Shown here piece after piece: positions 1 to 64,000 of a stretch of DNA of 64,000 nucleotides. The notes beneath the pieces are model-generated. The model was not told where the DNA came from, did no database searches, and saw nothing but the letters and a program-made list of their open reading frames with translations. The stretch comes from Candidatus Aenigmatarchaeota archaeon (GTDB lineage: Archaea > Aenigmatarchaeota > Aenigmatarchaeia > GW2011-AR5). The DNA is taken from assembly GCA_018304605.1 (NCBI GenBank), contig JAGVVU010000034.1, forward strand, positions 3,555 through 67,554. Direction: 5' to 3'. How positions within the stretch are numbered: position 1 is the first letter of the stretch; every line of letters starts with the position of its first letter. The position numbers and the translations under genes are program-made.

Positions 1-150
1 AATTCTGATGGACGCAAACAAACAGACGAATGCCAGCAGTCTGCGTCGTTCTGTTGAAAAGATTGTAAGAAAATATATTAAAGCACCTTGATCATTCCCA
101 GAACTGCTTCGGACTTGTTTTCCGGGTTTGCGGATATCACATGTTCTGAT

Positions 151-254
151 ATACCCACACCTTTAGGTGTGGGTTTGTTTTGAACATGGGATCCCGAATG
201 CGCCTCTAATACATGCCGCCTAAAGGCGGCAGTTTCAGGCGCATTCAAGATGAA
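151..254. repeat. Structured repeat element, copy A: hairpin cccacacctttaggtgtggg, then a 10-bp outer stem gaatgcgcct/aggcgcattc enclosing the inner hairpin gccgcctaaaggcggc
   Basis: Near-identical copy at 30231-30334 with compensatory substitutions in both hairpins. Read directly from the sequence. Confidence 0.8.
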
Positions 255-346
255 CTCGTCTCTCTAATTTTCTCCAACAGGCGGTTTGCATACTGAATAC
301 TAACCGGACCAAGAAAAATAAAAATTAGAGTTAAAAGAAAAAATCT

Positions 347-976
347 CTAAACTTTGAGCTTTCTGACCCATCTCTTCGATACGTCAGCAAACGCTTCTTT
401 CGCACCAAGACCGAATGCGAGCGCGAATCCAAGGCCGACCGAGGCTATGATTACCAGCAAGATGTTATTCACCAGACTTGCTGATATTCCCAGTATAGGC
501 AACGCAAGCGCGATTGAAACGTACAAGACAAAGAAGAACAGTGTCTTGCCGACCAATACTGCGTACAGGCTGTTTGCCTTCCTCAGGTGGCTCTTGATGT
601 ATTCTGCCAGCACGTAGCCCACAACCATGATGACTGCGGCTCCGATGATCCTTGGTATGAAGGCGTTTATATCGGCGATCCACAAGGACAGCGCCGTGAT
701 GCCAAGGACTTCCCTGGACAATGCGGCGGTTATGAATCCGAGATATATCCACCACTTTGCTATAACAGAAAACAGGTTTGAAACGCTGATTGCAGGCTTG
801 TGTGTTTCCGTTATGTAGTAGTCCAGCTTGACTCTTTCGAGAACTTCCTTGACAACCCTTCCGACAACCTTTCCGACTACCAGGCCTATGACCAAAAGTA
901 TCACGGCAGCCACGAGGTTTGGAAGGAACGTCACTGTATTCGTGGTTAGTTCGCCCAAGATGTCGACTAACACCAT
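347..976 (-). CDS. Multi-pass membrane protein (conserved TM-helix repeat type)
   Basis: ORF 347-1015. The internal ATG at 974-976 is preceded by GGAGGAG (RC of actcctcc at 983-990). Hydrophobic helices throughout. Confidence 0.55.
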   Translation of the reverse strand: MVLVDILGELTTNTVTFLPNLVAAVILLVIGLVVGKVVGRVVKEVLERVKLDYYITETHKPAISVSNLFSVIAKWWIYLGFITAALSREVLGITALSLWIADINAFIPRIIGAAVIMVVGYVLAEYIKSHLRKANSLYAVLVGKTLFFFVLYVSIALALPILGISASLVNNILLVIIASVGLGFALAFGLGAKEAFADVSKRWVRKLKV

Positions 977-1152
977 TTTTTTACTCCTCCATATAGAATT
1001 CCGCGGCTTGTGCAAACGTGATTCCCGCGTAATTCTCCTTTGTATAAATGGCTAAACCCCGTTAATAAAGATTTTGCTAGAGGAAAAGCATGAAAAATCA
1101 CGGGAAAATCACATCTTCTTGTGTTGGAAGGTGTGATCACAATTTGGAAAAG

Positions 1153-1350
1153 AAAAAAGCGCCGGCGGCAGGATTTTCATCCGTGGTAGCATTAGCGGAG
1201 CCACCTAAGGTTGGTAAGACCTTAGGAAGGATATCCTTCCTCGGTTTTGAACCTGCATGTGCGTCCTCAACAGACGTGCGAAGCACGCCATTCGCAAAGG
1301 CACTCTAGCTCTCAAGGCTAGCGCATTTACCAAGCTCTGCCACGCCGGCA
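1153..1350 (-). ncRNA. Candidate structured ncRNA of about 195 nt, identity unknown
   Basis: On the minus strand the 5' GCCGGCG pairs with the 3' CGCCGGC, extended by GCAG/CTGC. Internal perfect hairpins include GGAAGGATATCCTTCC, CCTAAGG-N9-CCTTAGG, CGTGC-TTC-GCACG and GGATGAAAATCC. There is TTTTTT at the 3' end. A TATA-like TTTTTAAT (plus-strand coordinates 1378-1387) lies about 28 nt upstream of the 5' end. Confidence 0.4.
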
Positions 1351-1430
1351 TTTATTATCAACTCTACATCTCTAAGGATTAAAAATAGCCGCATGACTAA
1401 TCATATAAAAATGAAAACAAAAAGAAAAAT

Positions 1431-1799
1431 TTATTTCTTCTTCACGAGAAATGAGCCGATTACACCGCCGATGAGCCCAAGAACCAGGCCTGCGATTGCC
1501 GCAGCAACCACGGCTACAGCTCCAAGCGCTGCGCCGAATCCGCCAAGTCCGAGTGCCCCGCCGACTGCCGCGAAAAGCACGCCGAGTATTATTCCCTCAA
1601 CGAGCCCTCCGATAAGGCCTGCCAAAAGACCCACTACGAGTCCATCCGTCACGCTCTTGACTTTGGCAAACCATGCAGCTACCAATCCTCCGATTATCCC
1701 GCCAACGAACCCCAAGACGGGGTGCGCCAGGGAAAGGACGATGGTAAGGACGATGAAAGCCACGGCTCCCACCAAAACTGCTTTCCAACTTATAGCCAT
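1431..1799 (-). CDS. Small Gly/Ala-rich (glycine-zipper) membrane protein
   Basis: 122 aa with GxxxG repeats and transmembrane segments. The antisense ORF 1393-1827 is low-complexity Pro/Ala/Thr and is judged the spurious partner. Confidence 0.5.
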   Translation of the reverse strand: MAISWKAVLVGAVAFIVLTIVLSLAHPVLGFVGGIIGGLVAAWFAKVKSVTDGLVVGLLAGLIGGLVEGIILGVLFAAVGGALGLGGFGAALGAVAVVAAAIAGLVLGLIGGVIGSFLVKKK

Positions 1800-2042
1800 A
1801 ATTCTAATTGTTTCGGCGGGCTTTTAAAGCATGGAAGCGCCGACGGCAGGAATTTCTCCAAGGAAGAATAGCTCTTCTGTGGCTTTGAACCTGCAAGTCC
1901 TAGGGACACCAGTTTTCGAGATTCGCCTCACAATTAAGTGATCTGGCGCAATGCCAAGTTTCATGGCGCACAAAATTTGCACGCCTTTATGCGACGTCGG
2001 CTCTTTTTAATACGTTACAGCAGTAACCTTTAAAGTGGTTTT

Positions 2043-2231
2043 ATGAAGGTCAAAATAAACGACAACTCAATAGAGGTTGACAAGGATTCAAATGTATTTG
2101 ATGCCCTTAAGGCGGCAAAAATCAATCCCGAGACAGTTCTTGTCAAGAGAAACAACAAACTAATTCCCCATGACGCTGCTTTGAAAGACAATGATCATAT
2201 ACAGACTGTAACGGTAATCTCAGGTGGCTAA
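2043..2231 (+). CDS. ThiS/MoaD-like ubiquitin-fold sulfur carrier (TtuB/SAMP-like) ending in Gly-Gly
   Basis: 62 aa, C-terminal ...VISGG. Immediately upstream of a TtuA-like PP-loop ATPase. Confidence 0.7.
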   Translation: MKVKINDNSIEVDKDSNVFDALKAAKINPETVLVKRNNKLIPHDAALKDNDHIQTVTVISGG

Positions 2232-2233
2232 TC

Positions 2234-3121
2234 ATGAATTGCAAATGCGGCCGTGATGCCGTTTATCTACGCGTGCAGGAAGGGGTGCATTACTGTCCTG
2301 CATGCTTAAGCAGGCAAACAGAAAGGCAATTCGAGAAAACAATATCCAAGGGAAAAATGCTCGAGAAGAACGACACGGTGGCTGTGGGGGTGAGCGGCGG
2401 GAAAGACTCGATGGTGCTGCTGCATCTCATGAAAAAACTTTCGGAGAAGCTACCGATGAAGCTCATTGCGGTAACCGTGGATGAGGGCATAGCCGGCTAC
2501 AGGGACAGGAGCATTGGGGCGATAAACGAATTCGTAAAAGCCATGGACATAGAGCACCAGACGTTTTCCTTTGAAAATGAATTTGACATTACCATAGACA
2601 ATCTTGTCAAAAACGACCCTTCAATCAAGTCATGCACGTACTGCGGCGTTTTCCGGAGAACCCTCCTCAACAAGGCAGCAAGGGAAGTCAGCGCCACGAA
2701 ACTAGCTGTCGGGCACAATCTTGACGACGAGGCGCAAAGCATACTCATGAACGTGATGCGCGGCGACGTTACCCGGATGGCGCGTCTCGCAAAAACATCG
2801 GAACATTTCGTCCGTCGCATAAAGCCGATGAAAAATATCCCGGAAAAGGAGATTGTGGCATACGCCATACTAAACAACATACCATACTTCGACGGCGAGT
2901 GCCCAAACTCCTTCAACAATGCGCGGCGGGACGTGCAGGCACTGCTCAACAACATGGAGCAGAAATATCCCGGCACGAAAAGCAACGTAATAAGCTTCTA
3001 CAGAAAACTGCCGACATTAGAGGAAAAAGGAATTATCATGCGATGCGCGAAGTGCGGCGAGCCTTCCTCGCATGAAACATGCAAGGCTTGCGAGCTGCTG
3101 GATAAAGTCGGGACAAAGTGA
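2234..3121 (+). CDS. ttuA: TtuA/NcsA-family tRNA 2-thiolation PP-loop ATPase
   Basis: SGGKDS PP-loop. N- and C-terminal CxxC zinc-finger pairs. 295 aa. Confidence 0.8.
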   Translation: MNCKCGRDAVYLRVQEGVHYCPACLSRQTERQFEKTISKGKMLEKNDTVAVGVSGGKDSMVLLHLMKKLSEKLPMKLIAVTVDEGIAGYRDRSIGAINEFVKAMDIEHQTFSFENEFDITIDNLVKNDPSIKSCTYCGVFRRTLLNKAAREVSATKLAVGHNLDDEAQSILMNVMRGDVTRMARLAKTSEHFVRRIKPMKNIPEKEIVAYAILNNIPYFDGECPNSFNNARRDVQALLNNMEQKYPGTKSNVISFYRKLPTLEEKGIIMRCAKCGEPSSHETCKACELLDKVGTK

Positions 3122-3154
3122 CATCTAGAGGCAGTTTTTAAGTGTTTCTGATAT

Positions 3155-3613
3155 TTGCATAGCATGTCAACCGTAGTTATTAAGCGAGCTGAAACGGATG
3201 ATGAAATATTATCGATTATTCCATTAAAGCAATCAGACGATTCTGAATGCATCAAACAACAAGTTCCAGAAGAGGTTGCGCTACAAAGGGTTATCGAATG
3301 GCGCGAGATGCATTATGATGTATGGATGGCAAAAGCGGGGCTTGATGTCGTTGGATATGCCGTCGGCAAGCGGCAAGATGGGGGATATCGCTCCTACGGG
3401 ATCTATGTAGAACCAGCTCATAGAAACAGGGGGATAGGAACCCTTTTAAAAAATGCCCAGATTGAACATGCACGAAAATGCTATTGTGAATACATTTGGT
3501 CAAACGTTTCGGAAAATAATAAACCGAGTATCAGGGTTCAGGAAAAACATGGCTTCGAGTTCGAAAGAAGCGGGGCAGGATACGTTGTTACAAAGAGCCT
3601 GAAAGATTTTTAG
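3155..3613 (+). CDS. GNAT family N-acetyltransferase
   Basis: Motif ...IYVEPAHRNRGIGTLL... typical of the acetyl-CoA binding site. Confidence 0.7.
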   Translation: MHSMSTVVIKRAETDDEILSIIPLKQSDDSECIKQQVPEEVALQRVIEWREMHYDVWMAKAGLDVVGYAVGKRQDGGYRSYGIYVEPAHRNRGIGTLLKNAQIEHARKCYCEYIWSNVSENNKPSIRVQEKHGFEFERSGAGYVVTKSLKDF

Positions 3614-3851
3614 ACTCCGGCCGATTCAGAGCTCATTAAGGTATCACAAAGGACACCAACTTAAGACGTGGTCTTAAGCCTGAGATTCTCCACAGCCAGA
3701 GCCCAAACTAGTCCAATGAAACACTAAATCCTTCCAGAAACGAACAACGGACTGAAGCGCTTTGCGCTTCCGTCCACCTGAGCTCTGATCTTCATAACAG
3801 ATTATGTATCCTTCAGCCCCGTATTTAAAGCTAACCCAAAAAAGCACCTAA

Positions 3852-4664
3852 TCAAGCTTTCGGTCTTTCGCCAAGCTTGCTTAATATGGAATTCGCCTGC
3901 GATATCAAGTCCTTTGCGCCGATCTTCGGCTTCTCACGGATGAGATCCTGAAGCGTTAAAATTTTCTTATTTAGCAGCCCTCTCTGCACTGAAACGTCTG
4001 TCTTCAGAATTGTCACCGGCAGCACTTTTTTTGCCTGCACGAGCTTCTCCAGCGCGAATTCCTCGTCGTAACGCCAGCCTGTCAGGCGGATGCCAACACC
4101 CTTCGCGTACATCTTCGCGTGGTCGGAGAATTTCGTGTTGGTGACTACCCATGCTGCGTCGAACTTGTAATTGTTCTTTCCGTTCTTGCTTCCCAACATA
4201 ATGTCATTCAGCCGTGCTTCGACCTGCAGGCATATGTTAAGCCCGGTGAACCTGTGGGGGTTGAAATGCCTCTTACACTCGACAAGGAAGCTTCTCTCCT
4301 TGTTCGCTATCACATCAACCTGATGCTCGACATTCATGCCTTTTATCAGCTTGTTCCACATGCAGCGGTAGCCATGCGCTTCAAGCACTTTCTTGACGTA
4401 AAGCTCAAAACTTATCGGATCAAGGTTTGCTATCGCCTCGCGAAGCATGAAAATCGAGGAGCCGTTGGCCATGTCAAGCTCGGCAAGAATCATGGTATAG
4501 ATCTTGTGGGTTGTCATCCCGTTCTGGACCGACCCCGCTATCTTTTTCGCTATCGACCTGGCCATATCCGGTGCGACGCCTGACCTGACGCATGTCCTGA
4601 CTATCTTTTCCTGGCTGAATTCTTCCTTCCTGCCATCTGCCTTCAAAACGAACATAATTATCAA
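3852..4664 (-). CDS. ATP-cone domain protein fused to a restriction-endonuclease-like (Mrr-type) domain
   Basis: N-terminal VLKADGRKEEFSQEKI (ATP-cone). The central and C-terminal part has a nuclease-like core. Confidence 0.55.
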   Translation of the reverse strand: MIIMFVLKADGRKEEFSQEKIVRTCVRSGVAPDMARSIAKKIAGSVQNGMTTHKIYTMILAELDMANGSSIFMLREAIANLDPISFELYVKKVLEAHGYRCMWNKLIKGMNVEHQVDVIANKERSFLVECKRHFNPHRFTGLNICLQVEARLNDIMLGSKNGKNNYKFDAAWVVTNTKFSDHAKMYAKGVGIRLTGWRYDEEFALEKLVQAKKVLPVTILKTDVSVQRGLLNKKILTLQDLIREKPKIGAKDLISQANSILSKLGERPKA

Positions 4665-4682
4665 CCTGCCTGTTTCTTTTGA

Positions 4683-5867
4683 TTATTTCTTTTGATTAAA
4701 CTTTTCTTTATAAGAAAAGTTTACGCTCAACATCTTTTTCATCGGGTTGTCCGCAACGAAGCTGCCCCTGCAGGATTTCTCATCGAACCGCCCGCCATCG
4801 GCATCCTCGTCTGCCGCATAAATAAGGAAAGGCACGGGCCCGAAAACATGATTGCCGGTACTAGAATCTGTGATGTGATCGCTTATAACTGCTATATTTA
4901 TATGGCGGAGCCTCACCACCTGCGAAAACACTTCCCTGTCTATCTTTTCAATATATTTCACCTTCCCCGAAAAGTCGCGGTTATGGGCGTTCGTATCCGC
5001 GCCGTTAATGTGCAGGATAACAAAATCATATTTCTCAAGTGCATCAGCGGCTTTCCTGGCGCGCGAAAGCAGGTCGTCTTCAAGCTGGCTGAGGGGCGTG
5101 TTTATGATATCTATCCCGAGGTATTCTGACGTGCCCCTAACGATGTTGACACCGCTTATGGAGCATGCCTTCATCCTGTATTTTTTATTGAAGGACCCGA
5201 CCTTTCTATAAGCGCCCGCTGACCGCAACAGGATGAAATTGGCCGGGAACTTGCGCTTTTTATTCGAAGGATGGCCCAAAAGCAGCAAGCGCGAACGCTC
5301 CACATACTTGTTGAGTATATCAGATGTCTTCCTGGCTCCCGGATTGAGCGGCTTTATTTTCTGCGGGCTGCTGCCCATATCACCATCGCTTACCTGTATG
5401 CTCAGGCCCTTTCCCGAGAGGACGAGCACGAGGCGATGACCGACAGCCCTGCATAATTTTGTCTTTATCCCGTCAATGGATTTGATTTGCCTGTTAAGGT
5501 CCTTTACCATCACATCAAGACCTCTTTCGTCGCGCCCGGCCCTCCTGTCCCTGATCGTTTTACCGCGCACAGTTGCAAAATTTCCGCGGACGCAGACGTC
5601 GCTCTTTTTCAATTTCAATCCGATCCCGAGGGCCTCAAGATAGCCGCGCCCCGGCTCGTCATGCCATGAGTAGCCAAGTATCTCCAGCGTTGCGACGCTT
5701 GACATACTCCTGGGATTATAGTGCGGCGCATGCGGGCCGGACCATATGCCGCAGGTGCTGTTGGAAGCCAGCATGTCCAGGTTCGGCTTCTTTGCCTTGG
5801 CCAGCGCGCTTTTTTTGTCTGCCACTCCATCCAATATGACAAGAAGAGATTTTTTCATGAATATCAC
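4683..5867 (-). CDS. apgM: 2,3-bisphosphoglycerate-independent phosphoglycerate mutase, archaeal type
   Basis: 394 aa. LLVILDGVAD ... HINGADTNAHNRD motifs of the archaeal iPGM family. Confidence 0.85.
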   Translation of the reverse strand: MIFMKKSLLVILDGVADKKSALAKAKKPNLDMLASNSTCGIWSGPHAPHYNPRSMSSVATLEILGYSWHDEPGRGYLEALGIGLKLKKSDVCVRGNFATVRGKTIRDRRAGRDERGLDVMVKDLNRQIKSIDGIKTKLCRAVGHRLVLVLSGKGLSIQVSDGDMGSSPQKIKPLNPGARKTSDILNKYVERSRLLLLGHPSNKKRKFPANFILLRSAGAYRKVGSFNKKYRMKACSISGVNIVRGTSEYLGIDIINTPLSQLEDDLLSRARKAADALEKYDFVILHINGADTNAHNRDFSGKVKYIEKIDREVFSQVVRLRHINIAVISDHITDSSTGNHVFGPVPFLIYAADEDADGGRFDEKSCRGSFVADNPMKKMLSVNFSYKEKFNQKK

Positions 5868-6241
5868 TTTCTTTTTTCCATGTTATCCAGTCTTTTCTCT
5901 ATCCTTTCCAGCCTTTTTTTCATGTCATCCCACATGTCCAGAACTATCTCATGCGGCGGCTTTGGCCTGAACTCCTCAGGGATAGCCCGCCTCTTTTTCA
6001 GGAAATCAAGGATTTTCTTTTCCTTTAGAGAATAGTATTTCTTCCCTTCACGCCATTCGCCTCTGACGAGACCAATTTCCTCGAGCAGGTTAAGATGAAA
6101 GTCCACAGTCTGCGGCTTCTTCTTTATTTCTTCGGCTATTTCAGTCAGATACTTGTCCTTCTTCTCCAGGCTTAGCAGTATCTCTCTTCTGATGTCGCTG
6201 GAAAGCGCCTTGTGAAGTATCTCGTCAAATATCGGCGGCAT
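5864..6241 (-). CDS. ArsR-family winged-helix transcriptional regulator
   Basis: DIRREILLSLEKKDKYLTEIAEEIKKKPQTVDFHLNLLEEIGLV winged-helix motif. Confidence 0.75.
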   Translation of the reverse strand: MPPIFDEILHKALSSDIRREILLSLEKKDKYLTEIAEEIKKKPQTVDFHLNLLEEIGLVRGEWREGKKYYSLKEKKILDFLKKRRAIPEEFRPKPPHEIVLDMWDDMKKRLERIEKRLDNMEKRK

Positions 6242-6547
6242 AACATTACTTGTTCCACTTTACTATTAAAGTCTATATTTCGGGTTTAATGGGATACACG
6301 AAAGCTTTAAGTATTTTTCTATTCCACTATCATATGAAAGTCGAAAATACAAAAGAGGTGGACAAAATGAACCTGATAAAATATGTTCTTGACATGTTCA
6401 GGGAAATGCAGAACGAGCGCCGACAGTGCTATGAATGGTGTTTTGAAGACCCTGAAAAAATGGAAAGACGATTGCGAATATATGACGAAGTGAACATGAC
6501 AATGAGAGGACAATACTAAATACTCAGAAAAATGAGGAGGTGAAAAA

Positions 6548-6667
6548 ATGCATCCGCATGAAAGACATGAAAAACCGCCACATGAGGAGCTTATCGAGCT
6601 CGTAGAAAGAAAATTCAGGGAGCTGAACGAGCGACTTGACGACATGGAAGCAAGGATAGAAAAATAG
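6548..6667 (+). CDS. Small coiled-coil protein (39 aa)
   Basis: Strong RBS GAGGAGGTG 7 nt upstream of the ATG. MHPHERHEKPPHEELIELVERKFRELNERLDDMEARIEK. Confidence 0.35.
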   Translation: MHPHERHEKPPHEELIELVERKFRELNERLDDMEARIEK

Positions 6668-6836
6668 TTTTATTTATTTTTCCTCCCAATATTTTTCTTT
6701 CTTGTTTTCTCAACTTCAATTACTATCGGACCGACGTATCCGCACCTGCAGCTGTAATTCCCTGTTTCAAGCCCTATGAAAAATTCTATGGTCGGCTTCC
6801 TGCATGACGGGCAGATTTTGACCTTGTTTTTATTAA

Positions 6837-8333
6837 TCATATCTTCTCAACCAGCATCTTTCTTCTGCCGGAAAGGATGCCGTATATTTCATATGATTTT
6901 GCCGTCTTTATTGCAGCGTTCAGCTTCTGGCGCTTCTCGGCGAATATCGTGAACAGGGCTTCTCCTTCTTTTACGCTGTCGCTTATCTTCTTGCTCAGCA
7001 GCACGCCTGCGCCCCGGTCTTTCGGGGTGCCTGCGGCGCGGCAGATGTCGACAAGAGCGGCATTGCTGATGCTTGAGACTGTTCCGCCAAGCCTCGAACG
7101 CACTGTGAAACTATAAGGCCCCACATCTATGTCTTCAGGCTTTACCTTTGGGTCGCCTCCCTGGGCTTCTATTATCTCCCGCAATTTGCGCTCGGCTTTT
7201 CCGCTCTTTACCATCAGCTCAGCTATTTTCCTGTTCCCCTTGCCGGCCATTCCGAGGAGCATGCCTGCTACGGAAGTTGCTTTGTCAAAAACGTCGCTTT
7301 GTTTCATATTCATGACTACTTCCAGCGCCTCCCTTGCCTCAAGCGCAGGACCTACAGCGTAGCCGACAGGCTGGTCTCCGCGCGTGACCGCACAATCAAC
7401 CTTTATTCCCATGCTCTTCCCGATCTCTATGAAATCCCTTGCCAGCTTTTCCGCCTCTTCCCTGTTATTTATTTTCGCGCCGGTGCCTGTCGGGATGTCT
7501 ATGACAAGATATTTGCAGCCGACTGACTTCTTCTTGCTCATCACGGAAGGAAGCAGCAGCGGGTCAAGGCCGAGCGGGTGCTCTATCCTTATGAAAAGAT
7601 CGTCTGCAGGCGCAAGGTCGACTGACCCCCCCCAGACAAGACATCCTTTTGTCTTCCTGATAACTTTCTTTATCTCATCAATATGCAGATCGACCGGCGC
7701 CAATATTTCCATGCGGTCGGCCGTTCCAGAAGGCGACGTAATGGAGCGCGATGATGTCTTTGGTATTGTCAGGCCCGATGCGGCTATTATCGGCACGACA
7801 AGCATTGATGTCTTGTCTCCAGGCACTCCACCGATAGAATGCTTGTCAACCACAGTCCCGGGAAATTTGAGCCGTTTGCCGGTCTCTATCATGGCTTTTG
7901 AGAGGCTGATGCTCTCATCGAGCGTAAGGCCGTGTATGTGCAGGGCTGTAATGAATGAAGCCAATTCCAGGTCGTTGAGGTTGTGCGCGATGACATCGTC
8001 AACAATTGTCCTGAGCTCCAGGCAGGTGAGCTCATGCCCGTCAGTCTTTTTCCTTATGTACAGCTTGCTCACAAGAGGCTTCCTCGGCTCGACATAGACT
8101 TTGTCGCCGCTCCGGATTTTTATAATTTTCTTCAGGTCGTGATAGAGCACAATCGTTCCCGGCTTGATGAAATTTCTTGTCGTATCAACTGTAACAGTCA
8201 CTTTCCTGTTCCCTTTTGTTAAAACAATCTTGTCCAAAGGATGCACGCCAAGCTCAAGTGCATCCTTCTCATTCACTATGCCGATCATCTTTCCGCCGGC
8301 ATTCAGCTCCAATACTTTTACCTTCATCTTCAT
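6837..8333 (-). CDS. deoA: AMP phosphorylase (thymidine phosphorylase family)
   Basis: 498 aa. N-terminal extension plus pyrimidine-nucleoside-phosphorylase core (SIGGVPGDKTS, TGTGAKIN). Operon partner of the R15P isomerase. Confidence 0.85.
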   Translation of the reverse strand: MKMKVKVLELNAGGKMIGIVNEKDALELGVHPLDKIVLTKGNRKVTVTVDTTRNFIKPGTIVLYHDLKKIIKIRSGDKVYVEPRKPLVSKLYIRKKTDGHELTCLELRTIVDDVIAHNLNDLELASFITALHIHGLTLDESISLSKAMIETGKRLKFPGTVVDKHSIGGVPGDKTSMLVVPIIAASGLTIPKTSSRSITSPSGTADRMEILAPVDLHIDEIKKVIRKTKGCLVWGGSVDLAPADDLFIRIEHPLGLDPLLLPSVMSKKKSVGCKYLVIDIPTGTGAKINNREEAEKLARDFIEIGKSMGIKVDCAVTRGDQPVGYAVGPALEAREALEVVMNMKQSDVFDKATSVAGMLLGMAGKGNRKIAELMVKSGKAERKLREIIEAQGGDPKVKPEDIDVGPYSFTVRSRLGGTVSSISNAALVDICRAAGTPKDRGAGVLLSKKISDSVKEGEALFTIFAEKRQKLNAAIKTAKSYEIYGILSGRRKMLVEKI

Positions 8334-9106
8334 CTAATCATCTTCTTGACCCCTTTTTCTGTGATGACCGCCGTGATGTATTTCCATGGTGTCAGGTCAA
8401 AAGCCGGGTTGAAAATCCTCGCGCCTTTCAGGTTTGCGTGCAGCTCAGAAGCCGGGCGCTGCTCCATCACTATCTTTGGCCTTTTGTCAACCGTGAAAGA
8501 AGACGTTATGACGTAAAACGGCTTCCTGTTCTCTTTCGCGACAACGGCCAACGGATGCGTTCCGACCTTGTTGATGAGGCCCTCATTCCTGAGCGCGTCA
8601 GCGCCTACCACGACCATGTCGGCATTGCCTATGAAATCGCTGATCGCAGAGTCGATTATGTAAGAAACTTTGACCTTATTCTTCAGGAGCTCTTTTGCGG
8701 TGATGAGGCCCTGATCCCTCGGCCTGGTCTCGGTGACTATGACTTCCTTTATTTTGGATTTGTTTTTTACGAGAGCTGCGACGACAAAGCTCGAGTGGCA
8801 ATGGGTCAGGACAACCGAGCGCTTGAATATTCTCGAGGCATTTCCAGCGGCTGCGGTCTTGGACGCTTCGAGCTCTTTGATGACTTTGTTGATGCCTTCC
8901 TGCGACCTGGATTTTTTCACCTTTTCTATCGCATTGAAGAGATCAACCGCCGTCGGCCTCGCTTCGAGCAGCTTTTTACACTCCGTGTCGAACTTTTTGC
9001 CGAATCCGTATTTCCTAGAAAATCCGGATAAGTGTTTCAGGGATTCGACCGTAATGTTCGTCGCGCCCTGTATCTGAATTTTCTTCAGGCGTGATACGAA
9101 ATCCAT
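8330..9106 (-). CDS. Ribose-1,5-bisphosphate isomerase (eIF-2B alpha/beta/delta-like)
   Basis: The C-terminal 258 aa of ORF 8330-9811 (from MDFVSRLKK...) has the eIF2B-like fold motifs GADALRNEGLINKVGTHPLAVVAKE. The upstream part of the ORF looks non-coding and overlaps the real gene 9191-9793 on the other strand. Confidence 0.75.
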   Translation of the reverse strand: MDFVSRLKKIQIQGATNITVESLKHLSGFSRKYGFGKKFDTECKKLLEARPTAVDLFNAIEKVKKSRSQEGINKVIKELEASKTAAAGNASRIFKRSVVLTHCHSSFVVAALVKNKSKIKEVIVTETRPRDQGLITAKELLKNKVKVSYIIDSAISDFIGNADMVVVGADALRNEGLINKVGTHPLAVVAKENRKPFYVITSSFTVDKRPKIVMEQRPASELHANLKGARIFNPAFDLTPWKYITAVITEKGVKKMIR

Positions 9107-9190
9107 ATTATTACTATGCAGATTGGGGAAATATATAGTAAACCTGGCGGATTCTAGTGCCTTAAGAATTTTCCATTCACAATAAGCACA

Positions 9191-9793
9191 ATGATTTTCG
9201 ACAGCAAGGACGACAAGGTAAACAGGCTGAAAAAGGACGTGCATGACATGGAGAGGCGCGTGGAGAGCAGCCTGCAAAAGATGAATGAGACAATAAAGAC
9301 GCTGAACGATATAATACTCCGCCTCCAGAGGGAGAATGTCCAGCTGAGAAGCGAGAGGGATTTCCTTGTGGAGCGGCACAAGAAGATGCTGAAGCGCGTT
9401 CCCGTCCCGGATCTTGCGGCAGAGATAAACGAAAAGCTCGTAAAACCGGCAGCAGGAAAGATAAGGGAAAATGCGGAATTCGTTCAGCTCCTCGCGAAGG
9501 AGGGCTTTGTGGAGCTCAAAGATCAGGGGCCAAAGCGCCAGGCAGTCGCGAGGGATCCGGTCAGCGAATTGAAGAGTACTATAATCGACGTATCCAGCAG
9601 GAGCCATGGGAAGTCCATAGACAGCCTTTTCGAGATAGTCAGCAGGGCGGGCAAGATAAGGGCCGACGATGCAGCCAGAAGGCTGAATGTTCACGAAGTC
9701 CAGATAGAAGAATGGGCAAAAATACTGGAAGACCATGAAATGGTTACACTGAAAAAATCCCCGATGGGCAAGATGGAAATCGTAAAAATCTAA
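9191..9793 (+). CDS. Coiled-coil hypothetical protein
   Basis: 200 aa with heptad-rich N-terminus and balanced composition. Confidence 0.5.
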   Translation: MIFDSKDDKVNRLKKDVHDMERRVESSLQKMNETIKTLNDIILRLQRENVQLRSERDFLVERHKKMLKRVPVPDLAAEINEKLVKPAAGKIRENAEFVQLLAKEGFVELKDQGPKRQAVARDPVSELKSTIIDVSSRSHGKSIDSLFEIVSRAGKIRADDAARRLNVHEVQIEEWAKILEDHEMVTLKKSPMGKMEIVKI

Positions 9794-10149
9794 GACTTGC
9801 AAACAACGCATCCGTCAACGCCATGGAATTTTCCAACCTTTATCAGGCCATTGCTGATTATAAGATTTGAGACCGAGCACATTTTTGTCGAGAGGTCTTC
9901 GGAAGTTATCTGGTTCTGATGCAGCTTGCCGCTTATCTCCTTTATTTCATCCTGCACGGCCTTGTTCTCCAAAAAGCCGCTCTTTCCGCGAAGCTGCCGA
10001 AGATACTGCGATACGGCAGGCTGGCTCACGTCAAGCAGCTTTGCCACCTCGCCCTGATTAAGATTATAGCTGGCTATCAGCTCCTTAGCTATTGCTGCTC
10101 TAAGCGTAGGCAATATATCATGGACAACAACCTCGCAAACGGTTTTCAT
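9790..10149 (-). CDS. HTH DNA-binding regulator with C-terminal Cys cluster
   Basis: LNQGEVAKLLDVSQPAVSQYL helix-turn-helix. C-terminal GCVVCKS. Confidence 0.6.
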   Translation of the reverse strand: MKTVCEVVVHDILPTLRAAIAKELIASYNLNQGEVAKLLDVSQPAVSQYLRQLRGKSGFLENKAVQDEIKEISGKLHQNQITSEDLSTKMCSVSNLIISNGLIKVGKFHGVDGCVVCKS

Positions 10150-10263
10150 GCTTAATCAACCCCTTTCTTGATGACCATTATTTGATTGTGCGAAGACTTT
10201 AAATCTATAAGCCTGTTTTAAAAAATATGACTCCGTAGAAACCCTGTGAGAAAATCCCCATAT

Positions 10264-10689
10264 TTATTGCACTCGCCCCGTGCATGTTGCCGAATCCCTG
10301 TTGTTATCTATCCCATTCATCATATCGTAGAGTATTGAGATTTTCGAGCTGAACATCTCGTCCGCTTTCCTGCCGGTGGGGTCATGAGACGACGTTATTA
10401 TAAACTTGTCCCCTGCCGCGACATCGACGCTGGAAATTCCTATATTGACGCCGTCGACCGTCGCGCTATTGACGCGTATGCCGCTCACTCCGTTCAGCAG
10501 CTCAATTGCATAGGAATCCTCGGTCATCTTTTGGTTCAGAAAGACAAAGTACTGGAAGCCTGCGCACGTCGACCTCGTTTCGGTCCCCGGTAGGATTATC
10601 ACGACAAAAACAACGGCGATTATAACCGCCATAAGGGCAACCCAGGTGTATTTCACCAGCATGTCGGGGCTGAATTTCATATCCATCAT
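10264..10689 (-). CDS. Membrane-anchored hypothetical protein
   Basis: N-terminal transmembrane helix. 141 aa. Confidence 0.45.
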   Translation of the reverse strand: MMDMKFSPDMLVKYTWVALMAVIIAVVFVVIILPGTETRSTCAGFQYFVFLNQKMTEDSYAIELLNGVSGIRVNSATVDGVNIGISSVDVAAGDKFIITSSHDPTGRKADEMFSSKISILYDMMNGIDNNRDSATCTGRVQ

Positions 10690-10773
10690 TTACTCACCAT
10701 ATTTTTATAGTGAACCCACAAAAGAATCCGGACACGTCTGTGGGTTCACATACAGTGCACAAGGAAGTAATAA

Positions 10774-11616
10774 TCATCCGGGTTGTTTCCTTGCAGCACT
10801 ATAAGACTGACGTTTCTTTAGCATCAAATATGTGAACAGGCCGCCCAGATTGGCAAACACAAGATTCCTGAGGAACTCCAGTATTATCCATGTCGTGAAG
10901 GCGGCCGAGACGGGCAGCCACGTGATATATGCGCCAAAGAATTTCGAGCCAGTCAGGGATGCTGTTGTAGACTCCACGCGTTCGTCAAGCATTTCTGGGG
11001 ACATGCTGGACGCGCCCGGCAAAGACAGCGCAAGCGTCCGGACTGACTCCTTCAACTCCTCCTTGAACGAGGATTCGTATTGCGCCTGACTGGCCAATAT
11101 GGAAGAAAACACTCCCAGAGAGATGATTATATTGACGATAAGGAGGGTCTTTCCTGCTGTGCTGGAACCGACCCTGAAATTTACCCATTTTTTCATTTCC
11201 CTGGCATACATGCCTGAAAAACGGCTCGCGTAGGAGCATGACAACAGGGCAATTGCCAGGAATACGCCTGCTAATGTCGGAAACAGGACTACTGCAAACA
11301 ATGCGCCTATAAACCCCGAAATGATTCCAGCCCTCCACACATCCTTTCTGCTGCCGAAATATGCAAGAATTGCTATTGCGAGCGTCAGGAAAACCAGAGA
11401 CATGACAACAAACGCGAAGGGCCTGAGAAGCATTCCCAGTGCGTTGAACGTGTCTGTTGATGCTGAGAAAATAACTGATTTTATTATATGATTGTAGAAA
11501 TTAACAACTGAGGCTGTGGAAAAGCCGCTGAACCTGAGGAACAGCAGGAAAGCGAGGAAGGAAAGCGAAGTTAGCAAGACGACTTTTTTCCCTGCCCTGT
11601 CCAGATTTAGTCGCAT
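10774..11616 (-). CDS. Polytopic membrane protein
   Basis: 280 aa with six or more hydrophobic helices. Last gene of the surface-protein operon. Confidence 0.5.
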   Translation of the reverse strand: MRLNLDRAGKKVVLLTSLSFLAFLLFLRFSGFSTASVVNFYNHIIKSVIFSASTDTFNALGMLLRPFAFVVMSLVFLTLAIAILAYFGSRKDVWRAGIISGFIGALFAVVLFPTLAGVFLAIALLSCSYASRFSGMYAREMKKWVNFRVGSSTAGKTLLIVNIIISLGVFSSILASQAQYESSFKEELKESVRTLALSLPGASSMSPEMLDERVESTTASLTGSKFFGAYITWLPVSAAFTTWIILEFLRNLVFANLGGLFTYLMLKKRQSYSAARKQPG

Positions 11617-11622
11617 AATCGA

Positions 11623-12882
11623 TCATTTCTTTTTTCTAAGGAAACCTTTCTTTTCACCACTGACGGATGTGTTTCGCACGTCATATGACTTCTCCAAAAA
11701 GCTTGATGCTTTTGACTTTGATTTTTTCGGCGGCAGAACCAGGTAGATGACGAACACCACAACGCCCGCGATGACCGCAAGAATTATCATGAACGTGAAA
11801 TCCGCCGGCGCGCCAGCTGAAGGCAGCTCTATGGAGCCTGCCTGGCTTGATGCCGCGTCCAGAAGTCCCCTGACGTCATCCAGCAGCTGCTGTGCAGTGA
11901 AGTAGTCTTTTGCCTCAAGAGACTGATTGACCTGATAAAGCTTGCTTCTTGCATTCAGCAGCAGGGACTCGATCTCCTCGACATTGGCACCGGCAGACTT
12001 GAGGGAGGTAACGTTTGATTCGAGTTCGGACAGCAGAGACACATATCTGCCATATTCCGGGAAAATCTGCTCCTGAACTGTCTGGTTGCTGGGCTTGAGG
12101 TTGATGCTGAACGACTTGCTCGCCCTGGCCGATGTGTTGTGAGTGGTGACTTCGATGGTCACGGCATAAGTCTTCACATCAGCGCTGGATGGCGCCGTAA
12201 AATTTATAGTGAAACCGGTCTCGTTGTTCTTCACGCTCTGATTCCATTTCACAGGCGTTACGGATGCCCAGGTCAGTGATGAAGAAAGCGTTATATTGTA
12301 GAGCGTCGCGTTGCCGTTGTTCTTTACCGCCACCACCCTCACCACTGATTCTCCCTGAGTCATTTCAAAGTTCAGAGGAGCCGAGGTAAATATAATCGAT
12401 GATGTCCTGCTTGTCGTGTTTGTCGTGGACGAAGATCCACTGCTGCTTGAGCTGCTCGAGCTGCTGCCCGTGCAGTTGCCGGGCGTGCCGAATTCAGAGG
12501 GACAGGTCTGCCCGGAGCTGCAATTGTCCACCCCAAGCCATGCTCCGGAGCTGCATGCTCTGGTCGTTATGTTTGTCACGCAGATGTTGGTGCCTGATGA
12601 GTAAGCGCTGTTGTTGTGATAACAGTTGGTCGTGCTGCTTGCATTGCACCAGCCGTAGCTTGCAGATCTGCTAAAATTATCGTAATCGAAGAAGCATGCA
12701 AGGCCAACTCCCTGAGGCATACAATTCGAAGTTGAATTGCACAAGTCCACAGTGTATGCCCAGATGCCTGTGACCGCAGACCGGTTGCCCGAATTCGAGA
12801 AATTTATGGTACCTGAAAAATCCGCAAAAGCAGCTGCGGAGAATAAAAGTAAGAAAATTGCAGATGCGCTTATTGCCCTCAT
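11623..12882 (-). CDS. Secreted surface glycoprotein with Ser-rich linker and C-terminal transmembrane anchor
   Basis: Signal peptide MRAISASAIFLLLFSAAAFA, poly-Ser tract, many N-x-S/T sequons, and a C-terminal TM helix followed by KKSKSK. Confidence 0.6.
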   Translation of the reverse strand: MRAISASAIFLLLFSAAAFADFSGTINFSNSGNRSAVTGIWAYTVDLCNSTSNCMPQGVGLACFFDYDNFSRSASYGWCNASSTTNCYHNNSAYSSGTNICVTNITTRACSSGAWLGVDNCSSGQTCPSEFGTPGNCTGSSSSSSSSSGSSSTTNTTSRTSSIIFTSAPLNFEMTQGESVVRVVAVKNNGNATLYNITLSSSLTWASVTPVKWNQSVKNNETGFTINFTAPSSADVKTYAVTIEVTTHNTSARASKSFSINLKPSNQTVQEQIFPEYGRYVSLLSELESNVTSLKSAGANVEEIESLLLNARSKLYQVNQSLEAKDYFTAQQLLDDVRGLLDAASSQAGSIELPSAGAPADFTFMIILAVIAGVVVFVIYLVLPPKKSKSKASSFLEKSYDVRNTSVSGEKKGFLRKKK

Positions 12883-12887
12883 TTCAA

Positions 12888-14246
12888 TCACGGAATCGCT
12901 CGGAATAAAAAGTTGTATATCGTAAACCAATTGCTCGAAATTGCCGTGCCTGAAGGGATTACCATCCTCAAAATCACGGTGAATGTGGAAGCCGTGCTAG
13001 CCGTGTGATTGATGCCCGTAGTCCCGTTGTACCTGTTTAGTATGTTGAACCTGCCGGTCGTGTTGAAGTTCGTCTCGTTCCTCATCGTCGCATAGAATTC
13101 CGTCTCGCTTGAATTTGCCAGGCTTATGTTGTTGACGCCGTCCGACCAGTTATACATCTTGAACTGTATTATTCCGGGCACGGCCGCGCTGAAGTTGAGC
13201 GTGAAATTGAATTCCCAGTAGTCGGAGCCGTTGATTATTGCCGCGCCTTTTGTTATCATGACAGACGTGCCGTTTATTATGGGCTGCGTGGTTATGTTGC
13301 TATAGGTGCCGAGAACAGAAGACGATACGTTATACATCGTCAAATCGCTGCTGTATAGCGTTGAATTGACTGTTGATGTCGGAAGTGCTGAAAGAGAGGT
13401 ATTGACAAGCATTGTAACAGAAACATTGGCACCTTTTGCCAGAGTTGGCGTGTAAGTCAAATTGACCTCAGTAGTACCTACGTTGGTGCAGACGTCCGTG
13501 GCAACAGGACAAATGTCTATGCTTCTTGCCAGGTCGTTAAGCGTGACGCCTGAAATATTGACGAGAGTATATCCCGAAGGGAGTGTTATCCGTGTCTTGT
13601 TGACTGTCGTGACACCAGTGATCGTGAAATTATACACTATCGTCTGGTTCGTCACGTTCGTATCTACATAATTAGGCCGCATCGTCACGTTCGCATGGAC
13701 ATCCCTTGTCTCGCCCAAGCCTGAAGATATCGGGAAGCTGCCTGAAACCGTCTCATTGGTGCCTATGCTTGCCGCGCTCGTTATGTTCGCAGAAATATTC
13801 GCGATCACGGGAGCTGTTATGTTGAGACGGAATACGACCAAGAGCCTGACTGCATTGGCCGTGCCAACCTGTATCGGGCCTACGGTAATATTTGTCAAAT
13901 TTATTCTCGTCTGATTGCCGAATGTTATGTTGCTGCCGAAGAGCGTCGTGTCATTCGAATGAAAAATCCCGTCCCCGTCCGTGTCATTGTATATGCTGAC
14001 ATTCACGACGAAAGCGGAAATATTATTGGCTTCGACGGTAGTATAAGGAGTGCTGAAATTTACCAAAATCGAGGTCAGGTTGATCGTGGAATTGGCAGCG
14101 AGCAGCGATATGTTGAGCATCGTGACGTTGTCGCCGGAATTAATATAGCGGGGAACCTGGCTTGTCCCGCTGACCGTCAAAGTGGCGTCTGCGAAGACTG
14201 GGCTGACCAGAAATGCCAATACAAGAACAACTATGAGCGCTTTCAT
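12888..14246 (-). CDS. Secreted, heavily N-glycosylation-sequon-rich surface protein (S-layer candidate)
   Basis: Signal peptide MKALIVVLVLAFLVSPVFA. About 60 N-x-S/T sequons in 452 aa. Confidence 0.65.
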   Translation of the reverse strand: MKALIVVLVLAFLVSPVFADATLTVSGTSQVPRYINSGDNVTMLNISLLAANSTINLTSILVNFSTPYTTVEANNISAFVVNVSIYNDTDGDGIFHSNDTTLFGSNITFGNQTRINLTNITVGPIQVGTANAVRLLVVFRLNITAPVIANISANITSAASIGTNETVSGSFPISSGLGETRDVHANVTMRPNYVDTNVTNQTIVYNFTITGVTTVNKTRITLPSGYTLVNISGVTLNDLARSIDICPVATDVCTNVGTTEVNLTYTPTLAKGANVSVTMLVNTSLSALPTSTVNSTLYSSDLTMYNVSSSVLGTYSNITTQPIINGTSVMITKGAAIINGSDYWEFNFTLNFSAAVPGIIQFKMYNWSDGVNNISLANSSETEFYATMRNETNFNTTGRFNILNRYNGTTGINHTASTASTFTVILRMVIPSGTAISSNWFTIYNFLFRAIP

Positions 14247-14270
14247 TAAGATATCATTGTGGTGTGGCGA

Positions 14271-14280
14271 AATATAAAGA
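14271..14280 (-). promoter_or_regulatory. TATA box (TTTATATT) about 24 nt upstream of the ATG of the surface-protein gene
   Basis: AT-rich octamer at the expected archaeal promoter spacing. Suggests a leaderless or near-leaderless transcript. Confidence 0.4.
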
Positions 14281-14289
14281 TTTCAGTGT

Positions 14290-14655
14290 TTACGCGACAT
14301 TTCTTCTTGCTGCATGGCCGCTTTTCCTGGCTGTAAAAGGCTCTATCTTTATGGACCTGCCGTTCGTAACGTTCACAAAGTCCGCGTCAAGATAGTCAGA
14401 AAACTGCCTGTCGAGCAATACGCAATGACCATGCACTTCAAATTGCCGGCTGGCATAGTTAAAATGCAATTTTCCGCTGCCAGAAAGCTCCTTTTTAAAA
14501 AAGTTATCCCACTGTCCCGGATACAAGAGAGTCATAGAAGTGGCATCCCTAGTCATGTTTCTCACGGCCACTATGCTGCCATCGCCTGGCCCGAACGGCA
14601 GAAGAATCCTGCTGCTACCATCCCTGCAATATTCGACTCTTGCTATATACTCCAT
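14290..14655 (-). CDS. Hypothetical protein
   Basis: 121 aa with diverse composition. The overlapping plus-strand ORF is judged spurious. Confidence 0.35.
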   Translation of the reverse strand: MEYIARVEYCRDGSSRILLPFGPGDGSIVAVRNMTRDATSMTLLYPGQWDNFFKKELSGSGKLHFNYASRQFEVHGHCVLLDRQFSDYLDADFVNVTNGRSIKIEPFTARKSGHAARRNVA

Positions 14656-14668
14656 ATTTTATCACAAG

Positions 14669-14844
14669 CGTCCCCGGCGCGATTCGAACGCGCGACCCCC
14701 TGCTTTCCCGGACGACGCATTCGAAGAATGCGTCAGTCTATCTCTCAGATATGATGTCATCATCACACAACCCGCCGGCTGTGCTCTGTTCACCTCCATA
14801 CCTGATAGGAGGCAGGTGCTCTATCCAAGCTGAGCTACGAGGAC
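14669..14844 (-). tRNA. tRNA-Arg(CCU) with an intron of about 100 nt in the anticodon loop region
   Basis: Acceptor GTCCTCG/CGGGGAC. D arm GCTC-AGCTTGGATA-GAGC. Anticodon stem CCTGC/GCAGG with loop CTCCTA+A. T arm GCGCG-TTCGAAT-CGCGC. The intron contains the perfect hairpin GACGCATTCTTCGAATGCGTC. Confidence 0.7.
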
Positions 14845-15176
14845 TTACAGTAAAAGTATACGGAAATCGTTAAAAATAACCCAAATCCATAGATTACCAA
14901 TGGAAATCGGGTTCATCGGCGGCTTCATCATTCTTGGCGCCTGGATATACGAGGCCTACCTTTCATGGAAAAAAGGCGAAACGCCCGACATAAAATTTAT
15001 CCTCGCGTATGTCGTAGGACTTTCGTTCTTGACATATTACACATTCCAGATAAAGGATATGCCTCTCCTTTTCTTAAATGGCGCAATACTCTCCCTTACG
15101 CTTCTCGAGCTTGATCTGGCGCTAAGGCAGCGACATAAAAAGAAAAACAAGCGGCGCCAAACCAGAAAGTCGTCGG

Positions 15177-16933
15177 CTAATTTATGAATACCTTCAGCTT
15201 GTCATTCACCAGCGCCCTGAGAACTTCCTTGCCGACCTCGCTGTCCTTTGCCACGCGTATCTGGCTGTTCTTGCCAAGAGTAGCTGAGAACAGATATTCG
15301 TCCTCGACGTAGAAATTCACTATCTTGCCCGGGCGCGCCTCCAGTGTGAAGACGATGTAGGCGCCCGTTTCCTCTTTCTCGAAATCAACCGCATTGCCCA
15401 AAGTGGCTACCTTTGGGGAAATCTCTATGCTTATTCCAAGCTTCTCCTCGAGCGCTTTTACGGTTTCTCCGCCCTTTCCTATGATTCTCGGTATCACGTC
15501 ATTTTCGACCCTGACTATCGCCTTGTTATCGCCGACTATCTCCACGACTGCCGAGTGGTCGAAGCGCCGCAGCTCAGCAAGAAGCTGCTTTTTCGCCAAT
15601 TTCACCAGCCCAGATTCTTTCTTGCTGGCATCTTTCACTGGGATTATCACGTTCTCCTCGCCGTACGTGTAAATTTCGTATTCCAGAGCCGCTGTTTCAA
15701 AGTTCTTCACCTCAACCACCGGACGAGCCAGGTCTGCTTCTGTCATTCCAGTCGGGGTCCGGACAGTCAGCGAAAGCATGTAAACCTTTTCAACACGCCC
15801 CTCTTTTATGTAGATTATCGTATCGATTATGTGCGGAATCATCCCAAGTTCCACGCGGCCGATGAATCGCTGTATGGCATCTATCGGCTCTGTCGCGTGC
15901 ACCACGCCTATCATGCCTATGCCTGCCAGCCGCATGTCGGCGAATATCTCGAAGTCGTTTGTCTTCCTGACTTCGTCGTATATGGTATAATCAGGCCTTA
16001 CAAGCAGTAGCATGTCAGCAGTGTTTTCGAAAGATCCCTTGAGCTTTGCGTACTGCGTTATCTCAGGCTTTACCTGAAGGTCGCGCGGAGATTCCATGGT
16101 CTTGACTATCTTTCCTCCGGACTCCAGAAATTCGGCTATGCTCGCGGCGAAAGTACTCTTGCCAGAGCCGGGTGGACCTGCTATAAGAACGCCGTCGACC
16201 TTTTTAGACAGCCTTTCCTTAAGCTTGTCAGAGAGCTTGTACTCGTCAAGCGTCAGCTTCGTTATTGGCCTGACCACGGTTATCTCTATCCCGTCCGAAA
16301 ATGGCGGACGTGCAATCGCGATTCTCATGTCGCCAAGCTGGACAACGCTGGCCGTATAGCCGCTGACTTCCACAAATGAGTCATCCTCGTAGCGCGCGGC
16401 ATCCATTATCTCCTTTATTATTGCCTCCAGCTGCTCGGGCGTGGTGCGCTCCTCAGATATCCTGACAAGGTCAAAACGGCCCGGCATTCCTCGTTTTGCC
16501 ACTGGCATTGTGCCTTCCTTGAGATGCAGGCTCATGGTGTCCGGAGTCATCATACCGGACAATGCCGTCGTTTTTTTCTTCTCATACGGCTTGAAGTATC
16601 GCGACTTGACGCCCTCGGCCTCCGCGAACATGTACTGGACATAATCCGACGTGTATATGGTAGCGGGCCGCTCTTTGCAAGCTGGATCTCCTCATATGTC
16701 TGGCGACGCCCGCTTTTCGTCATCGTCACGTTGCTGTAGAGCGTGCGCAGCTTCTTCATCTCCTCAAGACCCTTGAAGCCGATTTCCCGGCCCTTGGATG
16801 CCTGAGCACGCAATTCCTCAACAGCAAATTCCGGAATGATTATTTCCGCTTCTGCTATTTCCCCTTTCTCTATCAGATCAGTAAGTATGCCCGATATGAG
16901 CACGCTCGTGTCTGGTACTATTTTTTCTTTCAT
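15177..16933 (-). CDS. PIN-domain / PilT-type ATPase / KH-domain protein (COG1855 family), interrupted by a frameshift near 16640-16690
   Basis: N-terminal PIN motifs (IVPDTSVLI) are in ORF 16550-16933. The PIN C-terminal motif ATIYTSDYVQ, the Walker A motif GPPGSGKST and the KH domain are in ORF 15177-16631, in another frame. Confidence 0.65.
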
Positions 16934-17144
16934 TTAATTCACCTTTTTTATCAAGATATTCGTTTTTGTAACAACATGCATCGTTACAAATGCCTTGCCT
17001 TTATTCTAACATCATCTTTTTCCAGAAGAAGTAAGAGTCAAGATTATTATGACAGGTGTTTATTTAAACCTTCTGAAAAGCCGGCTGCAGGATTGCTCCC
17101 CGACGTAAGCAGGACCAACGCGCAACGCCCGGTTTTCATTTTTT

Positions 17145-17253
17145 GTCAAGCGAAAGCGAACTCCTCTACTACAATACCACATTCCCTGCAATACTTGCTG
17201 TCATGCGCCGGATCGTACGATATCTTGTCCGAGCCGCATTCCATACAGTTCAT
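17145..17253 (-). CDS. Small C4 zinc-ribbon protein (36 aa)
   Basis: MNCMECGSDKISYDPAHDSKYCRECG. RBS GAGGTG 7 nt upstream. Confidence 0.4.
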
Positions 17254-17369
17254 ATACCACACCTCTGACAAGAAATAGGCTTTTATTATAAAGGCTTTTG
17301 CTGATTCGCAAAATATTTTTCAGAAAGAAGAAATGCTTTTAACCTGAGTCACTAAAAACCTGTGAACTG

Positions 17370-18638
17370 TCACTCAGAACCGATTATGTCTTTTATCCTC
17401 TTGATATTCCTTATCTCTACCTCCTTCTCATTGCCGCTTGCCATGTTCCTCAGCTTGACGACCCCGCTCTTCGCTTCCTTCTCACCGACAACGATTGAGT
17501 ATTTTATCCCCTTTGAATTGACATATTCCAGCTGCTTGCCCAGACTTCTTGCAGATACATCGTATTCTGCATTTATGCCGAGCTCCCTGAGCTGCTTTGC
17601 TATTTCCACGCAAAATGCTTTTGAGCCTTCGTCCACGTTTGACAGATAAACTGCAACCTTCGTCTTCCCGAAATCAACCTGTATGAAGCCCATCAGCCTG
17701 TCGACGCCGAGCGATATGCCTGTTGCCGGTGTTGGTTTGCCGCCGAACGCCTCTATCATCCTGTCGTAACGACCGCCTGCTGTAATTGTCAGCTCGCTGC
17801 CGCGCTGCATAATCTCGAAGATGTTTCCAGTGTAGTATTCCAGGCCGCGCACCATGCTCATGTCCACCTCGGCAGAAAACCCGAATTTTTCAAGTCCCTT
17901 AAGCAAAACATAAAGCTCATCTATGCCCTCCTTGCCACTTTCGTCTTTTATGAGTGGAGAGGCTTTTTTCACGTCGGTTATTTTCACGAACCTCATTATT
18001 TCCTTTACCTTATCCTCGCTGACGCCCTTGCCTTTTAGCTCCTCCACGACTTCCTTCTCCCCTATCTTGTTCAGCTTGTCCACCGTCCTCATCACGCTGA
18101 CCGAATCAGCTCCCAGCGAATCCAAAAAAGAGCTTATTATCTTCCTGTTGTTTATGCGAACGTAGAAATTTGACAGTCCAATCTTTTGCAAAACGCTGCA
18201 CGCGCACGCGACCACTTCCACGTCGGCTTCTGGACCTGCTGCGCCTACTATATCTACGTCAGCCTGGCAGAATTCCCTGTAACGCCCAGCGCCCGGGCGG
18301 TCGTACCGCCAGACCGTGCCGAGCTGATAGCGGCGGAATGGCTTCGGCAGGTTAGGATTGCTGGCGGCAACGCGACAAAGAGGTACTGTGAAGTCAAAAC
18401 GCAGGCCAAGCTCCCTGTCACTTTTGTCTTTGAAATAGTAAATCTCATCCTTTATCGCTTCCCCGCTTTTTGCAGTCAATAGCGCGAAGTCTTCAAATGC
18501 AGGCGTATCGAGCGGGTCGAATCCCCAGCTCTCGAACACGGCACGCGCCGTGTCTAAAATAAACTGGCGCTTTATCATGTCCTCAGGCAGAAGATCTCTC
18601 GTGCCGCGTGGCGGCTGGAATTGTGCCATATCTATCAC
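17370..18638 (-). CDS. hisS: Histidyl-tRNA synthetase
   Basis: Class II motifs: PRGTRDLLP, LRFDFTVP, GGRYD. Confidence 0.9.
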   Translation of the reverse strand: MIDMAQFQPPRGTRDLLPEDMIKRQFILDTARAVFESWGFDPLDTPAFEDFALLTAKSGEAIKDEIYYFKDKSDRELGLRFDFTVPLCRVAASNPNLPKPFRRYQLGTVWRYDRPGAGRYREFCQADVDIVGAAGPEADVEVVACACSVLQKIGLSNFYVRINNRKIISSFLDSLGADSVSVMRTVDKLNKIGEKEVVEELKGKGVSEDKVKEIMRFVKITDVKKASPLIKDESGKEGIDELYVLLKGLEKFGFSAEVDMSMVRGLEYYTGNIFEIMQRGSELTITAGGRYDRMIEAFGGKPTPATGISLGVDRLMGFIQVDFGKTKVAVYLSNVDEGSKAFCVEIAKQLRELGINAEYDVSARSLGKQLEYVNSKGIKYSIVVGEKEAKSGVVKLRNMASGNEKEVEIRNIKRIKDIIGSE

Positions 18639-18763
18639 TTATATCTTTGTTCTTTCCGATTTAAATCGGCAGGGGCTTCTTCTGCGGCCTTGCACTCTTT
18701 CTCTCATTCGCCGTCATTTCATAGAACCACCTCATGCAACCACCTAAAAATATTCACTAAATT

Positions 18764-18960
18764 CCATCCTCTTCACACCTCTTTGTGAAAATTATTTTCC
18801 CTTCAGAAACAAACAGAGCTAGCTCTAGCTTGTCGGCTATGTTAATGCCTAGCGTCTTGCGTATCTCAACAGGCAATGATATGCGCCCTTTCTCGTCGAC
18901 AGAAACAGTGAATTTTACGGAGCGATCTCTAGATCTTGTGAACTAATCCACCAGTTTTAC
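18764..18960 (-). pseudogene. AbrB/SpoVT-type DNA-binding domain ORF lacking an in-frame start (possibly frameshifted)
   Basis: VKFTVSVDEKGRISLPVEIRKTLGI matches the swapped-hairpin AbrB fold. The nearest ATG (MECKTGGLVHKI) is in another frame. Confidence 0.3.
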
Positions 18961-19026
18961 ACTCCATGTTAATCACAACAATCATAGAAATATCAAGCCA
19001 TTTAAAGTTTAGGTGGGAGGAGGATG

Positions 19027-19437
19027 TTACTCAACTGGCTGCAGACCAAGAGCGCCTATGCCGGCTTTGCCGAGATTTACGATGTGTCCTTCCCTGTGCT
19101 CGTATACAAGCTTCATGAACGCGACTACATCAGGCGGCAGCTCGACGTCCTGAAGGGCTCCTATCTGAATTGGCTCTGTTATGTTGGGATTATCGTAGTG
19201 CGGCATATCCAAGTGCACCTTGGTACGAGAGATGTAGACCCTGATTTCACCTTTTACAGGACTCTCTCTCAGGGCCATCCAGGATGTCTCTGCTTCCATA
19301 AAATATGTGCCATTGTACAGTCCTCTCTCTTTGTAGTGGACTTCGCATATGACTCTATCGGGCCTCTCATCAAATAACGTGTAGTACAATCCGTTCTCAT
19401 CAAAATGTTTCAGGCTTTTCCTGTTTATCTCCGCCAT
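19027..19437 (-). CDS. Hypothetical protein
   Basis: ORF 19027-19539, trimmed to the internal Met (MAEINRKS) to avoid overlapping the parvulin gene. Confidence 0.4.
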   Translation of the reverse strand: MAEINRKSLKHFDENGLYYTLFDERPDRVICEVHYKERGLYNGTYFMEAETSWMALRESPVKGEIRVYISRTKVHLDMPHYDNPNITEPIQIGALQDVELPPDVVAFMKLVYEHREGHIVNLGKAGIGALGLQPVE

Positions 19438-19512
19438 CACAGGAATCTTTGCCCTTACCATACAGCAAAGATAAACCAAATCTTTATAAGAGCTTGCAAA
19501 AATTATGAATTC

Positions 19513-19788
19513 ATGACAAACCAAGTCCACTGCGCGCACATCCTTGTCAAGACAGAACAGGAAGCAAAAGATGTTTTAGAAGACCTAATAGACGGCACTA
19601 GCTTTGCATCTGTGGCACAGCAGAAATCACTGTGCCCGTCGCGCAAGCAGGGCGGCGACCTGGGAAGGTTCGGGCGCGGCCAGATGGTCAAGCCATTCGA
19701 AACGGCTGCATTCGCCCTTGAGAAAGGGCAGACGTCGCAACCGGTCAAAACGGAATTCGGCTGGCACATTATCAAGCGGCTGGGATGA
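19513..19788 (+). CDS. Parvulin-type peptidyl-prolyl cis-trans isomerase (PpiC/PinA-like, 92 aa)
   Basis: HILVKTEQEAKDVLEDL ... GGDLGRFGRGQMVKPFE ... FGWHIIKRL. Confidence 0.75.
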   Translation: MTNQVHCAHILVKTEQEAKDVLEDLIDGTSFASVAQQKSLCPSRKQGGDLGRFGRGQMVKPFETAAFALEKGQTSQPVKTEFGWHIIKRLG

Positions 19789-20297
19789 TAATGAATTTTT
19801 TAATAAGGCAGATAGAAAAAAGGGATTTCTCAAGGATTCATGAGATTGCACTAAAAGGCTGGCTCTTTGCATATGGATATCTGCCAAAAGAATCCCTGAA
19901 GGGCTTGGTAGACGAATACTATTCTGATGAGAGCCTTACTTTTTCCCTTAATCGCGTGGAAAGCGGCACGGATTTCTTCGCAGTCGCTGAGCTTAATGGC
20001 AAAATAATCGGCTTCTGCCATGTAACTGAAGAAAACCAAGAAGGCGCGGCAGAATTATTGCGACTTTACCTGGATTTAGATTACATGGGTCATGGAATAG
20101 CCAAACAGTTATTGGTGAACTGCGAAAACTTCCTTCGGGACAAAAGCTGCAGGAAATATAACACGTTCTGCAACAAGCACAACAAAAAGGGCATTGAATT
20201 CTATCTAAGGAATAAATTCCTCCATATAGAAAACAAAGACAAGGAAGACGAATTCAAAAACGGGAAAGTTCTGTGGCATCTTGAGAAGACGCTTTAA
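19785..20297 (+). CDS. GNAT family N-acetyltransferase
   Basis: GFCHV...LYLDLDYMGHGIAKQLL acetyltransferase core. Confidence 0.65.
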   Translation: MIMNFLIRQIEKRDFSRIHEIALKGWLFAYGYLPKESLKGLVDEYYSDESLTFSLNRVESGTDFFAVAELNGKIIGFCHVTEENQEGAAELLRLYLDLDYMGHGIAKQLLVNCENFLRDKSCRKYNTFCNKHNKKGIEFYLRNKFLHIENKDKEDEFKNGKVLWHLEKTL

Positions 20298-20462
20298 TTA
20301 CTCTTTTTCTATAATGACTTTGGATTTCTCTATTTTCGCTACGAGTTTGTCTTTGACATCAAGAGGGAAAGAACTGTCTTCAACTAATGATTTAGGTATA
20401 TAGATTATCCAGCCACCACGATCTTCTCTATAGTTCGCTTTGATGTTAACTTTTGAAGTCAT
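20298..20462 (-). CDS. Small hypothetical protein (54 aa)
   Basis: Clean ATG-to-TAA frame, divergent from the LAGLIDADG gene. Confidence 0.3.
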   Translation of the reverse strand: MTSKVNIKANYREDRGGWIIYIPKSLVEDSSFPLDVKDKLVAKIEKSKVIIEKE

Positions 20463-20520
20463 ATCTATTCTTTAGAATACAAAACTATTTATATTTAGCT
20501 TAACAAATGTTATAACATAA

Positions 20521-21312
20521 GTGATAACTATGGAGAGTGTGTACTTAGGAATTAGAAAGAATAAATTGAAGGCTGTAAAACTTCAAGAGAATAATAAATA
20601 TTTAGGACTTGCTTCTCTTACAGAAGGTTTCAAAAATTCAAGTGTTAGGTTACCAACAAAACTGACTCCGGAATTGGGGGAAGAAATCGGCATTCATATA
20701 GGTGACGGACATTTATCATCTAATCGTTACAGGTACAAACTTTTCGGTAACATAGACGAATCTGAATATTACGAGAATTTTGTGGCTGGATTGTACCAAA
20801 GGCTATACAACATAAACGTGAGATTAGAAAAAAGAGAAAGAGATGGTAATATCATAGGGTTTGAATTTTGTTCTAAACCCGTATGGATTTTCAAAACAAA
20901 AACCATCGGATTGATAACAGGTAGAAAAGACAATGTGTCAGTTCCCATCCTAATTCTAAACTCTAACCCGGCAATTTTGCGGGCATTCGTAAGAGGCTTA
21001 TTCGATACAGACGGGAATCTTTATTTCCAAAGCAGATATGGCTACAAAAACTACTATCCTCTTATTTCTCTTACATCCAAGTCAAAAGATTTATGCAAGT
21101 CGACATGTGAAATTCTGACAAAACTTGGATTCAAGGCAAATTATTACACAACACGAAATGAGGCAGTTGTCCAATTATATGGATATGAAAATCTTTTGAA
21201 ATATGCAAGTGAAATCGGGTGGCACAATACTAAACAGCTCAATAGATTCCTTGATTGGAAAAAACGCTTTCCGAATCTTGTGGAAAAGAAAAGGGCAGCT
21301 ATCGGGATTTGA
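20521..21312 (+). CDS. LAGLIDADG-family (double-motif) homing-endonuclease-like protein
   Basis: Motifs IGIHIGDGHL and LRAFVRGLFDTDGNL. Paralogue of the gene at 57008-57757. Its last 19 nt are antisense to the 3' end of tRNA-His. Confidence 0.7.
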   Translation: MITMESVYLGIRKNKLKAVKLQENNKYLGLASLTEGFKNSSVRLPTKLTPELGEEIGIHIGDGHLSSNRYRYKLFGNIDESEYYENFVAGLYQRLYNINVRLEKRERDGNIIGFEFCSKPVWIFKTKTIGLITGRKDNVSVPILILNSNPAILRAFVRGLFDTDGNLYFQSRYGYKNYYPLISLTSKSKDLCKSTCEILTKLGFKANYYTTRNEAVVQLYGYENLLKYASEIGWHNTKQLNRFLDWKKRFPNLVEKKRAAIGI

Positions 21313-21386
21313 ACCCGACCCGAAAGCTTTCTGTCAGCATAAGCTGGCCACAGGCTTGCATGCTACCAAGCTACACTATAGCTGCC
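21294..21386 (-). tRNA. tRNA-His(GUG) with encoded G-1 and an intron of about 19 nt after position 37
   Basis: G-1 opposite discriminator C73. Acceptor GCAGCTA/TAGCTGC. D arm GTGT-AGCTTGGTA-GCAT. Anticodon loop CTGTGG. T arm TCGGG-TTCAAAT-CCCGA. Confidence 0.7.
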
Positions 21387-21435
21387 ATTTGCCTATAGAG
21401 TGTATAAGAAAACATATTTAATAAAGAAGTGGGCA

Positions 21436-21795
21436 CTAGTCTTCTTCATAACCTAGCAGCTTAATTTTCAATGCTTTTTCCAGCTTTCTAGCGAGCGAAT
21501 CAGTTGGCCGCATTCCCTTCTCTACGCGCTCGAGCACTGACGCTTTCTCACTGATACGCTTTCCAAGCCCTTCCAGGCTCAACCCGGACTTCTTGCGAGC
21601 ATTAATGATAACGGAGGCGAATTCCGGATTCATCGAGGAAACACTGACATTCTTTGGTCTTTTCTCACTGACTCCGAAGCCTATCGGGTCAATCCTTCTT
21701 CCAAGCCTTGCGCAGGATTCGCAAACGTTCAGAAGCGTGCCCTCTACTTCTGCTTTTGCACCCGCATTAGAACGCCCGCATAGTTCGCATTCCAT
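21436..21795 (-). CDS. Archaeal MBF1-like transcription factor (N-terminal zinc ribbon plus C-terminal HTH_XRE)
   Basis: CELCG...CESC zinc ribbon. LSLEGLGKRISEKASVLERVEKG helix-turn-helix. Confidence 0.7.
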   Translation of the reverse strand: MECELCGRSNAGAKAEVEGTLLNVCESCARLGRRIDPIGFGVSEKRPKNVSVSSMNPEFASVIINARKKSGLSLEGLGKRISEKASVLERVEKGMRPTDSLARKLEKALKIKLLGYEED

Positions 21796-22064
21796 AATTC
21801 AATGTTAAGAAAAAAGCTTATAAGTGTCACTAATCAAAATAGGAGACGGTATGGTTCCACAAGGAGCATGCTACATAACTCCCTTGTGAACTATATGTGA
21901 ACCCAGAAAATACGAGAGGGGTTAACAATATGGCAGGCTTTCTAATCATAGCGGATATCCTGAACGGGATTAAGATTAGCCAGTAAACCATAAGCTGTCC
22001 CTGCTTCTTTTCTTTTCCAAGAATTTCCGCGGGGACATACAACTGTAAAACGAGGTGCATAGAA

Positions 22065-22573
22065 ATGCCAGGATCAACAGACGGCTTGGAAAGAAGAAAT
22101 AGGAGGATCGAAGGGTTTGGTGGGAGCTACATTGGTGAATTCCCACTTTCTATGACAAGGGATATGGACCCGACCACCAGAATCGTTTACGTTCAAATTG
22201 GAGACAGGGAGCATCCCGCCATTCCAAATGAAGATGGCAGCTGCAGGCTGCTACACCCTACGGTTACTCAAAGAGCCAGGAGATACAAAGACTCTTAGAA
22301 ATGGAGATGTAAAGCATGGTTGGTTACAGAGAAAAACCGAATTTGAGGAATGCCAGGAGGTCTGTTGTTTGGCCGATGGAGAATGTGCCAAGCCCTATCG
22401 GAACGTTGATCGTTTACAAAGAGAGGAAAATCCATCTTGCTCAACACCCTGAAGATGAAAATACATTTGCAAGAGTTTATCCAATTACTGAAGGCTACAG
22501 AAAAGGTGATTTTGCCTGCGTATCTGAGAGTGAAGCAAGAAGGCTTGGATATCTAACCGGAAAAGAATCTTAG
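22065..22573 (+). pseudogene. Possible hypothetical gene broken across three successive frames
   Basis: Three head-to-tail overlapping ORFs (22065-22298, 22198-22452, 22316-22573), each shifted by one frame. Interpretation is uncertain. Confidence 0.2.
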
Positions 22574-22616
22574 AAGCCTTTTAACCGCTAACTTCCAAAT
22601 ACCCTTAGGTCTTATT

Positions 22617-25451
22617 ATGAACAAGTCTCATGAAGATGAAATTAAACGCTTTTGGGGGAGCCGGGACATCTATGCCAAGGCGAAGGCCGACAGGCGCGGG
22701 GCGTCGGCCACTACCAGCAGGAAAAAATTCTATTTCTTGGACGGACCGCCATATGCGACCGGCAGCATCCACATGGGAACCGCCTGGAACAAGATTCTCA
22801 AGGACGCTTACATACGTTTCTGGAGAATGACGGGATTCGACGTCTGGGACCAGCCGGGATATGATACGCACGGACTGCCAATAGAAAACAAAGTAGAGAA
22901 GGATTTCCAGATAAAATCGAAGAGCGACATAGAAAAGCTTGGTATAGAAAAATTCATCCATGAGTGCAGGAAATTCGCGACAAAATACATAGACATCATG
23001 AACGCGCAGTTTGCAAACTTGGGCGTATGGATGGACTGGTCAAACCCGTACCTGACGCTTAACAACGAATACATAGAGGGCGCATGGCACACGTTCAAGA
23101 TCGCATTCGAGAAAGGCCTGCTGTATCAGGGACTGTATCCAGTCCATGTTTGCCCGCACTGCGAGACAGCCGTCGCCTACAATGAGATAGAATACACCAA
23201 GGTAACCGACCCCTCTGTTTATGTCAAGTTTCCGGCAAAAGGCGGCGAATTCCTCCTTATATGGACTACAACGCCGTGGACATTGCCAAGCAATACAGGC
23301 ATAATGGCCAAGCCGTCCGCTGATTATGTGAAAGTAAAGATCGGGGATGAGACGCTAATCATGGCGAAAGACCTGATGGATGACGTCATGAAGAGGGCTG
23401 GTGTAACAAGCTACAAGATAGTAGGGACCATGAAGGGGAAAAAGCTCGCGGATATGGAATATGATCATCCTCTAAAGGATATTTTCAGGTTCCAAGAGCC
23501 CGTCAAGCACCGCGTAGTTCTGTCCGAACAATATGTCGATCTGGAGAGCGGCACGGGTCTCGTTCACACTGCTCCGGGGTTCGGGCAGGAGGACTACAAG
23601 GTCGGTGTCGAAAATGGACTGGCAATAATATCCCCGCTGAAACTTAACGGGACGTTCAACGAGACTTGCGGGCAATTCGCCGGGATGTACGCGAAAACGG
23701 CGGACAGGAAAATAATGGACATTCTCAAGGAGCGCGGCCTGCTTCTTCACGAGGAGAAAGTCACTCACGATTATCCGCTTTGCTGGAGGTGCAGTTCACC
23801 GCTCCTGGAAATGGCTGTCAGCCAGTGGTTCTTCAAGGTGACTCAGATAAGAAAAGATCTTCTGAGGGAGAACAAAAAAGTGAACTGGTATCCGGAATGG
23901 GCCGGACAGAGATTCGAGAATTGGCTGAATAGCCTGGGCGACTGGCCGATATCAAGGCAGCGCTACTGGGGAATACCGCTCCCCATCTGGACGTGCGCAT
24001 GCGGTGAAGTCAAGATAATAGGCTCGTCGAGCGAACTGCCTTCAAAGCCAAAAGACCTTCACAGGCCCTATATAGACGCAATCAAACTTCCTTGCAAGTG
24101 CGGGCAGCAGATGACGCGCATCCAGGATGTCCTTGATGTCTGGTTCGACTCGGGGCTTGCGAGCTGGGCGTCTCTTGGCTATCCGGACAAAAAAGAATCC
24201 TTCGAGGGCATGTGGCCTGCCGACCTTAACATAGAAGGTCCGGACCAGATAAGGGGCTGGTGGAATTCCCAGTTGATAACCAGCGTGATAACGTTCGGTC
24301 GCGCCCCGTTCAAGAACATACTGTTTCACGGATTCACGCTGGATGTCCACGGATCGAAGATGTCAAAGAGCAAAGGCAATGCGACTGCACCCGAGGAAGT
24401 GATCGACAAATACGGCAGGGATGTTCTAAGGCTTTACCTGCTCTCTTCGCCCCCATGGGACGACTTCGTATTCAAATGGGCAGACGTGGACGGCATAGCA
24501 AAATCATTCATGGTTCTCGAGAACACCTACAATTACGTCAAGACATATGTTCCCAAGGCGAAAAAAGTGAAAAACCTCGAGCCTGAGGACGCCTGGATAC
24601 TTTCAAGGCTGAACGCGCTTGTTGACGAAGTTACAAGACACTACAAATCATACAACATACATCGTGCTGCTAACTCAATAACAAGCTTCATGCTCGAGGA
24701 CTTTTCCCGTGTATACATAAAAATGGTGCGGGACCGCGTATGGCCTACATACAATGAAAGCGACAAAGCATCGGCCGCGTTCGCGCTCCTTGAAGTCGCA
24801 AGAGAATGCTCAAAACTTCTCGCGCCAATGTGCCCGTTCTTCTCCGAGCATGTCTACCAGACGTGCGGACTTGGCAAGGAAGAGAGCGTGCACATGTGCA
24901 AATGGCCAAAGCCGTACAAAAAATATGCCAACCTTCAGATCGAGAAAGAGATGAAAATAGTGCAGGAAATAATCGAGGCCGTAAACGCGGCAAGGAAGGA
25001 AAATAACGTGAAAATAAGATGGCCGGTTGAGAGCGTGCATATAGAGACCGAGGATGAAACCGCGAAAAGCGCCGTGATAACATTTGAAAAAGTCCTGAAG
25101 AATATGACCAACTCGAAAGATGTGTCTATGGGAAAAACAGATGGCTATGAAAAAGACTTTTCCAAAGGCAAGATTTACGTTAGCAAAAACATTCTCAAGA
25201 ACGAGGCACTGCTGAGAGAGCTCTTCAGGGAAGTGCAGAGCCAAAGGAAGCAGAGCAAGCTGAATGTCGAGGATAAAATAGTGCTTTATCTCGACAATGA
25301 TTCGATGCAGGAGTTTGAAAAGGAAATAAAGGACAAGGTTGGCGCAAAGAACATCGTGTTCGGACCTGTTGGCAATCCCACTGGACATGTGCGTATTGAA
25401 GAGGAAAAAATATCCTTCAAGATCGAGGTCCTGCAGAAAATATACGACTAA
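22617..25451 (+). CDS. ileS: Isoleucyl-tRNA synthetase
   Basis: HMGTAWNKI (HIGH-type). WPISRQRYWGIPLPIW. KMSKSKGN. Confidence 0.9.
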   Translation: MNKSHEDEIKRFWGSRDIYAKAKADRRGASATTSRKKFYFLDGPPYATGSIHMGTAWNKILKDAYIRFWRMTGFDVWDQPGYDTHGLPIENKVEKDFQIKSKSDIEKLGIEKFIHECRKFATKYIDIMNAQFANLGVWMDWSNPYLTLNNEYIEGAWHTFKIAFEKGLLYQGLYPVHVCPHCETAVAYNEIEYTKVTDPSVYVKFPAKGGEFLLIWTTTPWTLPSNTGIMAKPSADYVKVKIGDETLIMAKDLMDDVMKRAGVTSYKIVGTMKGKKLADMEYDHPLKDIFRFQEPVKHRVVLSEQYVDLESGTGLVHTAPGFGQEDYKVGVENGLAIISPLKLNGTFNETCGQFAGMYAKTADRKIMDILKERGLLLHEEKVTHDYPLCWRCSSPLLEMAVSQWFFKVTQIRKDLLRENKKVNWYPEWAGQRFENWLNSLGDWPISRQRYWGIPLPIWTCACGEVKIIGSSSELPSKPKDLHRPYIDAIKLPCKCGQQMTRIQDVLDVWFDSGLASWASLGYPDKKESFEGMWPADLNIEGPDQIRGWWNSQLITSVITFGRAPFKNILFHGFTLDVHGSKMSKSKGNATAPEEVIDKYGRDVLRLYLLSSPPWDDFVFKWADVDGIAKSFMVLENTYNYVKTYVPKAKKVKNLEPEDAWILSRLNALVDEVTRHYKSYNIHRAANSITSFMLEDFSRVYIKMVRDRVWPTYNESDKASAAFALLEVARECSKLLAPMCPFFSEHVYQTCGLGKEESVHMCKWPKPYKKYANLQIEKEMKIVQEIIEAVNAARKENNVKIRWPVESVHIETEDETAKSAVITFEKVLKNMTNSKDVSMGKTDGYEKDFSKGKIYVSKNILKNEALLRELFREVQSQRKQSKLNVEDKIVLYLDNDSMQEFEKEIKDKVGAKNIVFGPVGNPTGHVRIEEEKISFKIEVLQKIYD

Positions 25452-25535
25452 GGGTTTTCCTTGGAAAGACCAGCCAAATTATCGGTCTTGCCAAGGTTTT
25501 TATACGATTCTTTCAAGTGTTAATATTCGACTCTC

Positions 25536-26630
25536 ATGAAGATGGTGCAAATGAAAAAAGCCGTGAATTTCCTTGAAAACATAAAGAAAACGGACGAGAT
25601 AGTCGTAGTATTCAACAATGACGGCGACGGGATATCTTCCTGCGTACTCCTTAACAAATTCCTGGCTAAGACGGGCAGGAAAAAGCCTTACATCATAAAC
25701 CAGCCCATGCCTATGGACAAGAACATCATACAAAGAATACAGACAACAGTGCCTCACAAGATAATATTTCTTGACATAGCCGCCGACCAGCAGCAAAACG
25801 TGCTCAAAAAGCTGGGTGGCATATGCGACATGATGATTGTGGATCACCACCAGGTCTTCAAGAACATGAACCAGCCAAAAGACGCATCTTCGATGCGCCG
25901 TACATCTGTTGTGGTGCATTACAATCCAAGGATGGAACGGCATGATGTCTACCAGTCCACTTCATACTGCGTGTACAAGATCTGCTCGAAGATAATCGAC
26001 ATGTCAGAAGACCTCTGGATAGCCGGGGTCGGCATGGTGTCTGACTACAACCTGAATGATTCGAAAGATCTTGTAAAAATCCTAAAAGAAAAATACGGCC
26101 TCAGCGAGCCGCTTTATGGGACCAAGCTGGGACGGATAGCGGACATGATTTCTGCAACGCGCGCAGTCAACGCGCTCTCATGCGAGCAGATGGTTGAGGT
26201 GCTGGAGAAAGCAAACTTCGAGGGCTTTGAAGAAGCAAAGAATGCGGATAAAATGATAGAGGCCCGGGATGCAATAGAGAAGGAAATGGCCTCACTGCTC
26301 CAGGATGTGGAGGAGCATTCCGAAAAGATAGGGAAGATATTGTTCTACAATATAAAATCCAAATTCAATCTGGGCTCGTCCTTATCGACGAAGGTAAGCG
26401 AGAATTTCCAGAAGGATCTGGTCATAATCTACGAGCGCAGCGGCAACAGGGTAAAGGTCTCGGCGCGAAACCAGGCAAAGAACATAAATGCTGGTCTCGT
26501 GCTTCAAAGGGCTGCGAGCTCTGCCGGTGGCAGCGGCGGAGGGCATGAAGCTGCCGCAGGCGCGACCATCTCCGCAGAAAACTGGGAGAAGTTCAGAGAG
26601 ATTCTGATAAAGTCAGTAAACAAGAGCTAA
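25536..26630 (+). CDS. DHH-family phosphoesterase (RecJ-like / nanoRNase-like)
   Basis: DHH motifs NNDGDGISS and VDHHQ. DHHA1 motif GGSGGGHEAAAG. Confidence 0.75.
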   Translation: MKMVQMKKAVNFLENIKKTDEIVVVFNNDGDGISSCVLLNKFLAKTGRKKPYIINQPMPMDKNIIQRIQTTVPHKIIFLDIAADQQQNVLKKLGGICDMMIVDHHQVFKNMNQPKDASSMRRTSVVVHYNPRMERHDVYQSTSYCVYKICSKIIDMSEDLWIAGVGMVSDYNLNDSKDLVKILKEKYGLSEPLYGTKLGRIADMISATRAVNALSCEQMVEVLEKANFEGFEEAKNADKMIEARDAIEKEMASLLQDVEEHSEKIGKILFYNIKSKFNLGSSLSTKVSENFQKDLVIIYERSGNRVKVSARNQAKNINAGLVLQRAASSAGGSGGGHEAAAGATISAENWEKFREILIKSVNKS

Positions 26631-27253
26631 AAATCAACACCCAAATGATTTAGGTCGTTTCTGAGCTTTTCAGCGCTCTCGAAAAGGATTGTATGAATGC
26701 CAAGTTCTTTTGCAGCAACCAACTTTTCCGGCGTATCATCAATCATGACACATTCATGCGGCTTGGCTTTTGCCATTTCAATGGCTTTTCTATAGATATC
26801 TTTGCCTGATCTTTTTGTCGACTTGGCATTAACTGAATCTATTACAAAATCAAATATTTTGTAATTTCCTTTCTCCAGATGGATCTTTAGGTGAACAGGG
26901 TCTACATCTGTTATCGAAGCAACCGTATAATTTTTCCCTTTCAATTTTATTATTATAGACTCAATATCAGGATTTATTGCGAACATTTCCTCTGCAGTCC
27001 ACATTTCAGCCAGGGTTTTCGTATCGATTCCAAGCTTTGAAGATAGGCGCTGATAATATTCTTCTTCGGCAATGTTTCCAATCCCAAATTCACTCCATAT
27101 ATCATGAAAAATCTTTTGCACATCTTCAATCCTAGAATTCAAAAGGCATGAAACCCTGTTTATCACATAACTTCCGGTCCCCTTTGCATATACGCCGCCA
27201 ATATCGAAGAATACAATTTTTATTGGGCTCATTTTCTCGCCACTATCATGCAA
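26627..27253 (-). CDS. HAD-superfamily hydrolase
   Basis: N-terminal IVFFDIGGV (DxG). C-terminal MIDD motif. Confidence 0.65.
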   Translation of the reverse strand: MHDSGEKMSPIKIVFFDIGGVYAKGTGSYVINRVSCLLNSRIEDVQKIFHDIWSEFGIGNIAEEEYYQRLSSKLGIDTKTLAEMWTAEEMFAINPDIESIIIKLKGKNYTVASITDVDPVHLKIHLEKGNYKIFDFVIDSVNAKSTKRSGKDIYRKAIEMAKAKPHECVMIDDTPEKLVAAKELGIHTILFESAEKLRNDLNHLGVDF

Positions 27254-27888
27254 TGCTTTTCCTCATGAGGTTCCAGGTCTATCATCTGGACAATCTCAAA
27301 TCCGGCTCTTTCCAGCCTGTTCTTTTCCTGCTCGTAAATCTGCTGCGGCCTTTTCGTTACGTCGATGCTTTGCGACTTTATCGCTATCATCAAACAGCCG
27401 CCTTTCTTCAGGAATTCCGTGGAATTCCTGATTGCCATATCGGTTTCTTGGGGGTCGGCTATATCACAGAATACTACATCGCATTCCTCTATCCACTTAT
27501 AGACCTCAGGCTTGCGGGCGTCAGCCATCATAGCAGCTATGTTTTTCCTCTGGTTCGCAAGCTCAACCAGGTTCCTAAGGACCCGCTCAGCGAACTCGAT
27601 GCCATAAGCGAATCCGTCCTTTCCTATGATATCACTTACATGGGAAATTGTCGTGCCTGTGGATGCCCCCAGATACAGGACTACGCTTCCTGGCTTGATT
27701 GGCATCTCTTTCAGCCCGTTGACTATGGCAGCACCAAGCTTGCTCCTCCTTGGATCCCACTCTCGAAGCTGCTTTGCGCCTTGCTTTTCATCAATCAGCT
27801 TCTCGCCATAAACCTTTTTGCCGGGGGTTAAATTAACCGTATAAACCCTGTTTCCGTCTTTGAATACGCCCGGGAAAATTTCCTTCAT
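27229..27888 (-). CDS. flpA: Fibrillarin-like rRNA/tRNA 2'-O-methyltransferase
   Basis: VLYLGASTGTTISHVSDI SAM-binding motif. Operon with Nop5. Confidence 0.9.
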   Translation of the reverse strand: MKEIFPGVFKDGNRVYTVNLTPGKKVYGEKLIDEKQGAKQLREWDPRRSKLGAAIVNGLKEMPIKPGSVVLYLGASTGTTISHVSDIIGKDGFAYGIEFAERVLRNLVELANQRKNIAAMMADARKPEVYKWIEECDVVFCDIADPQETDMAIRNSTEFLKKGGCLMIAIKSQSIDVTKRPQQIYEQEKNRLERAGFEIVQMIDLEPHEEKHCMIVARK

Positions 27889-28853
27889 CCAGACACCCTC
27901 TTTATCTCGTCTTCCATTTCCTTTCTGAGCTTCTCCGCATCGTCCCTGCCGGAATAATAATCTATGCGTGCAGCGAGCATCAGCTTTGACGATATTATCC
28001 TGGCTATTTTTCCCTTCTGCTCGTTCGTCGCGTTCTGTATCAAAGGCGAGTTGTAAATTATCCCGTACTTGGGGCTCTTGCCCTTCTGGTGGAGATGGCG
28101 AAACAATGCTTTCTCCGCGCCCAGAAGCTGTATTGTTGATGCCGGCATCCTTGCTATCTTTTCCATGGAACCTGCCGCAGCGATAAGGCGCGCCCCCAAA
28201 AGCGGATCGACCAAGGCAGAAAAGTTAGGCGCGACATCCCTCATTGCAGACGCCACGTATCTCTCGAGGTTCTTCTTCTGCTTTTCCATATCATCTATGG
28301 CTTTTGCAAAATCAGCCAGGGCTTTTTCATCCTCCTCATTCAGGTCTACGCCTGTGCTGGATTTGAAGCCGGGAATATTCCCGCGTCTGCCGTATTTCAG
28401 CACTGTGTCCTTCACGTTGACGTTCTTCATCTCCGGATAATGCAGCGAGAACCATTCGTAAAGGCGCTCAAGAAACACGTTAATCGCCCTCGTCAGATCG
28501 TCAAGGGACCTGACCGACTGGACGATAAGCCTGTCACGGCTTATCGCACCCATGAGGCTCCTTTTTGAGAGGGCAATAGAGAAGCCGGAGAGGAACTCAT
28601 TCAGCTCCTGATCGTCCTTTACGAATCCCAGGCTCTTTGCATAATCGCGAAAGCTCTTCCTTAGCAGCGCATAAGCACGCGGCGATTCTTCCGGCTTATA
28701 GCCAGAAAGGCTGGAAACAAAATCCTTGTCAAGTTCTTTAGCAAGGAATTTTTCTAATGCAACCTTCGGATTCCAGAGCTTGTAGTAAAGCAAGCTTCCG
28801 TCCTCTCCGAAGGCAAAAAGCCCCGCAGGGCTCCTTGCGATTAGCGCTCTCAT
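27885..28853 (-). CDS. nop5: Nop5/Nop56/58 C/D-box sRNP protein
   Basis: NOP domain (LGARLIAAAGSMEKIARMPASTIQLLGAEKALF). Adjacent to fibrillarin. Confidence 0.85.
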   Translation of the reverse strand: MRALIARSPAGLFAFGEDGSLLYYKLWNPKVALEKFLAKELDKDFVSSLSGYKPEESPRAYALLRKSFRDYAKSLGFVKDDQELNEFLSGFSIALSKRSLMGAISRDRLIVQSVRSLDDLTRAINVFLERLYEWFSLHYPEMKNVNVKDTVLKYGRRGNIPGFKSSTGVDLNEEDEKALADFAKAIDDMEKQKKNLERYVASAMRDVAPNFSALVDPLLGARLIAAAGSMEKIARMPASTIQLLGAEKALFRHLHQKGKSPKYGIIYNSPLIQNATNEQKGKIARIISSKLMLAARIDYYSGRDDAEKLRKEMEDEIKRVSG

Positions 28854-28928
28854 GAAATAAAGTGGTCATAAGAACGTATTAAAGCATTACCAAGAAAGAG
28901 ACGTTAGTCAATTCGAGAGGGAAATATA

Positions 28929-29117
28929 ATGGGAAATGTCAGAACAAAGGACATCAAGCGCGCTGCTTTCCAGCTGAAAGAGGCGTACAAGGACAAGTTC
29001 AGCGGCGGCTTCGAGAAGAACAAGGACGCCGTCAAGGAGCTTGGCTTGATAGAGAACAAGAGAATGAGGAACAGGGTCGTGGGCTATCTTACGCGCGCGA
29101 TGAAAAGGCCCGAATAA
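28929..29117 (+). CDS. rps17e: Ribosomal protein S17e
   Basis: MGNVRTKDIKRAAFQL... The 62-aa size matches archaeal S17e. Confidence 0.8.
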   Translation: MGNVRTKDIKRAAFQLKEAYKDKFSGGFEKNKDAVKELGLIENKRMRNRVVGYLTRAMKRPE

Positions 29118-29120
29118 AGC

Positions 29121-29657
29121 TTATAGTAAGGACTTCCAATTCTTCATATAAAATTGGGATTTTTTATCGAAGTCTTTTTTGGGTGTAATATCAATACCCA
29201 ATGATTCTAGCTTTTGTTTGAGAAAATAAAACTCCTTCTGTTTAGAAGCCTTGGAACACATCTTTTCAAGCTCAATTATGTAGCCGTGTCCCTTCGTGAA
29301 ATCCAGGCAAACTGTAATGCCACCCCATTTAAATTCAGACCTTTTTCTGAACCATTTTACTTTTATTTTATAGCCTAAATTAAGAAATAATTTTTCCAAG
29401 TTATCAAATTCCTTTCTGTCAAACTTGATTTCTATCTCTTCTCGATGATTATCATGCAATTTGCCTTTTTTCATCCATATTTTAGAAAAGAAATTATTTC
29501 TTTGTATCCTAAGGTCCTGGTCGAAGTAGAAAGTTTCCTGATTGTCGTTTTCTGTAATCATATCAGAATTTTTCTTGAAGAAATCCAACAGTTTCTTGTA
29601 CTGTTCTTTAGAAATAAAGCTCCTGACTTCCACTTCAATATTTTTCATGACAACCAT
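29121..29657 (-). CDS. CYTH-domain protein (class IV adenylate cyclase / triphosphatase fold)
   Basis: EVEVRSF ... alternating Glu/Lys beta-strand pattern of the triphosphate tunnel family. Confidence 0.6.
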   Translation of the reverse strand: MVVMKNIEVEVRSFISKEQYKKLLDFFKKNSDMITENDNQETFYFDQDLRIQRNNFFSKIWMKKGKLHDNHREEIEIKFDRKEFDNLEKLFLNLGYKIKVKWFRKRSEFKWGGITVCLDFTKGHGYIIELEKMCSKASKQKEFYFLKQKLESLGIDITPKKDFDKKSQFYMKNWKSLL

Positions 29658-29669
29658 CCAGAAATTTGA

Positions 29670-30188
29670 TTAAGTCTTTCCTATATGATACAGGAATCTT
29701 CGGAAACAAAGCTTGAACCATGGCGTGTATTTTCCCGGGTTCTTTTCCATGTCAGCCCGCAGCTCGCCCAGGTCTATCCACTTAAATTCATCAATCTCGT
29801 CTTCATTCGGCTTCACGGGACCGTCATAATATCCGACGAACACATGGTCGAGTTCGTTCTCTCCCCATTCGTCGTCATACTTGGCTGAATATTCAAACTT
29901 GAAAAGAAAATCAGGCTTGCATGCGAACCCCAATTCCTCTTCAACACGACGTTGACCTGCAAGTTCGACAGGCTCGCCGCTCCGCGGGTGGCTGCAGCAG
30001 GTATTGGACCAGAATCCGGGCCAAGTCTTCTTGTGCAAGCTGCGCTTTGTGATAAGAAGCTGGTCTTTATTATTCAATACAAAGACAGAGAACGCGCGGT
30101 GCAAAGGAACGGGATTTCTGTGCGTCTCGAATTTTTCCTTCAGTCCCACCTCGTTGTCCTCGCTGTCCACAAGAATTACTTCTTCCAT
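29670..30188 (-). CDS. idi: Isopentenyl-diphosphate delta-isomerase, type 1 (Nudix fold)
   Basis: HRAFSVFVLNNKDQLLITKRSLHKKTWPGFWSNTCCSHP...GEPVELAGQRRVEEELG matches IDI-1 active-site Cys/Glu motifs. Confidence 0.8.
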   Translation of the reverse strand: MEEVILVDSEDNEVGLKEKFETHRNPVPLHRAFSVFVLNNKDQLLITKRSLHKKTWPGFWSNTCCSHPRSGEPVELAGQRRVEEELGFACKPDFLFKFEYSAKYDDEWGENELDHVFVGYYDGPVKPNEDEIDEFKWIDLGELRADMEKNPGKYTPWFKLCFRRFLYHIGKT

Positions 30189-30230
30189 GAGTAGAATTTA
30201 TTGAGAAAGAGATTAAAATCACATCTTCCT

Positions 30231-30334
30231 TATATCCCACGACTAAAGTCGTGGGTTTGTTGGAAGATGGGATCCCGAATGCGCCTCTAGTATATGCCGT
30301 CTAAAGACGGCAGTTTCAGGCGCATTCAAGATGA
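30231..30334. repeat. Structured repeat element, copy B: hairpin cccacgactaaagtcgtggg, then outer stem gaatgcgcct/aggcgcattc, then inner hairpin gccgtctaaagacggc
   Basis: About 93% identical to copy A over the 3' 80 nt. All differences inside stems are compensatory. Confidence 0.8.
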
Positions 30335-30339
30335 AATTA

Positions 30340-30843
30340 TTATAGAAGTTTCCTGCATTCGTTAAATACTCTTATTGACCAACTGCTGAACGGTCTGGGC
30401 TTTTTTCTCATTAAATTTTCTAGCTGGTTAGTAGATAAAAATTTGGCTTCTGAAACTTCTTTGCTGTTGATTTTTATCCTAGATTTTTCTGATATTTTAC
30501 ATGTAAAAATTTCGTCAAATTCTGTTTCTCTTCTTGAGGAAATCTTCATTTTTGATATTTTTCTAACATTCGCCTTTTTGATGCCCAATTCTTCTCTAAG
30601 CCCTCTGATTGCCGCGGACTTATAACTCTCGCCAATTTTGTTATGCTCACCCATAAATTCCCATCTTCCAGGATTTGTATCCGCTTTCATTCCACGTTTT
30701 TGAATCATGACTTCGCCTTTCCTATTAATTATGATTACAAAAACTCCTCTGTGAATAAGCTTGGGATTTTTGTGGCACTCGCTGCGCAGGGCGCGGCCTA
30801 CGACATTGTCATTCTTGTCCACCACGTCGAAATATTCAGGCAT
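30340..30843 (-). CDS. Nudix hydrolase
   Basis: GVFVIIINRKGEVMIQKRG...GRWEFMGEH...ESYKSAAIRGLREELGI Nudix box. Start taken at the internal Met (MPEYFDV). Confidence 0.6.
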   Translation of the reverse strand: MPEYFDVVDKNDNVVGRALRSECHKNPKLIHRGVFVIIINRKGEVMIQKRGMKADTNPGRWEFMGEHNKIGESYKSAAIRGLREELGIKKANVRKISKMKISSRRETEFDEIFTCKISEKSRIKINSKEVSEAKFLSTNQLENLMRKKPRPFSSWSIRVFNECRKLL

Positions 30844-30871
30844 GTCTAAACCTGGCTTGGATGCTTTATAA

Positions 30872-31981
30872 TTATTCTTTCCTGACGCCTTGCCTGTCAA
30901 TAGTCACATCCAGAGGCGTGAGACCTTCGTCCTGCCATGCAGCAGTGATGTTGTTCGCTGTTATGTCGTCGAAGCATACAGCTATCCCGCAATCGCCGCC
31001 GCCTGCACCCGAAAGCTTGCCTGTAGCGCCGTAATCTTCGGCAATCTGGGAAAGCTTCTTCAGCTCAGGCGTCTCGATATTAACGCCGCTTGCCTTTCCG
31101 AGATCAGCCAATGCTTCCTCATTTTCATTAAGGCATTCAAGGAACTCGTCATTATTGCCTGCTTTGAAACTTTCTATTGCCCTGCTTGCTATACAGGCAA
31201 TATCATTGTAAAGCCTGTAGTATTCACTGGAGTTTGCTGCTTTGAACTCGTTCATCTGCTTGATCGCAGCACTTGTCGATGCTGATTCGCCTGTCCAGCC
31301 AACCAAAAGACGAAAGTTGTCAGGCACTTCAAGCTCCTCTATTACAAGGCTGGGCCAATCCTGGCTTACGATGCTCCTTAACGATTCGCCTGCTTCCACC
31401 TTTTTTGTCAGCCATACAGGATCGAAGCGGCTGTAGACGAACAATCCGCCATAAGTTGAAGCAGCCACGTCGAAAGCGCTACCTACCTTGCCTTGTGCAT
31501 AATAGTGGGCTATCGTAGACAGCTTGTAAATCTCGTCCTTCGTTGCATCATAGCCGTGAAAATCTAACACAGCGGCTATCGCTGCGACAACAACGGCTGC
31601 AGAAGAGCCGAAGCCAACTTTTTTCATTTCCCCATTAACCTCGAACTGCGTGTCCCTGCTGCTGGTTGACAAATGAAAGGGCTTTGAATCTATTCCGCTG
31701 TCTTCCAGATACCTCAAGGATACTGACAATGCTTCTCCAATAAGCTTCATAGCGGCTCTTGACTTGTCATCCAGGCCAGAAAAAGAAACTTTGCCGTCTT
31801 CGTAAACAGCCTTAGCATCATGTATCTTGAACTCTTCGGCAGTTACCCTCATTTTGTCCGAAGGTTCGATTGAAACGTGCACGCGGTTGTTGATAGCAGC
31901 CACAAGGCCGTAGTTGCCGACCTCTAGTATCGCCCATTCGCCGCTTATGAAGAGTTTGCCAGGTGCGCTGTATTCCAGCAT
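30872..31981 (-). CDS. mvaK2: Phosphomevalonate kinase (GHMP kinase, bacterial/eukaryotic ERG8 type)
   Basis: APGKLFISGEWAILE N-terminal motif. GFGSSAAVVVAAIAA. C-terminal GKLSGAGGGDCGIA. Confidence 0.75.
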   Translation of the reverse strand: MLEYSAPGKLFISGEWAILEVGNYGLVAAINNRVHVSIEPSDKMRVTAEEFKIHDAKAVYEDGKVSFSGLDDKSRAAMKLIGEALSVSLRYLEDSGIDSKPFHLSTSSRDTQFEVNGEMKKVGFGSSAAVVVAAIAAVLDFHGYDATKDEIYKLSTIAHYYAQGKVGSAFDVAASTYGGLFVYSRFDPVWLTKKVEAGESLRSIVSQDWPSLVIEELEVPDNFRLLVGWTGESASTSAAIKQMNEFKAANSSEYYRLYNDIACIASRAIESFKAGNNDEFLECLNENEEALADLGKASGVNIETPELKKLSQIAEDYGATGKLSGAGGGDCGIAVCFDDITANNITAAWQDEGLTPLDVTIDRQGVRKE

Positions 31982-33010
31982 TTAATCAACCCTAACTCCA
32001 TCAACAGCCAATTCAGTCTCAATAGGCTTGTATCCCAGGGAAGAGATCGTATCTACAAGACTTTCCCTGTCACTATGGTGGCAAAGCATCATCCCTCCGC
32101 CGCCCGCTCCGCAGAGCTTCGCGGCACCGCCTATCTCAACAACTGCTGAAACAATATCGTCTATTTCTGGTATTGATACGCCCAATTCTTTCAAATTCTT
32201 CTGCGTCTTATTTATCAAATTCTGTATCGTCTTTATGTCTTTCTTCTTTAGCGCTTCCAGCATCTGGTGTGTCATCCTGCCGAGTTCCTGGATACGCGGT
32301 CTCCTGAACGACTCGTCCAGATTCCTTACCAGTTGAACCAGTTCTCCTGTGTTCTTTTCTGGAGGCTTCGTGTAGACAAGAACGAAATTCTCCAGCTTGT
32401 AAGGCACTTCTTTTGAAAGAGGTTTGATTATATTTTTAGGCTGCGCTTTCTCGAACCATATAACTCTGCCGAAACAGCAAGCTGAATTGTCGCCGCCACT
32501 CGGGGTGCCGTGTATCAGTTGCTCCATGCTAAAAGCTATGTCATTTATCTCTTCCAATGAAACCTGCTTCCCGTATTCCGCGGCAATTGCCTGGACGCCT
32601 GTCACAGCAAGTGATGCAGATGACCCTATACCCGCCCCGGAAGGAATGTCAGATTTGATGTTTATGGAAATCCCCCCGTCTATTTTCAATCTTTTCATTG
32701 CAAGTCCTATCATGGATTTCTTGTAGTTCGCATATTTGTTTTCCTTTATGCTCTCAAAAAGGTCTGAAAAATTTCCTTTCTCTGCGCACTTATTCCATAA
32801 ATCAAGAGTATTCTGCGTGGTTGATTTTACATCATCCAAGGAAAAAGAATTGTCATGACCCCATCGACTGTCACGATAACATATTTTATTTGATCTCTCC
32901 GCCTCGATTGTTGTTCGTAACCCGACTGCTGCCAAAATTGCTGGCTCGCCGTAAACTACCGCGTGTTCCCCTATTAAATGAACTTTTCCCGGTGCTGATG
33001 CAATCTTCAT
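31982..33010 (-). CDS. mvk: Mevalonate kinase
   Basis: APGKVHLIGEHAVVYG. GAGIGSSASLAVT. KLCGAGGGG. Confidence 0.85.
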   Translation of the reverse strand: MKIASAPGKVHLIGEHAVVYGEPAILAAVGLRTTIEAERSNKICYRDSRWGHDNSFSLDDVKSTTQNTLDLWNKCAEKGNFSDLFESIKENKYANYKKSMIGLAMKRLKIDGGISINIKSDIPSGAGIGSSASLAVTGVQAIAAEYGKQVSLEEINDIAFSMEQLIHGTPSGGDNSACCFGRVIWFEKAQPKNIIKPLSKEVPYKLENFVLVYTKPPEKNTGELVQLVRNLDESFRRPRIQELGRMTHQMLEALKKKDIKTIQNLINKTQKNLKELGVSIPEIDDIVSAVVEIGGAAKLCGAGGGGMMLCHHSDRESLVDTISSLGYKPIETELAVDGVRVD

Positions 33011-33014
33011 TATA

Positions 33015-34252
33015 TCACGATAGACCGAGCCTTTTTAAGAGTTCTGGGTGCATCCGCAATTCTTTGAAAATTGCGACCGTTCCAGGCGTGAACTTCTCTT
33101 TCTTCATCATTTCATCTATCCTCTTTACAGGGAAGAATTTTACAGAATCAACTTCTTCCTTGTTTATTCTGAAAGGACCCTCGTGACGTCCCATGTAAAA
33201 CATAATCCGCTCCCTGTCGTGCTTTCCTTCTTCTCTGTAATCTTTCATTGTCACCAGAAGAGGCTTTAGTTTCGTCTTGATTCCAAGTTCCTCCTTCAGT
33301 TCCCTGTATGCGCTCTCGCCATAACTATCGCCGCTGGCAACATGTCCGCTTGCTGATGATGTCCACCAGCCTGAATACAGGTCCTTCTTTTTGCTTCGTT
33401 TCTGCAGGAGGAATTCACCTTCCTGTTCAGTATCATTATATGGACAGAGCGGTGCAACAGCCCTTTCCTGTGGCACTCGTCCCTCGGCGCCTTGCCTATA
33501 ACCTTGTTTGATTTGTCTATGACGTCGAAATATTCTGTATTCTCTGCGTTTAGCGTAGTGATCAGATTTTTCTTATCCAGGACTTTTATTCCCAGTTTTT
33601 TTGCTTCCTTTATATCCTCTTTTAAAACAAAACCCCATGACGCGAGTGCAGCGTTTACACCTGTTGGAATCACTTCTTTTATGTGGTCAATTGAATCTTC
33701 CACGAACATGATATCAAACGTACTAACCTTCTCGCGCCTCGCCACTATCTTAATCAAATCACTCTTGTTTTTCGAAATTGTGCTGTCAAGTATATTCTCC
33801 GGTTTTACGGCAATTTTACTGCGGCAAAGAATATCTATTACCTGGCTTTTTTTGTTGCTGGTCACGATATAAACAGTTTCTTTTCTTGAAAGCCTTTGCA
33901 TGATGGGCACGATAAACCTGAAAGGTCCGTAAAGCCGACAAAACTTTTCTTTGTCTGTCTTAATGAATTTTTCCTTCTCGTCGAAAAATGTATCGGACAT
34001 TATCTTGGCTTTTTCAGGATTTTCTTCTGCAACCTTCCTCACGGCGGCTCTTGTAACTTTCATGTTATTTGATAGCAGAAAGAGAAGCCCGTAATTGTCT
34101 TTTGCCGTGCTTATGTAAGGTCTGTGTTTCTCAATTGACTTAACTGGTGGTGCGTTTTTATTCCCGAGACGTTTCCAAGCCCTATGAGAAAAAAATGCCG
34201 ATCCTTTAGCGCTGTCCGCAATAACCCCGTCGAAATCAAAGGCATAAATCAT
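33015..34252 (-). CDS. HAD hydrolase fused to a Nudix hydrolase, with a -1 frameshift near 33410 at a G-run
   Basis: The HAD motif [10 protein letters not shown] and the Nudix N-terminus [12 protein letters not shown]...[12 protein letters not shown] are in ORF 33296-34252. The Nudix box [10 protein letters not shown]...[10 protein letters not shown] is in ORF 33015-33476. The sequence aggaaggtgaa should be aggaagggtgaa to be in frame. Confidence 0.5.
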
Positions 34253-34254
34253 GC

Positions 34255-35244
34255 TTAGAATAAGTGCTCCGTAACTATTTTAGCGCCATCGCCCGGCTTG
34301 CATAGAATAGTGTTCGTTACGCCCTCAAGCTCCGCGAGGCGCATGCTTATTTCCTTAACATCCTGCTCCTGGCATAGCACCTTCACATTCGGCCCGGCAT
34401 CCATGGTAAAATAAGCCTGTATTCCTTCCTCCCTCATCTGCCTGACTGCGTGTATAATCTCCATCGTTGCAGGTATCCAGTAGATTATAGAAGGCTTCGT
34501 CGTGATCATGGTCGCATGCATCTTCAGGGCATTAAATTCGGCTACGCTGCCAACCTTTTCGAAGTCCCGTTCCTCTATCGCTTCCTTCATGACTTTCAAG
34601 TCCCCGTCAACAGTTGCAAGCCAGTCCTTGTAATAGGGACAGGTAGCAACTGTTTGAGCCATTCCCCCGCGGCTGCTGACAGGCTTTTTCTTTGATTCAA
34701 CTATCGTCGCAATCATCCTGAACTCCGGCCAATATTCCTTGCCAACTATTTCCTCGGCATAACTGTCACTTCCGTCATCGCGCTGGCCCCTATGCCATTC
34801 CACGAAGCCGCCGAAGACGCTGCGGCAGGCCGAGCCGGAGCCCTGCCTTGTTAATATTGAAAGCTCTCTTGGAGAAAGTTTGAGCCCCGCTGCCTGGCAG
34901 GCTGCCATAGTCAATGCAGAGAAACCGCTAGCGCTGCTTGCCAAGCCGGCCGCAACAGGAAAGTTGGATTCAGAAACAACACGCGCGTGCTGTTTTATTC
35001 CGGCTAATTTGCAGACCCTGTCGATATGCCCGTGAATGTCCTTTTCGTCCTTCTTGAATTCCTCATCGTTAATTGTTACCGTATGCTCGGCGTACTGCTC
35101 AGAGAACTCGACCGTCGTCTTTGTAGCCATCCCTTCGCATGTCATTGAGATGCTGCCGTTCTGCGGCAGTATCGGATCACTGCTCCTTTTCCCCCAGTAT
35201 TTCACTAGAGCTATGTTTGCGTTTGCTGTTGCCGTCGCTTTCAT
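34255..35244 (-). CDS. mvaD: Diphosphomevalonate decarboxylase
   Basis: NIALVKYWGKR. AAGLASSASGFSAL. GSGSACRS. Confidence 0.85.
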   Translation of the reverse strand: MKATATANANIALVKYWGKRSSDPILPQNGSISMTCEGMATKTTVEFSEQYAEHTVTINDEEFKKDEKDIHGHIDRVCKLAGIKQHARVVSESNFPVAAGLASSASGFSALTMAACQAAGLKLSPRELSILTRQGSGSACRSVFGGFVEWHRGQRDDGSDSYAEEIVGKEYWPEFRMIATIVESKKKPVSSRGGMAQTVATCPYYKDWLATVDGDLKVMKEAIEERDFEKVGSVAEFNALKMHATMITTKPSIIYWIPATMEIIHAVRQMREEGIQAYFTMDAGPNVKVLCQEQDVKEISMRLAELEGVTNTILCKPGDGAKIVTEHLF

Positions 35245-35294
35245 GCTTTAACAATAAATCAAATCTTTTTAAGGATTTTACAGATAGTTGAAAT

Positions 35295-35720
35295 ATGGAG
35301 TACAATGCGGCGTTCTTCGGGCTTCAAGAGGTCTATTTTCTGGTCCTTAAAGAAGAGAAAGGCGAGCAGTTTGCTTTAGAAATGCTCAAGAAAGTCATGG
35401 AGCGGACGCTGGGCAAGGCGTACACATTTGCCGGCTTCAGGAAAGGCGATCCTCACAGCTTTGCCAGGGTTGTGGAAGGCAGGGACGAGGCAGTCGGACT
35501 CCATGTCGAGTTTCCCGAAGTTACCGAACGGGCAATAGTCTACCAGTTCCACACAGACCCTTTCCCGAACCTGAAGGGTCATGTTGACAGCGAGAAGCTT
35601 GATGCGGCATACATGAAATTCAAGGTTGAATTTCTCCTGGGGAAAGACTGGAGCTACAGGACTACAAAGCACCTTTGGAACGGGGATGCATACACTGAAC
35701 ATGTTATCGAGAAGAAATAG
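35295..35720 (+). CDS. Hypothetical protein
   Basis: 141 aa with balanced composition. Confidence 0.4.
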   Translation: MEYNAAFFGLQEVYFLVLKEEKGEQFALEMLKKVMERTLGKAYTFAGFRKGDPHSFARVVEGRDEAVGLHVEFPEVTERAIVYQFHTDPFPNLKGHVDSEKLDAAYMKFKVEFLLGKDWSYRTTKHLWNGDAYTEHVIEKK

Positions 35721-35731
35721 GGGAGTAAAAT

Positions 35732-36745
35732 ATGAAAGTGAAGATAGACGAGATGACAAAGCTGATGAAAAATGTGCTTGCCAAAAACGGGCTCTCCAAA
35801 AGAGAAGCTGAACTGCTTGTAGAAGATTACGTTCTAGGCGAACTCGAAGGCAAGAAGTCTCACGGCATGATGGCGTTCCCGTCCTTTGTCGAGAAGATAC
35901 CCAAAACCAAACGTGGCAAAATTGTCATTGAAAAAGAAGGGATTTCTTTCGCTCTGCTTAACTGCAATCAGGAGTTCGGACAGATCGCGGCAGAAGAAGC
36001 GAGAAAAATCCTTGTCAAGAAAGCTAAGGCAAATGGGATAGCCATGGTAGGCGCTTACAACATGCGCGCATTCTTGAGGCCTGGTACTCAGGCGGAAAAA
36101 ATCGAGAAAGAAGGTATGATAGGGATAGTCGTGAACAACGGAGGACTCGGCTCCATTGCACCTACCGGTTCCATAGACCCCATCTTGGGCACGAATCCCG
36201 TCGGCTTGGCAATCCCGACAAAAGAGAACCCTATCACCGGCGATTTTGCTACATCAAAACGAGCATGGGGAGAGGTGAGAGTGGCCAAGGCGGAGGGAAG
36301 AAAGCTGCCGGAAAATACCTTCATGGACAAGGAAGGAAATTTCACCACAGAACCCGACAAAGCTGAATCCGTAGTTCCTTTTGGCGATTACAAAGGTTAC
36401 ATACTTGCCCTGTTCATCGAGATACTGACCGGCTCATTGGTCAATATGCCAATGGGAGTCAATCCGGAAGACAGTGGGCAGGGTAGCCTCAGGTTCCTTA
36501 CGAAGAAAGGGGACATGAGAGGCGCAATATTCATAGCGATTGACCCGTCGAAATTCACGGATTTCAAAAGATTCAAGGCTGCAAACACAAAGCTGTTGGC
36601 ACAGATCAAAAGCTCCAGAAAGGCGAGAGATGTTAGGGAGATCCTTATTCCCGGAGAGCGTTCTCTGAAAAATAAAAACAAAGCAAGAAGTCAGGGATAT
36701 TTTGAAATCGATAAAGACCTGTATGAAAAAATAAAAAATCTGTGA
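35732..36745 (+). CDS. Ldh_2-family malate / L-sulfolactate dehydrogenase
   Basis: About 337 aa. EGKKSHGMMAFPSFVEKI...GTNPVGLAIP consistent with the Ldh_2 (MDH/ComC) family. Confidence 0.7.
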   Translation: MKVKIDEMTKLMKNVLAKNGLSKREAELLVEDYVLGELEGKKSHGMMAFPSFVEKIPKTKRGKIVIEKEGISFALLNCNQEFGQIAAEEARKILVKKAKANGIAMVGAYNMRAFLRPGTQAEKIEKEGMIGIVVNNGGLGSIAPTGSIDPILGTNPVGLAIPTKENPITGDFATSKRAWGEVRVAKAEGRKLPENTFMDKEGNFTTEPDKAESVVPFGDYKGYILALFIEILTGSLVNMPMGVNPEDSGQGSLRFLTKKGDMRGAIFIAIDPSKFTDFKRFKAANTKLLAQIKSSRKARDVREILIPGERSLKNKNKARSQGYFEIDKDLYEKIKNL

Positions 36746-36748
36746 AAA

Positions 36749-36897
36749 TGGGCTCGGGCGGATTCGAACCGCCGACCTTTGCCGTATCTTCAACCAATCC
36801 TTTGCGTTCTTTCCGTTAACGCTTTCTTTAAAGAAGGGGTTAGTGAAGGCAACGTCATCTCGTGCCTGATTTTCAGGTACCACTAGACTACAAGCCC
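36749..36897 (-). tRNA. tRNA gene with about 76 nt of intronic insertion (D-loop hairpin insertion CCTGAAAATCAGG plus a further insertion), isotype unresolved
   Basis: Acceptor GGGCTTG/CGAGCCC with discriminator A. D arm GTCT-AGTGGTA. T arm GGCGG-TTCGAAT-CCGCC. Variable loop AGGTC. Followed by TTTT. Confidence 0.55.
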
Positions 36898-37065
36898 GTG
36901 ATTTTCCGTTATTCAGAAAACTTTAAGATAGAAGGGATTAATTTATTATCATGGATCTTACCAAAGAAGAAAAGGCGGCTGCCGCCATTATCGTCGTTGG
37001 ATTTGCCGTGGCGATGGTCTTGATGGGCGTGTTCGCTTTCCAGTTCTAATGTGCTGCAAGGAATA

Positions 37066-37725
37066 TTAGCCCTCTATTACGGTCCCGATTGCCGAGCCCT
37101 TCAGTGCTTTTAGTATATTCTTCGGCTCTTTTCCGTCCAATACAATCGTCTTGATTTTTGCCGAGGAAAGTGCCTGAACGGCAGTCCTGTCCAGGACCCC
37201 GTATTTGTTCGGGCTGCCCTTCACCGCGAGCTTCTTCATGCCGGCAAATGTTATCTTGTCCAGCTTTCTTGCGCTACTGGACTTTTTCGGGTCTTTTGTG
37301 TATATCCCGTCGACGTTCGTCATCTTGATGAAAACATCTGCGCCAATACGCTTGGCTGCGATCGCCCCGTTGGCGTCCGTGCTCCTGCCAGGAACAATTC
37401 CTCCTATCACTCCACTCGTATTTGGCCTGATCTCATCGAGCGAGAATATCGGCTTCATCTTCAACATGGCCGAGAGAAACCTTACATTGGCTTCTATCAA
37501 TTTTATGAATATTTCCTCCTTTTCGTTCCTTGCCAAACCGAATTTTTCTATGGATTTCCCGTAGGCGCGCGTAAGCTTGCCGCCGCCTATGACAATAATC
37601 AGCTGATTTTTCCTTTTTATGCCCTCAAGAACAGGAAGCAGGCGGGAGAAATAAGAAAAGTCGGGGCCTTTTTCGCCGATGGAAACAGACCCCCCGATTT
37701 TTACCACGATTTTCATGCTCTGCAC
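37066..37725 (-). CDS. pyrH: Uridylate (UMP) kinase
   Basis: KIVVKIGGSV amino-acid-kinase fold. Archaeal PyrH length. Confidence 0.85.
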   Translation of the reverse strand: MQSMKIVVKIGGSVSIGEKGPDFSYFSRLLPVLEGIKRKNQLIIVIGGGKLTRAYGKSIEKFGLARNEKEEIFIKLIEANVRFLSAMLKMKPIFSLDEIRPNTSGVIGGIVPGRSTDANGAIAAKRIGADVFIKMTNVDGIYTKDPKKSSSARKLDKITFAGMKKLAVKGSPNKYGVLDRTAVQALSSAKIKTIVLDGKEPKNILKALKGSAIGTVIEG

Positions 37726-37769
37726 TTCACGCGAACGCTTTAATAGTTTTTATGGCATTTCTATTATTA

Positions 37770-38157
37770 ATGAGTTCGAAAGATTTCCAAAACTACCGGA
37801 AGATGCAGGACAAATTCAAACTGCCCCAGCTTAACGAACTCAAAGAAACATTCAAATTCGAGCTGGAAGATCATCGCGGGCAGCGAATCGTATTCTTGCA
37901 TTTTCGAACAGGAGATGCTGACTGACGAGGAAAGGCAGAAACTTTTTGACATATACAAGAAGATACAAGTTCTCAAGTGGGAGAACAACCTGCTGATGCT
38001 TCATCCGGACGAGAAAAAGGCTGCCGCGTGGGTGAAGAAGACCTGGGAAATATGGAACAGCGAGATAGAAGGAGAACTTTCGAAGGTGTGCAAAAAGCTT
38101 TCGAGCAGCTGGGGAAGCCTGAGATTCAAAAACGACCGCCCGACCTACAACGGATGA
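37770..38157 (+). CDS. Hypothetical protein, possibly two frames joined by a frameshift near 37915
   Basis: A 52-aa ORF (MSSKDFQNYRK...) runs into the 80-aa ORF 37915-38157. Confidence 0.25.
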
Positions 38158-38699
38158 GCCTGCAGTCTCACTTCTAATTCAAAAAATTATTTTTTGCGGA
38201 AACCTTTTTCTGGGTTAACTGTATAGTGGCAAACGAAAGGGTTTTTCATATTATTTTTCGTTTGAACTACATGGTGAAGCGAAATTTCACCCGTACCGGA
38301 GAACTTTTTTGCTCTCCGTGCATCTGTTAACTCGAAAATTGAAAAATTTCTTTTTTGAGTTAACTATATATATGAAACGTGGACATTATTCTACATAAAT
38401 GGTGATATAAATGGCAGCAAAGAAAAAAAAGAAGAAATAATTCGGGCTTAATTTCGGTCTGAGTTTTGTCAGTTTTTGATCGGACACGTTTTCTAGTTCT
38501 TTTTTTTATTCTCTTAATCCTTTTCTTTCAGGAAAAGAGAGTCATTAATGGAAAAGAAAAATATTGCATAGGCTCATTGGCATTTGCCCTGCATTCAGAG
38601 TAATATGTTTCTTTTTCCAGGGGTTTTTCTTTGCAAATCTGCAAAGAGCGAAGCTCTTTGAGATGCCAGAAAGCGAAGCTTTCTGAGCAAGAAAGAGGC

Positions 38700-39617
38700 T
38701 TACCAGTTCTTTATGAGCCGCTTTATGTCACGCTGCTGCATAGAAGCTAGCTCGTCTTCCCTGATTGTAGGTATACCAAAGTTGAATTCTTCCTTGGTTA
38801 TAATGACTGCCGATTTCCCGACCAGCCTGGAAAAGCCGGATATGTAAGGGATGTTTTTCTGGATCTGCTTTTTGCTCTCCTCGACGTCCGAAAGCAACAT
38901 GAATTTCTTCTCCTTTGCTATCATGTTGAAGGGCGATTGGTACACAAAATCTGTATCGAAGCCTATTTTCCTGAAATTCCTGGAAATCTTGGTCTCAAAA
39001 TCGCTTCTTGGGACAGCTTCTGTCTCGTAGGAGAAACTTATATCAAGCGGCGTGATTATCTTGGTCTTCAGAATCCTCTCTATCTTGAGCGCATTCTTGT
39101 ACATGATCTTAAGCTTCCTGCTCTCGTGCTCGTAAATGCTCTTCTTTGTCACGCCAACCCTGCTCGCCAGTTCCGACTGGCTGAGGCCGGCATTTTGCCT
39201 GGCGTCCCTGAGAGTCTCCGGACTTATCTCGACGAACAGTCCCCCCCTGAACCTGTAGATTTCAGGGAACAGGCCGTTTAGTATGCTTTCCAGAGTCCTG
39301 GGGTTCAGCGCAGGGATGTCAAACCTGTCATAGACAATATTGTCAGAAAGGGCTTCCCTTCTCGTATGCAGACCGACCAGCAGCGACCTTGCATCCAGCT
39401 CCCTTGATAGTATCTTCAGGTTCCGCGCCTGCTCCTCCTGGAAGGAATCGATGTTGCTAAGGACCTTTATGAGCAGCATCGATGGCTGGCGCTGACCTGA
39501 CGGACGTTCTGCAAACGTCTTCCTCTCCTTGCGGGCGGCTATATCAAAGCATCCGCTGTACTCGCAGTAATCAAAGCCTCTCTCTGTGAGCACTCCCTCG
39601 ATTTCCTGAAGCAGCAT
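38700..39617 (-). CDS. Archaeal HTH_XRE-containing transcriptional regulator (COG1395-like)
   Basis: Central LRDARQNAGLSQSELASRVGVTKKSIYEHE helix-turn-helix. Confidence 0.65.
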   Translation of the reverse strand: MLLQEIEGVLTERGFDYCEYSGCFDIAARKERKTFAERPSGQRQPSMLLIKVLSNIDSFQEEQARNLKILSRELDARSLLVGLHTRREALSDNIVYDRFDIPALNPRTLESILNGLFPEIYRFRGGLFVEISPETLRDARQNAGLSQSELASRVGVTKKSIYEHESRKLKIMYKNALKIERILKTKIITPLDISFSYETEAVPRSDFETKISRNFRKIGFDTDFVYQSPFNMIAKEKKFMLLSDVEESKKQIQKNIPYISGFSRLVGKSAVIITKEEFNFGIPTIREDELASMQQRDIKRLIKNW

Positions 39618-39670
39618 ACAATCGCTTCCTCAACAAGCTTATAAGATTTTTACTGCAAGTTTTGGCAGTG

Positions 39671-39806
39671 GGGCCGGTAGCTTAGCTTGGTAGAGCATCT
39701 GTCTTATATGACGTGCTTTGATAATAAACAAAATCAAAGCATTTGGCGTGACATCGTCATTGTCTAAGCCAGCAGAAGGTCATGAGTTCAAATCTCATTC
39801 GGCCCA
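39671..39806 (+). tRNA. tRNA with anticodon UAU (Ile, AUA-reading) if spliced at the canonical 37/38 site; intron of about 63 nt
   Basis: Acceptor GGGCCGG/TCGGCCC with discriminator A. D arm GCTT-AGCTTGGTA-GAGC. Anticodon stem TCTGT/GCAGA with loop CTTATA|intron|A. T arm ATGAG-TTCAAAT-CTCAT. The intron has an 8-bp hairpin GCTTTGAT/ATCAAAGC. Confidence 0.6.
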
Positions 39807-39815
39807 CCTTTTTTA

Positions 39816-40811
39816 TTATAATCTTGGTCCCTTTTGAAGCATATCAGCCAAAATTCTGTATCTGTTTTCTTTCCACGGTTTGTCCTCAGGGCCCCTGATA
39901 TAAGGCTGGACCCAGTGCCTTACAATTCCGGCTCTGGTATGATACCTGTGGAAAGCTCCCCTGACCCATTCCCTGTACTCCATTTTTGATTCTTCTTCTC
40001 TGTTCCTTTCTCTTGCTTCGCTTTGTCTTACATCAATCCAATAATACGGCTTTAGATTTGGCAAAGGCTTTTTGCCGTGTCTAATACGCCTCGCATTTAT
40101 TCCAGATAAGCCTCCGTTTTGCCTGTCTTCGCGCCTTACTGTAACATTATGCGCATTGATATAACTTATTGTATTAAGACAAAGGCCTGTCATCCCTGAA
40201 TAAAAATTCACGTTCATGGGAGGATTGGGTCTTGTTAACATATTGGTCTCAAACAGAGTCCCGTTGGCAAACTCTTCTGGCCTGAATACCAGATGTAACT
40301 TATCCGAGCCGCATATAACATTATCAGGCAAGTCAAATTCCTTCATTGTATCATAAAAAAACAGGAAAGAAAAGGTTTTTCCAGACATTTCAGCATGCTG
40401 AGCGATTGCCCACCTATAGAATGGGTCTGCATCGATTGATTTGCCAACCATCATGGCTGTTAATCTTGTTTTTTCCCCATGTATACGCTCTACTTCAAGC
40501 GGGTCCATTAATTCGAAAAACATAACAGGAAAAGGTAATCTTGTAGCTGTTTCATAATCTGTATATTCTGGTGGCATATGGTATAGATCGTCTACCACCG
40601 CTCCATTCAAGAGAAACAACTTGGACTTATCAAGCACCTGTAAAGTATGTCCTATTATATCCCTTTTGGTCGTTCGATATGCATTATTATCCATTACTTG
40701 CACTTTGCCATCTGCGTATGATGTCTGAATATCCGGTCTGTGAGGTTTCTGCAAGGCGGTTTTATATCTACTCACCAGATGATCAAAATACACCTGTCTT
40801 TGTTTTGTCAT
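39816..40811 (-). CDS. ORFan protein (331 aa, Arg/Trp-rich C-terminus) immediately downstream of the tRNA
   Basis: Long clean ORF with no recognisable motif. Ends 10 nt from the tRNA 3' end. Confidence 0.45.
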   Translation of the reverse strand: MTKQRQVYFDHLVSRYKTALQKPHRPDIQTSYADGKVQVMDNNAYRTTKRDIIGHTLQVLDKSKLFLLNGAVVDDLYHMPPEYTDYETATRLPFPVMFFELMDPLEVERIHGEKTRLTAMMVGKSIDADPFYRWAIAQHAEMSGKTFSFLFFYDTMKEFDLPDNVICGSDKLHLVFRPEEFANGTLFETNMLTRPNPPMNVNFYSGMTGLCLNTISYINAHNVTVRREDRQNGGLSGINARRIRHGKKPLPNLKPYYWIDVRQSEARERNREEESKMEYREWVRGAFHRYHTRAGIVRHWVQPYIRGPEDKPWKENRYRILADMLQKGPRL

Positions 40812-40974
40812 GTGAACCCTGTAAATAAAACGCTTATAAGCCTTTCTATCTTATATGTGCATGGAAGTATACTGCACCTTTTCTAAAAGAAAAGCTGCAC
40901 CAAAGAAATAATATTTCTTTTGGCTGCAAGCTACTTTTCTTCTAAAGAAAGGGAGCTTATGGAGGTAGAACATC

Positions 40975-42621
40975 ATGAACGGACAATATGGAGGACAGCC
41001 AATATTTATTCTGCCGGAAGGCACGCTCAGGACTACTGGGCGCGACGCGCAGTCGCAGAACATAGCTGCGGCAAAAGCAGTGGCAGACCAGGTACGCACC
41101 ACTCTTGGACCGAAAGGCATGGACAAGATGCTCGTGGACAGCATAGGCGACGTCACAATCACGAACGACGGCGCAACGATACTCAAGGAGATGGAGATAG
41201 AGCATCCTGCTGCAAAGATGATAGTTGAGGTTGCAAAGACCCAGGAAGACGAGGTCGGCGACGGCACAACGACTGCTGTAGTCCTTACTGGAGAACTATT
41301 GAAAAAGTCAGAACTGCTTCTTGAACAGGACATTCATCCTACTATGATAATACGCGGCTATCGTCTGGCTAAAAACAAGGCGCTTGAGATAGTCACGAAG
41401 CTCGGGGAAGATGTGACAATAAACGACACGGACATGCTTGAAAAGATAGCCATGACTGCCATGACAGGCAAGGGCAGCGAGGCTGCAAGAGAGCCGCTGG
41501 CAAAGCTGGCCGTCCAGGCTGTCAAAACTGTGGCGGAAATTCGCAATGGAAAATCGGTCATCGACAAGAGCGACGTCAAGATAGAGAAGAAACAGGGCGG
41601 ATCTATAGATGACACAGAACTCATCAGAGGCATAGTCATTGACAAGGAGATCGTTCATTCGAACATGCCAAAGCGTGTGCAGAACGCAAAAATCCTGTTG
41701 CTGGACGCGGCCTTGGAAGTGAAAGAAACAGAAACCAGCGCGGAAATCAGGATAACGGATCCGCACCAGCTCCAGGCATTCATAGAGCAGGAATCCAGGA
41801 TGCTCAAGGACATGGTCAAGAAGGTCGTGGACAGCGGCTGCAACGTTGTCTTCTGCCAGAAAGGGATTGATGATCTGGCACAGCACTATCTGGGCAAGAA
41901 TGGCATAGCTGCCGCAAGGCGAGTAAAGAAGAGCGATATAGAAAAGCTCGCAAAAGCCACCGGAGCCAACATAGTTTCGAGCATAGACGAGCTGACAAAA
42001 GAGGATATAGGCTTCGCAGGGCTCGTGGAGGAGCTGAAGATGGCAGGCGAAGAGATGATTTTCGTCCGCGACTGCAAGGACCCGAAGGCCGTTTCAATAC
42101 TGGTAAGAGGCGGAACTGAGCATGTCGTGGATGAGGCGCAGCGGGCCATGGACGATGCAGTTCTGGGCATAATAAGCGCAGTCGAAGTCGGCAAATTTGT
42201 CGCCGGCGGCGGGGCTGTTGAAATAGAGCTTGCAAGAAAATTGCGTGAATACTCGGATACAGTCGGCGGCAGGGAGCAGTTGGCTATCAATTCGTTTGCC
42301 GAGGCAATCGAGATAATCCCCCGCACCCTTGCGGAATCAACGGGAAAGGACGCAATTGACTTGCTTGTTAACCTAAGGACGATGCATGAAAAGGGAGAGA
42401 CGACTTTCGGCATCGACGTCATGAGAGGGGAGCTCGCAGACATGAAGGCTCTTGGCGTAATCGAGCCGCTGAAGATAAAGACACAAGCCATCAAGTCCGC
42501 CAGTGAAGCGACAGAAATGATCCTCCGCATAGACGACGTAATCAAGTCGAGGGCCCCGTCAGGCCCGCCGGGTGGAATGCCTCCGGGCGGAATGGGCGGC
42601 ATGGAAGATTATGGGGACTAG
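40975..42621 (+). CDS. ths: Thermosome (group II chaperonin) subunit
   Basis: [25 protein letters not shown]-terminal GGMPGGMGGM tail. Confidence 0.92.
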
Positions 42622-42767
42622 ATACCGAGGAAGGATACATGGTTAAGCTTGCGTTCATCTGCATAAAGCTTATCCTGGCAGATTTGAAAAACAAAGACCT
42701 GATAAGTTGATTTTTCTATTTTTGCTTATTCGAAACTTTTTATACCCCCTCTCCACATAAAGTAAAT

Positions 42768-43193
42768 ATGCCAATGGAAGAGGAAGAATACGAGCTTGTG
42801 CCGGTCGGTCCGCTCAGACGTATCGAGAAGCGCATGGAGAAGATAGAGAAGGGCGGAACAAGCAGCGAGATGGTCAAGGAGCTTATTGATGTAGTGAGGA
42901 CAAACCAAAAGATAATAGACGAGGTTGTCAAGATAAACAGTGAGATGATAAGCAAGGTTTCCGACCTGAACGCAAAAGTAAGCGAGCTCACAGAAAAGAT
43001 GAGCGACTTCCTGGAAAGGGTGGAAACAGGTAACGAGACTGAGAGCGTTGCTCCTGTTGAGCAAAAGAACCCGGAAACGGACCTGCGAATAGAGAAGCTG
43101 GAAAAGCGAATAAATTCGCTGCTCTTATCTACGATTAAGGCGAAGCAGCTGCGACCGCCGATGCCTGTCCAGAGAAGACCTCTGCCGGCGTAA
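42768..43193 (+). CDS. Coiled-coil protein at the head of the pilus/archaellum-like locus
   Basis: 141 aa, heptad-rich. Confidence 0.45.
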   Translation: MPMEEEEYELVPVGPLRRIEKRMEKIEKGGTSSEMVKELIDVVRTNQKIIDEVVKINSEMISKVSDLNAKVSELTEKMSDFLERVETGNETESVAPVEQKNPETDLRIEKLEKRINSLLLSTIKAKQLRPPMPVQRRPLPA

Positions 43194-43265
43194 GCAAACT
43201 CCAAACATTTTCTTGCGGTTTTTTCACATATTACGTTTAAATTACCCTTTCACCAAATAGTTTCT

Positions 43266-43868
43266 ATGAGATTCAGCAAGGGTCAGCAGGAGGCGTTATC
43301 TGCCGTACTGATTTCGGGCATACTCATCGGCGTAGTCGGCTCTGTCTATTTCTGGGGCGTGCCGCTGATACAGAAGAACAAAGACATCTCGCTGCTTGAA
43401 ACCTCAGAAAGTTTCATGAGGCAGCTTGACGAGAAGATCAGGTCAGTGGCAAACAATGGCGGCAGGGACCAGATAGTCATCCCAGTCCCTGGAATATTAA
43501 GCTTTGACGGGGCGGAAGTGAAGCTGACAATAGAGACACAGGGGACGATATATGCAACGGACGCGGAGATTCCGCTGGGCAGGAACACCCTGGAGCAGAG
43601 CGGCGGGGGAACATGGGGTATCGACGACCCAGTCATCTTCAACGTGAAAAGCGTAAAGATGGGGGAGAACAACTACAGGAACGAATACACGCTCATCTAT
43701 ATTGAGTTGAGGAACGAGGACTCATTGAGGGACTTCAAGATCGGGCTTACGGGTCCCAGCACCTCAGGCGGCCAGGACAATACGATAATAATGGAGAGCC
43801 AGGGAGACACGACAGCCGAATCTGCAAGGACCTTAATAACTAGCAACGTGAAAATTTCCGTCATATAG
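43266..43868 (+). CDS. Pilin-like protein with class III (type IV prepilin-like) signal peptide
   Basis: MRFSKGQ|QEALSAVLISGILIGVVGSVYF N-terminus. Confidence 0.5.
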   Translation: MRFSKGQQEALSAVLISGILIGVVGSVYFWGVPLIQKNKDISLLETSESFMRQLDEKIRSVANNGGRDQIVIPVPGILSFDGAEVKLTIETQGTIYATDAEIPLGRNTLEQSGGGTWGIDDPVIFNVKSVKMGENNYRNEYTLIYIELRNEDSLRDFKIGLTGPSTSGGQDNTIIMESQGDTTAESARTLITSNVKISVI

Positions 43869-44089
43869 AACAAATTATATTTCTGGCTCGCCGCCCGCTT
43901 TTCTTTAATCCAAAAATCTAGCTTCTTAGAAATGCTCAATGAAAACCAGCAGGGAGGGTATTGTGCTTTCACAATACCCTCTAGTTACTAACCCTATTGT
44001 GGATACACAATAGGGTTCCTGCTGGTTTTCTCATAGGCTTTCTAAGAAGCTAAAAATCTTAATATCCCGCCATGAAGAAACAATGAAAT

Positions 44090-44530
44090 ATGAAGGGACA
44101 GTACAGGATAATAAGCGAGATCATACTTTTCGGCGTCGGAATCCTCATCACCAGCTATGTCATAATAAATTTCAACAACCTGCAAAGCGCCGTGAAGGAA
44201 ATAACCCTGGACGACCAGATGAACAGCGTCGCGGATGTCGTGTCCGCGGCTGTGATCAAGGTCGCAAGCGCCGACAACGCATCAATAAGGCTTGTCATAC
44301 CCGACAAGATATCAGACAGCATCTACAGGATCGCAATAAGGGACGCCGACGGCGGCAAGCTCGTCATAAGCAAGCTTGACGGAACAGCATCCGTCGAGAG
44401 AAAACTCTTTAATATAAACTACGACAATACAATTAGCAGCAACAACGTAATCAACAACAGCGAAGTAGTGAGCAGCGCCCAGTTCATAGAGATTGTCAAG
44501 AACGAGAAGATTACGATTCTAAGGCGGTAG
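44090..44530 (+). CDS. Pilin/FlaG-FlaF-like protein with class III signal peptide
   Basis: MKGQ|YRIISEIILFGVGILITSYVI N-terminus. Confidence 0.5.
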   Translation: MKGQYRIISEIILFGVGILITSYVIINFNNLQSAVKEITLDDQMNSVADVVSAAVIKVASADNASIRLVIPDKISDSIYRIAIRDADGGKLVISKLDGTASVERKLFNINYDNTISSNNVINNSEVVSSAQFIEIVKNEKITILRR

Positions 44531-44532
44531 TC

Positions 44533-46251
44533 ATGGAGAAAAAACTTTTTTTCAAGGTAAAGGGCGGCCGGGGCTTTGCCGTGAAGCCAAGACAGGAGGA
44601 GGCCGTAAAGACGGGGCTTATCGAGTCATCAGCTGCCTTGGTGCCTGCCGCACCTATTCAGATGCAATCATTTCATCAGTTTTCGCCCCGCGTGTACTCC
44701 GTTGAAGGTGTGGCAGTGCCGGACATAAAAAGCGAGAAGATACCAGTAATAGATACGGAAGAGATTCAGCGCACCAACATAAAATATCCGCTTATACCAT
44801 CGAATCCCGCGAAAGGCGAGAGGATTTTTGCCTACGCACACATATACTTCGACAGGCGCTCGGGCGAGCTTGTCTATGACGTGATCGAGCCGCCTGTATC
44901 AGACCAGCAGCTGCTCAATTCCATAAAGGAATACATAGAGGAGAAGCTGGACATCAACTTCAGCCAGATCAGGAAGGGCGACGCAATAAGCTATCTTAAT
45001 GTCGTCTTCTCGAAAGCATTGTCGTACTTTAATACAAAGCTTGACAAGGAAGCAACTGATATACTGAGATATTACGTTGTGCGGGATTTCATAGGGTTGG
45101 AGAAGATAGAGCCGCTCATGCAGGATAAGTACATAGAGGACATCTCATGCGACGGAGCGAACATACCCATCTTCGTTTACCACAGGCTCCCGCAATTCGG
45201 ATCTGTAAAAACATCCATAACGTTCAACAACAGAGATTTGCTGGACTCTTTCGTGAACAAGCTCTCCGAGCGGTGTGGGCGGACGATATCCGTGGCAAAA
45301 CCTCTTCTTGATGGAACTCTGCCAAACGGTTCGAGGCTGCAGGCCACATTGGGCAGTGACATTGCCCGCAACGGGTCCAACTTCACCATCAGAATGTTCT
45401 CAGACAAGCCCATGACGCCTGTGGACCTGATAAAATCAGGAACATGCGACCTCAAAATGATGGCATATTTCTGGCTCCTGATAGAGCACGGATCGTCTGT
45501 TTTGATATCCGGCGGCACGGCTTCCGGCAAGACATCATTGCTGAATGTGCTCTCGCTTTTCATAAAACCTCAGATGAAGATCATAAGCATCGAGGATACC
45601 TCTGAGATAAGGCTTCCGCACATGCACTGGGTGCCGGAAGTCGCAAGAACTCCCATATCCGAGGAGGGCAAGGTGGATATGTTTGAGCTGCTGAGAGAGT
45701 CGCTAAGGCAGCGCCCTGACTACATAATAGTGGGGGAAGTAAGGGGCAAGGAAGCGTACGTGTTGTTCCAGCAAATGGCTGTCGGTCATCCGGGTCTTTC
45801 GACCATACACGCCGAGAACTTCTCAAAGCTCTTCGACAGGATGACCTCGCCGCCCATCAGCCTCCCTCCAAATCTCATGGAAAACCTCGACCTGATACTT
45901 TTCATGAAGCGCGTCAAGCAGGGAAGAAAATACAACAGGCGAATTTTTTCTGCCGTAGAGGTCGCCGGTTTCGACAGCGATGCAAAAATGCCGATAACCA
46001 ACGAGGTGTTCGGATGGGATGCCAAGAGCGACGAATTCAAGACGCTGAAAAAGAGCTCGCTCCTCAAGAAGATATCTGACATGACAGGTCTGACGGACGA
46101 ACAGATAGCAAAAGAACTGGAGCGGAGGGCTAAGGTGATAAAATGGCTCGTCAGCAAGGACATAACCGACTACAGGAAGATAGCCTCCGTCATCAGCATG
46201 TTTTATCTTTCTCCTGATTTTCTCATGGGCCGGATTGAGGGAGAAGTATAG
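44533..46251 (+). CDS. flaI: FlaI/ArlI-like secretion ATPase (VirB11/PilB superfamily)
   Basis: Walker A GGTASGKTS. Asp box. His box. 572 aa with FlaI-type N-terminal domain. Confidence 0.85.
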   Translation: MEKKLFFKVKGGRGFAVKPRQEEAVKTGLIESSAALVPAAPIQMQSFHQFSPRVYSVEGVAVPDIKSEKIPVIDTEEIQRTNIKYPLIPSNPAKGERIFAYAHIYFDRRSGELVYDVIEPPVSDQQLLNSIKEYIEEKLDINFSQIRKGDAISYLNVVFSKALSYFNTKLDKEATDILRYYVVRDFIGLEKIEPLMQDKYIEDISCDGANIPIFVYHRLPQFGSVKTSITFNNRDLLDSFVNKLSERCGRTISVAKPLLDGTLPNGSRLQATLGSDIARNGSNFTIRMFSDKPMTPVDLIKSGTCDLKMMAYFWLLIEHGSSVLISGGTASGKTSLLNVLSLFIKPQMKIISIEDTSEIRLPHMHWVPEVARTPISEEGKVDMFELLRESLRQRPDYIIVGEVRGKEAYVLFQQMAVGHPGLSTIHAENFSKLFDRMTSPPISLPPNLMENLDLILFMKRVKQGRKYNRRIFSAVEVAGFDSDAKMPITNEVFGWDAKSDEFKTLKKSSLLKKISDMTGLTDEQIAKELERRAKVIKWLVSKDITDYRKIASVISMFYLSPDFLMGRIEGEV

Positions 46252-46431
46252 AAGACACGAATTTTTGCGGATTCACTCCCAATGACATCTGATGTGCGTG
46301 CCGTTCCGCCTTGTGAATCTTCAATTCTTGCCTGTATTCTCGCATCTGCGGTCTTTAGACCGCAGCATTCAATGCATTATAGGATAAAACCTTAATATTC
46401 CCCCGTGCGCAAATCATTATTGGTGCTGTAA

Positions 46432-47267
46432 ATGAGCTATGCTGAAGTATCCTACAGGCTTTTCGGCGGTCTGGTAAAATACGCCAAGCCTTATTTTCTG
46501 GACATAAAGGAAGAGCTTCGCCAGGCCAACATCAGCTACACGCTCGAGGAATATCTTTCGATAGCGCTCCTCACGACCGCAGTCACGTTCATCATGGAGG
46601 CGATGATGCTCTCGTTCATATTCGGCCTTCTTGTCTCCCCGATAATAGCCGTAATACTGGCATTGACGCTTTCGATGACGATATCAGGCATACTGTTCTT
46701 CCTGTTCTACTCGTACCCGACAACCGCCTCGAAAAGCAGGGGGACCAAGATAAAGAAGATACTGCCATTCTCCGTTTCCTATATGGCGACGATAGCGAAG
46801 TCGAATGTCCCTCCCATAACCATATTCAAGACACTGAGCGAGTTCAAGGAGTATGGCGCATAGTGAGGGATGTGGAGTTGTTCGGCATGACAACTTCGGC
46901 AGCCATAAAGAAGCAGGCAAAGATAACACCGTCGAAAGAATTCAGGGATCTCCTCTTCGGCATAAATACAATGATAACAAGCGGCGGCAACCTCGGGTCG
47001 TATCTCAAGGACAGAAGCAATGAGCTGATGGGTGACTACAGAAGAAGGATAAGAAAATACTCTCAGGACCTCTCGCTTTATGTCGAAATGTACCTAACAC
47101 TCATAATAACAGGCTCGATATTCTTCATAGTCCTCTCATCCATCATATCGACCATCTCCGCCGGTCTGGGCACGATCCTTGTCCAGACGTTCGTTGTATT
47201 CATCCTCCTGCCGCTGCTTTCCATAGGCTTCATAATACTCATCCGTGCCACGTCCCCGACAGGCTAG
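46432..47267 (+). CDS. flaJ: FlaJ/TadC-like membrane protein, N-terminal domain, interrupted by TAG and a frame change at 46861-46865
   Basis: Two ORFs (46432-46863 and 46863-47267, the second with a GTG start overlapping the TAG) together form one TadC-like polytopic domain. Confidence 0.55.
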
Positions 47268-47342
47268 CATCACGCATAAATTACCCGGCTGAATTGTGTT
47301 TTTAATCCCAGCGCCCAATTATAATGATATGCTCTGATATAA

Positions 47343-47437
47343 CCCACATCTAAAGATGTGGATTTCTATGAGCATAGCATCCAGAATGCATTGAGTTTCA
47401 TCACACGACTAAAGTCGTGTGTTTTCAATGCATTCTC
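47343..47437. repeat. Structured repeat element, copy C (divergent): hairpin cccacatctaaagatgtgg, then 11-bp outer stem gaatgcattga/tcaatgcattc enclosing the inner hairpin cacacgactaaagtcgtgtg
   Basis: Same architecture and conserved GAATGC/GCATTC and CTAAAG loop as copies A and B. Sits between the FlaJ N-domain and C-domain genes. Confidence 0.7.
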
Positions 47438-47463
47438 GGATAATAAGCGGGGTCGTCCAAAGC

Positions 47464-48429
47464 ATGAAAAAAAGCTACAGAACAAAGGAGTCTAGGATCG
47501 GCAAAGAGCGCAAAATCCTGATAGTTTCTGTCGTCATTTTTCTGACGCTTGTTTCAGTCTCTGTCTATATAGGCAGCATTGCTCTGATCGCCAATATGCT
47601 CTTCCTTGGGATGCTCATAATAATCGTGCCATACAGCCTGTACAAATTCTTCCGCCTCAAAAAAATCAGGTCCTATGAGAATGACTTTCCTAATTTCCTG
47701 AGAGACATATCAGAAAGCCTGCGCGCGGGGCTTTCACTCATACAGGCGATACAGGCCACATCGAAATCCGACTACGGCGCGCTCACTGGTGAAATCAAAA
47801 AGATGAATAATCAGCTCAGCTGGAATATCACGCTGGATCGCGTGCTCAAAAATTTCGGGACCCGAATCCCAGACAGCAGGATAATAACCAGATCACTCAT
47901 GATAATAGACCAGGCAAACAAGTCTGGCGGCAATATAGAAGACACGATGGATTCCCTTGCAAATCACATAGAGTCGATAAAGGAGGCGCAGCAGGAAAAA
48001 TCCGTCCTGCTGAACCAGCAAGTCCTCATGATGTACGCAATCTTCTTCATTTTTGTCGGCATAACGATTGCTCTCATCAAGTTCCTCATTCCACTCCTGC
48101 AAACACAGTCCCAGACGGGTGGATTCGGCGTGCAGGGCTTCAATCCCAATCCCTGCTCGCTGTGCGGGAATAATCCGGACCTCGCCTGCATGGGTTGCAA
48201 CACGTTCTCAACAATCTCACAGGCTTTCGAGCTTGGCGATCCAAGAGAGGCATCTTCATACTACAAGTCGCTGTTCCTGGCGATGATACTGATACAAGGC
48301 TTCTTTTCAGGACTAATAGCGGGCCAGATAGGCTCCGATTCAATAGCCGTGGGAATCAAACACAGCCTGATAATGCTCCTGAGCGGCTTCATAATTTTCA
48401 TACTTCTGATAAAAACAGGAATAATATGA
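47464..48429 (+). CDS. flaJ: FlaJ/TadC-like membrane protein, C-terminal domain
   Basis: FPNFLRDISESLRAGLSLIQAIQA (TadC signature). Multiple TM helices. Start moved to the ATG at 47464 (RBS GGGG) out of the repeat hairpin. Confidence 0.7.
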   Translation: MKKSYRTKESRIGKERKILIVSVVIFLTLVSVSVYIGSIALIANMLFLGMLIIIVPYSLYKFFRLKKIRSYENDFPNFLRDISESLRAGLSLIQAIQATSKSDYGALTGEIKKMNNQLSWNITLDRVLKNFGTRIPDSRIITRSLMIIDQANKSGGNIEDTMDSLANHIESIKEAQQEKSVLLNQQVLMMYAIFFIFVGITIALIKFLIPLLQTQSQTGGFGVQGFNPNPCSLCGNNPDLACMGCNTFSTISQAFELGDPREASSYYKSLFLAMILIQGFFSGLIAGQIGSDSIAVGIKHSLIMLLSGFIIFILLIKTGII

Positions 48430-48551
48430 CTCTATAACGGAAAAGATGCTTGTTGCGCTCAAGAGATGACAAAAACGGAGAATACCGAGGACGACGCCTC
48501 CTGCGTCGGTCTCCTTTGCGTCTTTTCAACTTGGAAAGAAAGGGGTTTATA

Positions 48552-49067
48552 ATGAAGGGAATTGCCGAACTTGAATTTATCATCTCAGTTTTCGTCTTCA
48601 TAACTACGATATCTTTCGTGACCTTTCTCATAATAAACAACATACCCATACTTCACAGCGCCTCGGTCTCGGACGGCCTGAAATCCAGAAGCTATCAATA
48701 TTCTGAGCTGCTCCTGTTCGACGAGGGCGCGCCGATGAACTGGGAAAATGACCCGCAAAGCGCGGACCGCATCGGCTTGTCTAATGGCAGAAGATATTTT
48801 GCTGACAAAGACAAGATTGATGCGCTCGCAAGCCTCTGCTTCGATTACCAGCTTGCCAAGGAAAAGCTTGCCCTGCAAAAAGAGGATATAGTCATAGAGG
48901 TGTCTTATCTGGATGGAGCGGCAGTGAGCGGGTCCTCGGCAGCAATATGCAAGCCACCTGTCACCACGCAATTGAGGTCGCAGTTCCAGATCACAAGGTT
49001 CGGCGTTCTTCCGCTGCCGGCAGGCACATATGTTGTGAAGATCAAGGTAACAATCATAGGCGACTAA
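48552..49067 (+). CDS. Pilin-like protein with class III signal peptide
   Basis: MKG|IAELEFIISVFVFITTISFV. RBS GGGG upstream. Confidence 0.5.
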   Translation: MKGIAELEFIISVFVFITTISFVTFLIINNIPILHSASVSDGLKSRSYQYSELLLFDEGAPMNWENDPQSADRIGLSNGRRYFADKDKIDALASLCFDYQLAKEKLALQKEDIVIEVSYLDGAAVSGSSAAICKPPVTTQLRSQFQITRFGVLPLPAGTYVVKIKVTIIGD

Positions 49068-49089
49068 AGCAGAAAGAGAGGAATCTGTA

Positions 49090-50133
49090 ATGAAAGGGTT
49101 CGCAAAAATTTTTGAGGCAATAGTTGCATCGATTGTTCTCTTAGCGTCGCTGACATTTTTCTTCACACCTAATGTTCAGAGGTCTGGATGGGACAGAGCC
49201 TCGCTGCAGATCCTTGTAGAAGACGCGCTGGAAAGCGCCTACTTGAACGGGACCCTTGAACGTTATGTCAAGACCGACAACACCACTCAGCTGAATATGT
49301 TATTTTCTGCTATGTTACCGAAGACCGTTGACTTTTCGATAGAGGTCAGTGGCATCCCTGGCAAAACAATTAACATAGTGTGTGTCGACTGTAATCAGGC
49401 TAACATGGATGACCTTTCTGCAATACTCGACCCGAGAGATTTCAGCTACAAGATGAAGAACACGAGCATACGTATCGAGCCGCTCGTTCTGGCAACGCAA
49501 AACATACCGGAAAGCACAAACATGCTCTTCTTTTTCGACAAAACAAAAATATCAGCATACCAAACAAAAATAAACGATTTCCTTAATGCCAGTGGAGGCG
49601 TGTTCCTTTTTGCAAATTTAGATGCTGGCGACGTCGGGAATACTTCTGTAGGCAACACGTTCGGCCTTGTGTGGGGTGATATCACAAACCTGCCCGGAAG
49701 ATTTGGCAACGTATACGATGCAAGCTTGCCAGGGCATTTTGTCGCAAGATATTATGCAAATATATCAACCAGGCACCTTCAGGACGTACAGAGCGAAACA
49801 TTCACAGCATTCTTGCCAACAGGTATAAGTGGCCAGAATGACCAGAGGAACGTCGTCAGGACTGATAATGACAGGGCATACGTTCGGACGAATGAGGTTG
49901 GACAGGGCAGGACCGTATGGTTCCAGGATTATGCAAGGTCTGACCATGACAACCAATTTACAAAACAGATTGACAATCTTACAAAAGCATCGATAATGTG
50001 GGCTAGCGGAGAGCGTTCAAAGCTTGACATGATCAAAAAGACACCGGCTCCAGTGAATTTCAAGTCGAGCATATTCGTGTACGACGGGGACAACTACATA
50101 ATCGAACTGACCATATGGAGGATATTTTTCTGA
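49090..50133 (+). CDS. Large pilin-like/adhesin protein with class III signal peptide
   Basis: MKG|FAKIFEAIVASIVLLASL. 347 aa, N-glyco-sequon-rich. Confidence 0.5.
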   Translation: MKGFAKIFEAIVASIVLLASLTFFFTPNVQRSGWDRASLQILVEDALESAYLNGTLERYVKTDNTTQLNMLFSAMLPKTVDFSIEVSGIPGKTINIVCVDCNQANMDDLSAILDPRDFSYKMKNTSIRIEPLVLATQNIPESTNMLFFFDKTKISAYQTKINDFLNASGGVFLFANLDAGDVGNTSVGNTFGLVWGDITNLPGRFGNVYDASLPGHFVARYYANISTRHLQDVQSETFTAFLPTGISGQNDQRNVVRTDNDRAYVRTNEVGQGRTVWFQDYARSDHDNQFTKQIDNLTKASIMWASGERSKLDMIKKTPAPVNFKSSIFVYDGDNYIIELTIWRIFF

Positions 50134-50148
50134 ATATTTCTGATAAAT

Positions 50149-51390
50149 TTAATCGGTGCGGAATAGAATCAATGGATCCTCATAAGTTGCAAAGGCGTCA
50201 AGAACAAGGTCTGTAGGATATCGCCTTTTTAGTTCTATTCTTTCAACTCCAGGATGTCTTTCATTCAGGGTAGATTTACCGGCAGCTCTTACTGCTTCAG
50301 CACTATAAGGTGTCATAATAGCACTGGAAGAACCCTGTCTACTGAGAGATACTATTGGGACAGATTTTCCGGAAGTGGACGTAAAGCTAGTTAATCTGCC
50401 TATTGCGTGTTCATAATGCTGTTTGAATTTTCCAAGAGCCCCATCTTTTATTCTTGCCTGCAATATTCCTGTCGGCTCGTCATATGTTTTTAACCTTATG
50501 GCACTTCTGTCTTCTCCTGTAGTTTCCAGCATGAGTGGAAGTTCGTTCTGCCTGAAATAGACAGTGACTCTTCCGCTTTTCACGCTTCCTATTCTGAAAT
50601 TATATTCTTTTTGGGATTCAACATATAACTGCCTTAATTGCCGCGAATGCTTCACAAGCATAGCCAATTCTTCGGGTAGTATACACTGTTTCCCATCTGT
50701 GAGTGCAAAGTCTGGGTCATCATGAACCTCTATTAAAAGTGCGTCAGCGCCAGCCGAAACTGAGGCCAAGGCGGCTTGATAAACCATATCTCTCCTGCCG
50801 GTGGCATGGCTGGGATCAAATGCAACAGGCAGTTTGGAATGCCTCTGTGCATAAGCAACAGCTGTGATGTCACCCAAGTTTCTGAATTCCGGGTCTATGG
50901 TGGCAACCCCTCTTTCGCATAAAATAACGTTTGAATTACCGAAGTGAGTTATGTGACCTGCAGCTCCAAGCCACTCTTTTACTGTGCTCCCTTTCCCTCT
51001 CTTTAACAGTACAGGGACCTGTAGTTTTCCCAATTCATCCAGAAGGCTATAATTTTGTGCATTTCGTGTTCCGACCTGATAAATATCGACGCCGTGTTCT
51101 TGGAACATTGATATATGCCCTGTTGACATTATCTCGGTAACTATCGGAAGCCCGTATATTTCTTTTGCCTCGGCAAGGTATCTCAAACCTTCTTCTTTCA
51201 GTCCGTCAAATTCTCCAGGATTTGTCCTTGGCTTGAATGCCCCGCTGCGATACGCATCCGCTCCACCTTCCTTTGCAGCGTGCATCATTTCCATTGTATG
51301 CAATCTGCTTTCGGTAGAACAAGGCCCAGCCATAACTACAAGTTCAGGGCCACCAATGTCCAACTTACCTGCGTATACTCGCCCGGACAT
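50149..51390 (-). CDS. DAHP synthase / KDO8P-synthase-family aldolase (class I-beta) with an unassigned C-terminal extension of about 140 aa
   Basis: GPCSTES, KPRTNP, LCERG, FDPSHATG catalytic motifs in residues 1-270. Residues 270-413 have no recognisable motif. Confidence 0.7.
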   Translation of the reverse strand: MSGRVYAGKLDIGGPELVVMAGPCSTESRLHTMEMMHAAKEGGADAYRSGAFKPRTNPGEFDGLKEEGLRYLAEAKEIYGLPIVTEIMSTGHISMFQEHGVDIYQVGTRNAQNYSLLDELGKLQVPVLLKRGKGSTVKEWLGAAGHITHFGNSNVILCERGVATIDPEFRNLGDITAVAYAQRHSKLPVAFDPSHATGRRDMVYQAALASVSAGADALLIEVHDDPDFALTDGKQCILPEELAMLVKHSRQLRQLYVESQKEYNFRIGSVKSGRVTVYFRQNELPLMLETTGEDRSAIRLKTYDEPTGILQARIKDGALGKFKQHYEHAIGRLTSFTSTSGKSVPIVSLSRQGSSSAIMTPYSAEAVRAAGKSTLNERHPGVERIELKRRYPTDLVLDAFATYEDPLILFRTD

Positions 51391-51511
51391 AATGAACGTA
51401 TTAAATTAAAGGATTTAAGACTGATCCAAAATTACGTTTGCATGACGGCAATTCAAATTATTTCCTGCTGCATGCCTTGTTCTTTAATAGCTTAGTGCTG
51501 TTACTAATTTC

Positions 51512-52111
51512 ATGTTTTGCATAAAATGCGGACGTCCTGCGAGTATAGGCAATTTTTGCAGCGAGCATTTCCTGGAGTCCCGAATACTCTTCACGCTGAA
51601 GGATTTCTCTTATATCTACTGCAAGCTTTGCGGAATAAACGAGGCTGCACTAAGGGAGAAGATAGAGCAGTCAATAAAAACCGGCAATACCATCATCAGC
51701 AGGAAAGTCTTCCTAAAGACTGTCGGCAACAAAGTCCACGTGACCATGACCGCCGAGGGGAAGATAGAGGGAGTAAAGAAGACAGAGACCCACAAGTCCC
51801 TGGTCATACTTCGCCAGCAGATGTGCGACATGCACGTCAAGCTCTCCGGAGGCTACTACGAGGCGATGATACAGGTGCGGGGGCCCGAGAAAGATGCAAT
51901 ACTGAGGAAGGTAAGGCAGGCCATACCTGAAAAAGCTGTAAGCAGCGTAGAGGAGATAAAGGAAGGCTACAACGTGAAGATATTGAGAAAGTCAAACGCC
52001 GCGGCTGCTGCAAAAGCCCTGAGGGAGAGATTCTCGGTCAAGGAGTCGTATAAGGTCGGCGGGAGCAAGAAAGGCCAGATGGTCTACAGGAACTATTACG
52101 CAGTGAGATGA
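51512..52111 (+). CDS. NMD3-family (ribosome export/biogenesis) protein homologue
   Basis: N-terminal CxxCG...CxxC zinc cluster, then the GGYYEAMIQVRG motif. Confidence 0.55.
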   Translation: MFCIKCGRPASIGNFCSEHFLESRILFTLKDFSYIYCKLCGINEAALREKIEQSIKTGNTIISRKVFLKTVGNKVHVTMTAEGKIEGVKKTETHKSLVILRQQMCDMHVKLSGGYYEAMIQVRGPEKDAILRKVRQAIPEKAVSSVEEIKEGYNVKILRKSNAAAAAKALRERFSVKESYKVGGSKKGQMVYRNYYAVR

Positions 52112-52112
52112 C

Positions 52113-52451
52113 ATGCGAATCAAAACACTGGATGAACTTGTCGGATTTTATGTCAAGCTTGGATATGTTGGATTCAAGTTAAAATCCGTAATAGAAAAAG
52201 ACAAGCGATACGCCCAGCTTCTCAAGAAAAGAAAAGATTATCTCACAAAAATCGGAGTAAGTAGTAGCGAGCAGAAAAAATACGTGTTGCTCACAGGCAA
52301 GGACATAGAAATCCTTAGAAGATGCAACAGGCTTGAAAAAAACGCAGGACAGGATGCCGACATAATTAAGCTTATTAAGTCTCAGTTGGAAGAGGATTGG
52401 AGAAGGCCTCTGCTGAAAAAGCTGAAGGCCTTAGGGAAGAAATGCAGGTAG
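52113..52451 (+). CDS. Hypothetical basic protein
   Basis: 112 aa, Lys-rich. Confidence 0.4.
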   Translation: MRIKTLDELVGFYVKLGYVGFKLKSVIEKDKRYAQLLKKRKDYLTKIGVSSSEQKKYVLLTGKDIEILRRCNRLEKNAGQDADIIKLIKSQLEEDWRRPLLKKLKALGKKCR

Positions 52452-52457
52452 AGTTTC

Positions 52458-52757
52458 ATGTATCATCGGCCAGACGAGCCAGTAAGAGTGAAAATGCCGA
52501 GGCAAGGCGAAATTCTCGGGATAGTCGAAGCCATGCTCGGCTCGAACAAGCTGCGCGTGAGGTGCCAGGATGACAAGATAAGGCTGTGCCGCATACCCGG
52601 AAAGCTCAGGAAGAGCATGTGGATAAAGGAGAACGATGTTGTTCTCGTAAAGCCGTGGGACATTCAGAAAGAGACGCATGGCGATATTGTGGTAAGATAT
52701 ACCCAGACGCAGGTTTCGGTGCTTAGAAGGAAAAACATACTAAAGATGGAATATTGA
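52458..52757 (+). CDS. eif1a: Translation initiation factor 1A (aIF-1A)
   Basis: GEILGIVEAMLGSNKLRVRCQDDKIRLCRIPGKLRKSMWIKENDVVLV S1-like OB fold. Confidence 0.85.
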   Translation: MYHRPDEPVRVKMPRQGEILGIVEAMLGSNKLRVRCQDDKIRLCRIPGKLRKSMWIKENDVVLVKPWDIQKETHGDIVVRYTQTQVSVLRRKNILKMEY

Positions 52758-52911
52758 GAACTTTGATAACCCTATAATTTATCAAAGTTCATAATAAGGA
52801 CTTTGAACAAAAATATATATTTATTATTCAAAGCCCTCTATTGAACTACTTCTCCGTACTGAAGCAGAATGAACGAATCACTCTTTATATGTTCAAATTT
52901 CACCTATATTT

Positions 52912-53406
52912 ATGATAAAAAATATCAAGATACCGGAGGAGCGGCTTCCTGTGCTGATCGGGAAAAATGGAATGACAAAAAGGTCCATACAAAGAAAGAC
53001 AAAAACGAAAATCGACGCAAGCGAGGAAGAAGTAATAATAGAAGGCGAATCCATCGGCGTCCTGGACGCGGAGAGTATAATAAAAGCCATCGGGCGCGGC
53101 TTCTCTCCCGTGCATGCGGAGCTGCTGCTGGACGAGGACAATACATTCCTGATAATAGAGCTTCCCAAGGGTGAAAAGACATTGAAAAGATTGAAATCAA
53201 GGCTGATAGGTACCAGAGGCAAGTCGCGGCGCAATATAGAGAGGCTCACAGGCACCTATATTTCCGTTTACGGCAAGACTGTTTCGGTGATTGGCAAATA
53301 CAGCAATGTCAACATGGCCGAGCAGGCTGTACAGAAGATTATAAAAGGTATACCACACAGATTTGTATACGAATTTCTGGAGGCACGGCAGGATGAGCGA
53401 GCATAA
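52912..53406 (+). CDS. Double-KH-domain RNA-binding protein (Dim2/Pno1-like)
   Basis: VLIGKNGMTKRSIQRKT and LIGTRGKSRRNIERLTG GxxG loops. Confidence 0.7.
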   Translation: MIKNIKIPEERLPVLIGKNGMTKRSIQRKTKTKIDASEEEVIIEGESIGVLDAESIIKAIGRGFSPVHAELLLDEDNTFLIIELPKGEKTLKRLKSRLIGTRGKSRRNIERLTGTYISVYGKTVSVIGKYSNVNMAEQAVQKIIKGIPHRFVYEFLEARQDERA

Positions 53407-55020
53407 AAAAGCGGAAGACTTCGCGAAGGAGCAGAAGGAAATCAGCGTGAGCGAATTCTTTGAGAAAAACAAGCACCTTCTTGGATTTGACAACCCTACA
53501 AAGTCGCTGCTCATGGCAGTGAAGGAAGCTGTTGACAATTCTCTGGATGCCGCAGAGGAAGCAGGAATTCTTCCGGACATAACAGTCAAGATAAAGCAGG
53601 TGGACGAGAACACTTACATAGTTTCCGTGGCAGACAACGGACCGGGAATCGTCAGGGAGAACGTTCCCCGCGTATTCGGAAAGCTTCTGTATGGGAGCAA
53701 GTTCCACAGGCTGCTTCAGGGCAGAGGCCAGCAAGGCATCGGCATAAGCAGCGTGACACTCTATGCCCAGCTCACCACAGGGGTGCCGACAAAAGTCTGG
53801 TCGAAGGTGGAGAGCAAGAAAAAGACTTACTATTGTGAATTGCACCTGAATACTGCAAAGAACGAGCCCGACGTAATCAAGGAAGAGGAAATAGACAAGG
53901 AGGTCGTTGGTGAGCATGGCGTCAAGGTCGAGATGGAGATACACGGGCGTTACAGAAAAACCGTAGAGGATTACCTAAAGCAGACTTCTATCTCAAATCC
54001 GTTTGCCAAAATCGCATACACGTCTCCGGATGGAACGAAAACGGTTTTCCCGCGCTCACTCAATGATCTGCCAAAACCTCCTAAGAGGATGAAACCGCAT
54101 CCGCACGGCATGGAATTCGGAATTCTGCAACGCCTGCTCCAGAACACAAGCTCGCGTACACTGCTCTCTTTCCTGACGAACGAATTCTCTTCTGTAGGCA
54201 GTCAGAGCGGAAAGGAAATATGCAAACTGGCAAAAATTCCGGAAGATACAAAGCCGCAGGAACTTGACAGGATTGCGATAGAAAAGCTCATCCCCCGACG
54301 GACTGCTTGTCACCCATCGGTTCAGCGGAACTTGAGAAAAGCCTGAAGAAAGAATACCCGAACGCGGAATTCGTGACCTCAATAACAAGAGATCCTGAAG
54401 TTTACAGGGGGTTCCCGTTCCTCATAGAGGTCGGGATTGTTTATGGTTTGGGCGATGAAGTGCAAGCAAAAAGAAAAAAGGAAAACGATGATGACAAAAA
54501 GGAAGACGTGATAGAATTGATAAGATTCGCGAACCGGGTGCCACTGCTCTACCAGCAGAGCGCCTGCGCGCTGACAGAGGCGGTCAAGGATGTGGACTGG
54601 AGGCGCTACAATCTCTCGCAATCAGGCAGCAACCTTCCGTCGGGTCCTATGAAGCTGGTGATACACATCTGCTCCGTCTGGGTCCCGTTCATGTCCGAAA
54701 GCAAGGAGGCCGTTGCTGCATACCCGGAGATAATAAAAGAAGCGAAGCTTGCAATACAGGACGCTGGCCGCAAGCTCTCATCGTACCTGAGCGGAAAGCG
54801 CCGCGCGGGAGAGCAAAAACGCAGGATGCAGATGTTCGACCGCTACGCCGGCGAGGTGTCCGACGCACTGGCAATACTGACAGGAAAGAACGACAAGGAA
54901 ATAGAAAAGAAGCTCAGGGCACTCGTAGAGAGCAGGGTGCACATCAAAGAAGAGTTTGTTGACGAATCCGTAGAAATGTCGGATGCCAAGAAAGGGATAA
55001 AATCTGAAAAGAAACCATAA
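53393..55020 (+). CDS. top6B: DNA topoisomerase VI subunit B, interrupted by a frameshift in a C5 run near 54290-54300
   Basis: GHKL ATPase motifs (EAVDNSLDA, DNGPGI, GRGQQGIGIS) are in ORF 53363-54346. The transducer domain is in ORF 54307-55020. The frames rejoin if one C is added or removed in atcccccgacgg. Confidence 0.8.
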
Positions 55021-55047
55021 AAGAAAACAAATGAAGTGATAATAATG

Positions 55048-56124
55048 GCAAAAGAAGTCAAGAAAGAGCTGCAAAAACTCGGGGACAAGCTGCTACAGGA
55101 CATAGAAAAGAAGGAAAACCCGAGCATAGAAATACCTATACGGGCATTATCCAACGTTGTCTTCGACAAGAAACTGGGTCAGCTTACCCTGGGGGACAAG
55201 ACTGCGAAAAGATATTACTTCAACGTGGCGCACGCAAAGAAATTCATGCAGACCGCGATGGTTGCTTCATTCTCAAAGCAGCTGATAGACCAGAACATAC
55301 ATGCGAGCATCAGAGACATGTTCTACAACCTGAAGCGCACGCTCCCCGACAGCAATGAAAACACTTTTGACGAGCAATCAGAAAGCGATCCGATAATAGT
55401 CGATCTGGAAGTCGCAATAGATGTGCTTCGCGAGCAGCTTCACCTTACTACGGACAGAAAGGGGATAGTCGCCGGCAATGTCATCATCCAGGACAGGGGT
55501 GACAATATAGACTGGTCAAAGCTTGGCAGCGGCGGATGGTCTATCCCGAGTACGGTGGATGAAATCACGTTCAAGAAAGTCGATGCGGAATTTGTCCTGG
55601 TCGTAGAGAAGAACGCAGGATTTGAGCGCCTGCATGAGGACAAGTTCTGGCAGAAGCACAAATGCATACTCGTCGGAACCGGAGGCCAGCCATCCCGCGG
55701 CACAAGACTTCTGATACAGAGGCTGAATCAGGAGCACAAGCTGCCTGTTTACGTATTTTGCGACGCGGATGCATACGGCGCATATATTTATTCCGTAATA
55801 AAATCCGGCTCCATCAGCCTTGCGCATGTCTCCGACCGCATCTCAACGCCAAGCGCGAAATTCATCGGCTTGACCATAAGCGATGTGTACGAGTATGACC
55901 TGAAGAAGGCAACCATAAAGGCGAAAGACGTCGACATAAAGCGCGCGAAGGAGATGCTGAATTATGAATGGTTCAAGAAGAACCCGAGATGGCAGAAAGA
56001 GCTGAACCTCATGATAGAAAAGGGCATAAAAGCGGAAATAGAGGCTCTCTCCCACAAGGGCCTGAAGTTCATGTCGGAAACCTACCTGCCGGACAAGCTG
56101 AAGAAGAAAGATTTCCTAGACTAG
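55048..56124 (+). CDS. top6A: DNA topoisomerase VI subunit A (Spo11 homologue)
   Basis: Winged-helix plus Toprim. YVFCDADAYG acidic Toprim motif. Confidence 0.9.
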   Translation, partial: AKEVKKELQKLGDKLLQDIEKKENPSIEIPIRALSNVVFDKKLGQLTLGDKTAKRYYFNVAHAKKFMQTAMVASFSKQLIDQNIHASIRDMFYNLKRTLPDSNENTFDEQSESDPIIVDLEVAIDVLREQLHLTTDRKGIVAGNVIIQDRGDNIDWSKLGSGGWSIPSTVDEITFKKVDAEFVLVVEKNAGFERLHEDKFWQKHKCILVGTGGQPSRGTRLLIQRLNQEHKLPVYVFCDADAYGAYIYSVIKSGSISLAHVSDRISTPSAKFIGLTISDVYEYDLKKATIKAKDVDIKRAKEMLNYEWFKKNPRWQKELNLMIEKGIKAEIEALSHKGLKFMSETYLPDKLKKKDFLD

Positions 56125-56729
56125 GCTTTAATCATCTTTACCTTACCGTTCTTAACAAAAGCCGCACCGCCTTCTCTTATTTTCACGTATTTGTATCCGG
56201 TCTTTTTCAAGTCTTCCATAACTTTTGTATATGGCTTGGAGTATTTCTTATTTCCGAAATGAGGCAAAGGTACAAAACCAACAAGATTAAGTCCCTTGAA
56301 TGACTTGAGCTTTGCTTTGGAAGGGTCGTCCAGAAATCTTATGGAACGTATATTAGTACCTGCAACAGCCGCTCCTGCGCTCGAGCCGACATAAATCTTG
56401 CCTCCTCTAAGAAGTTTCTTAATAATCTTATCGAAACCAGATTCCCTCATTTTCTGCAAGAGGTAGAATGTATTTCCGCCAGCAACATAAATTATGTCAA
56501 ATTCGTTGAGTTTTTTTAACAAATTACTCTTTTTCATCCCTTTCAGGTCAACTGTGACCAACCTAAATCCTTTCTTTGTCAGAATTTTTCTATCTGCCCT
56601 GATCCACCACTTATCTTTGTAAGGGTCAGCTGCTGTCGGTATAAAGGCGAGCTTCAGTTTCGTCTTTGACTTTTGAATTGCTTTATCTACCAAACTAGAA
56701 GCATCAGAAGCCAGCAAGATATCGGTCAT
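56121..56729 (-). CDS. Peptidase E / S51-family dipeptidase
   Basis: IYVAGGNTFYLL and GSSAGAAVAG motifs. Confidence 0.65.
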   Translation of the reverse strand: MTDILLASDASSLVDKAIQKSKTKLKLAFIPTAADPYKDKWWIRADRKILTKKGFRLVTVDLKGMKKSNLLKKLNEFDIIYVAGGNTFYLLQKMRESGFDKIIKKLLRGGKIYVGSSAGAAVAGTNIRSIRFLDDPSKAKLKSFKGLNLVGFVPLPHFGNKKYSKPYTKVMEDLKKTGYKYVKIREGGAAFVKNGKVKMIKA

Positions 56730-56784
56730 AATCCTAACATGACGATTTCCTTTTAAATATTCCGCAAAAAGTTATTAGAGTCAT

Positions 56785-56899
56785 GCCCTGGTAGCTCAGC
56801 AGGTAAGAAGCTAGGCTTCTCTATAAAGAGCGCTTGAGATTTTAGGAATCGGCGAAGCTGTTAACCAAGAGGTCCGCGGTTCGAGCCCGCGCCGGGGCG
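56785..56899 (+). tRNA. tRNA-Asn(GUU) with two short non-canonical introns (about 22 nt in the D-loop, about 20 nt at position 30/31)
   Basis: 73-nt mature tRNA plus 42 nt. Acceptor GCCCTGG/CCGGGGC. D arm GCTC-AGCAGGTA-[AGAAGCTAGGCTTCTCTATAAA]-GAGC. Anticodon stem CTTG[intron]G/CCAAG with loop CTGTTAA. Variable loop AGGTC. T arm CGCGG-TTCGAGC-CCGCG. Confidence 0.6.
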
Positions 56900-57042
56900 C
56901 AAGGTAGCTCAGCTCGGGAGAGCACATAGTGTGAGGAAAACCTCATATTAGCTTAAACGGCTGAAGTTTAGGCAGGAACCGTACTGTAAAACACTGGTTT
57001 TATAGGTTTAAGCTGTCGAGGGTTCAAATCCCTCTCTTCCCA
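56900..57042 (+). tRNA. tRNA-like gene with about 70 nt of insertions; acceptor pairing and anticodon unresolved
   Basis: Canonical D arm GCTC-AGCTCGGGA-GAGC. Stem CTTAA/TTAAG flanked by a 9-bp helix AGCTTAAAC/GTTTAAGCT. Variable loop CTGTC. T arm GAGGG-TTCAAAT-CCCTC. The 5' CGCAAGG does not pair cleanly with the 3' TCTTCCC. Confidence 0.4.
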
Positions 57043-57757
57043 CTGCAATTTCAACTTTCCTTATATGTTTAGGATTATGAAATCCAATTTTTCCCATCCA
57101 GTTCTTTGCGTTTTTTCTTCCATTGATATAAATTCTACTTCCTTTAGAAGAGAAACCTCGATTGTCATTAACGATGGTGTCATATTCTGTATACATTGAG
57201 AACCCCATTTCTTTTAGAATTAATTCTAATTGTTCAACAAGTTTACGACTCTTCTGTTTTACTGAAATTACAGGATAATTATGTCCTTGTTTTTTTAATG
57301 ACACGGAACCATCAGTGTCGAAAAGTCCTCGAATGAATGGAATTATGAATTTTTTATTTTTGAGAATAAATTTGGGTATTTCTATGTTATCTTTTGGTCC
57401 AATATTGAATCCTATATCTTTTAGGAAATAAAATAATCCTTTTGATCTTGTTATAATTCGGATTGTATTTTGACCCTTCAGCTTTACGGGTTTTAATTTT
57501 ATATTGAATACCCTGAAAATTAAAGGCACTATAAAATTATCTATATACTCTTTGTCGTCAGTAAAGGAGCACGTTATAGAAATAGAGTATTCTGATGCCG
57601 TGCCGCCTTTAAACCGGTATTTGTTAATGCTTCCGTCACCTGTCATAATGCCTAAAAATTCTGCAAGTTCTTCAGATAAAACTACAGGCAATTGTAGACC
57701 TTTTCTTTTATCTCCGTAAGTAATGATTGATTTCATGTGATCACTTATGGACTTCAA
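57008..57757 (-). CDS. LAGLIDADG-family (double-motif) homing-endonuclease-like protein
   Basis: LAEFLGIMTGDGSI and IPFIRGLFDTDGSV. The C-terminal 12 codons are antisense to the T-arm of the tRNA-like gene. Confidence 0.7.
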   Translation of the reverse strand: MKSISDHMKSIITYGDKRKGLQLPVVLSEELAEFLGIMTGDGSINKYRFKGGTASEYSISITCSFTDDKEYIDNFIVPLIFRVFNIKLKPVKLKGQNTIRIITRSKGLFYFLKDIGFNIGPKDNIEIPKFILKNKKFIIPFIRGLFDTDGSVSLKKQGHNYPVISVKQKSRKLVEQLELILKEMGFSMYTEYDTIVNDNRGFSSKGSRIYINGRKNAKNWMGKIGFHNPKHIRKVEIAVGREGFEPSTA

Positions 57758-57813
57758 TACTCTATACTATAGAGTTCTAAACTATATAAAGATTTGTGTT
57801 CTTCTAGATAAAT

Positions 57814-58020
57814 ATGCCGAAGAAAAGGGGGTTTGGTCCGGATAAATACAAAATAGAAATACTCAATGTTCTTAGGAAATACCCATTCATGTCTACGTCA
57901 GAAATTTGCGATAATCTCAATATGGGTTATGAGACTGGGTTGAAGTATATTGAGCAGTTATCAAAAGAAGGTAAAATAAAGCACCGTAAAATAGGAAACC
58001 GGCAATTTTGGTACATCTAG
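57814..58020 (+). CDS. Small winged-helix DNA-binding protein
   Basis: 68 aa. ILNVLRKYPFMSTSEICDNLNMGYETGLKYIEQL. Confidence 0.5.
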   Translation: MPKKRGFGPDKYKIEILNVLRKYPFMSTSEICDNLNMGYETGLKYIEQLSKEGKIKHRKIGNRQFWYI

Positions 58021-58062
58021 TATTTCTCATCTTTTTATAAAAGCCGGGAAAATATACTACAC

Positions 58063-58635
58063 ATGGGTTACAGCTATGCACCCCAAAGCAGCGGAGGCTT
58101 GCAACTCGGGAAACGAGGCAAGCACCTCGCGATAGCCGCCGTAATAATCCTCTTTGTCGGGACATTCTATTTTGTTGGCAATACAATGACAGGCTATGTC
58201 ACTTACAGCGAGAGCCTTGAACAGCAATTAAATGAGACGCATAACAAGTTTCTCGACATGAAGGCACAATACGAAACCTGTGATGCATACCTGGGAAATG
58301 CGAACAGCAACATAGCGTCGCTGAACACCAGCCTGAATGCGTGCAGCACAGACATGTTTTCGCAAAAGCTGGCAGTGACTAGCTGCAATAATGAGAAAGA
58401 ACGGCTAGGCAGGGAAAAATCAGACCTGTCGAATTCCCTTTCATCCTGCAGGAGCGAACAGGTTTCATCCACAGAATCCTACAAGCAACTGGCACGCAAT
58501 TCGGTCAAGGCCATATGCTGCAGCTTCGGGGATGTGCAAAGCGGCTCTGTGCGCAACTGGAACATCACCAACAACAGTATAGTATGCACTGGCAATTACA
58601 CCATCAACTGCACCACCGGGGAATCGAACTATTGA
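58063..58635 (+). CDS. Membrane-anchored Cys-rich extracellular protein
   Basis: N-terminal TM helix. Coiled-coil. Ten Cys in the C-terminal half. Confidence 0.45.
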   Translation: MGYSYAPQSSGGLQLGKRGKHLAIAAVIILFVGTFYFVGNTMTGYVTYSESLEQQLNETHNKFLDMKAQYETCDAYLGNANSNIASLNTSLNACSTDMFSQKLAVTSCNNEKERLGREKSDLSNSLSSCRSEQVSSTESYKQLARNSVKAICCSFGDVQSGSVRNWNITNNSIVCTGNYTINCTTGESNY

Positions 58636-58793
58636 AGTTGGCTGGCTTTTTAAAGTTAAGTTAAAAACAGATAAAAGAAGTGGACAAAGGGCACCAGACT
58701 GTCGACTAGGCGCTGAAAGCGTCATGTTTGTTTGATGCTCGTCTGACTTACATAATTCAAAATGGTTCAGATCAGTCGACTTCTGTGATTTTT

Positions 58794-59417
58794 ATGCCAA
58801 AAAAACACAAGCAAAATCAAGACCAAAAAATAGAACAATCAGAGGACTTCGAGAGGAGGGAATATGTCGAGCCTGAGCCAGTAAAAGTCGTAGTTGACAC
58901 GCTCCTTGCAGAAGACAAGGTAATCGCTGTCGAGAATCGTGAGCATATCTATGAACCGGGCTATTACGGCAAGGATCTTGGCGAGAGGCTCGAGCTGGCT
59001 TTGGTCGAAGCGGTCCTGCTGCTCAAGCGCGGCAGGATAAAGGTGTCCTCCCTGGGAAAACAGCTGTCATTCAAGGAACTTTACGACCATGCATGCTCCA
59101 TGGACAAGAGATTCCCTCATAAATACAGGGTATATGAAGACCTGCGTGAGAGAGGGCTGCTGGTAAGGACGGGCTTCAAATTCGGCTGCGATTTTCGCGT
59201 ATATGAAAGAGGGGTACAACTGAAGAAAGGGCCAAAATCGGCAAAGGAACACACGAAATGGATAGTCTTCTCGGTGCCAGAGGACTTCACTATGTCTTTC
59301 GCCGAGCTTTCGAGAAGTGTAAGGTTGGCGCACAACATACGTGCCCGCATGCTCTGGGCTGTTGTTGACAACGAGGCTGATGTGACTTTTTATCAGATCA
59401 CTCGCCACAAACCGTAG
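58794..59417 (+). CDS. endA: tRNA-splicing endonuclease (EndA) catalytic subunit
   Basis: YRVYEDLRERGLLVRTGFKFGCDFRVYE and KEHTKWIVFSVPED...LAHNIRARMLWAVVD catalytic-domain motifs. Start set at the internal Met (MPKKHK). Confidence 0.75.
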   Translation: MPKKHKQNQDQKIEQSEDFERREYVEPEPVKVVVDTLLAEDKVIAVENREHIYEPGYYGKDLGERLELALVEAVLLLKRGRIKVSSLGKQLSFKELYDHACSMDKRFPHKYRVYEDLRERGLLVRTGFKFGCDFRVYERGVQLKKGPKSAKEHTKWIVFSVPEDFTMSFAELSRSVRLAHNIRARMLWAVVDNEADVTFYQITRHKP

Positions 59418-59425
59418 GTGATTAG

Positions 59426-60556
59426 ATGAACGTAAGAGAACTCATGACAAAAAATATTGTTTCTGCAAGGCCTGACGAGCATATCAGCCAGGCACTGGGT
59501 AAGATGGAAAAGCACAGGCTACATCAGCTGTTGGTCATGACCGACAGCAGGCTCTACGGTATGCTTGAGCTCAAAAAAATAGTTTCCAAGAACATGGACA
59601 TATCCTCTGCAAAGGTAGAAAATTTCGCGACAAACGTCCCTAACATCGATGCGAATGCAAGCGTGGAAAGCGCCACCCAGCTGCTTCTCAGCAGTGCATT
59701 AAGGGCGGTACCGGTCACGGATGGCGGAGATGTAGTTGGGATTATTTCGGAATCAGACATCATGAAAGTGGCGAAGCAATTCGTCAAGCCACTGAACGAG
59801 CCTGTTGACCGGATTGCCAGCGAGGCAGAGCATATCACGAAGGACGGAAACTACGGCCAGATCAAAAGGCTCATATTTGACAGAAATGTGTCGCGCGTCC
59901 CGATAGTGGACGATGGGAAAGTCGTCGGAATAGTAAGTACGCTTGAGATGATCAGGATGCTCAGGGGGAAGGAAACTATGGAAGTCAGGGGCGGAACGCA
60001 GGAAAAAGCCGCCAGGGAAAAGATTAGGATGGAGGAGACGCCCGCAACTGCAATGATGAGAAATGCGATAATAGTGCCGGGAAGCAAGGCCATAACAGAC
60101 GTTATAGACCTTCTGAGGACGAATGAGGAAGTAATAATTTCTGGTGAAGGAATTAAGATAGTAACGCACAGGGACATCCTGGAGCTGTTCCCACAGGCGA
60201 AGCAAAATGGCGTTCACGTACAGATAACAGGAATGCAGGACGAATCGATTGATTTCAAGGCTAAGATGGACACAACCGTCACTGATTTCGTAAAGAAAAT
60301 CTCCAGGATGGTAAATAGAATGGAATATCTAGTTGTTCACATCGAAAAAATGCATAAACAAAGCCCGAAAGAAAAATACTCGATACGCGCCAGGTTCAAG
60401 TCGCCTGAAGGCTTTTTTGTAGCTCACGCATGGGGATGGAAACCGATCGATGTTATTCAAGAAGTGTTCGGTAATCTCGAAAGAGAAGTACTAAACAAGC
60501 ATGGCAAAATCAGGTCAGATGTAAAGAAAAGCCGTGCAATGAGAAAAGCCCGGTAA
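59426..60556 (+). CDS. Four-CBS-domain protein with a C-terminal ribosome-hibernation (RaiA/HPF)-like domain
   Basis: Repeated CBS pairs. C-terminal YLVVHIEKMHK...YSIRARFKSPEGFFVAHAWGW. Confidence 0.65.
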   Translation: MNVRELMTKNIVSARPDEHISQALGKMEKHRLHQLLVMTDSRLYGMLELKKIVSKNMDISSAKVENFATNVPNIDANASVESATQLLLSSALRAVPVTDGGDVVGIISESDIMKVAKQFVKPLNEPVDRIASEAEHITKDGNYGQIKRLIFDRNVSRVPIVDDGKVVGIVSTLEMIRMLRGKETMEVRGGTQEKAAREKIRMEETPATAMMRNAIIVPGSKAITDVIDLLRTNEEVIISGEGIKIVTHRDILELFPQAKQNGVHVQITGMQDESIDFKAKMDTTVTDFVKKISRMVNRMEYLVVHIEKMHKQSPKEKYSIRARFKSPEGFFVAHAWGWKPIDVIQEVFGNLEREVLNKHGKIRSDVKKSRAMRKAR

Positions 60557-60595
60557 TCTTTCCAAGATAAAAGAGGAAAATAAAAAATTCCTAAT

Positions 60596-60778
60596 TTAAA
60601 TATCTCTTCCTTTCACTGTGCTGCGTCTGTTCGCTTTTGCGCGTTCCACTGCTCGGTCAACAAGGCGCATTACTTCCCTGCTGAGGGCGTCTGCAGCATC
60701 TCCGCCAAGATTCACTTTCTTCTTCTTCGCGTATTCACGAACCTTGCTCTTTACAACAAGCATCTCAACTTTTGCCAT
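60596..60778 (-). CDS. Small histone-fold (archaeal histone-like) protein
   Basis: 60 aa. C-terminal RRSTVKGRDI resembles archaeal histone RKTVKxEDI. Confidence 0.5.
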   Translation of the reverse strand: MAKVEMLVVKSKVREYAKKKKVNLGGDAADALSREVMRLVDRAVERAKANRRSTVKGRDI

Positions 60779-60821
60779 TTTTTCTACCTCCTATATTTCT
60801 ATTCAATAATCAGCTTTAAAA

Positions 60822-62318
60822 TCATTTTATGGGCGTTCCGAGGCTTTCAATAGCCGTGCCTGACAGGAATTTTCCGAGGATTTCCGGCAGCTCCGCGATT
60901 ACCACGCGCACCTGCTGCATCGAATCTCTGTCGCGTATGGTCACTGTCCTGTCTTCGAGAGTTTTGTGATCGACAGTTATCGAAGCAGGCACGCCTATCT
61001 CATCCATTCTCCTGTAACGGCGCCCGATGCTTCCCGAGTTGTCATAGAAAACAGAGAAGCCTGCGTCCCTCAGGAATGCTTTTAGCTCTTCTGACTTTTC
61101 ATCCAGGCCGTCCTTGCTGACCAAAGGAAACAGACCACAATCGAATGGTGATAAGTTCCTAGGAAATGCAAACGTACTCCTCTCCCTGTCTTCCCTATAA
61201 CACAACTCCAAAAGGGCGTATATATTCCTGTCAACGCCGAAACTTAGCTCAAGGACATGGGGCACAAACTTTTTACCGCCGACGAAAACAGACATATCCT
61301 GTTTCGAAAATTTCTGATGCGCTCCCAAATCGTGATCTGTTCTGTAATGAACTCCTCCTACTTCCAAGAAACCCCCAATGCTTTCAAGCTTGACTTCTAT
61401 GTCCCAGTGGTATTTGTTATAGAAAGCCTTCTCTTCGTCCGACAGTTCCTTAAAACGAAAAAATGCCTCTCTGGGTATTTTCATCACGTTCAAGAAGAAC
61501 TGCTGGACTCTGGCCATATGATAAACATAGAATTGAGGCACATGCCTGGTCATCTCCTCGCAGGTAATTTCCATTGCCTGCGGCCGGTTTTTGACCGGCA
61601 TTGCAAGCAATCTGTAGTCCTTCACGCTTTCGAATTTTGGATGTTCTTCTATTTTGTCCGGGTCGAAAAATATCTGGAGCTCTGCCTGGGTGAATTCTCT
61701 CATGCGTGTAATCAGCTGCCTCGGGCTTATCTCATTTCTGAATGCCTTGCCCACTATAGCCAGTCCCAGAGGAAGTTTTTTTCTTAAGCACTCGAACTCG
61801 CGCAAAAAATTGACATAAGCAGCTTGCGCAGTTTCTCCGCGCAAATATGCCCTGACATCGTTTCCTGCGGTTATCGGAAACATCAGATTCAGGACGCCGA
61901 CTTCTTCCAGGGAGCCTTTGCATTTAATGCACCTCAAGTTATGGTTTTTAATTACATTGGAAAGCTCTTCGAGCGATATGCCCTCGAAATTCTCTTTCAG
62001 CTGCTCTTCAAGAAGCTTGTCTGCCCGCTCGATATTTCCGCATTTTTTGCACTTCACAACAGGATCGACAAACGACTCCACATGACCTGAAGCCTGCCAC
62101 ACTTTTTCATGCATTATCTCTGCCGGCTGTATTTCGAAAAAATTGTCGTCTAGCCCAAGAAAGAAACTCCTCCATTCCTTTTCCCATCTGGCTTTTATAA
62201 GACTGCCGAGGTGTGCATAATCGTAGAAGCCGGATAAGCCGCCGTAAATTTCAGAGCCTATCCAGAAAAGTCCTCTCCTGCGGGCTATTTCCTCTATTTT
62301 ATCGTAACTAGAAGCCAT
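60822..62318 (-). CDS. glyS: Glycyl-tRNA synthetase (archaeal/eukaryotic alpha2 type)
   Basis: RRRGLFWIGSEIYGGLSGFYDY. FRNEISPR. Class II motifs. Confidence 0.9.
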   Translation of the reverse strand: MASSYDKIEEIARRRGLFWIGSEIYGGLSGFYDYAHLGSLIKARWEKEWRSFFLGLDDNFFEIQPAEIMHEKVWQASGHVESFVDPVVKCKKCGNIERADKLLEEQLKENFEGISLEELSNVIKNHNLRCIKCKGSLEEVGVLNLMFPITAGNDVRAYLRGETAQAAYVNFLREFECLRKKLPLGLAIVGKAFRNEISPRQLITRMREFTQAELQIFFDPDKIEEHPKFESVKDYRLLAMPVKNRPQAMEITCEEMTRHVPQFYVYHMARVQQFFLNVMKIPREAFFRFKELSDEEKAFYNKYHWDIEVKLESIGGFLEVGGVHYRTDHDLGAHQKFSKQDMSVFVGGKKFVPHVLELSFGVDRNIYALLELCYREDRERSTFAFPRNLSPFDCGLFPLVSKDGLDEKSEELKAFLRDAGFSVFYDNSGSIGRRYRRMDEIGVPASITVDHKTLEDRTVTIRDRDSMQQVRVVIAELPEILGKFLSGTAIESLGTPIK

Positions 62319-62461
62319 GATATTGTATTTTTACCGAGTTTACTTTAAAAGCATTGTACCATAAGTAAGAGAAGGTGGATTGATGCCGTACCAATTCCAA
62401 TAGTCTGCGATAATACGTGCAGACCTTTTTCTAGATTAATTATAAATGGCAGGAAAACAGA

Positions 62462-63733
62462 GTGATTAGCATGAGCTACGTACTGACGGAAGAGGGAAGG
62501 CGCTACCTTAAGCATGGATTGCCTGAAAGGAGGCTTATCGAGCTGGTAAAGAATCGCAACGGCGTCAGCATGAAAGATGCAAGCTCTACTTTGGGCGGCG
62601 AATTTTCAATCGCCCTGCAATGGTGCAAGAAATACGAGTGCATTGAAGCAACGGGCGGAAAACTCATTCTTGTGGAGGAAAAAGTAAAGGAAATAGAAGA
62701 GCAAACAGACGCGATGGAGCGGCTTGCCGGGGGCGAGGAGCCCGCAGAAGACTTGCTGCAAATCCTCATCCAGAGAAAGCTGGCAGAAAAGAGAAGTGAA
62801 GGTATAGTAGAGCGCGCGGAGAAATTTGCAGGGAAGGAAGTAATCAACCTTAACACAGACATCATCAAGACCGGCATATGGAGAAAAGTTAAATTAAAGC
62901 CCTATAACGTCGAGGCTGCCGGCAAGCCAGTGTATATCGGGAAGCAGCAGCCCTACAACAGATTCCTGCAGGACGCAAGAAGGAAACTTGTCGAAATGGG
63001 CTTCGAGGAAATGACAGGGCCGACGGTCGAGACGGAATTCTGGAACTTCGATGCCTTGTTTCAGGCACAAAATCATCCAAGCAGGGAGTGGACCCAGACA
63101 TATTCGCTGAAAAATCCAAAGGAAGGCAGTCTGCCAGACAAGAGCCTGGTAGAACGCGTGAAAGCCAGTCATGAAAACGGGTGGAAAACAGGCGGCACCG
63201 GATGGGGATACAGATGGGATCCCTCGAAGGCCGCATGCTTGATGCCAAGGGCTCACGGCACTGCCGTATCGGCAAGGACGATGGCGGGCAAGCCAAATAT
63301 TCCCGGAAAATATTTTGCTATCCTGAGATGCTACAGGCCTGATGTTATTGATGCTACTCATGGCAGCGAGTTCAACCAGACTGAGGGCATAGTGCTTGAT
63401 GAATCGCTGAATTTCAGAAGCCTGCTCGGCATATTGAAAGACTTCGCGATAGAATTCGCCGGCACCGAAAAAACCAAGTTCCTGCCTGATTATTACCCTT
63501 TCACGGAGCCGTCTGTGCAGCTTTCCGCAAAACACCCCCAGCTCGGTTGGGTAGAATTCGGCGGCGCCGGCATATTCAGGGAAGAACTGACAAAGCCGCT
63601 AGGGATAGATGTTCCTGTCATTGCGTGGGGACTGGGCATCGACAGGCTTGCAATGTTCAAACTGGGAATAAGCGATATACGCAGCCTATTCAGCCAAAAT
63701 CTTGAATGGCTCAGGAAGCAGGTGGTGCTATGA
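62462..63733 (+). CDS. pheS: Phenylalanyl-tRNA synthetase alpha subunit
   Basis: FRPDVIDATHGSEFNQTEG. GWVEFGGAGIFREEL. GLGIDRLAM. Confidence 0.9.
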   Translation: MISMSYVLTEEGRRYLKHGLPERRLIELVKNRNGVSMKDASSTLGGEFSIALQWCKKYECIEATGGKLILVEEKVKEIEEQTDAMERLAGGEEPAEDLLQILIQRKLAEKRSEGIVERAEKFAGKEVINLNTDIIKTGIWRKVKLKPYNVEAAGKPVYIGKQQPYNRFLQDARRKLVEMGFEEMTGPTVETEFWNFDALFQAQNHPSREWTQTYSLKNPKEGSLPDKSLVERVKASHENGWKTGGTGWGYRWDPSKAACLMPRAHGTAVSARTMAGKPNIPGKYFAILRCYRPDVIDATHGSEFNQTEGIVLDESLNFRSLLGILKDFAIEFAGTEKTKFLPDYYPFTEPSVQLSAKHPQLGWVEFGGAGIFREELTKPLGIDVPVIAWGLGIDRLAMFKLGISDIRSLFSQNLEWLRKQVVL

Positions 63734-63963
63734 GCAAAATGAAAGAAGTTGATATGTCTGATATACTGAAACATGCGGAAGAGTGCAACAGGAAGAAAGT
63801 GAAGTGGCATTTTCATATCCTTACCCCGGATTGCGCTTTCAGCCGGAATAAACGGTATTCAATCGTATTCGAGCGTGAGAAAGGCGAACATCTTATTGCA
63901 TTTTTCAAGGAAAAACCGCCGAGACAGGAGAAACTGGAAATACTTTTCCATGGACGTGCTTAA
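63730..63963 (+). CDS. Hypothetical protein (ATGA overlap with the pheS stop)
   Basis: 77 aa. Translational coupling signature. Confidence 0.35.
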   Translation: MSKMKEVDMSDILKHAEECNRKKVKWHFHILTPDCAFSRNKRYSIVFEREKGEHLIAFFKEKPPRQEKLEILFHGRA

Positions 63964-64000
63964 AATGCCAAAAATAGATGTGTCTTACAAGGATCTTTGC

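Follow-up and report, generated by a model that had tools for sequence, protein, structure and literature searches.

tRNAs with multiple introns are reportedly found in Thermoproteales and other Crenarchaeota. The crenarchaeal splicing endonuclease (EndA) is an (αβ)2 enzyme that bears a CSL (L1) loop with Lys44 (Hirata et al. 2011, PMC3241643). ARMAN-2 (Ca. Micrarchaeum) combines an ε2 EndA with intron-rich tRNAs, among them a tRNA-Ile(UAU) that has an intron (Fujishima et al. 2011, PMC3239211). This EndA is a 390-aa, three-unit homodimer that achieves its broad specificity through an ASL (L2) loop and K161, and the L3 loop of NEQ205, an EndA subunit of Nanoarchaeum equitans, includes K93, K94, K96 and R97 (Hirata et al. 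2012, PMC3488258). For DPANN lineages, L3-bearing α4 EndAs have been linked to increased tRNA gene disruption (Kaneta et al. 2018, NAR; PMC5829648); in the available text of that paper, Aenigmarchaeota are named only where the DPANN acronym is expanded.

The stretch of DNA analyzed here (64 kb; hereafter the window) comes from the chromosome of a DPANN archaeon of the Aenigmatarchaeota, known from groundwater metagenomes; the genome has a GC content of ~46%. Rfam, intron-mode ARAGORN and manual parsing identified seven tRNA genes (Ser, Arg, His, Val, Ile, Asn and Phe), which together carry 12 introns (one to three per gene; 476 nt in total), and no uninterrupted tRNA gene was found in the window by ARAGORN, Rfam, a T-arm scan or manual parsing (Table 1). 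An earlier note on this DNA had listed five tRNAs, every one of them interrupted. All five lie where the note had placed them and contain the insertions it described, and its tRNA with ~76 nt of insertions, including one in the D-loop, is Val(CAC). Ser(UGA) and Phe(GAA) had been missed; with them, interruption extends to seven of seven genes and the intron-rich set is enlarged to seven tRNAs and 12 introns. The canonical position 37/38 is occupied in Arg, His, Ile and Phe, while non-canonical introns occur in the D-loop at 20/21 (Val, Asn), at 27/28 and 42/43 (Phe), at 30/31 (Asn), at 36/37 (Val), and in the variable arm and the T-loop (Ser). The His gene encodes G-1; a tRNA-Pro, the sole call of ARAGORN under default settings, was rejected as a mis-parse of this gene. 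The UAU anticodon of Ile, which the note regarded as uncommon, is rare over archaea as a whole but already documented in DPANN archaea (ARMAN, Nanoarchaeum) and in Korarchaeum.

Table 1. Interrupted tRNA genes, their introns and the EndA gene in the window.
Feature	Coordinates	Strand	Length	Motif or remark
tRNA-Ser(UGA)	1160..1349	(-)		weak Rfam tRNA match and manual parse
Ser intron, variable arm	1263-1294	(-)	32 nt	within the arm's loop; strict hBHBh'
Ser intron, T-loop 59/60	1174-1245	(-)	72 nt	hBH
tRNA-Arg(CCU)	14669..14844	(-)		one intron
Arg intron 37/38	14705-14805	(-)	101 nt	
tRNA-His(GUG)	21294..21386	(-)		
His intron 37/38	21329-21347	(-)	19 nt	strict hBHBh'
tRNA-Val(CAC)	36749..36897	(-)		two introns, 77 nt together
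Val intron, D-loop 20/21	36859-36878	(-)	20 nt	HBh'-like
Val intron, anticodon loop 36/37	36786-36842	(-)	57 nt	HBh'
tRNA-Ile(UAU)	39671..39806	(+)		Rfam tRNA, 54.2 bits
Ile intron 37/38	39709-39770	(+)	62 nt	
tRNA-Asn(GUU)	56785..56899	(+)		two introns
Asn intron, D-loop 20/21	56805-56826	(+)	22 nt	HBh'-like
Asn intron, anticodon stem 30/31	56837-56856	(+)	20 nt	strict hBHBh'
tRNA-Phe(GAA)	56901..57042	(+)		T-arm scan and parsing; directly 3' of Asn; three introns
Phe intron 27/28	56926-56956	(+)	31 nt	
Phe intron 37/38	56967-56977	(+)	11 nt	
Phe intron 42/43	56983-57011	(+)	29 nt	
EndA tRNA-splicing endonuclease	58794..59417	(+)	207 aa	Pfam PF02778 and PF01974

Removal of the introns in silico yields clean cloverleaves and canonical tRNAs in seven of seven cases. 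Six of these products were checked by ARAGORN, which calls the spliced 87-nt Ser product tRNA-Ser(tga), and for Phe the check was a match to an orthologue that lacks introns. Every junction lies within a strict or relaxed bulge-helix-bulge (BHB) motif, the outcome of the folding check that the earlier note had proposed. Of the 12 junction pairs, four have a strict hBHBh' motif: those of His, of Ile (outer helix of 5, central helix of 4/4 and inner helix of 4), of the Ser variable arm and of Asn 30/31. The other eight are relaxed, with a central helix of 3/4 pairs or with one flanking helix absent. Among all junction pairs of the same precursor, the chosen junctions rank in the top 0.02-2.3% by BHB score, a ranking that is partly circular because BHB scoring helped in choosing them. 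Comparison with intron-free alleles is independent of this scoring: for nine of the 12 junctions, the predicted splice product is matched by contiguous DNA in a related genome (GW2011_AR5, hereafter AR5, or others). In AR5, the spliced Asn sequence from position 16 to 74 (59 nt, spanning both junctions) is present as contiguous DNA with 100% identity, the His orthologue is intron-free with an identical anticodon loop (CTGTGGA), and the Val orthologue runs uninterrupted over the 36/37 junction (loop TTCACAC). All three Phe junctions are matched in the relative L004, whose contiguous anticodon arm equals the spliced arm CACGGCTGAAGACCGTG. The Ser variable-arm junction is matched in L024; there and in L034 the 16-nt variable arm is uninterrupted and the 59/60 intron is shared with the window. 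An intron-free comparator was not found for Val 20/21 or for the 37/38 junctions of Arg and Ile. Spliced calls, BHB ranks and intron-free alleles together show that the seven interrupted tRNA genes are not due to chance. They also support, at the level of sequence and predicted folding, the reading that the insertions act as archaeal BHB-type tRNA introns, several of them non-canonically placed or in relaxed motifs.

Judged by its sequence, the EndA gene is real and encodes a full-length splicing endonuclease, in line with the homologue proposed in the earlier note: both Pfam EndA domains are present, as is a loop that the literature ties to broad specificity. A Lys-rich N-terminal extension is followed by an N-terminal domain and a catalytic C-terminal domain. 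The closest PDB match is 1a79, the α4 enzyme of M. jannaschii (E = 2.5e-33), and because only single-residue gaps occur against this enzyme in the N-terminal part, no CSL- or ASL-type insert is present. A basic, Nanoarchaeum-type L3 loop lies at the catalytic His (GVQLKKGPKSAKEH; KKGPKSAKEH), the acidic L10 loop is full-length (VDNEADV) as in α4 enzymes, and the catalytic Tyr and His are both kept. In an alignment of 121 homologues, Ala stands in place of the canonical catalytic Lys (K156 of M. jannaschii) in EndA and in 120 of 120 close homologues; textbook catalysis is therefore not to be presumed. The domain analysis that the note had called for thus gives a single N+C unit that is α4-like with a Nanoarchaeum-type L3. 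The note was right that the protein is longer than canonical subunits, but the surplus consists of the N-terminal extension (~35-50 aa) and a 6-aa L3 insert, not of an extra unit. Its suggestion of a relaxed-specificity enzyme, as described for Thermoproteales and ARMAN lineages, is supported as regards a loop of the broad-specificity type, but the enzyme is neither of the (αβ)2 Thermoproteales type nor of the ε2 ARMAN-1/2 type.

An α4-type homotetramer is, on these sequence features, the most likely oligomeric state. Alternatively, EndA could be only the catalytic subunit of an (αβ)2 enzyme with its structural partner encoded elsewhere in the genome, which we consider unlikely. N. equitans, which also belongs to DPANN and shares this L3 loop, does have an (αβ)2 enzyme (PMC6379350), and in a sister Aenigmatarchaeota clade two tandem EndA genes, one without the catalytic His, occupy the syntenic site. 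In the clade of the window, however, this site holds a single gene (AR5, L004, L005 and L023), and a search of the 64 kb of the window and of 14 other selected loci gave no further EndA-like ORF. Moreover, EndA unites the catalytic Tyr, the His and a full acidic L10, which (αβ)2 enzymes divide between subunits, and in the available text of Kaneta et al. (2018; PMC5829648) several DPANN EndAs are classed as α4 with L3.

The Arg(CCU) intron has a relaxed BHB motif, in which the central helix has 3/4 pairs, the 3' bulge (AA|A) adjoins the anticodon stem and the 5' splice site sits at the base of a long helix within the intron. Homologous introns occur in AR5 (96 nt) and GCA_964373255.1 (about 61 nt), and the core GGAGGTGAACAGA is invariant across the three species, with GATGA recurring 3' of a variable hairpin. 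In Euryarchaeota, the intron of tRNA-Trp encodes a box C/D guide RNA. That the Arg intron encodes one too, its length and conservation reflecting a methylation guide as well as a splicing substrate, seems improbable. Besides the conserved core, it contains GUGAUGAUGA and two CUGA elements, its GGAGG complements the CCUCC of the anticodon loop, and genes for fibrillarin and Nop5 lie in the window. Nonetheless, positions 14705-14805 match no Rfam C/D family at E up to 10, and box order and spacing do not fit the arrangement C-12 nt-D'/C'-12 nt-D. The presumed guide regions pair with one another rather than with a tRNA target, and on inspection of the sequence the N+5 rule yields no paired nucleotide; in appearance the element is closer to a single K-turn-like internal loop.

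Intron positions vary among genomes whose EndAs are 79-89% identical. In place of the 36/37 intron, Val of AR5 has an intron in the T-loop and a longer one in the D-loop; Asn is interrupted at the same two positions in L004 and at others in AR5 and L005; and in L005, Phe is interrupted at 37/38 and 42/43 and by two further introns. The UAU anticodon and the 37/38 intron of Ile are kept in AR5 (62 nt) and L008 (about 37 nt), and independent assemblies that are 99.8% identical to the window contain the same introns as the window, which speaks for the reliability of the sequence. In the Phe gene of the window, a 4-nt deletion (CGGG) at 56900/56901 has removed G1-G3 from the 5' side of the acceptor; three such assemblies read GCGC-CGGG-AAGG at this 5' end, which restores an intact GGGAAGG acceptor. 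The window sequence carries defects elsewhere as well, since a 31-nt deletion splits its Topo VI-B gene. Although both deletions would suit decaying pseudogenes, or insertions kept in the RNA with cloverleaves as an artefact of fitted junctions, such a reading is hardly credible given exons conserved at up to 100% among genomes despite differing intron positions, lengths and sequences, predicted junctions that correspond to contiguous alleles in relatives, the lack of any uninterrupted tRNA gene in the window, the intact Phe 5' end in near-identical assemblies and a complete, conserved EndA gene.

Very probably, then, the heavy disruption of these tRNA genes is due to protein-spliced introns, which EndA would process. 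The precursors would fold so as to place each exon-intron boundary two nucleotides inside a bulge adjoining a 4-bp helix, in a BHB or relaxed (hBH, HBh') motif, and EndA, most likely as an α4-type homotetramer, would cut both boundaries of each motif. The exons would be joined by an RNA ligase encoded outside the window. In other archaea this ligase is of the RtcB type, and such an enzyme may act here. Splicing of all 12 introns in vivo would thereby yield seven canonical tRNAs, one from each gene. The basic L3 loop beside the catalytic His likely lets this single-subunit enzyme take relaxed motifs outside the anticodon loop, so that a broad specificity accepting non-canonical introns may be expected.

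Thermoproteales and other Crenarchaeota share with the window multiple introns per tRNA (20/21, 30/31 and 59/60 among the positions), relaxed BHB motifs and introns that are quickly gained and lost among relatives, but they are hyperthermophilic TACK hosts with a CSL heterotetramer, whereas the window encodes a single-unit EndA with L3 in a genome of ~46% GC. ARMAN-2 is likewise a DPANN host with a strict hBHBh' 37/38 intron in tRNA-Ile(UAU), a relaxed hBH intron at 59/60 and a loop at the L3 position; unlike its enzyme, the EndA of the window is one unit of 207 aa with no insert in the L1/L2 region relative to the M. jannaschii enzyme. NEQ205 matches EndA over the C-terminal domain (E = 5e-23), and the L3 loops align without gaps (GVIPKKGKRSEREH versus GVQLKKGPKSAKEH). 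However, NEQ205 needs a separate structural β subunit ((αβ)2, NEQ205/NEQ261; PDB 3IEY), its L10 region is shortened by a deletion where that of EndA is full and acidic, and it keeps the canonical catalytic Lys (RKK) where EndA reads RAR. EndA belongs to the class described by Kaneta et al. (2018; PMC5829648) for several DPANN lineages, whose EndAs, in the available text, are also single units nearest to euryarchaeal α4 enzymes with a basic loop that includes the catalytic His, and whose genomes also have many non-canonical and multiple tRNA introns. Since such a pattern is already on record for DPANN archaea, the window represents a well-documented further example and no new kind of system. 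That study makes its statement at survey level; relative to its available text, the catalytic Lys-to-Ala change, the map of the introns and their turnover among close relatives are new.

The window holds seven tRNA genes with 12 introns and 476 nt of intron sequence in total, as mapped by a manual parse together with scans for bulge-helix-bulge (BHB) motifs and for T-arms. ARAGORN, Rfam, the manual parse and the T-arm scan recovered no uninterrupted tRNA gene within the 64-kb window, and the claim of the earlier note that all recognised tRNAs are interrupted holds for 7/7 genes. The five loci listed in that note stand, and the one left unnamed among them is a real tRNA gene with the identity Val(CAC), but Ser(UGA) and Phe(GAA) had been missed; the numbers stated at the time are all right to within 1 nt. 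A single tRNA carries up to three introns in the window genome and up to four in a relative. With default settings, ARAGORN made one call in the window ('tRNA-Pro'), Rfam at gathering threshold yielded two tRNAs, and the intron mode of ARAGORN yielded four, two of which were misidentified. These mis-parses arise because the introns are non-canonical: the ARAGORN calls Ser(gga), Gln(ctg) and, by default, Pro(tgg) were reassigned as Arg(CCU), Asn(GUU) and His(GUG). As standard finders miss or mis-assign most of these tRNA genes, the tRNA sets of such MAGs will be under-called.

tRNA genes of the window and the positions and lengths of their introns
tRNA	Position	Strand	First intron	Second intron	Third intron
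Ser(UGA)	1160-1349	-	variable-arm loop, 32 nt	59/60, 72 nt	
Arg(CCU)	14669-14844	-	37/38, 101 nt		
His(GUG), G-1 encoded	21294-21386	-	37/38, 19 nt		
Val(CAC)	36749-36897	-	20/21, 20 nt	36/37, 57 nt	
Ile(UAU)	39671-39806	+	37/38, 62 nt		
Asn(GUU)	56785-56899	+	20/21, 22 nt	30/31, 20 nt	
Phe(GAA)	56901-57042	+	27/28, 31 nt	37/38, 11 nt	42/43, 29 nt

The insertions have the features of archaeal BHB-type, protein-spliced tRNA introns that would be removed in vivo. Splicing in silico restores the canonical cloverleaf and its 7-nt anticodon loop: Ser, Arg, His, Val, Ile and Asn are called as canonical tRNAs by ARAGORN, and the spliced anticodon arm of Phe (CACGG-CTGAAGA-CCGTG) is that of an orthologue without these introns at L004, a homologous locus from another assembly. 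Predicted splice products are matched by contiguous DNA of relatives at 9/12 junctions, which is evidence independent of the BHB scores. For instance, the Asn gene of the relative 'archaeon GW2011_AR5' (AR5, GCA_000806115.1) is contiguous from position 16 to 74 and 100% identical to the splice product, spanning both junctions. The Val gene of AR5 is contiguous over 36/37 (loop TTCACAC) and its His orthologue is intron-free. Likewise, the anticodon arm of Phe is unbroken in L004, as is the 16-nt variable arm of Ser in the homologous loci L024 and L034. For Val 20/21, Arg 37/38 and Ile 37/38, the orthologues are all intron-bearing. According to the BHB rule, a 4-bp helix is flanked by two 3-nt bulges, and each strand is cut behind the second bulge nucleotide. 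A search for this motif at each junction, as proposed in the earlier note, gave the strict hBHBh' form at 4/12 junction pairs (His, Ile, Asn 30/31 and the Ser variable arm). The other eight carry a relaxed motif, with 3-4 of 4 pairs in the central helix and one flanking helix, either the outer or the inner. Every junction scores in the top 0.02-2.3% among all possible pairs in its own precursor, although these scores are not fully independent because the same score partly guided the choice of junctions.

One gene departs from this pattern at its 5' end, as the acceptor strand of Phe starts at position 4 (...GCGC-AAGG...). L012-L014, three independent assemblies with 99.8% identity to the window across 15 kb, read GCGC-CGGG-AAGG, which yields a perfect GGGAAGG/TCTTCCC acceptor stem. 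The near-identical contigs stem from ERZ27254845, ERZ28564302 and ERZ28563803 (aquifer samples). Because their acceptor is intact, the Phe defect is a strain or assembly variant and not a feature of the system. The window differs from them by three indels: a 4-nt (CGGG) deletion at 56900/56901 that removes G1-G3 of tRNA-Phe, a 31-nt deletion at 54291/54292 that leaves the Topo VI-B gene as two ORFs (53363-54346 and 54307-55020), and a 3-nt insertion at 61458. The Topo VI-B and tRNA-Phe deletions are likely assembly errors or mark a defective variant. Three other accounts of the missing G1-G3 were dropped. An intron at 3/4 enclosing the tRNA-Asn gene, a downstream alternative 3' acceptor strand (CTTTGCG, 57103-57109) and a 5' repair by a Thg1-like enzyme all give way to the CGGG of L012-L014, with which the acceptor is complete. 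The closest homologues of EndA, the splicing endonuclease encoded in the window, and of IleRS are annotated as Candidatus Aenigmatarchaeota (DPANN). AR5 is 86% (EndA) and 83% (IleRS) identical to the window, and the exact window EndA protein is encoded on 21 contigs or more.

Intron positions change between genomes whose EndA proteins are 79-89% identical. The Asn introns at 20/21 and 30/31 are common to the window and L004, while Asn carries one D-loop intron (15/16) in AR5 and two longer introns at other positions in the homologous locus L005. Phe has the 27/28 intron plus T-arm insertions in AR5, only a 59/60 intron in L004 and four introns in L005. The Val gene of AR5 is without the 36/37 intron; it is interrupted in the D-loop by ~140 nt and in the T-loop by an intron. 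Ser in L024 has a 37/38 intron instead of the variable-arm one and shares the 59/60 intron with the window. By contrast with these changing positions, the Ile 37/38 intron is kept in all orthologues compared, and so is the Arg 37/38 intron, with a conserved core. Of two neighbour-based scans, one of a genome collection with the amino-acid-kinase neighbour gave two useful loci only, and one of metagenomes with the PP-loop neighbour gave two close relatives only. The turnover observed here amounts to a natural experiment on the gain, loss and movement of BHB introns.

Several introns and neighbouring genes carry further features. The Ser(UGA) 59/60 intron (1174-1245) begins with ACCGAGGAA, as does its orthologue in L024/L034, and both contain the palindromic hairpin GGAAGGATATCCTTCC, though at different places within the intron. 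A gene about 0.9 kb from tRNA-Ser (2234-3121, +) encodes a PP-loop ATPase that ends in a zinc ribbon (PF01171, PF16503) and may act in tRNA thiolation, like TtcA/Ncs6; the PP-loop protein beside the L024/L034 Ser gene is 68% identical to it. Two paralogous LAGLIDADG_3 endonuclease ORFs (20521-21312, +; 57008-57757, -; 32% identity) are convergent with the His and the Phe tRNA gene, respectively, whose 3' ends they overlap by 20-35 nt. The Phe-adjacent ORF is also present in the homologous loci L005, L006 and L012-L014 but absent in L004, and AR5 has an uncalled remnant or ORF at this site. No target-site duplication of the tRNA 3' ends was found flanking the LAGLIDADG ORFs.

The Arg(CCU) intron (14705-14805 in the window; 3180-3275 of L015, from AR5; 4455-4515 of L016, from GCA_964373255.1) comprises an invariant core GGAGGTGAACAGA in three species. 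GATGA recurs downstream of a variable hairpin in all three, and the sequence of the closing helix differs between species. In addition, a GGAGG in the intron is complementary to the anticodon loop sequence CCUCC. Judged by its sequence, the core may be a K-turn-like or L7Ae site. A box C/D guide RNA of the tRNA-Trp type was also considered, which would comprise C, D', C' and D boxes and ~12-nt guides complementary to a target; no Rfam C/D family matches within the Arg intron and the box layout is incomplete on inspection, so that this candidate was set aside. The fibrillarin and Nop5 genes are adjacent in the window (27229-28853, -), and the box C/D RNP machinery is therefore encoded there.

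The tRNA-Ile gene has a genomic UAU anticodon, as AUA decoding independent of TiaS would require, and this anticodon is kept in AR5 and in the homologous locus L008. That this anticodon is uncommon in archaea, as the earlier note put it, agrees with its occurrence in 2/167 genomes (PMC6000648). tRNA-Ile(UAU) is documented in N. equitans, Korarchaeum and all three ARMAN lineages. In ARMAN, tiaS and tRNA-Ile(CAU) are both absent, and the ARMAN-2 pre-tRNA-Ile(UAU) likewise has a strict 37/38 intron.

The EndA gene (58794-59417, +) encodes 207 aa; the lengths of its homologues give no support to a longer, TTG-initiated frame. The domain analysis suggested earlier for typing this enzyme places it as α4-like with an L3 loop, probably a homotetramer. 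An α4-type enzyme is one polypeptide of roughly 170-210 aa, in which an N-terminal domain and a catalytic C-terminal domain each occur once. EndA has this composition, with one tRNA_int_endo_N (PF02778) and one tRNA_int_endo (PF01974) domain in Pfam, and among solved structures its best match is the M. jannaschii α4 enzyme, 1A79 (E = 2.5e-33). An α4 enzyme also carries an acidic L10 loop in the same subunit for dimer-dimer contact. In EndA this loop is full-length and acidic (VDNEADV aligns with VDADGDI of M. jannaschii), whereas NEQ205, the α subunit of the (αβ)2 enzyme of N. equitans, has a 2-residue deletion in L10. The (αβ)2-CSL (L1) and ε2-ASL (L2) classes are recognised by a specific loop inserted at the N-terminal site and bearing a conserved Lys (A. 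pernix K44, ARMAN-2 K161), the ε2 class also by three units and about 390 aa. EndA consists of one unit, and over its residues 59-160 the alignment with the M. jannaschii enzyme needs single-residue gaps only, so that the N-terminal domain is without a CSL/ASL-type insert. A genome with an α4 enzyme is also expected to have no gene for a second EndA-family subunit. A second EndA-like ORF was not found in the window or in 14 other loci, and in AR5, L004, L005 and L023 the syntenic site (Topo VI-A ... EndA - CBS protein - class II aaRS) holds one EndA gene.

Relative to M. jannaschii, EndA has a 6-residue insertion between the catalytic Tyr and His. The resulting loop GVQLKKGPKSAKEH aligns gap-free to the NEQ205 loop GVIPKKGKRSEREH (residues ~90-98) and has the hallmarks of L3, namely an insertion up to and including the catalytic His with consecutive basic residues. 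The NEQ205 loop holds the catalytic His and the basic residues K93, K94, K96 and R97, and was proposed as a second route to broad specificity (Hirata et al. 2012, PMC3488258). In Kaneta et al. 2018 (PMC5829648), the loop is renamed L3, and L3-bearing α4 EndAs are described in several DPANN lineages and associated with more disrupted tRNA genes. The extra length of EndA is due to L3 together with a Lys-rich N-terminal extension of 35-50 residues.

Of the α4 catalytic triad Tyr/His/Lys (M. jannaschii Y115, H125, K156), EndA keeps Tyr and His, but the K156 position (within EndA residues of about 153-183; 59250-59340) is Ala. This substitution occurs in 121/121 sequences, i.e., the window EndA and 120 close homologues (P0001-P0120). 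The following residue is Arg or Lys in all of these, while it is not conserved (N, T, I or L) in more distant relatives. Presumably, the function of K156 is kept by another basic residue. It is conceivable, although rather unlikely, that the role of the catalytic Lys has moved into L3, to the Lys of an invariant G-P-K; this Lys may serve in catalysis or in substrate binding. The G-P-K motif stands five residues before His in 179/179 regex-matched units with L3 and without K156, and those keeping K156 have short loops in 8/10 cases; the support is correlative only, and shared ancestry confounds the association. If the Lys were indeed relocated, the loop that broadens the substrate range would also be part of the active site, representing a variant catalytic architecture for this endonuclease family.

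In a sister Aenigmatarchaeota clade (L018-L022; e.g. GCA_039091605.1 and GCA_018920245.1), this site carries two EndA genes in tandem (locus 3001-4066). The first (172 aa) is without the catalytic His and most of L3, and the second (180 aa) has both. The pair probably reflects a recent change from α4 to (αβ)2 within the phylum, brought about by tandem duplication. Co-occurrence of α/β-like genes was assessed by direct locus look-ups, as the proximity of GenBank accessions proved ambiguous.

Taken together, the following pathway can be proposed. The tRNA genes are transcribed; the Asn gene is preceded by an A/T-rich, TATA-like element at a distance of 25-30 nt, and most of the window tRNA genes are followed by T-runs. 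Each precursor would then fold into BHB or relaxed BHB motifs and be cut by EndA, probably acting as a homotetramer, with L3 compensating for a missing bulge or helix. Finally, an RtcB-type ligase would join the exons. Such a ligase was not found in Pfam scans of 43 ORFs of the window and would be encoded elsewhere. With a one-gene, L3-bearing EndA near its own substrates and an altered triad, this lineage is convenient for testing features that set the substrate range, and the duplication in the sister clade also makes it suited to the study of the α4 to (αβ)2 change. Four details may be new: the map of individual junctions, the rapid change in intron positions, the replacement of Lys by Ala in the active site and the tandem duplication in the sister clade. 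Multi-intron tRNAs and relaxed BHB motifs are also found in Thermoproteales, where the enzyme is an (αβ)2 EndA with a CSL, and in ARMAN-2, where it is an ε2 EndA with an ASL. A third class, described at survey level, comprises DPANN lineages that have an α4 enzyme with L3, and the window locus falls in this class.

What the first reader, a model, noticed from the sequence alone, without database searches (positions are those of the whole stretch)
20521..21386. LAGLIDADG endonuclease gene ending antisense inside the 3' end of intron-containing tRNA-His
The 263-aa double-LAGLIDADG ORF on the plus strand terminates with its TGA stop inside the antisense T-loop (gggatTTGAaccc) of the minus-strand tRNA-His. 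The overlap is 19 nt.

The same geometry recurs at 57008-57757 with a paralogous LAGLIDADG protein and a tRNA-like gene. This suggests a targeted association rather than chance.

Free-standing LAGLIDADG genes tied to tRNA 3' ends, in a genome whose tRNAs carry several non-canonical introns, could mark a homing system that targets tRNA genes. The intron-less alleles could be the targets, and the system may be linked to the spread of the small tRNA introns. Alternatively the tRNA 3' ends could be integration sites.
Basis: partly seen in the sequence, partly recalled or inferred. Interest (0 to 1): 0.75.

Follow-up and report, generated by a model that had tools for sequence, protein, structure and literature searches.

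The report
Homing endonuclease genes docked on tRNA genes
Two intact LAGLIDADG endonuclease genes in this Aenigmarchaeota genome each run into the 3' end of a tRNA gene (His, Phe), and they belong to a large DPANN-archaeal family that almost always sits on one specific tRNA gene and seems to spread by overwriting resident tRNA genes.

Summary
ORF 20521/20530-21312(+) is a single-chain LAGLIDADG endonuclease with intact catalytic residues. Its TGA lies in the antisense T-loop of tRNA-His(GUG) (21294-21386, minus strand), a 19-nt overlap. The paralog 57008-57757(-) reads 35 nt into a plus-strand tRNA, which is tRNA-Phe(GAA), not Asn.

This is not chance. In 74 of 78 assessable DPANN loci the stop end of a homolog touches a tRNA gene, against 16/222 other ORFs and 0/56 viral homologs. 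Protein clades track tRNA identity: His, Arg-GCG, Arg-UCG, Ser-GCU, Thr, Ile-GAU, Met, Phe. The geometry varies: same strand at the tRNA 5' end, convergent at the 3' end, downstream, or inside a tRNA intron (once).

In at least eight relatives, a direct repeat of the tRNA terminus plus flank brackets the gene. The outer copy is a dead remnant, and in L004 it comes from a different tRNA-His allele. tRNA-His sites without the gene also exist.

Best reading (about 0.7): free-standing homing endonuclease cassettes that target tRNA genes and carry a replacement tRNA or tRNA end. Cleavage was not tested. A link to the spread of small introns is not supported. Domestication remains a rival, because purifying selection is strong and presence in close relatives is stable.

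The parts
20521..21312 (+). LAGLIDADG endonuclease gene W1 (His clade). GTG at 20521; the likely real start is ATG at 20530 (260 aa). TGA stop at 21310-21312.
   Evidence: ORF. Pfam PF14528. P0001 (260 aa, 99% identity). Invariant D62, K136 and D164. AlphaFold model with pLDDT 88. Foldseek hits to I-Tsp061I, I-DmoI and VMA intein endonucleases.
21294..21386 (-). tRNA-His(GUG) with encoded G-1 (21386) and C73 (21294). A 19-nt intron after position 37 lies at 21329-21347.
   Evidence: Rfam tRNA, 44 bits. Sequence read. Alignment with the intron-less orthologs L001 and L004.
21294..21312 (.). 19-nt overlap. The last six codons plus the stop of W1 (R-A-A-I-G-I-*) are the antisense of C73, the acceptor 3' strand, the T-stem and part of the T-loop. 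The preceding codons E-K-K-R are the antisense of the tRNA's oligo-T tract.
   Evidence: Sequence. The same TGA occurs in L001 and L004. In L003 the T-loop is TTCGAAT with no TGA, and the ORF runs on so that the overlap reaches 37 nt.
57008..57757 (-). LAGLIDADG endonuclease gene W2 (Phe clade). ORF from TTG at 57757; the database copy P0066 (242 aa) implies a start at 57736. TAA stop at 57008-57010.
   Evidence: ORF. Pfam 2.3e-14. 32% identity to W1. P0066 at 100% identity, labelled Candidatus Aenigmarchaeota.
56898..57042 (+). tRNA-Phe(GAA) with at least two introns plus an extended variable region. D-arm 56905-56925, anticodon loop CTGAAG at about 56962-56967, T-arm 57018-57034, acceptor 3' strand 57035-57041, A73 at 57042. 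The 5' acceptor strand in this window is 4 nt short compared with sibling assemblies.
   Evidence: T-arm scan. Sequence. Orthologous tRNA-Phe in L101 and L102. Sibling assemblies L175-L182.
57008..57042 (.). 35-nt overlap of the W2 C-terminal codons (G-R-E-G-F-E-P-S-T-A-*) with the antisense acceptor, T-arm and variable region of tRNA-Phe.
   Evidence: Sequence.

Best explanation
W1 and W2 are free-standing, catalytically competent single-chain LAGLIDADG homing endonuclease genes of a large DPANN-archaeal family. Each clade of that family is dedicated to one tRNA gene: W1 to tRNA-His and W2 to tRNA-Phe.

Proposed mechanism.
1. The enzyme recognises the DNA of its cognate tRNA gene near one end. 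Remnant breakpoints in relatives point to the D-arm side or the T-arm side.
2. It cuts alleles that lack the cassette.
3. The break is repaired from a cassette-bearing allele.
4. The cassette (promoter, endonuclease ORF, then the tRNA or its terminal segment plus a few flank bases) is copied in.
5. The tRNA stays functional, and the displaced end of the resident tRNA is left as a decaying remnant beyond the ORF.

The ORF has no stop of its own. It reads through the former tRNA flank (the antisense of the oligo-T tract, which gives the Lys/Glu-rich tail) into the tRNA until the first in-frame stop. Here that stop is the TGA in the antisense of the T-loop TTCAAAT. The overlap is therefore a by-product of the docking, not a regulatory device.

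Shown: the protein class and intact active site, the family-wide tRNA docking, clade-to-tRNA specificity, the flanking repeats and remnants, empty sites, an intron-borne member, and the mosaic phylogeny.

Inferred: DNA cleavage, the position of the target site, and ongoing homing. The two window copies show no remnant and look like old, stably inherited insertions.
For: (1) Protein. Two LAGLIDADG motifs are present. D62, D164 and K136 are invariant in 22 diverse members. The model (pLDDT 88) matches I-Tsp061I, I-DmoI and VMA-intein endonucleases.

(2) Docking. 74 of 78 assessable GTDB loci from Woese-, Pace-, Nano-, Micr-, Iain- and Aenigmatarchaeota have a tRNA at the ORF stop. Controls are 16/222 and 0/56.

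(3) Specificity. Protein clusters coincide with tRNA identity.

(4) Flanking direct repeats of the tRNA terminus plus flank occur in relatives:
- L057, 34-37 nt, z=12.8.
- L059, 25 nt, z=11.7.
- L063, 35 nt, z=7.6.
- L006, 26 nt, z=6.6.
- L017 and L049, read by hand.

In L004, from the W1 clade, the remnant is the T-arm, the acceptor 3' strand and C73 of a different tRNA-His allele. Only the LAGLIDADG ORF lies between the repeats.

(5) L028 has two different tRNA-His alleles in tandem, and only the first is linked to the endonuclease gene. L043 and L046 have tRNA-His without the gene.

(6) In L048 the ORF lies inside a 761-nt intron of a tRNA, fused to the 5' exon, and a 10-bp helix closes the intron.

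(7) Mosaic. The rotamase gene, W1 and the tRNA-His exons group the window with L001. The HTH gene and IleRS group it with L003. Bootstrap support is 91-100%, which puts a breakpoint beside the tRNA-His 5' end.

(8) Decayed copies exist: an in-frame stop in L065 and a frameshift in L094.
Against: - No cleavage assay exists, and no target site is defined.
- The window copies have no tRNA-derived flanking repeat.
- All six close relatives of W1 that were found carry the gene (L001-L005, L094), so no presence/absence polymorphism is seen at close range.
- The gene is under strong purifying selection. dN/dS is about 0.08-0.2 with synonymous sites saturated, and dN is similar to IleRS and HisRS.
- Across 24 genomes its core is more conserved (mean 50% identity) than the adjacent HisRS (40%), and the two sets of distances correlate (Mantel p about 5e-4). 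That would also fit a vertically inherited host gene.
- The cassette-bearing allele keeps an intact tRNA, so how it would escape self-cleavage is unexplained.
Confidence: 0.7

Rival explanations
1. Domesticated LAGLIDADG protein. The family started as homing endonucleases but is now kept by the host for a job tied to the neighbouring tRNA gene. Possible jobs are gene conversion or repair of the tRNA gene, control of its transcription, or help with pre-tRNA processing. It would be inherited vertically with the tRNA.
For: - Strong purifying selection, with dN comparable to IleRS and HisRS.
- The core is more conserved than HisRS over 24 genomes, and the distances correlate.
- The order LAGLIDADG, tRNA-His, HisRS is conserved in 24 of the fetched loci plus the more dispersed window arrangement.
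- Every close relative of W1 carries the gene.
- The WhiA structures among the fold hits show that LAGLIDADG folds can be domesticated.
Against: - Only a subset of tRNA genes carries the gene (2 of 6 in the window), and different genomes carry it on different tRNAs.
- HEG-free tRNA-His sites exist.
- There are remnants of overwritten tRNA alleles, pseudogenised copies, four different geometries, and a topology conflict with flanking genes.
- The catalytic residues are retained, unlike in WhiA.
Confidence: 0.2
2. Integrase-type mobile element. tRNA ends serve as att sites of an integrative element, and the LAGLIDADG gene is merely cargo.
For: Direct repeats containing the tRNA terminus flank the gene in several relatives. 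This is formally the attL/attR pattern of tRNA-integrating elements.
Against: - The segment between the repeats is only about 0.8-1.2 kb and holds only the LAGLIDADG ORF and its promoter.
- No recombinase gene is called next to W1, W2 or their orthologs.
- The repeats include non-tRNA flank, and in L004 and L049 they are diverged alleles rather than identical att cores.
Confidence: 0.03
3. Collaborative homing with small tRNA introns. The endonuclease cuts intron-less tRNA alleles at the intron insertion site, the intron protects its own allele, and the two spread together.
For: - The window tRNA-His and tRNA-Phe both carry introns.
- The Ile-GAU clade tRNAs nearly all carry two introns.
- One relative, L048, sits inside a tRNA intron.
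Against: - Orthologous HEG-linked tRNA-His genes in L001 and L004, and most same-strand His and Arg-GCG loci, have no intron.
- tRNA genes of the window without the endonuclease also have introns.
- Remnant breakpoints lie in the D-arm or T-arm, not at the anticodon-loop intron site.
Confidence: 0.05
4. Coincidence from genome compaction. Genes overlap their neighbours in tiny genomes, and two LAGLIDADG ORFs happen to abut tRNAs.
For: DPANN genomes are compact. 16 of 222 unrelated ORFs also end within 110 nt of a tRNA.
Against: 65/77 against 16/222 in the same loci. The pattern recurs across six DPANN phyla with clade-specific tRNA identity.
Confidence: 0.01

Closest known systems
Archaeal intron-encoded single-chain LAGLIDADG endonucleases (I-DmoI, I-Tsp061I, I-PorI)
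   Same: Same fold and the same single-chain two-motif design. They are the best structural matches. They are archaeal and target highly conserved stable-RNA genes. The relative L048 sits inside an intron of a stable-RNA gene, as they do.
   Different: Those enzymes lie inside bulge-helix-bulge introns of rRNA genes on the sense strand. W1 and W2 are free-standing, lie outside the mature tRNA on the opposite strand, and overlap its 3' end. The targets here are tRNA genes.
Free-standing homing endonuclease genes of fungal mitochondria that replace a gene's 3' end and leave a partial duplicate (for example cob and atp6 C-terminal duplications next to LAGLIDADG/GIY-YIG ORFs, PMC6279837; Allomyces atp6, from my own knowledge)
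   Same: The endonuclease ORF abuts or fuses to the end of an essential gene. The cassette supplies a replacement end, and the displaced native end remains beyond the ORF as a dead partial copy. This is the architecture seen in L004, L006, L017, L049, L057, L059 and L063.
   Different: The hosts there are protein-coding mitochondrial genes. Here they are chromosomal tRNA genes of archaea, either end can be replaced, and clades are specialised on single isoacceptors.
Phage T4 SegB (GIY-YIG) in the tRNA gene cluster (PMC13096335; original work known to me from memory)
   Same: A free-standing homing endonuclease whose locus and cleavage targets lie in tRNA genes, giving preferential inheritance of the linked tRNA region.
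   Different: A different nuclease family, in a phage rather than a cellular genome. There is no ORF-tRNA overlap and no one-clade-one-tRNA pattern.
Homing endonucleases in group I introns of bacterial tRNA genes (for example LAGLIDADG in cyanobacterial tRNA-Arg(CCU), PMC13011429)
   Same: tRNA genes serve as homing targets, and the endonuclease family correlates with the tRNA anticodon.
   Different: Those genes are embedded in self-splicing group I introns in the anticodon loop. Here no ribozyme is involved, and the gene usually sits outside the tRNA.
WhiA/DUF199 (domesticated LAGLIDADG transcription factor)
   Same: It has the LAGLIDADG fold (fold hits). It is a conserved, vertically inherited host gene, which is the model for the domestication rival.
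   Different: WhiA lacks the catalytic acidic residues and has a C-terminal HTH domain. W1 and W2 keep both catalytic Asp residues and have no such domain.

Membership tests
LAGLIDADG homing endonuclease, single-chain (I-DmoI type) | Two LAGLIDADG motifs in one polypeptide | tested here: met
   GIHIGDG (57-63) and GLFDTDG (159-165) in W1, with equivalents in W2. Pfam PF14528 is above its cutoff for both proteins.
LAGLIDADG homing endonuclease, single-chain (I-DmoI type) | Two alpha-beta-beta-alpha-beta-beta-alpha domains packed through the LAGLIDADG helices | tested here: met
   The AlphaFold2 model has pLDDT 88 and pTM 0.85, with helices 50-62 and 150-164 each followed by beta hairpins. Foldseek matches I-Tsp061I at 2.7e-10 and I-DmoI at about 3e-7. 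This is a prediction, not a solved structure.
LAGLIDADG homing endonuclease, single-chain (I-DmoI type) | Catalytic acidic residue at the C-terminal end of each LAGLIDADG helix | tested here: met
   D62 and D164 are invariant in 22 diverse members, and K136 is also invariant. They sit at the ends of helices 50-62 and 150-164.
LAGLIDADG homing endonuclease, single-chain (I-DmoI type) | Site-specific double-strand cleavage of a site of about 20 bp, leaving 4-nt 3' overhangs | not testable with these tools
   This needs purified protein and substrate DNA.
LAGLIDADG homing endonuclease, single-chain (I-DmoI type) | Mobility: occupied and empty alleles of one defined site, with co-conversion of flanks | tested here: inconclusive
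   For: empty tRNA-His sites in L043 and L046, a tandem HEG-linked plus HEG-free tRNA-His in L028, remnants of overwritten alleles, and a mosaic phylogeny at the W1 locus. Against: no occupied/empty pair was found among close relatives.
Archaeal intron-encoded homing endonuclease (bulge-helix-bulge intron resident) | The ORF lies inside an intron of the target RNA gene, on the sense strand | tested here: not met
   W1 and W2 lie outside the tRNA on the opposite strand. The feature is met only in the relative L048.
Free-standing homing endonuclease cassette with target-gene end replacement | The ORF abuts the end of the target gene, and a displaced partial copy of that end lies beyond the ORF | tested here: inconclusive
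   Abutment is met in the window. The displaced copy is not found in the window. It is present in relatives, including the W1-clade loci L004 and L005 and L006, L017, L049, L057, L059 and L063.
tRNA-integrating element (integrase-mediated) | A tyrosine or serine recombinase gene within the element | tested here: not met
   No recombinase is found among the neighbours. The repeat-bounded units hold only the LAGLIDADG ORF.
WhiA-like domesticated LAGLIDADG protein | Loss of catalytic acidic residues and gain of a C-terminal HTH domain | tested here: not met
   The catalytic Asp residues are invariant. LAGLIDADG_WhiA scores below its cutoff (15.6 against 23.2 bits), and no HTH domain is found.

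The most novel reading that the evidence does not exclude
The cassettes act as gene drives that carry their own tRNA and overwrite the resident tRNA genes of DPANN archaea. Repeated cutting and patch repair at the D-arm and T-arm sides would then be a main cause of the unusually disrupted tRNA genes of these lineages: non-canonical introns, intron-embedded ORFs as in L048, tandem or dead tRNA fragments, and perhaps split tRNA genes. A conserved LAGLIDADG, tRNA-His, HisRS block would then be a drive that has reached near-fixation across several phyla.
Probability: 0.15. Interest if true: 0.85.

Novelty: new variant of a known kind. Interest (0 to 1): 0.66.

Why it matters
Homing endonucleases are known in archaeal rRNA introns and inteins, in bacterial tRNA group I introns, and in phage and organelle genomes. 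This finding points to a large, tRNA-dedicated family in cellular DPANN genomes, with about 1,500 clusters at 50% identity scoring E<=1e-30.

Each clade appears locked onto one isoacceptor gene, and the tRNA stays alive because its end is replaced rather than protected by an intron. I found no description of this in the paper library searched.

If confirmed, it would matter in four ways:
- It gives a concrete agent of tRNA-gene turnover and horizontal exchange in ultrasmall archaea.
- It supplies a set of natural meganucleases with predictable targets of about 20 bp in tRNA genes.
- It flags an annotation pitfall. Gene callers extend these ORFs through tRNAs, and tRNA finders miss many of the intron-rich partners.
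- It offers a testable link between selfish nucleases and the origin of disrupted tRNA genes.

Tried and rejected
(1) Empty-site search. I scanned metagenome contigs with the tRNA-His 5' 17-mer GGCAGCTATAGTGTAGC. That gave 12 hits, but only one real tRNA-His locus (L094). It carries the gene, apparently frameshifted, so the scan gave no empty site among close relatives.

(2) Viral contigs. 70 LAGLIDADG hits were only 23-35% identical and none was next to a tRNA. They served as a negative control, not as a vector.

None was found around W1 or W2. The 13-nt inverted repeat 21290-21302 / 21378-21390 is just the acceptor stem plus AAA.

(4) Acceptor-stem symmetry. I considered that both geometries arise because the acceptor stem reads the same from either end, with a fixed codon phase at the junction. 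The phase is not conserved across His-clade loci, so I dropped this as an argument.

(5) Identifying the W2 tRNA. Brute-force intron deletion followed by ARAGORN gave many conflicting anticodons. Orthologs solved it instead.

(6) 5' editing of tRNA-Phe. I considered that its mismatched 5' acceptor strand is a substrate for Thg1-like 5' editing. Eight sibling assemblies have a perfect acceptor stem, and the window lacks 4 nt, so this was rejected.

(7) ARAGORN identity calls for intron-rich tRNAs are often wrong, for example Pro for His, and Ser, Leu, Glu or Thr for Ile-GAU. I corrected them by reading the anticodon loops. The 'SeC-UCA' calls in the Arg-UCG clade remain unresolved.

(8) Rfam at E<=10 on 56600-57200 did not recover tRNA-Phe (14.6 bits).
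Full report
What is in the window. ORF 20521..21312(+) encodes a 263-aa protein. It is probably 260 aa from the ATG at 20530, because the 99%-identical database copy P0001 has 260 aa. It matches Pfam LAGLIDADG_3 (1.4e-10) and, among solved chains, the endonuclease domain of a V-ATPase intein.

On the minus strand, Rfam finds a tRNA at 21294-21385 (44 bits). ARAGORN in bacterial mode calls it Pro(UGG). The loop CUGUGG, the encoded G-1 (21386) and C73 (21294) identify tRNA-His(GUG), and intron-less orthologs are called His. Alignment to the intron-less L001 places a 19-nt intron at 21329-21347.

The paralog 57008..57757(-) is 249 aa and 32% identical (E 3e-28). It reads 35 nt into the 3' end of a plus-strand tRNA whose T-arm is 57018-57034 and whose A73 is 57042. 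Rfam and ARAGORN miss this tRNA. Orthologous loci L101 (72% protein identity) and L102 (55%) show that it is tRNA-Phe(GAA) with introns in the anticodon stem, at 37/38, and an extended variable region. tRNA-Asn(GUU) is the separate upstream neighbour at 56785-56899. The 100%-identical database protein is labelled Candidatus Aenigmarchaeota.

The proteins. An alignment of 22 diverse members has G61-D62-G63, R158, G159, F161-D162-T163-D164-G165 and K136 invariant. The AlphaFold2 model (pLDDT 88, pTM 0.85) has the two LAGLIDADG helices (50-62 and 150-164) ending at D62 and D164. By Foldseek it is closest to the TliVMA intein endonuclease, I-Tsp061I and I-DmoI, with WhiA further down the list. By sequence and predicted fold these are intact single-chain LAGLIDADG nucleases. 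Cleavage itself was not testable.

The association is family-wide.
- Close relatives of W1 (56-83% identity; L001-L005) keep the convergent overlap with tRNA-His. The tRNA has an intron in L003 and none in L001 and L004. Where the T-loop is TTCGAAT and so has no TGA, the ORF runs on to a 37-nt overlap.
- More distant relatives (about 46% identity; L006, L007) sit upstream of tRNA-His on the same strand and overlap its 5' end. L008 does the same at tRNA-Arg(UCG).
- A scan of one genome per GTDB species returned 80 DPANN loci, and at least 393 relatives exist.
- ARAGORN plus a T-arm motif places a tRNA at the stop end of the ORF in 70 of the 80 loci. Manual reading adds L031, L065, L067 and L087. 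Two loci end at the contig edge, which gives 74 of 78 assessable.
- In the same loci only 16 of 222 other ORFs of at least 150 aa end within 110 nt of a tRNA. None of 56 viral LAGLIDADG homologs has a tRNA within 110 nt of either end.
- A profile search finds 1,471 representatives of 50%-identity clusters at E<=1e-30.

Clades follow tRNA identity. Average-linkage clustering of the core region separates the following groups:
- a His clade, which includes W1;
- a sister Arg-GCG clade;
- an Arg-UCG clade;
- a Ser-GCU clade;
- a Thr-GGU pair;
- a convergent clade whose tRNAs all contain ACUGAUA and are tRNA-Ile(GAU) with two introns, which ARAGORN mislabels;
- a Met-CAU pair;
- the Phe clade of W2.

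In 24 of the fetched loci the order is LAGLIDADG, tRNA-His, HisRS. In the window, HisRS lies about 2 kb away at 17370-18638.

The geometry varies. 59 loci have the tRNA on the same strand at its 5' end, and at least 11 are convergent at its 3' end. L027 and L044 have the ORF downstream of the tRNA.

In L048 (Micrarchaeota) the ORF 2411-3202 lies inside a 761-nt intron. The tRNA halves have a perfect 7-bp acceptor stem and a perfect 5-bp anticodon stem. The ORF is fused in frame to the 5' exon, and a 10-bp helix (GCGCAGAAGC/GCTTCTGCGC) closes the intron.

Evidence for insertion by end replacement. A search for similarity between the ORF-stop/tRNA junction and the region upstream of the ORF found significant direct repeats:
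- L057: 34-37 nt, z=12.8.
- L059: 25 nt, z=11.7.
- L063: 35 nt, z=7.6.
- L006: 26 nt, z=6.6.
- Weaker but clear by eye: L017, L049, L004 and L005.

Each repeat consists of the terminal 13-23 nt of the tRNA plus 5-18 nt of its outside flank. In the convergent type this is the 3' end through the T-loop or T-stem. In the same-strand type it is the 5' end through the D-arm. The outer copy sits just upstream of the endonuclease promoter and is not part of a tRNA.

In L004, a W1-clade locus, the remnant is CTGGGTTCGAATCCCAGCCGTGGCCC. That is a T-arm, an acceptor 3' strand and a His-type C73, but from a different allele than the functional tRNA (CCGAGTTCAAATCTCGGCGGCGGCCC). In L028 two different tRNA-His alleles stand in tandem, and only the first is linked to the gene. 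L043 (tRNA-Arg(GCG), tRNA-His, HisRS) and L046 have tRNA-His with no endonuclease gene.

Only the LAGLIDADG ORF lies between the repeats, and no recombinase is nearby. This is the pattern described for free-standing endonuclease genes of fungal mitochondria, where a partial C-terminal duplicate of cob or atp6 lies beyond the endonuclease ORFs (PMC6279837). The window copies themselves show no remnant. For W1 the upstream gene starts only 58 nt away.

Why the stop lies inside the tRNA. The codons just before the tRNA are the antisense of the tRNA's oligo-T tract (GAA AAG AAA AGG, giving E-K-K-R in W1). The tail is poorly conserved and has low confidence in the model. The frame relative to the tRNA differs between loci. 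The stop is simply the first one met. The overlap is therefore best read as a by-product of docking.

Selfish or domesticated? Synonymous sites between W1 and its relatives are saturated, while dN is 0.13-0.34. That is close to IleRS and HisRS of the same genomes, and dN/dS is about 0.08-0.2 where it can be computed. Across 24 genomes the LAGLIDADG core is on average more conserved than HisRS (50% against 40% identity), and the distances correlate (Mantel p about 5e-4). These points fit a maintained function.

Against pure vertical descent, the locus is mosaic. The rotamase gene (bootstrap 91%), W1 (99.7%; four-point test 88%) and the tRNA-His exons group the window with L001. The HTH gene (99%) and IleRS (100%) group it with L003, so a recombination breakpoint lies beside the tRNA-His 5' end. 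Some pairs are far more similar in the endonuclease than in HisRS, for example L011/L025 at 66% against 34%. Decayed copies also exist: an in-frame stop in L065 and a frameshift in L094.

I therefore rate a homing-type cassette at about 0.7 and domestication at about 0.2.

HEG-linked tRNA-His genes with and without introns are orthologous. All six tRNA genes of the window contain introns, but only two carry the gene. Remnant breakpoints are not at the anticodon-loop intron site. There is no support for a role in spreading small introns.

Literature. Searches of the held library found tRNA group I intron endonucleases in bacteria (PMC13011429), SegB in the T4 tRNA region (PMC13096335), archaeal group I introns (PMC6125680) and the fungal cases. 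They found nothing on tRNA-docked LAGLIDADG genes in DPANN archaea. Absence from this library is not proof of novelty.

Verdict. The feature is a new variant of a known kind, namely free-standing homing endonucleases. Interest is moderately high. The decisive experiment is a cleavage assay on HEG-free against HEG-linked tRNA alleles.

Noticed in passing
window 56892-56905: The tRNA-Phe 5' acceptor strand reads CGCAAGG and mismatches the 3' strand at positions 1 and 3. Eight independent sibling assemblies (L175-L182) read ...CCGGGGCG-CC-GGGAAGG-TAGCTC with a perfect stem. The window therefore lacks 4 nt (CGGG), which is either an assembly or sequencing error or a strain-specific lesion. In the siblings tRNA-Asn and tRNA-Phe are only 2 nt apart.
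   Followed up: yes
window 14669-14845(-), 36749-36897(-), 39671-39806(+), 56785-56899(+): Every tRNA gene in the window is interrupted, several by large or non-canonical introns: a 63-nt intron at 39671-39806, and about 100 nt of inserts in the genes at 14669 and 36749. Only two of the six were found by Rfam at its gathering threshold, and one by ARAGORN. The identities of the genes at 14669 and 36749 were not resolved.
   Followed up: partly
window 58728-59417(+): The tRNA-splicing endonuclease gene EndA (PF01974 and PF02778) lies about 1 kb from W2. EndA is also within 0.7 kb of the Phe-clade gene in L102, although the intervening genes differ. This may be mere synteny.
   Followed up: no
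window 17370-18638(-) and 22617-25451(+): HisRS lies 2.7 kb from tRNA-His, and a class I (IleRS-type) synthetase lies 1.2 kb on the other side. In 24 other DPANN loci HisRS directly follows tRNA-His, giving the order LAGLIDADG, tRNA-His, HisRS.
   Followed up: partly
L001 1315-2735: A close relative carries a reverse transcriptase (RVT_1) plus an Rfam RT-16 RNA (53.5 bits) between the rotamase gene and the small 54-aa gene. This insertion is absent from the window.
   Followed up: no
L006 4168-4276: In this groundwater DPANN lineage tRNA-His has C at -1 (no encoded G-1), A73 and an encoded CCA. This implies post-transcriptional G-1 addition, unlike the window's tRNA-His with encoded G-1 and C73.
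   Followed up: no
L048 2411-3269: The LAGLIDADG ORF lies inside a 761-nt intron of a Micrarchaeota tRNA and is fused in frame to the 5' exon. The tRNA is probably Thr(UGU) with U73, and a second small intron lies on the other side of the anticodon loop. I know of no described protein-coding archaeal tRNA intron. The identity and the exact splice sites were not settled.
   Followed up: partly
L104 3238-3318: In a Phe-clade relative the tRNA-Phe T-loop itself is interrupted by an insert of about 28 nt, and the endonuclease ORF reads through it.
   Followed up: no
proteins P0223 (1931 aa) and P0233 (1351 aa): Two very long proteins contain 2-3 full matches to the family profile. They may be tandem copies read through, or inteins. 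They were not examined.
   Followed up: no
window 12888-14246(-): A 452-aa secreted-looking protein is extremely rich in N-x-T/S sequons and has no Pfam match. It may be a glycosylated surface protein.
   Followed up: no

Follow-up and report, generated by a model that had tools for sequence, protein, structure and literature searches.

The 64,000 nucleotides of DNA which were analysed here (referred to as the window) contain at positions 29670–35244 a gene cluster which we take, at a probability of about 85%, to be the lower mevalonate operon typical of its lineage, the host being an Aenigmarchaeote, a DPANN archaeon related to archaeon GW2011_AR5 (AR5). As judged from family membership and diagnostic residues, mevalonate kinase (MVK) would convert mevalonate to mevalonate 5-phosphate, a GHMP-type phosphomevalonate kinase (PMK) would form the 5-diphosphate, a decarboxylase of the diphosphomevalonate type (DMD) would yield IPP, and a type-1 isomerase (IDI-1) would convert IPP to DMAPP.

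Gene Arrangement and Host

An earlier note on this DNA had placed the lower mevalonate genes together on one strand. This is borne out by the ORF list, in which all of them occupy the minus strand (Table 1). The genes are separated by 2 nt (the decarboxylase gene MVD to HAD), 4 nt (Nudix reading frame to MVK), 0 nt (MVK to PMK), and 28 nt (PMK to NudB, the mechanical ORF of which extends to a TTG at 30900), and a spacer of 151 nt lies between NudB and IDI-1. This tight packing is that of an operon. An AT-rich promoter-like stretch is found upstream of MVD, and a CYTH gene located 12 nt 3' of IDI-1, beyond the coordinates given in the earlier note, belongs to the same string of genes. The divergently encoded 141-amino-acid protein had no match in Pfam with the threshold relaxed to E = 1, and its orthologue adjoins MVD in several relatives (L008, L011–L015, and L037). 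AR5 is the closest named relative of the host, homologues of PMK and IDI carry the names Aenigmarchaeota or AR5, and the genes around the operon are archaeal, including Nop5, fibrillarin, Topo VI, the tRNA-intron endonuclease, and intron-bearing tRNAs.

Table 1. Positions of the operon genes and neighbouring features in the window.
Feature	Positions	Strand	Basis of assignment
MVD/DMD, operon gene 1	34255–35244	-	TIGR01240; MVD-like_N and MDD_C (Pfam)
HAD-Nudix fusion (NudA), frameshifted	33015–34252	-	Pfam HAD_2 and NUDIX
MVK	31982–33010	-	TIGR00549; GHMP_kinases_N and _C (Pfam)
PMK, GHMP type	30872–31981	-	TIGR01220
NudB, stand-alone IDI-like Nudix paralogue	30340–30843	-	Pfam NUDIX, 63 bits
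Repeat element with two hairpins, in the spacer between NudB and IDI-1	30205–30346	+	Covariation across copies
IDI-1	29670–30188	-	NF002995, TIGR02150
CYTH (triphosphate-tunnel) protein	29121–29657	-	Pfam CYTH, 40 bits
Conserved 141-aa protein, divergent from MVD	35295–35720	+	Orthologues beside MVD in relatives

Kinases and Isomerase

The core enzymes were judged against the curated cut-offs of NCBIfam equivalog models, and all four of them score above these. MVK reached 211 bits with TIGR00549 (cut-off 163), and its translation contains the GHMP motifs GEHAVVYG, PSGAGIGSSAS, SGGD, and KLCGAGGGG, a set which was required to include the catalytic Asp. PMK reached 270 bits with TIGR01220 (cut-off 166) but only 102 bits with the MVK model and 118 bits with ERG8. 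Its top matches in the PDB are both solved phosphomevalonate kinases, namely Lin0012 of Listeria (3k17, E 1e-47) and the enzyme of S. pneumoniae (1k47, E 9e-28), and its homologues in Aenigmarchaeota MAGs are annotated as PMK in NCBI. The isomerase scored 178 bits with NF002995 (cut-off 127) and 151 bits with TIGR02150 (cut-off 106), and alignment to the E. coli enzyme showed H25, H32, C67, H69, E87, Y104, E114, E116, and W161 to be retained. Among these are the metal ligands H25, H32, H69, E114, and E116 and the catalytic C67, E116, Y104, and W161. It is therefore predicted to be a canonical type-1 IPP isomerase, and an identical protein from an Aenigmarchaeota MAG is annotated as IDI in NCBI.

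Two further Nudix proteins are encoded in the operon, NudA as one half of the HAD-Nudix fusion and NudB as a stand-alone protein, and these could be thought to be extra IPP isomerases, either isozymes or enzymes with a variant mechanism, rather than hydrolases. Their best family matches are indeed IDI models, the fold agrees with IDI-1, the metal- and diphosphate-binding residues of IDI are retained, with equivalents of H25, H32, H69, E87, E116, R51, and K55, and in several loci NudA is present while a canonical IDI-1 is missing from the surrounding 10 kb. The scores of 57–76 bits, however, fall far below the IDI cut-off of 127, and of the 17 aligned fusions 16 have serine or alanine in place of the thiol C67, P0139 having a cysteine one position earlier. 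In NudA the equivalent of W161 is lost, a fully canonical hydrolase Nudix box is present which is missing from true IDIs, and the domain is fused to a phosphatase. Moreover, NudA and canonical IDI-1 coexist in many genomes. An isomerase function of the two proteins is thus improbable. By its box, which was judged against the consensus G-x5-E-x7-REUxEExGU, and by its fold, which matches IDI and the E. coli protein YfcD (2fkb), NudA is predicted to be a member of the Nudix hydrolase superfamily, the domain being split by a frameshift in the window.

Decarboxylase and Route to IPP

MVD scored 326 bits with TIGR01240 (cut-off 171) but only 209 bits with the phosphomevalonate decarboxylase (PMD) model NF040704 (cut-off 475), and the M3K and MBD equivalogs were likewise far under their cut-offs. 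According to published residue criteria, a DMD is distinguished from a PMD by the lysine of YWGK, a Ser-Arg pair for the beta-phosphate, and the lack of the PMD-type histidine (PMC11052028); a catalytic Asp was required in addition. The YWGK(R), VSSRGGM, and FTMDAGPN residues of MVD agree with the MDD enzymes of E. faecalis and S. epidermidis, whereas the wild-type PMD of Anaerolinea thermophila has YWGN and IGSTQGH. The enzyme is therefore predicted to be a diphosphomevalonate decarboxylase.

Were it a PMD, the locus would belong to a haloarchaeal-type route from MVK via PMD to isopentenyl-phosphate kinase (IPK), and the presumed PMK would be a GHMP kinase of another role. DMD and PMD are frequently mis-annotated (PMC11052028), and the single best match of MVD in the PDB is the A. 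thermophila PMD 6n0z with 266 bits, slightly above E. faecalis MDD with 258 bits (wild-type PMD 6n0x, 261 bits). Yet 6n0z is a variant bearing exactly the lysine and methionine which MVD has in its YWGK motif and in place of the PMD histidine, and the SSR motif is present in addition. The adjacent, translationally abutting PMK passes its own model, and the sole amino-acid kinase gene nearby is the archaeal UMP kinase PyrH, not IPK. A PMD at this locus is hence quite unlikely. Hoshino & Gaucher 2018 report IPK from some Aenigmarchaeota (PMC6107057), from which it follows that a mixed pathway is possible.

A search for IPK and archaeal-type decarboxylases, which the earlier note had proposed for the whole genome, yielded neither IPK nor PMD, AcnX, or a UbiD-type decarboxylase in the 64-kb window. 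The window is also devoid of the upper pathway enzymes thiolase, HMG-CoA synthase, and HMG-CoA reductase. None of IPK, PMD, AcnX, and the UbiD-type decarboxylases was seen within ±10 kb of PMK in 80 relatives, in a screen for homologues of window proteins only. All four enzymes named in the earlier note, a mevalonate kinase, a genuine phosphomevalonate kinase, a diphosphomevalonate decarboxylase, and a type-1 isomerase, were recovered under the same names, and as these assignments hold, the operon would encode the classical MVK -> PMK -> DMD -> IDI-1 route.

Conservation and Origin of the Cluster

About 26 of the 80 species-level loci have their genes arranged as MVD-(HAD/Nudix)-MVK-PMK-IDI1, with Nop5-Fib coming next at a distance of about ≤1 kb, and the cluster keeps its chromosomal position beside S17e-Nop5-fibrillarin-DHH across dozens of Aenigmatarchaeota species, with PMK identities of 45–81%. 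The core genes have a GC content of 0.45–0.51, like their neighbours, and the codon usage of MVD, PMK, IDI1, and MVK matches the host. Outside the group the nearest PMKs occur in DPANN and CPR genomes (38–46% identity). In a neighbour-joining tree of PMK, calculated without support values, the window sequence is sister to that of AR5, both lying in a group of Aenigmatarchaeota.

The earlier note had left open whether the cluster was acquired horizontally or is an ancestral state. Because of the shared synteny, the host-like composition, and the DPANN and CPR affinity of the nearest outside kinases, the cluster does not appear to be a recent import; by these comparisons it has been vertically inherited within Aenigmatarchaeota and is assigned to that branch of the classical pathway which DPANN and CPR share. 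Recent acquisition from bacteria, be it Gram-positive cocci or CPR, could be argued from the best fit of PMK to the 'Gram-positive' profile TIGR01220, from CPR PMKs which are 40–45% identical and interleaved with those of DPANN in the tree, and from the IDI-1 of one Nitrospirota MAG at 65% identity. Set against the same position in dozens of species, the native composition of the core genes, the far more distant PMKs of Firmicutes, and the different gene order and IDI type of the cocci, it is very unlikely. An ancient transfer, with DPANN on one side and CPR or other bacteria on the other, would not be at odds with the evidence.

The likeness to the operon of Gram-positive cocci which had been pointed out in the earlier note holds in that the lower pathway forms one operon in both and PMK fits TIGR01220, but sequences are distant, as seen above for the S. 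pneumoniae PMK. Cocci reportedly have the order mvaK1-mvaD-mvaK2 (MVK-MVD-PMK) and a type-2 IDI, as Wilding et al. are said to have described in 2000. The type-2 (FMN) enzyme fni and this gene order stand against type 1 and MVD-MVK-PMK here, so that membership among the coccal mva operons was rejected on both counts. The coccal operon is not known to contain HAD or Nudix genes. The order MVK-MVD-PMK is also that of the CPR and Iainarchaeum loci, and differs from the one in the window.

Sulfolobales are archaea which also have MVK, PMK, and DMD (Nishimura et al. 2013, as cited in PMC6107057), but the window PMK scored only 120 bits with the Sulfolobales-type model NF040957 as compared to 270 bits with TIGR01220, and MVD scored 194 bits with the DMD of S. 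solfataricus (5gmd) as compared to 258–266 bits with the bacterial enzymes. The operon shares MVK, PMK, and DMD with the DPANN/CPR classical pathway and has IDI-1 as found in CPR (PMC6107057, PMC11052028). PMK and DMD have already been published for DPANN/Aenigmatarchaeota genomes (PMC6107057; PMC11052028), and NCBI carries annotations of these proteins. The core finding is therefore an ordinary one, and the novelty implied by the earlier note is low. PMVK and DPMD had been described as largely missing from Aenigmarchaeota by Hoshino & Gaucher 2018 (PMC6107057); in the present analysis about 60 species-level genomes bearing the label Aenigmatarchaeota or 'uncultured archaeon' had them.

The HAD-Nudix Fusion and Its Frameshift

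Two Nudix hydrolases and a HAD phosphatase had been noted earlier as interleaved with the core genes. These are present, but the HAD and the first Nudix are parts of one fusion gene, which is frameshifted here and intact in relatives. ORF1 (33296–34252) contains the HAD domain (Pfam HAD_2, 32 bits), the first approximately 50 Nudix residues, and an out-of-frame tail, and is overlapped out of frame by ORF2 (33015–33476), which contains the remaining Nudix domain in the -1 frame (Pfam NUDIX, 62 bits). The reading frame of the fusion is interrupted through deletion of 1 nt at about 33417–33419, where a DNA alignment gives AAG-GTGAA for the window as compared to AAGGGCGAA for L013 and AAGTGCGAA for L088. 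Intact in-frame fusions of 404–446 amino acids occur in the relatives L008, L009, L012, L015, L028, and P0121. The frameshift recurs in the independently made assemblies L001–L004 and L006 and also in L087. As all of these come from one population, they do not constitute independent evolutionary evidence.

A programmed -1 recoding, by which the full fusion would still be made, would fit the reproducibility of the frameshift in every assembly of the population, the 134 open codons of the downstream Nudix frame, and the fact that slippage by -1 following AAG would bring back the reading exactly as in AR5. The site C AGG AAG GTG, however, contains neither a slippery heptamer (X XXY YYZ) nor a homopolymer, the assemblies share one population, relatives encode the fusion in a single frame, and AR5, the sister lineage, shows a different kind of decay of this gene, the HAD domain being deleted and DFDG changed to DFAG. 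Recoding hardly comes into consideration, and the fused Nudix half is predicted to be knocked out in this genome by the deletion.

Of the HAD motifs, I (DxD) is seen as DFDGV, II (S/T) as VTSN, III as the invariant K, and IV (DD/ED) as EDSIDH; for subfamily IA a helical cap inserted behind motif I was required besides. In an AF2 model (pLDDT 90.7) the Nudix half matches YfcD and IDI-1, and the HAD half matches C1-cap phosphatases, resembling phosphoglycolate-phosphatase, beta-PGM, and BT2127-type structures. The HAD half is therefore predicted to be a HAD phosphatase of subfamily IA with a C1 cap.

Possible Role of the HAD and Nudix Pair

About 33 of the 80 loci have a HAD gene, an IDI-like Nudix gene, or both at a distance of up to approximately 10 kb from PMK, mostly within the cluster itself, and this arrangement was seen again in two additional genomes which had been found independently. 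A term search of the two papers on the pathway in these groups returned no mention of HAD or IDI-like Nudix operon genes (PMC6107057, PMC11052028). The pair accompanies the operon in conserved fashion and had so far gone undescribed. In many Aenigmatarchaeota the type IA HAD and the IDI-derived Nudix are carried along in the operon, and in this subclade they are fused.

As to its function, we tentatively suggest that the pair may strip the phosphates stepwise from a C5 diphosphate, which could be IPP, DMAPP, or mevalonate diphosphate, and may so act as a valve for relief or regulation, although the odds are somewhat against this. A hydrolytic valve inside a biosynthetic operon is counter-intuitive. 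Nudix enzymes which dephosphorylate IPP/DMAPP are plant NUDX1/3, E. coli NudB, and human NUDT15/18, and their chemistry from prenyl-PP to prenyl-P is the one proposed here. The IPP-hydrolysing Nudix enzymes are not known to be IDI-like, to be encoded in mevalonate operons, or to be fused to HAD phosphatases. YfcD, the nearest solved structure to NudA (TM 0.89), is itself without an assigned substrate.

It is more doubtful whether the HAD protein and the cysteine-less IDI-derived Nudix make up an undescribed branch of DPANN mevalonate metabolism. Such a branch could be a dedicated valve leading from IPP/DMAPP (or mevalonate diphosphate) to the monophosphate and on to the alcohol, or else a source of IP/DMAP for a further reaction, and an isomerase fold, that of IDI, would have been turned to use as a hydrolase. 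The earlier proposal of a housekeeping module is plausible and gains strength from the conserved linkage. In this genome, however, the module appears to be decaying, with the fused Nudix broken and the box of NudB degenerate.

Probable Later Additions and the Spacer Element

The GC content of NudB is 0.375 and that of the CYTH gene 0.317, both deviating from the host-like values which the check suggested in the earlier note gave for the four core genes. NudB stays below the cut-off of the IDI models (76 versus 127 bits), lacks the catalytic cysteine, and has a degenerate Nudix box (E-x5-E-x7-RGLREELGI) in which the first glycine is changed to glutamate and 'RE' to 'RG'. Among the 80 related loci it occurs only in L009, the orthologue there having a canonical box, and in AR5, which is without NudB, PMK and IDI-1 are 24 nt apart. 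The CYTH protein matches the PDB entry 1yem (E 1e-6) and scored 35 bits with cyaB, which is under the cut-off. None of the 80 related loci, AR5 included, has its gene in this place, and the gene is probably a recent, unrelated insertion. Both genes look like later, compositionally foreign additions.

The repeat element in the spacer between NudB and IDI-1 was modelled on the strand antisense to the operon, and no Rfam family matched it at threshold. An archaeal H/ACA guide RNA, to be recognised by an ACA box that immediately follows the lower stem, by an upper stem with a K-turn or K-loop, and by its Rfam score, was rejected. The sole match was SNORA51 with 23.7 bits (gathering score 50, E 0.08), neither stem is followed by ACA on either strand, and the apical loops read CUAAAG. 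Further copies lie at 123–265 and 47311–47453 of the window, in the relatives L046 and L061, and, numbering about 29, in metagenome contigs. Across 24 copies 96.6% of cells were paired and 26 of 43 pairs had compensatory changes, slid controls yielding 34–46%. From this covariation the repeat is predicted to be structured, and it had not been catalogued before; that it is, separately from the operon, a new structured RNA or a mobile hairpin element is a guess with less than even prospects.

Gene content and enzyme identity

Seven minus-strand reading frames between positions 35244 and 29670 were found on ORF reading of the window, with operon-like intergenic gaps of 2, 4, 0, and 28 nt followed by a spacer of 151 nt upstream of IDI-1. 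The earlier note had placed here a classical lower mevalonate operon with diphosphomevalonate decarboxylase (MVD, or DMD), mevalonate kinase (MVK), phosphomevalonate kinase (PMK), and a type 1 isopentenyl-diphosphate isomerase (IDI-1), accompanied by Nudix and HAD genes. This was borne out at these coordinates, with scores above the cut-offs for the four enzymes, and Pfam assignments match the NCBIfam ones for the genes of the cluster.

Coordinates and assignments of features in the window
Feature	Position	Strand	Assignment or remark
MVD	34255-35244	-	TIGR01240 326 bits, cut-off 171
HAD ORF	33296-34252	-	Nudix domain begins in its C-terminus
Nudix ORF	33015-33476	-	-1 frame, overlapping HAD ORF
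MVK	31982-33010	-	TIGR00549 211 bits, cut-off 163
PMK	30872-31981	-	TIGR01220 270 bits, cut-off 166
NudB	30340-30843	-	IDI models under cut-off
IDI-1	29670-30188	-	NF002995 178 bits, cut-off 127; TIGR02150 151 bits, cut-off 106
CYTH	29121-29657	-	triphosphate-tunnel protein, 12 nt past IDI-1
Spacer element	30205-30346	+	in NudB/IDI-1 spacer
Spacer element	123-265	+	further copy
Spacer element	47311-47453	+	further copy
141-aa protein	35295-35720	+	divergent beside MVD
Amino-acid-kinase gene	37066-37725		archaeal UMP kinase
Topoisomerase VI subunit B	53363-54346	+	first ORF
Topoisomerase VI subunit B	54307-55020	+	second ORF
LAGLIDADG endonuclease	20521-21312	+	GC 0.36
LAGLIDADG endonuclease	57008-57757	-	GC 0.32
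tRNA-Pro	21293-21385		intron-containing
AMP phosphorylase and IF-2B-like protein	6837-9811	-

The chief danger in naming the decarboxylase was to mistake a DMD for a phosphomevalonate decarboxylase (PMD), since the PMD of Anaerolinea thermophila tops the PDB matches. Residue-level alignment yielded YWGK, VSSR, and GGM, as in the MDD of E. faecalis and S. epidermidis, versus YWGN, GST, and QGH at the corresponding places of wild-type A. thermophila PMD; the best-scoring PDB entry, 6n0z, is a variant with exactly K and M. Lysine in DMD versus histidine in PMD is a criterion also applied by Zhu et al. (PMC11052028). The residue alignment settles the assignment as a predicted DMD, not a PMD. When aligned with E. 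coli IDI, IDI-1 retains H25, H32, C67, H69, E87, Y104, E114, E116, and W161. The closest solved relatives of PMK are Listeria Lin0012 and the S. pneumoniae enzyme. The likeness to Gram-positive cocci previously proposed for the cluster held for this common PMK profile family only, whereas gene order and IDI type are unlike.

An amino-acid-kinase gene conserved near the cluster was considered as isopentenyl-phosphate kinase (IPK) and rejected as an archaeal UMP kinase: its best family match is TIGR02076 (136 bits, yet below the cut-off of 158), PDB entry 2ij9 gave 115 bits, and the IPK scores were just 49 and 24 bits. Neither IPK, AcnX, a UbiD-type decarboxylase, nor upper-pathway genes were found within the 64 kb window.

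Distribution and origin of the cluster

Several groundwater metagenomes contain an identical PMK, on 18 contigs in all, and its homologues carry the names Candidatus Aenigmarchaeota or Aenigmatarchaeota. The identical IDI-1 is already held by NCBI as 'isopentenyl-diphosphate Delta-isomerase [Candidatus Aenigmarchaeota archaeon]'. The nearest named genome is archaeon GW2011_AR5 (AR5, locus L013), with about 75-80% DNA identity. Elsewhere the window encodes archaeal housekeeping functions, namely Nop5, fibrillarin, S17e, thermosome, topoisomerase VI, tRNA-splicing endonuclease, AMP phosphorylase, and intron-containing tRNAs. Strain-level microdiversity of the source population was seen as two short patches of 16-23 mismatches between otherwise identical contigs, located at 36501-36600 and 33301-33400 in comparison with the related locus L087; most changes in the latter, the Nudix patch, are silent when read in the Nudix frame. 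One further assembly, L001, has 80 bases between window positions 37870 and 37871 that the window lacks.

A scan with the PMK alignment, taking one genome per species, gave 80 loci. About 60 of these are labelled Aenigmatarchaeota or 'uncultured archaeon' (44-81% PMK identity), and the remainder (38-46%) belong to other DPANN groups (Woese-, Pace-, Nano-, Iain-, and Undinarchaeota) and to CPR/Patescibacteria. Gene-order analysis showed that about 26 loci keep the order p141 (the 141-aa neighbour) / MVD / (HAD, Nudix) / MVK / PMK / IDI-1, and in these same loci Nop5, fibrillarin, and DHH come after IDI-1, past any short genes (S17e where checked). The earlier note had left open horizontal acquisition or an ancestral state and had proposed phylogenies and a comparison of composition among its checks. 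The four core genes resemble their neighbours in codon usage and have a GC of 0.45-0.51. A PMK tree, made by neighbour-joining without support values and unreliable in its deep nodes, placed the window as sister to AR5 within an Aenigmatarchaeota group, with CPR interleaved among DPANN. Because of the shared gene order, the native GC and codon usage, and the placement in the PMK tree, the mevalonate cluster is regarded as long established in the phylum and passed on vertically; synteny and native composition speak against a recent import. An IDI-1 with 65% identity to the Aenigmarchaeote enzyme was observed on a 2.46-Mb contig of a Nitrospirota MAG (P0335), which hints at transfer between domains or at an error in binning.

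Published surveys disagree on the mevalonate pathway in Aenigmarchaeota. Hoshino and Gaucher 2018 (PMC6107057) described classical PMVK/DPMD from a small number of Micrarchaeota and, from CPR, the whole classical set together with IDI-I, and judged PMVK/DPMD largely absent from Aenigmarchaeota. According to Li et al. 2021 the latter are without the pathway except MVK ('lack of genes'), a further survey detected it in 20% of their genomes, and Zhu et al. 2024 (PMC11052028) reported PMK and DMD of the eukaryote type from several DPANN MAGs, Aenigmatarchaeota included. Because of these DPANN reports and the already existing NCBI pipeline names for these proteins, the classical pathway in the window is one more case of a recorded kind, with little new in it, and the core result chiefly tidies the record. 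New from the gathered loci is that a complete classical lower pathway plus IDI-1 recurs widely, and in synteny, across the phylum. The finding is relevant to the question whether these small-genome archaea produce their own isoprenoid precursors and to the common DPANN/CPR history of the pathway.

The HAD-Nudix companions

While the interpretation in the earlier note was supported overall, some of its details had to be corrected. The overlapping HAD and Nudix ORFs are the halves of a single, frameshifted gene. The fusion is uninterrupted (404-446 aa) in the related loci L008, L009, L012, L015, and L028 and in the related protein P0121 (71% identity). In the window one nucleotide is missing at about 33417-33419, which reads AAG-GTGAA versus AAGGGCGAA in AR5 and AAGTGCGAA in the related locus L088. 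The frameshift is present in every assembly of the source population that covers the site, these assemblies not being independent lineages. L087 and its protein P0122 were discarded as independent evidence, being identical to the window save for two patches and coming from the same population; the L087 contig end is probably chimeric. Programmed frameshifting or transcriptional slippage was rejected, the site having neither a slippery motif nor a homopolymer. The frameshift is read as apparent decay, not recoding. In the AR5 counterpart (L013 8818-9453, 211 aa) most of the HAD domain is deleted, DFDG has become DFAG, and the Nudix half is intact, the reverse of the pattern in the window, where the Nudix half is hit.

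Topoisomerase VI subunit B is likewise found in two overlapping ORFs in different frames, with the HATPase part in one and the transducer part in the other; the second frame is open far upstream of its TTG. This could be a second frameshift of this genome or a natural split.

By its sequence, the NudA family (the IDI-like Nudix half of the fusion) derives from IDI. It retains equivalents of H25, H32, H69, E87, E114 (as Asp), E116, R51, and K55 and has a canonical Nudix box, with Cys67 replaced by Ser or Ala and W161 absent. In the AlphaFold model of P0121 (pLDDT 90.7) the Nudix half matches YfcD (TM 0.89), for which no substrate was found in the literature, and IDI-1, and the HAD half resembles type-IA C1-cap phosphatases. 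In about 33 of 80 loci, HAD and/or NudA-type genes are found no farther than about 10 kb from PMK, mostly in-cluster, and the same linkage occurs in two genomes that were retrieved independently (MVD-HAD-(Nudix-Nudix)-MVK...PMK and MVD-Nudix...HAD-HAD...MVK-PMK). Full-length fusions are scarce, making up about six clusters in a set of 1.84 billion representatives, and the separate domains are common; member names in clusters of stand-alone NudA-type proteins are nearly all blank. No literature report of Nudix or HAD genes within archaeal mevalonate operons was found. From the linkage, the IDI-like diphosphate pocket, the hydrolase motif, and the attached phosphatase we infer, as the most economical guess, that HAD and NudA would take the phosphates off a C5 diphosphate stepwise. 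Hydrolysis of IPP or DMAPP in this way, if it occurs, would be nature's counterpart to the Nudix/phosphatase steps engineered for isoprenol production. The conserved companions are of moderate interest and offer a concrete, cheap biochemical target.

Spacer element and flanking genes

Of moderate interest beside these companions is a structured repeat of about 140 nt with two hairpins in the NudB/IDI-1 spacer. Copies outside the window were found in the related loci L046 (3585-3729 and 18407-18551), L061 (1430-1572), and L144 (three copies), and about 29 are contained in groundwater metagenome contigs. An alignment of 24 copies showed strong covariation, with 96.6% of cells paired, a value inflated by fitting the alignment to the model, compensatory changes in 26 of 43 pairs, and 34-46% pairing in slid controls; an independent MAFFT/RNAalifold analysis of five copies found 17 of 43 pairs compensated. 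The modelled strand, which in this spacer runs antisense to the operon, is the one favoured by conserved U-G pairs. The Rfam families gave no match. An H/ACA sRNA was rejected, the SNORA51 match being weak (E 0.08) and lacking an ACA box or K-turn, as was a fixed cis-regulatory role, the orientation to neighbouring genes differing among 30 copies. Because of this varying orientation the findings suggest a dispersed repeat or a small RNA gene of its own rather than a regulator specific to the operon. In Aenigmatarchaeota it may represent a mobile element with hairpin ends or a new ncRNA family.

NudB, a stand-alone paralogue of NudA (37% identity, GC 0.375), was found only in the window and L009, and its Nudix box is degenerate in the window copy. 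NudB and CYTH look like later additions; CYTH is probably a recent insertion because its GC is very low (0.317) and none of the 80 related loci has it at this place. The 141-aa protein, with zero Pfam matches, also stands beside MVD in L008, L011-L015, and L037 and could be a regulator or a new pathway partner. The gene after AMP phosphorylase encodes an IF-2B/ribose-1,5-bisphosphate-isomerase-like protein that is unusually long (493 aa), about 245 aa of it being an N-terminal extension that has no Pfam match. The window's two drops in GC are where the two LAGLIDADG endonuclease ORFs lie, and the first of these ORFs abuts the intron-containing tRNA-Pro.
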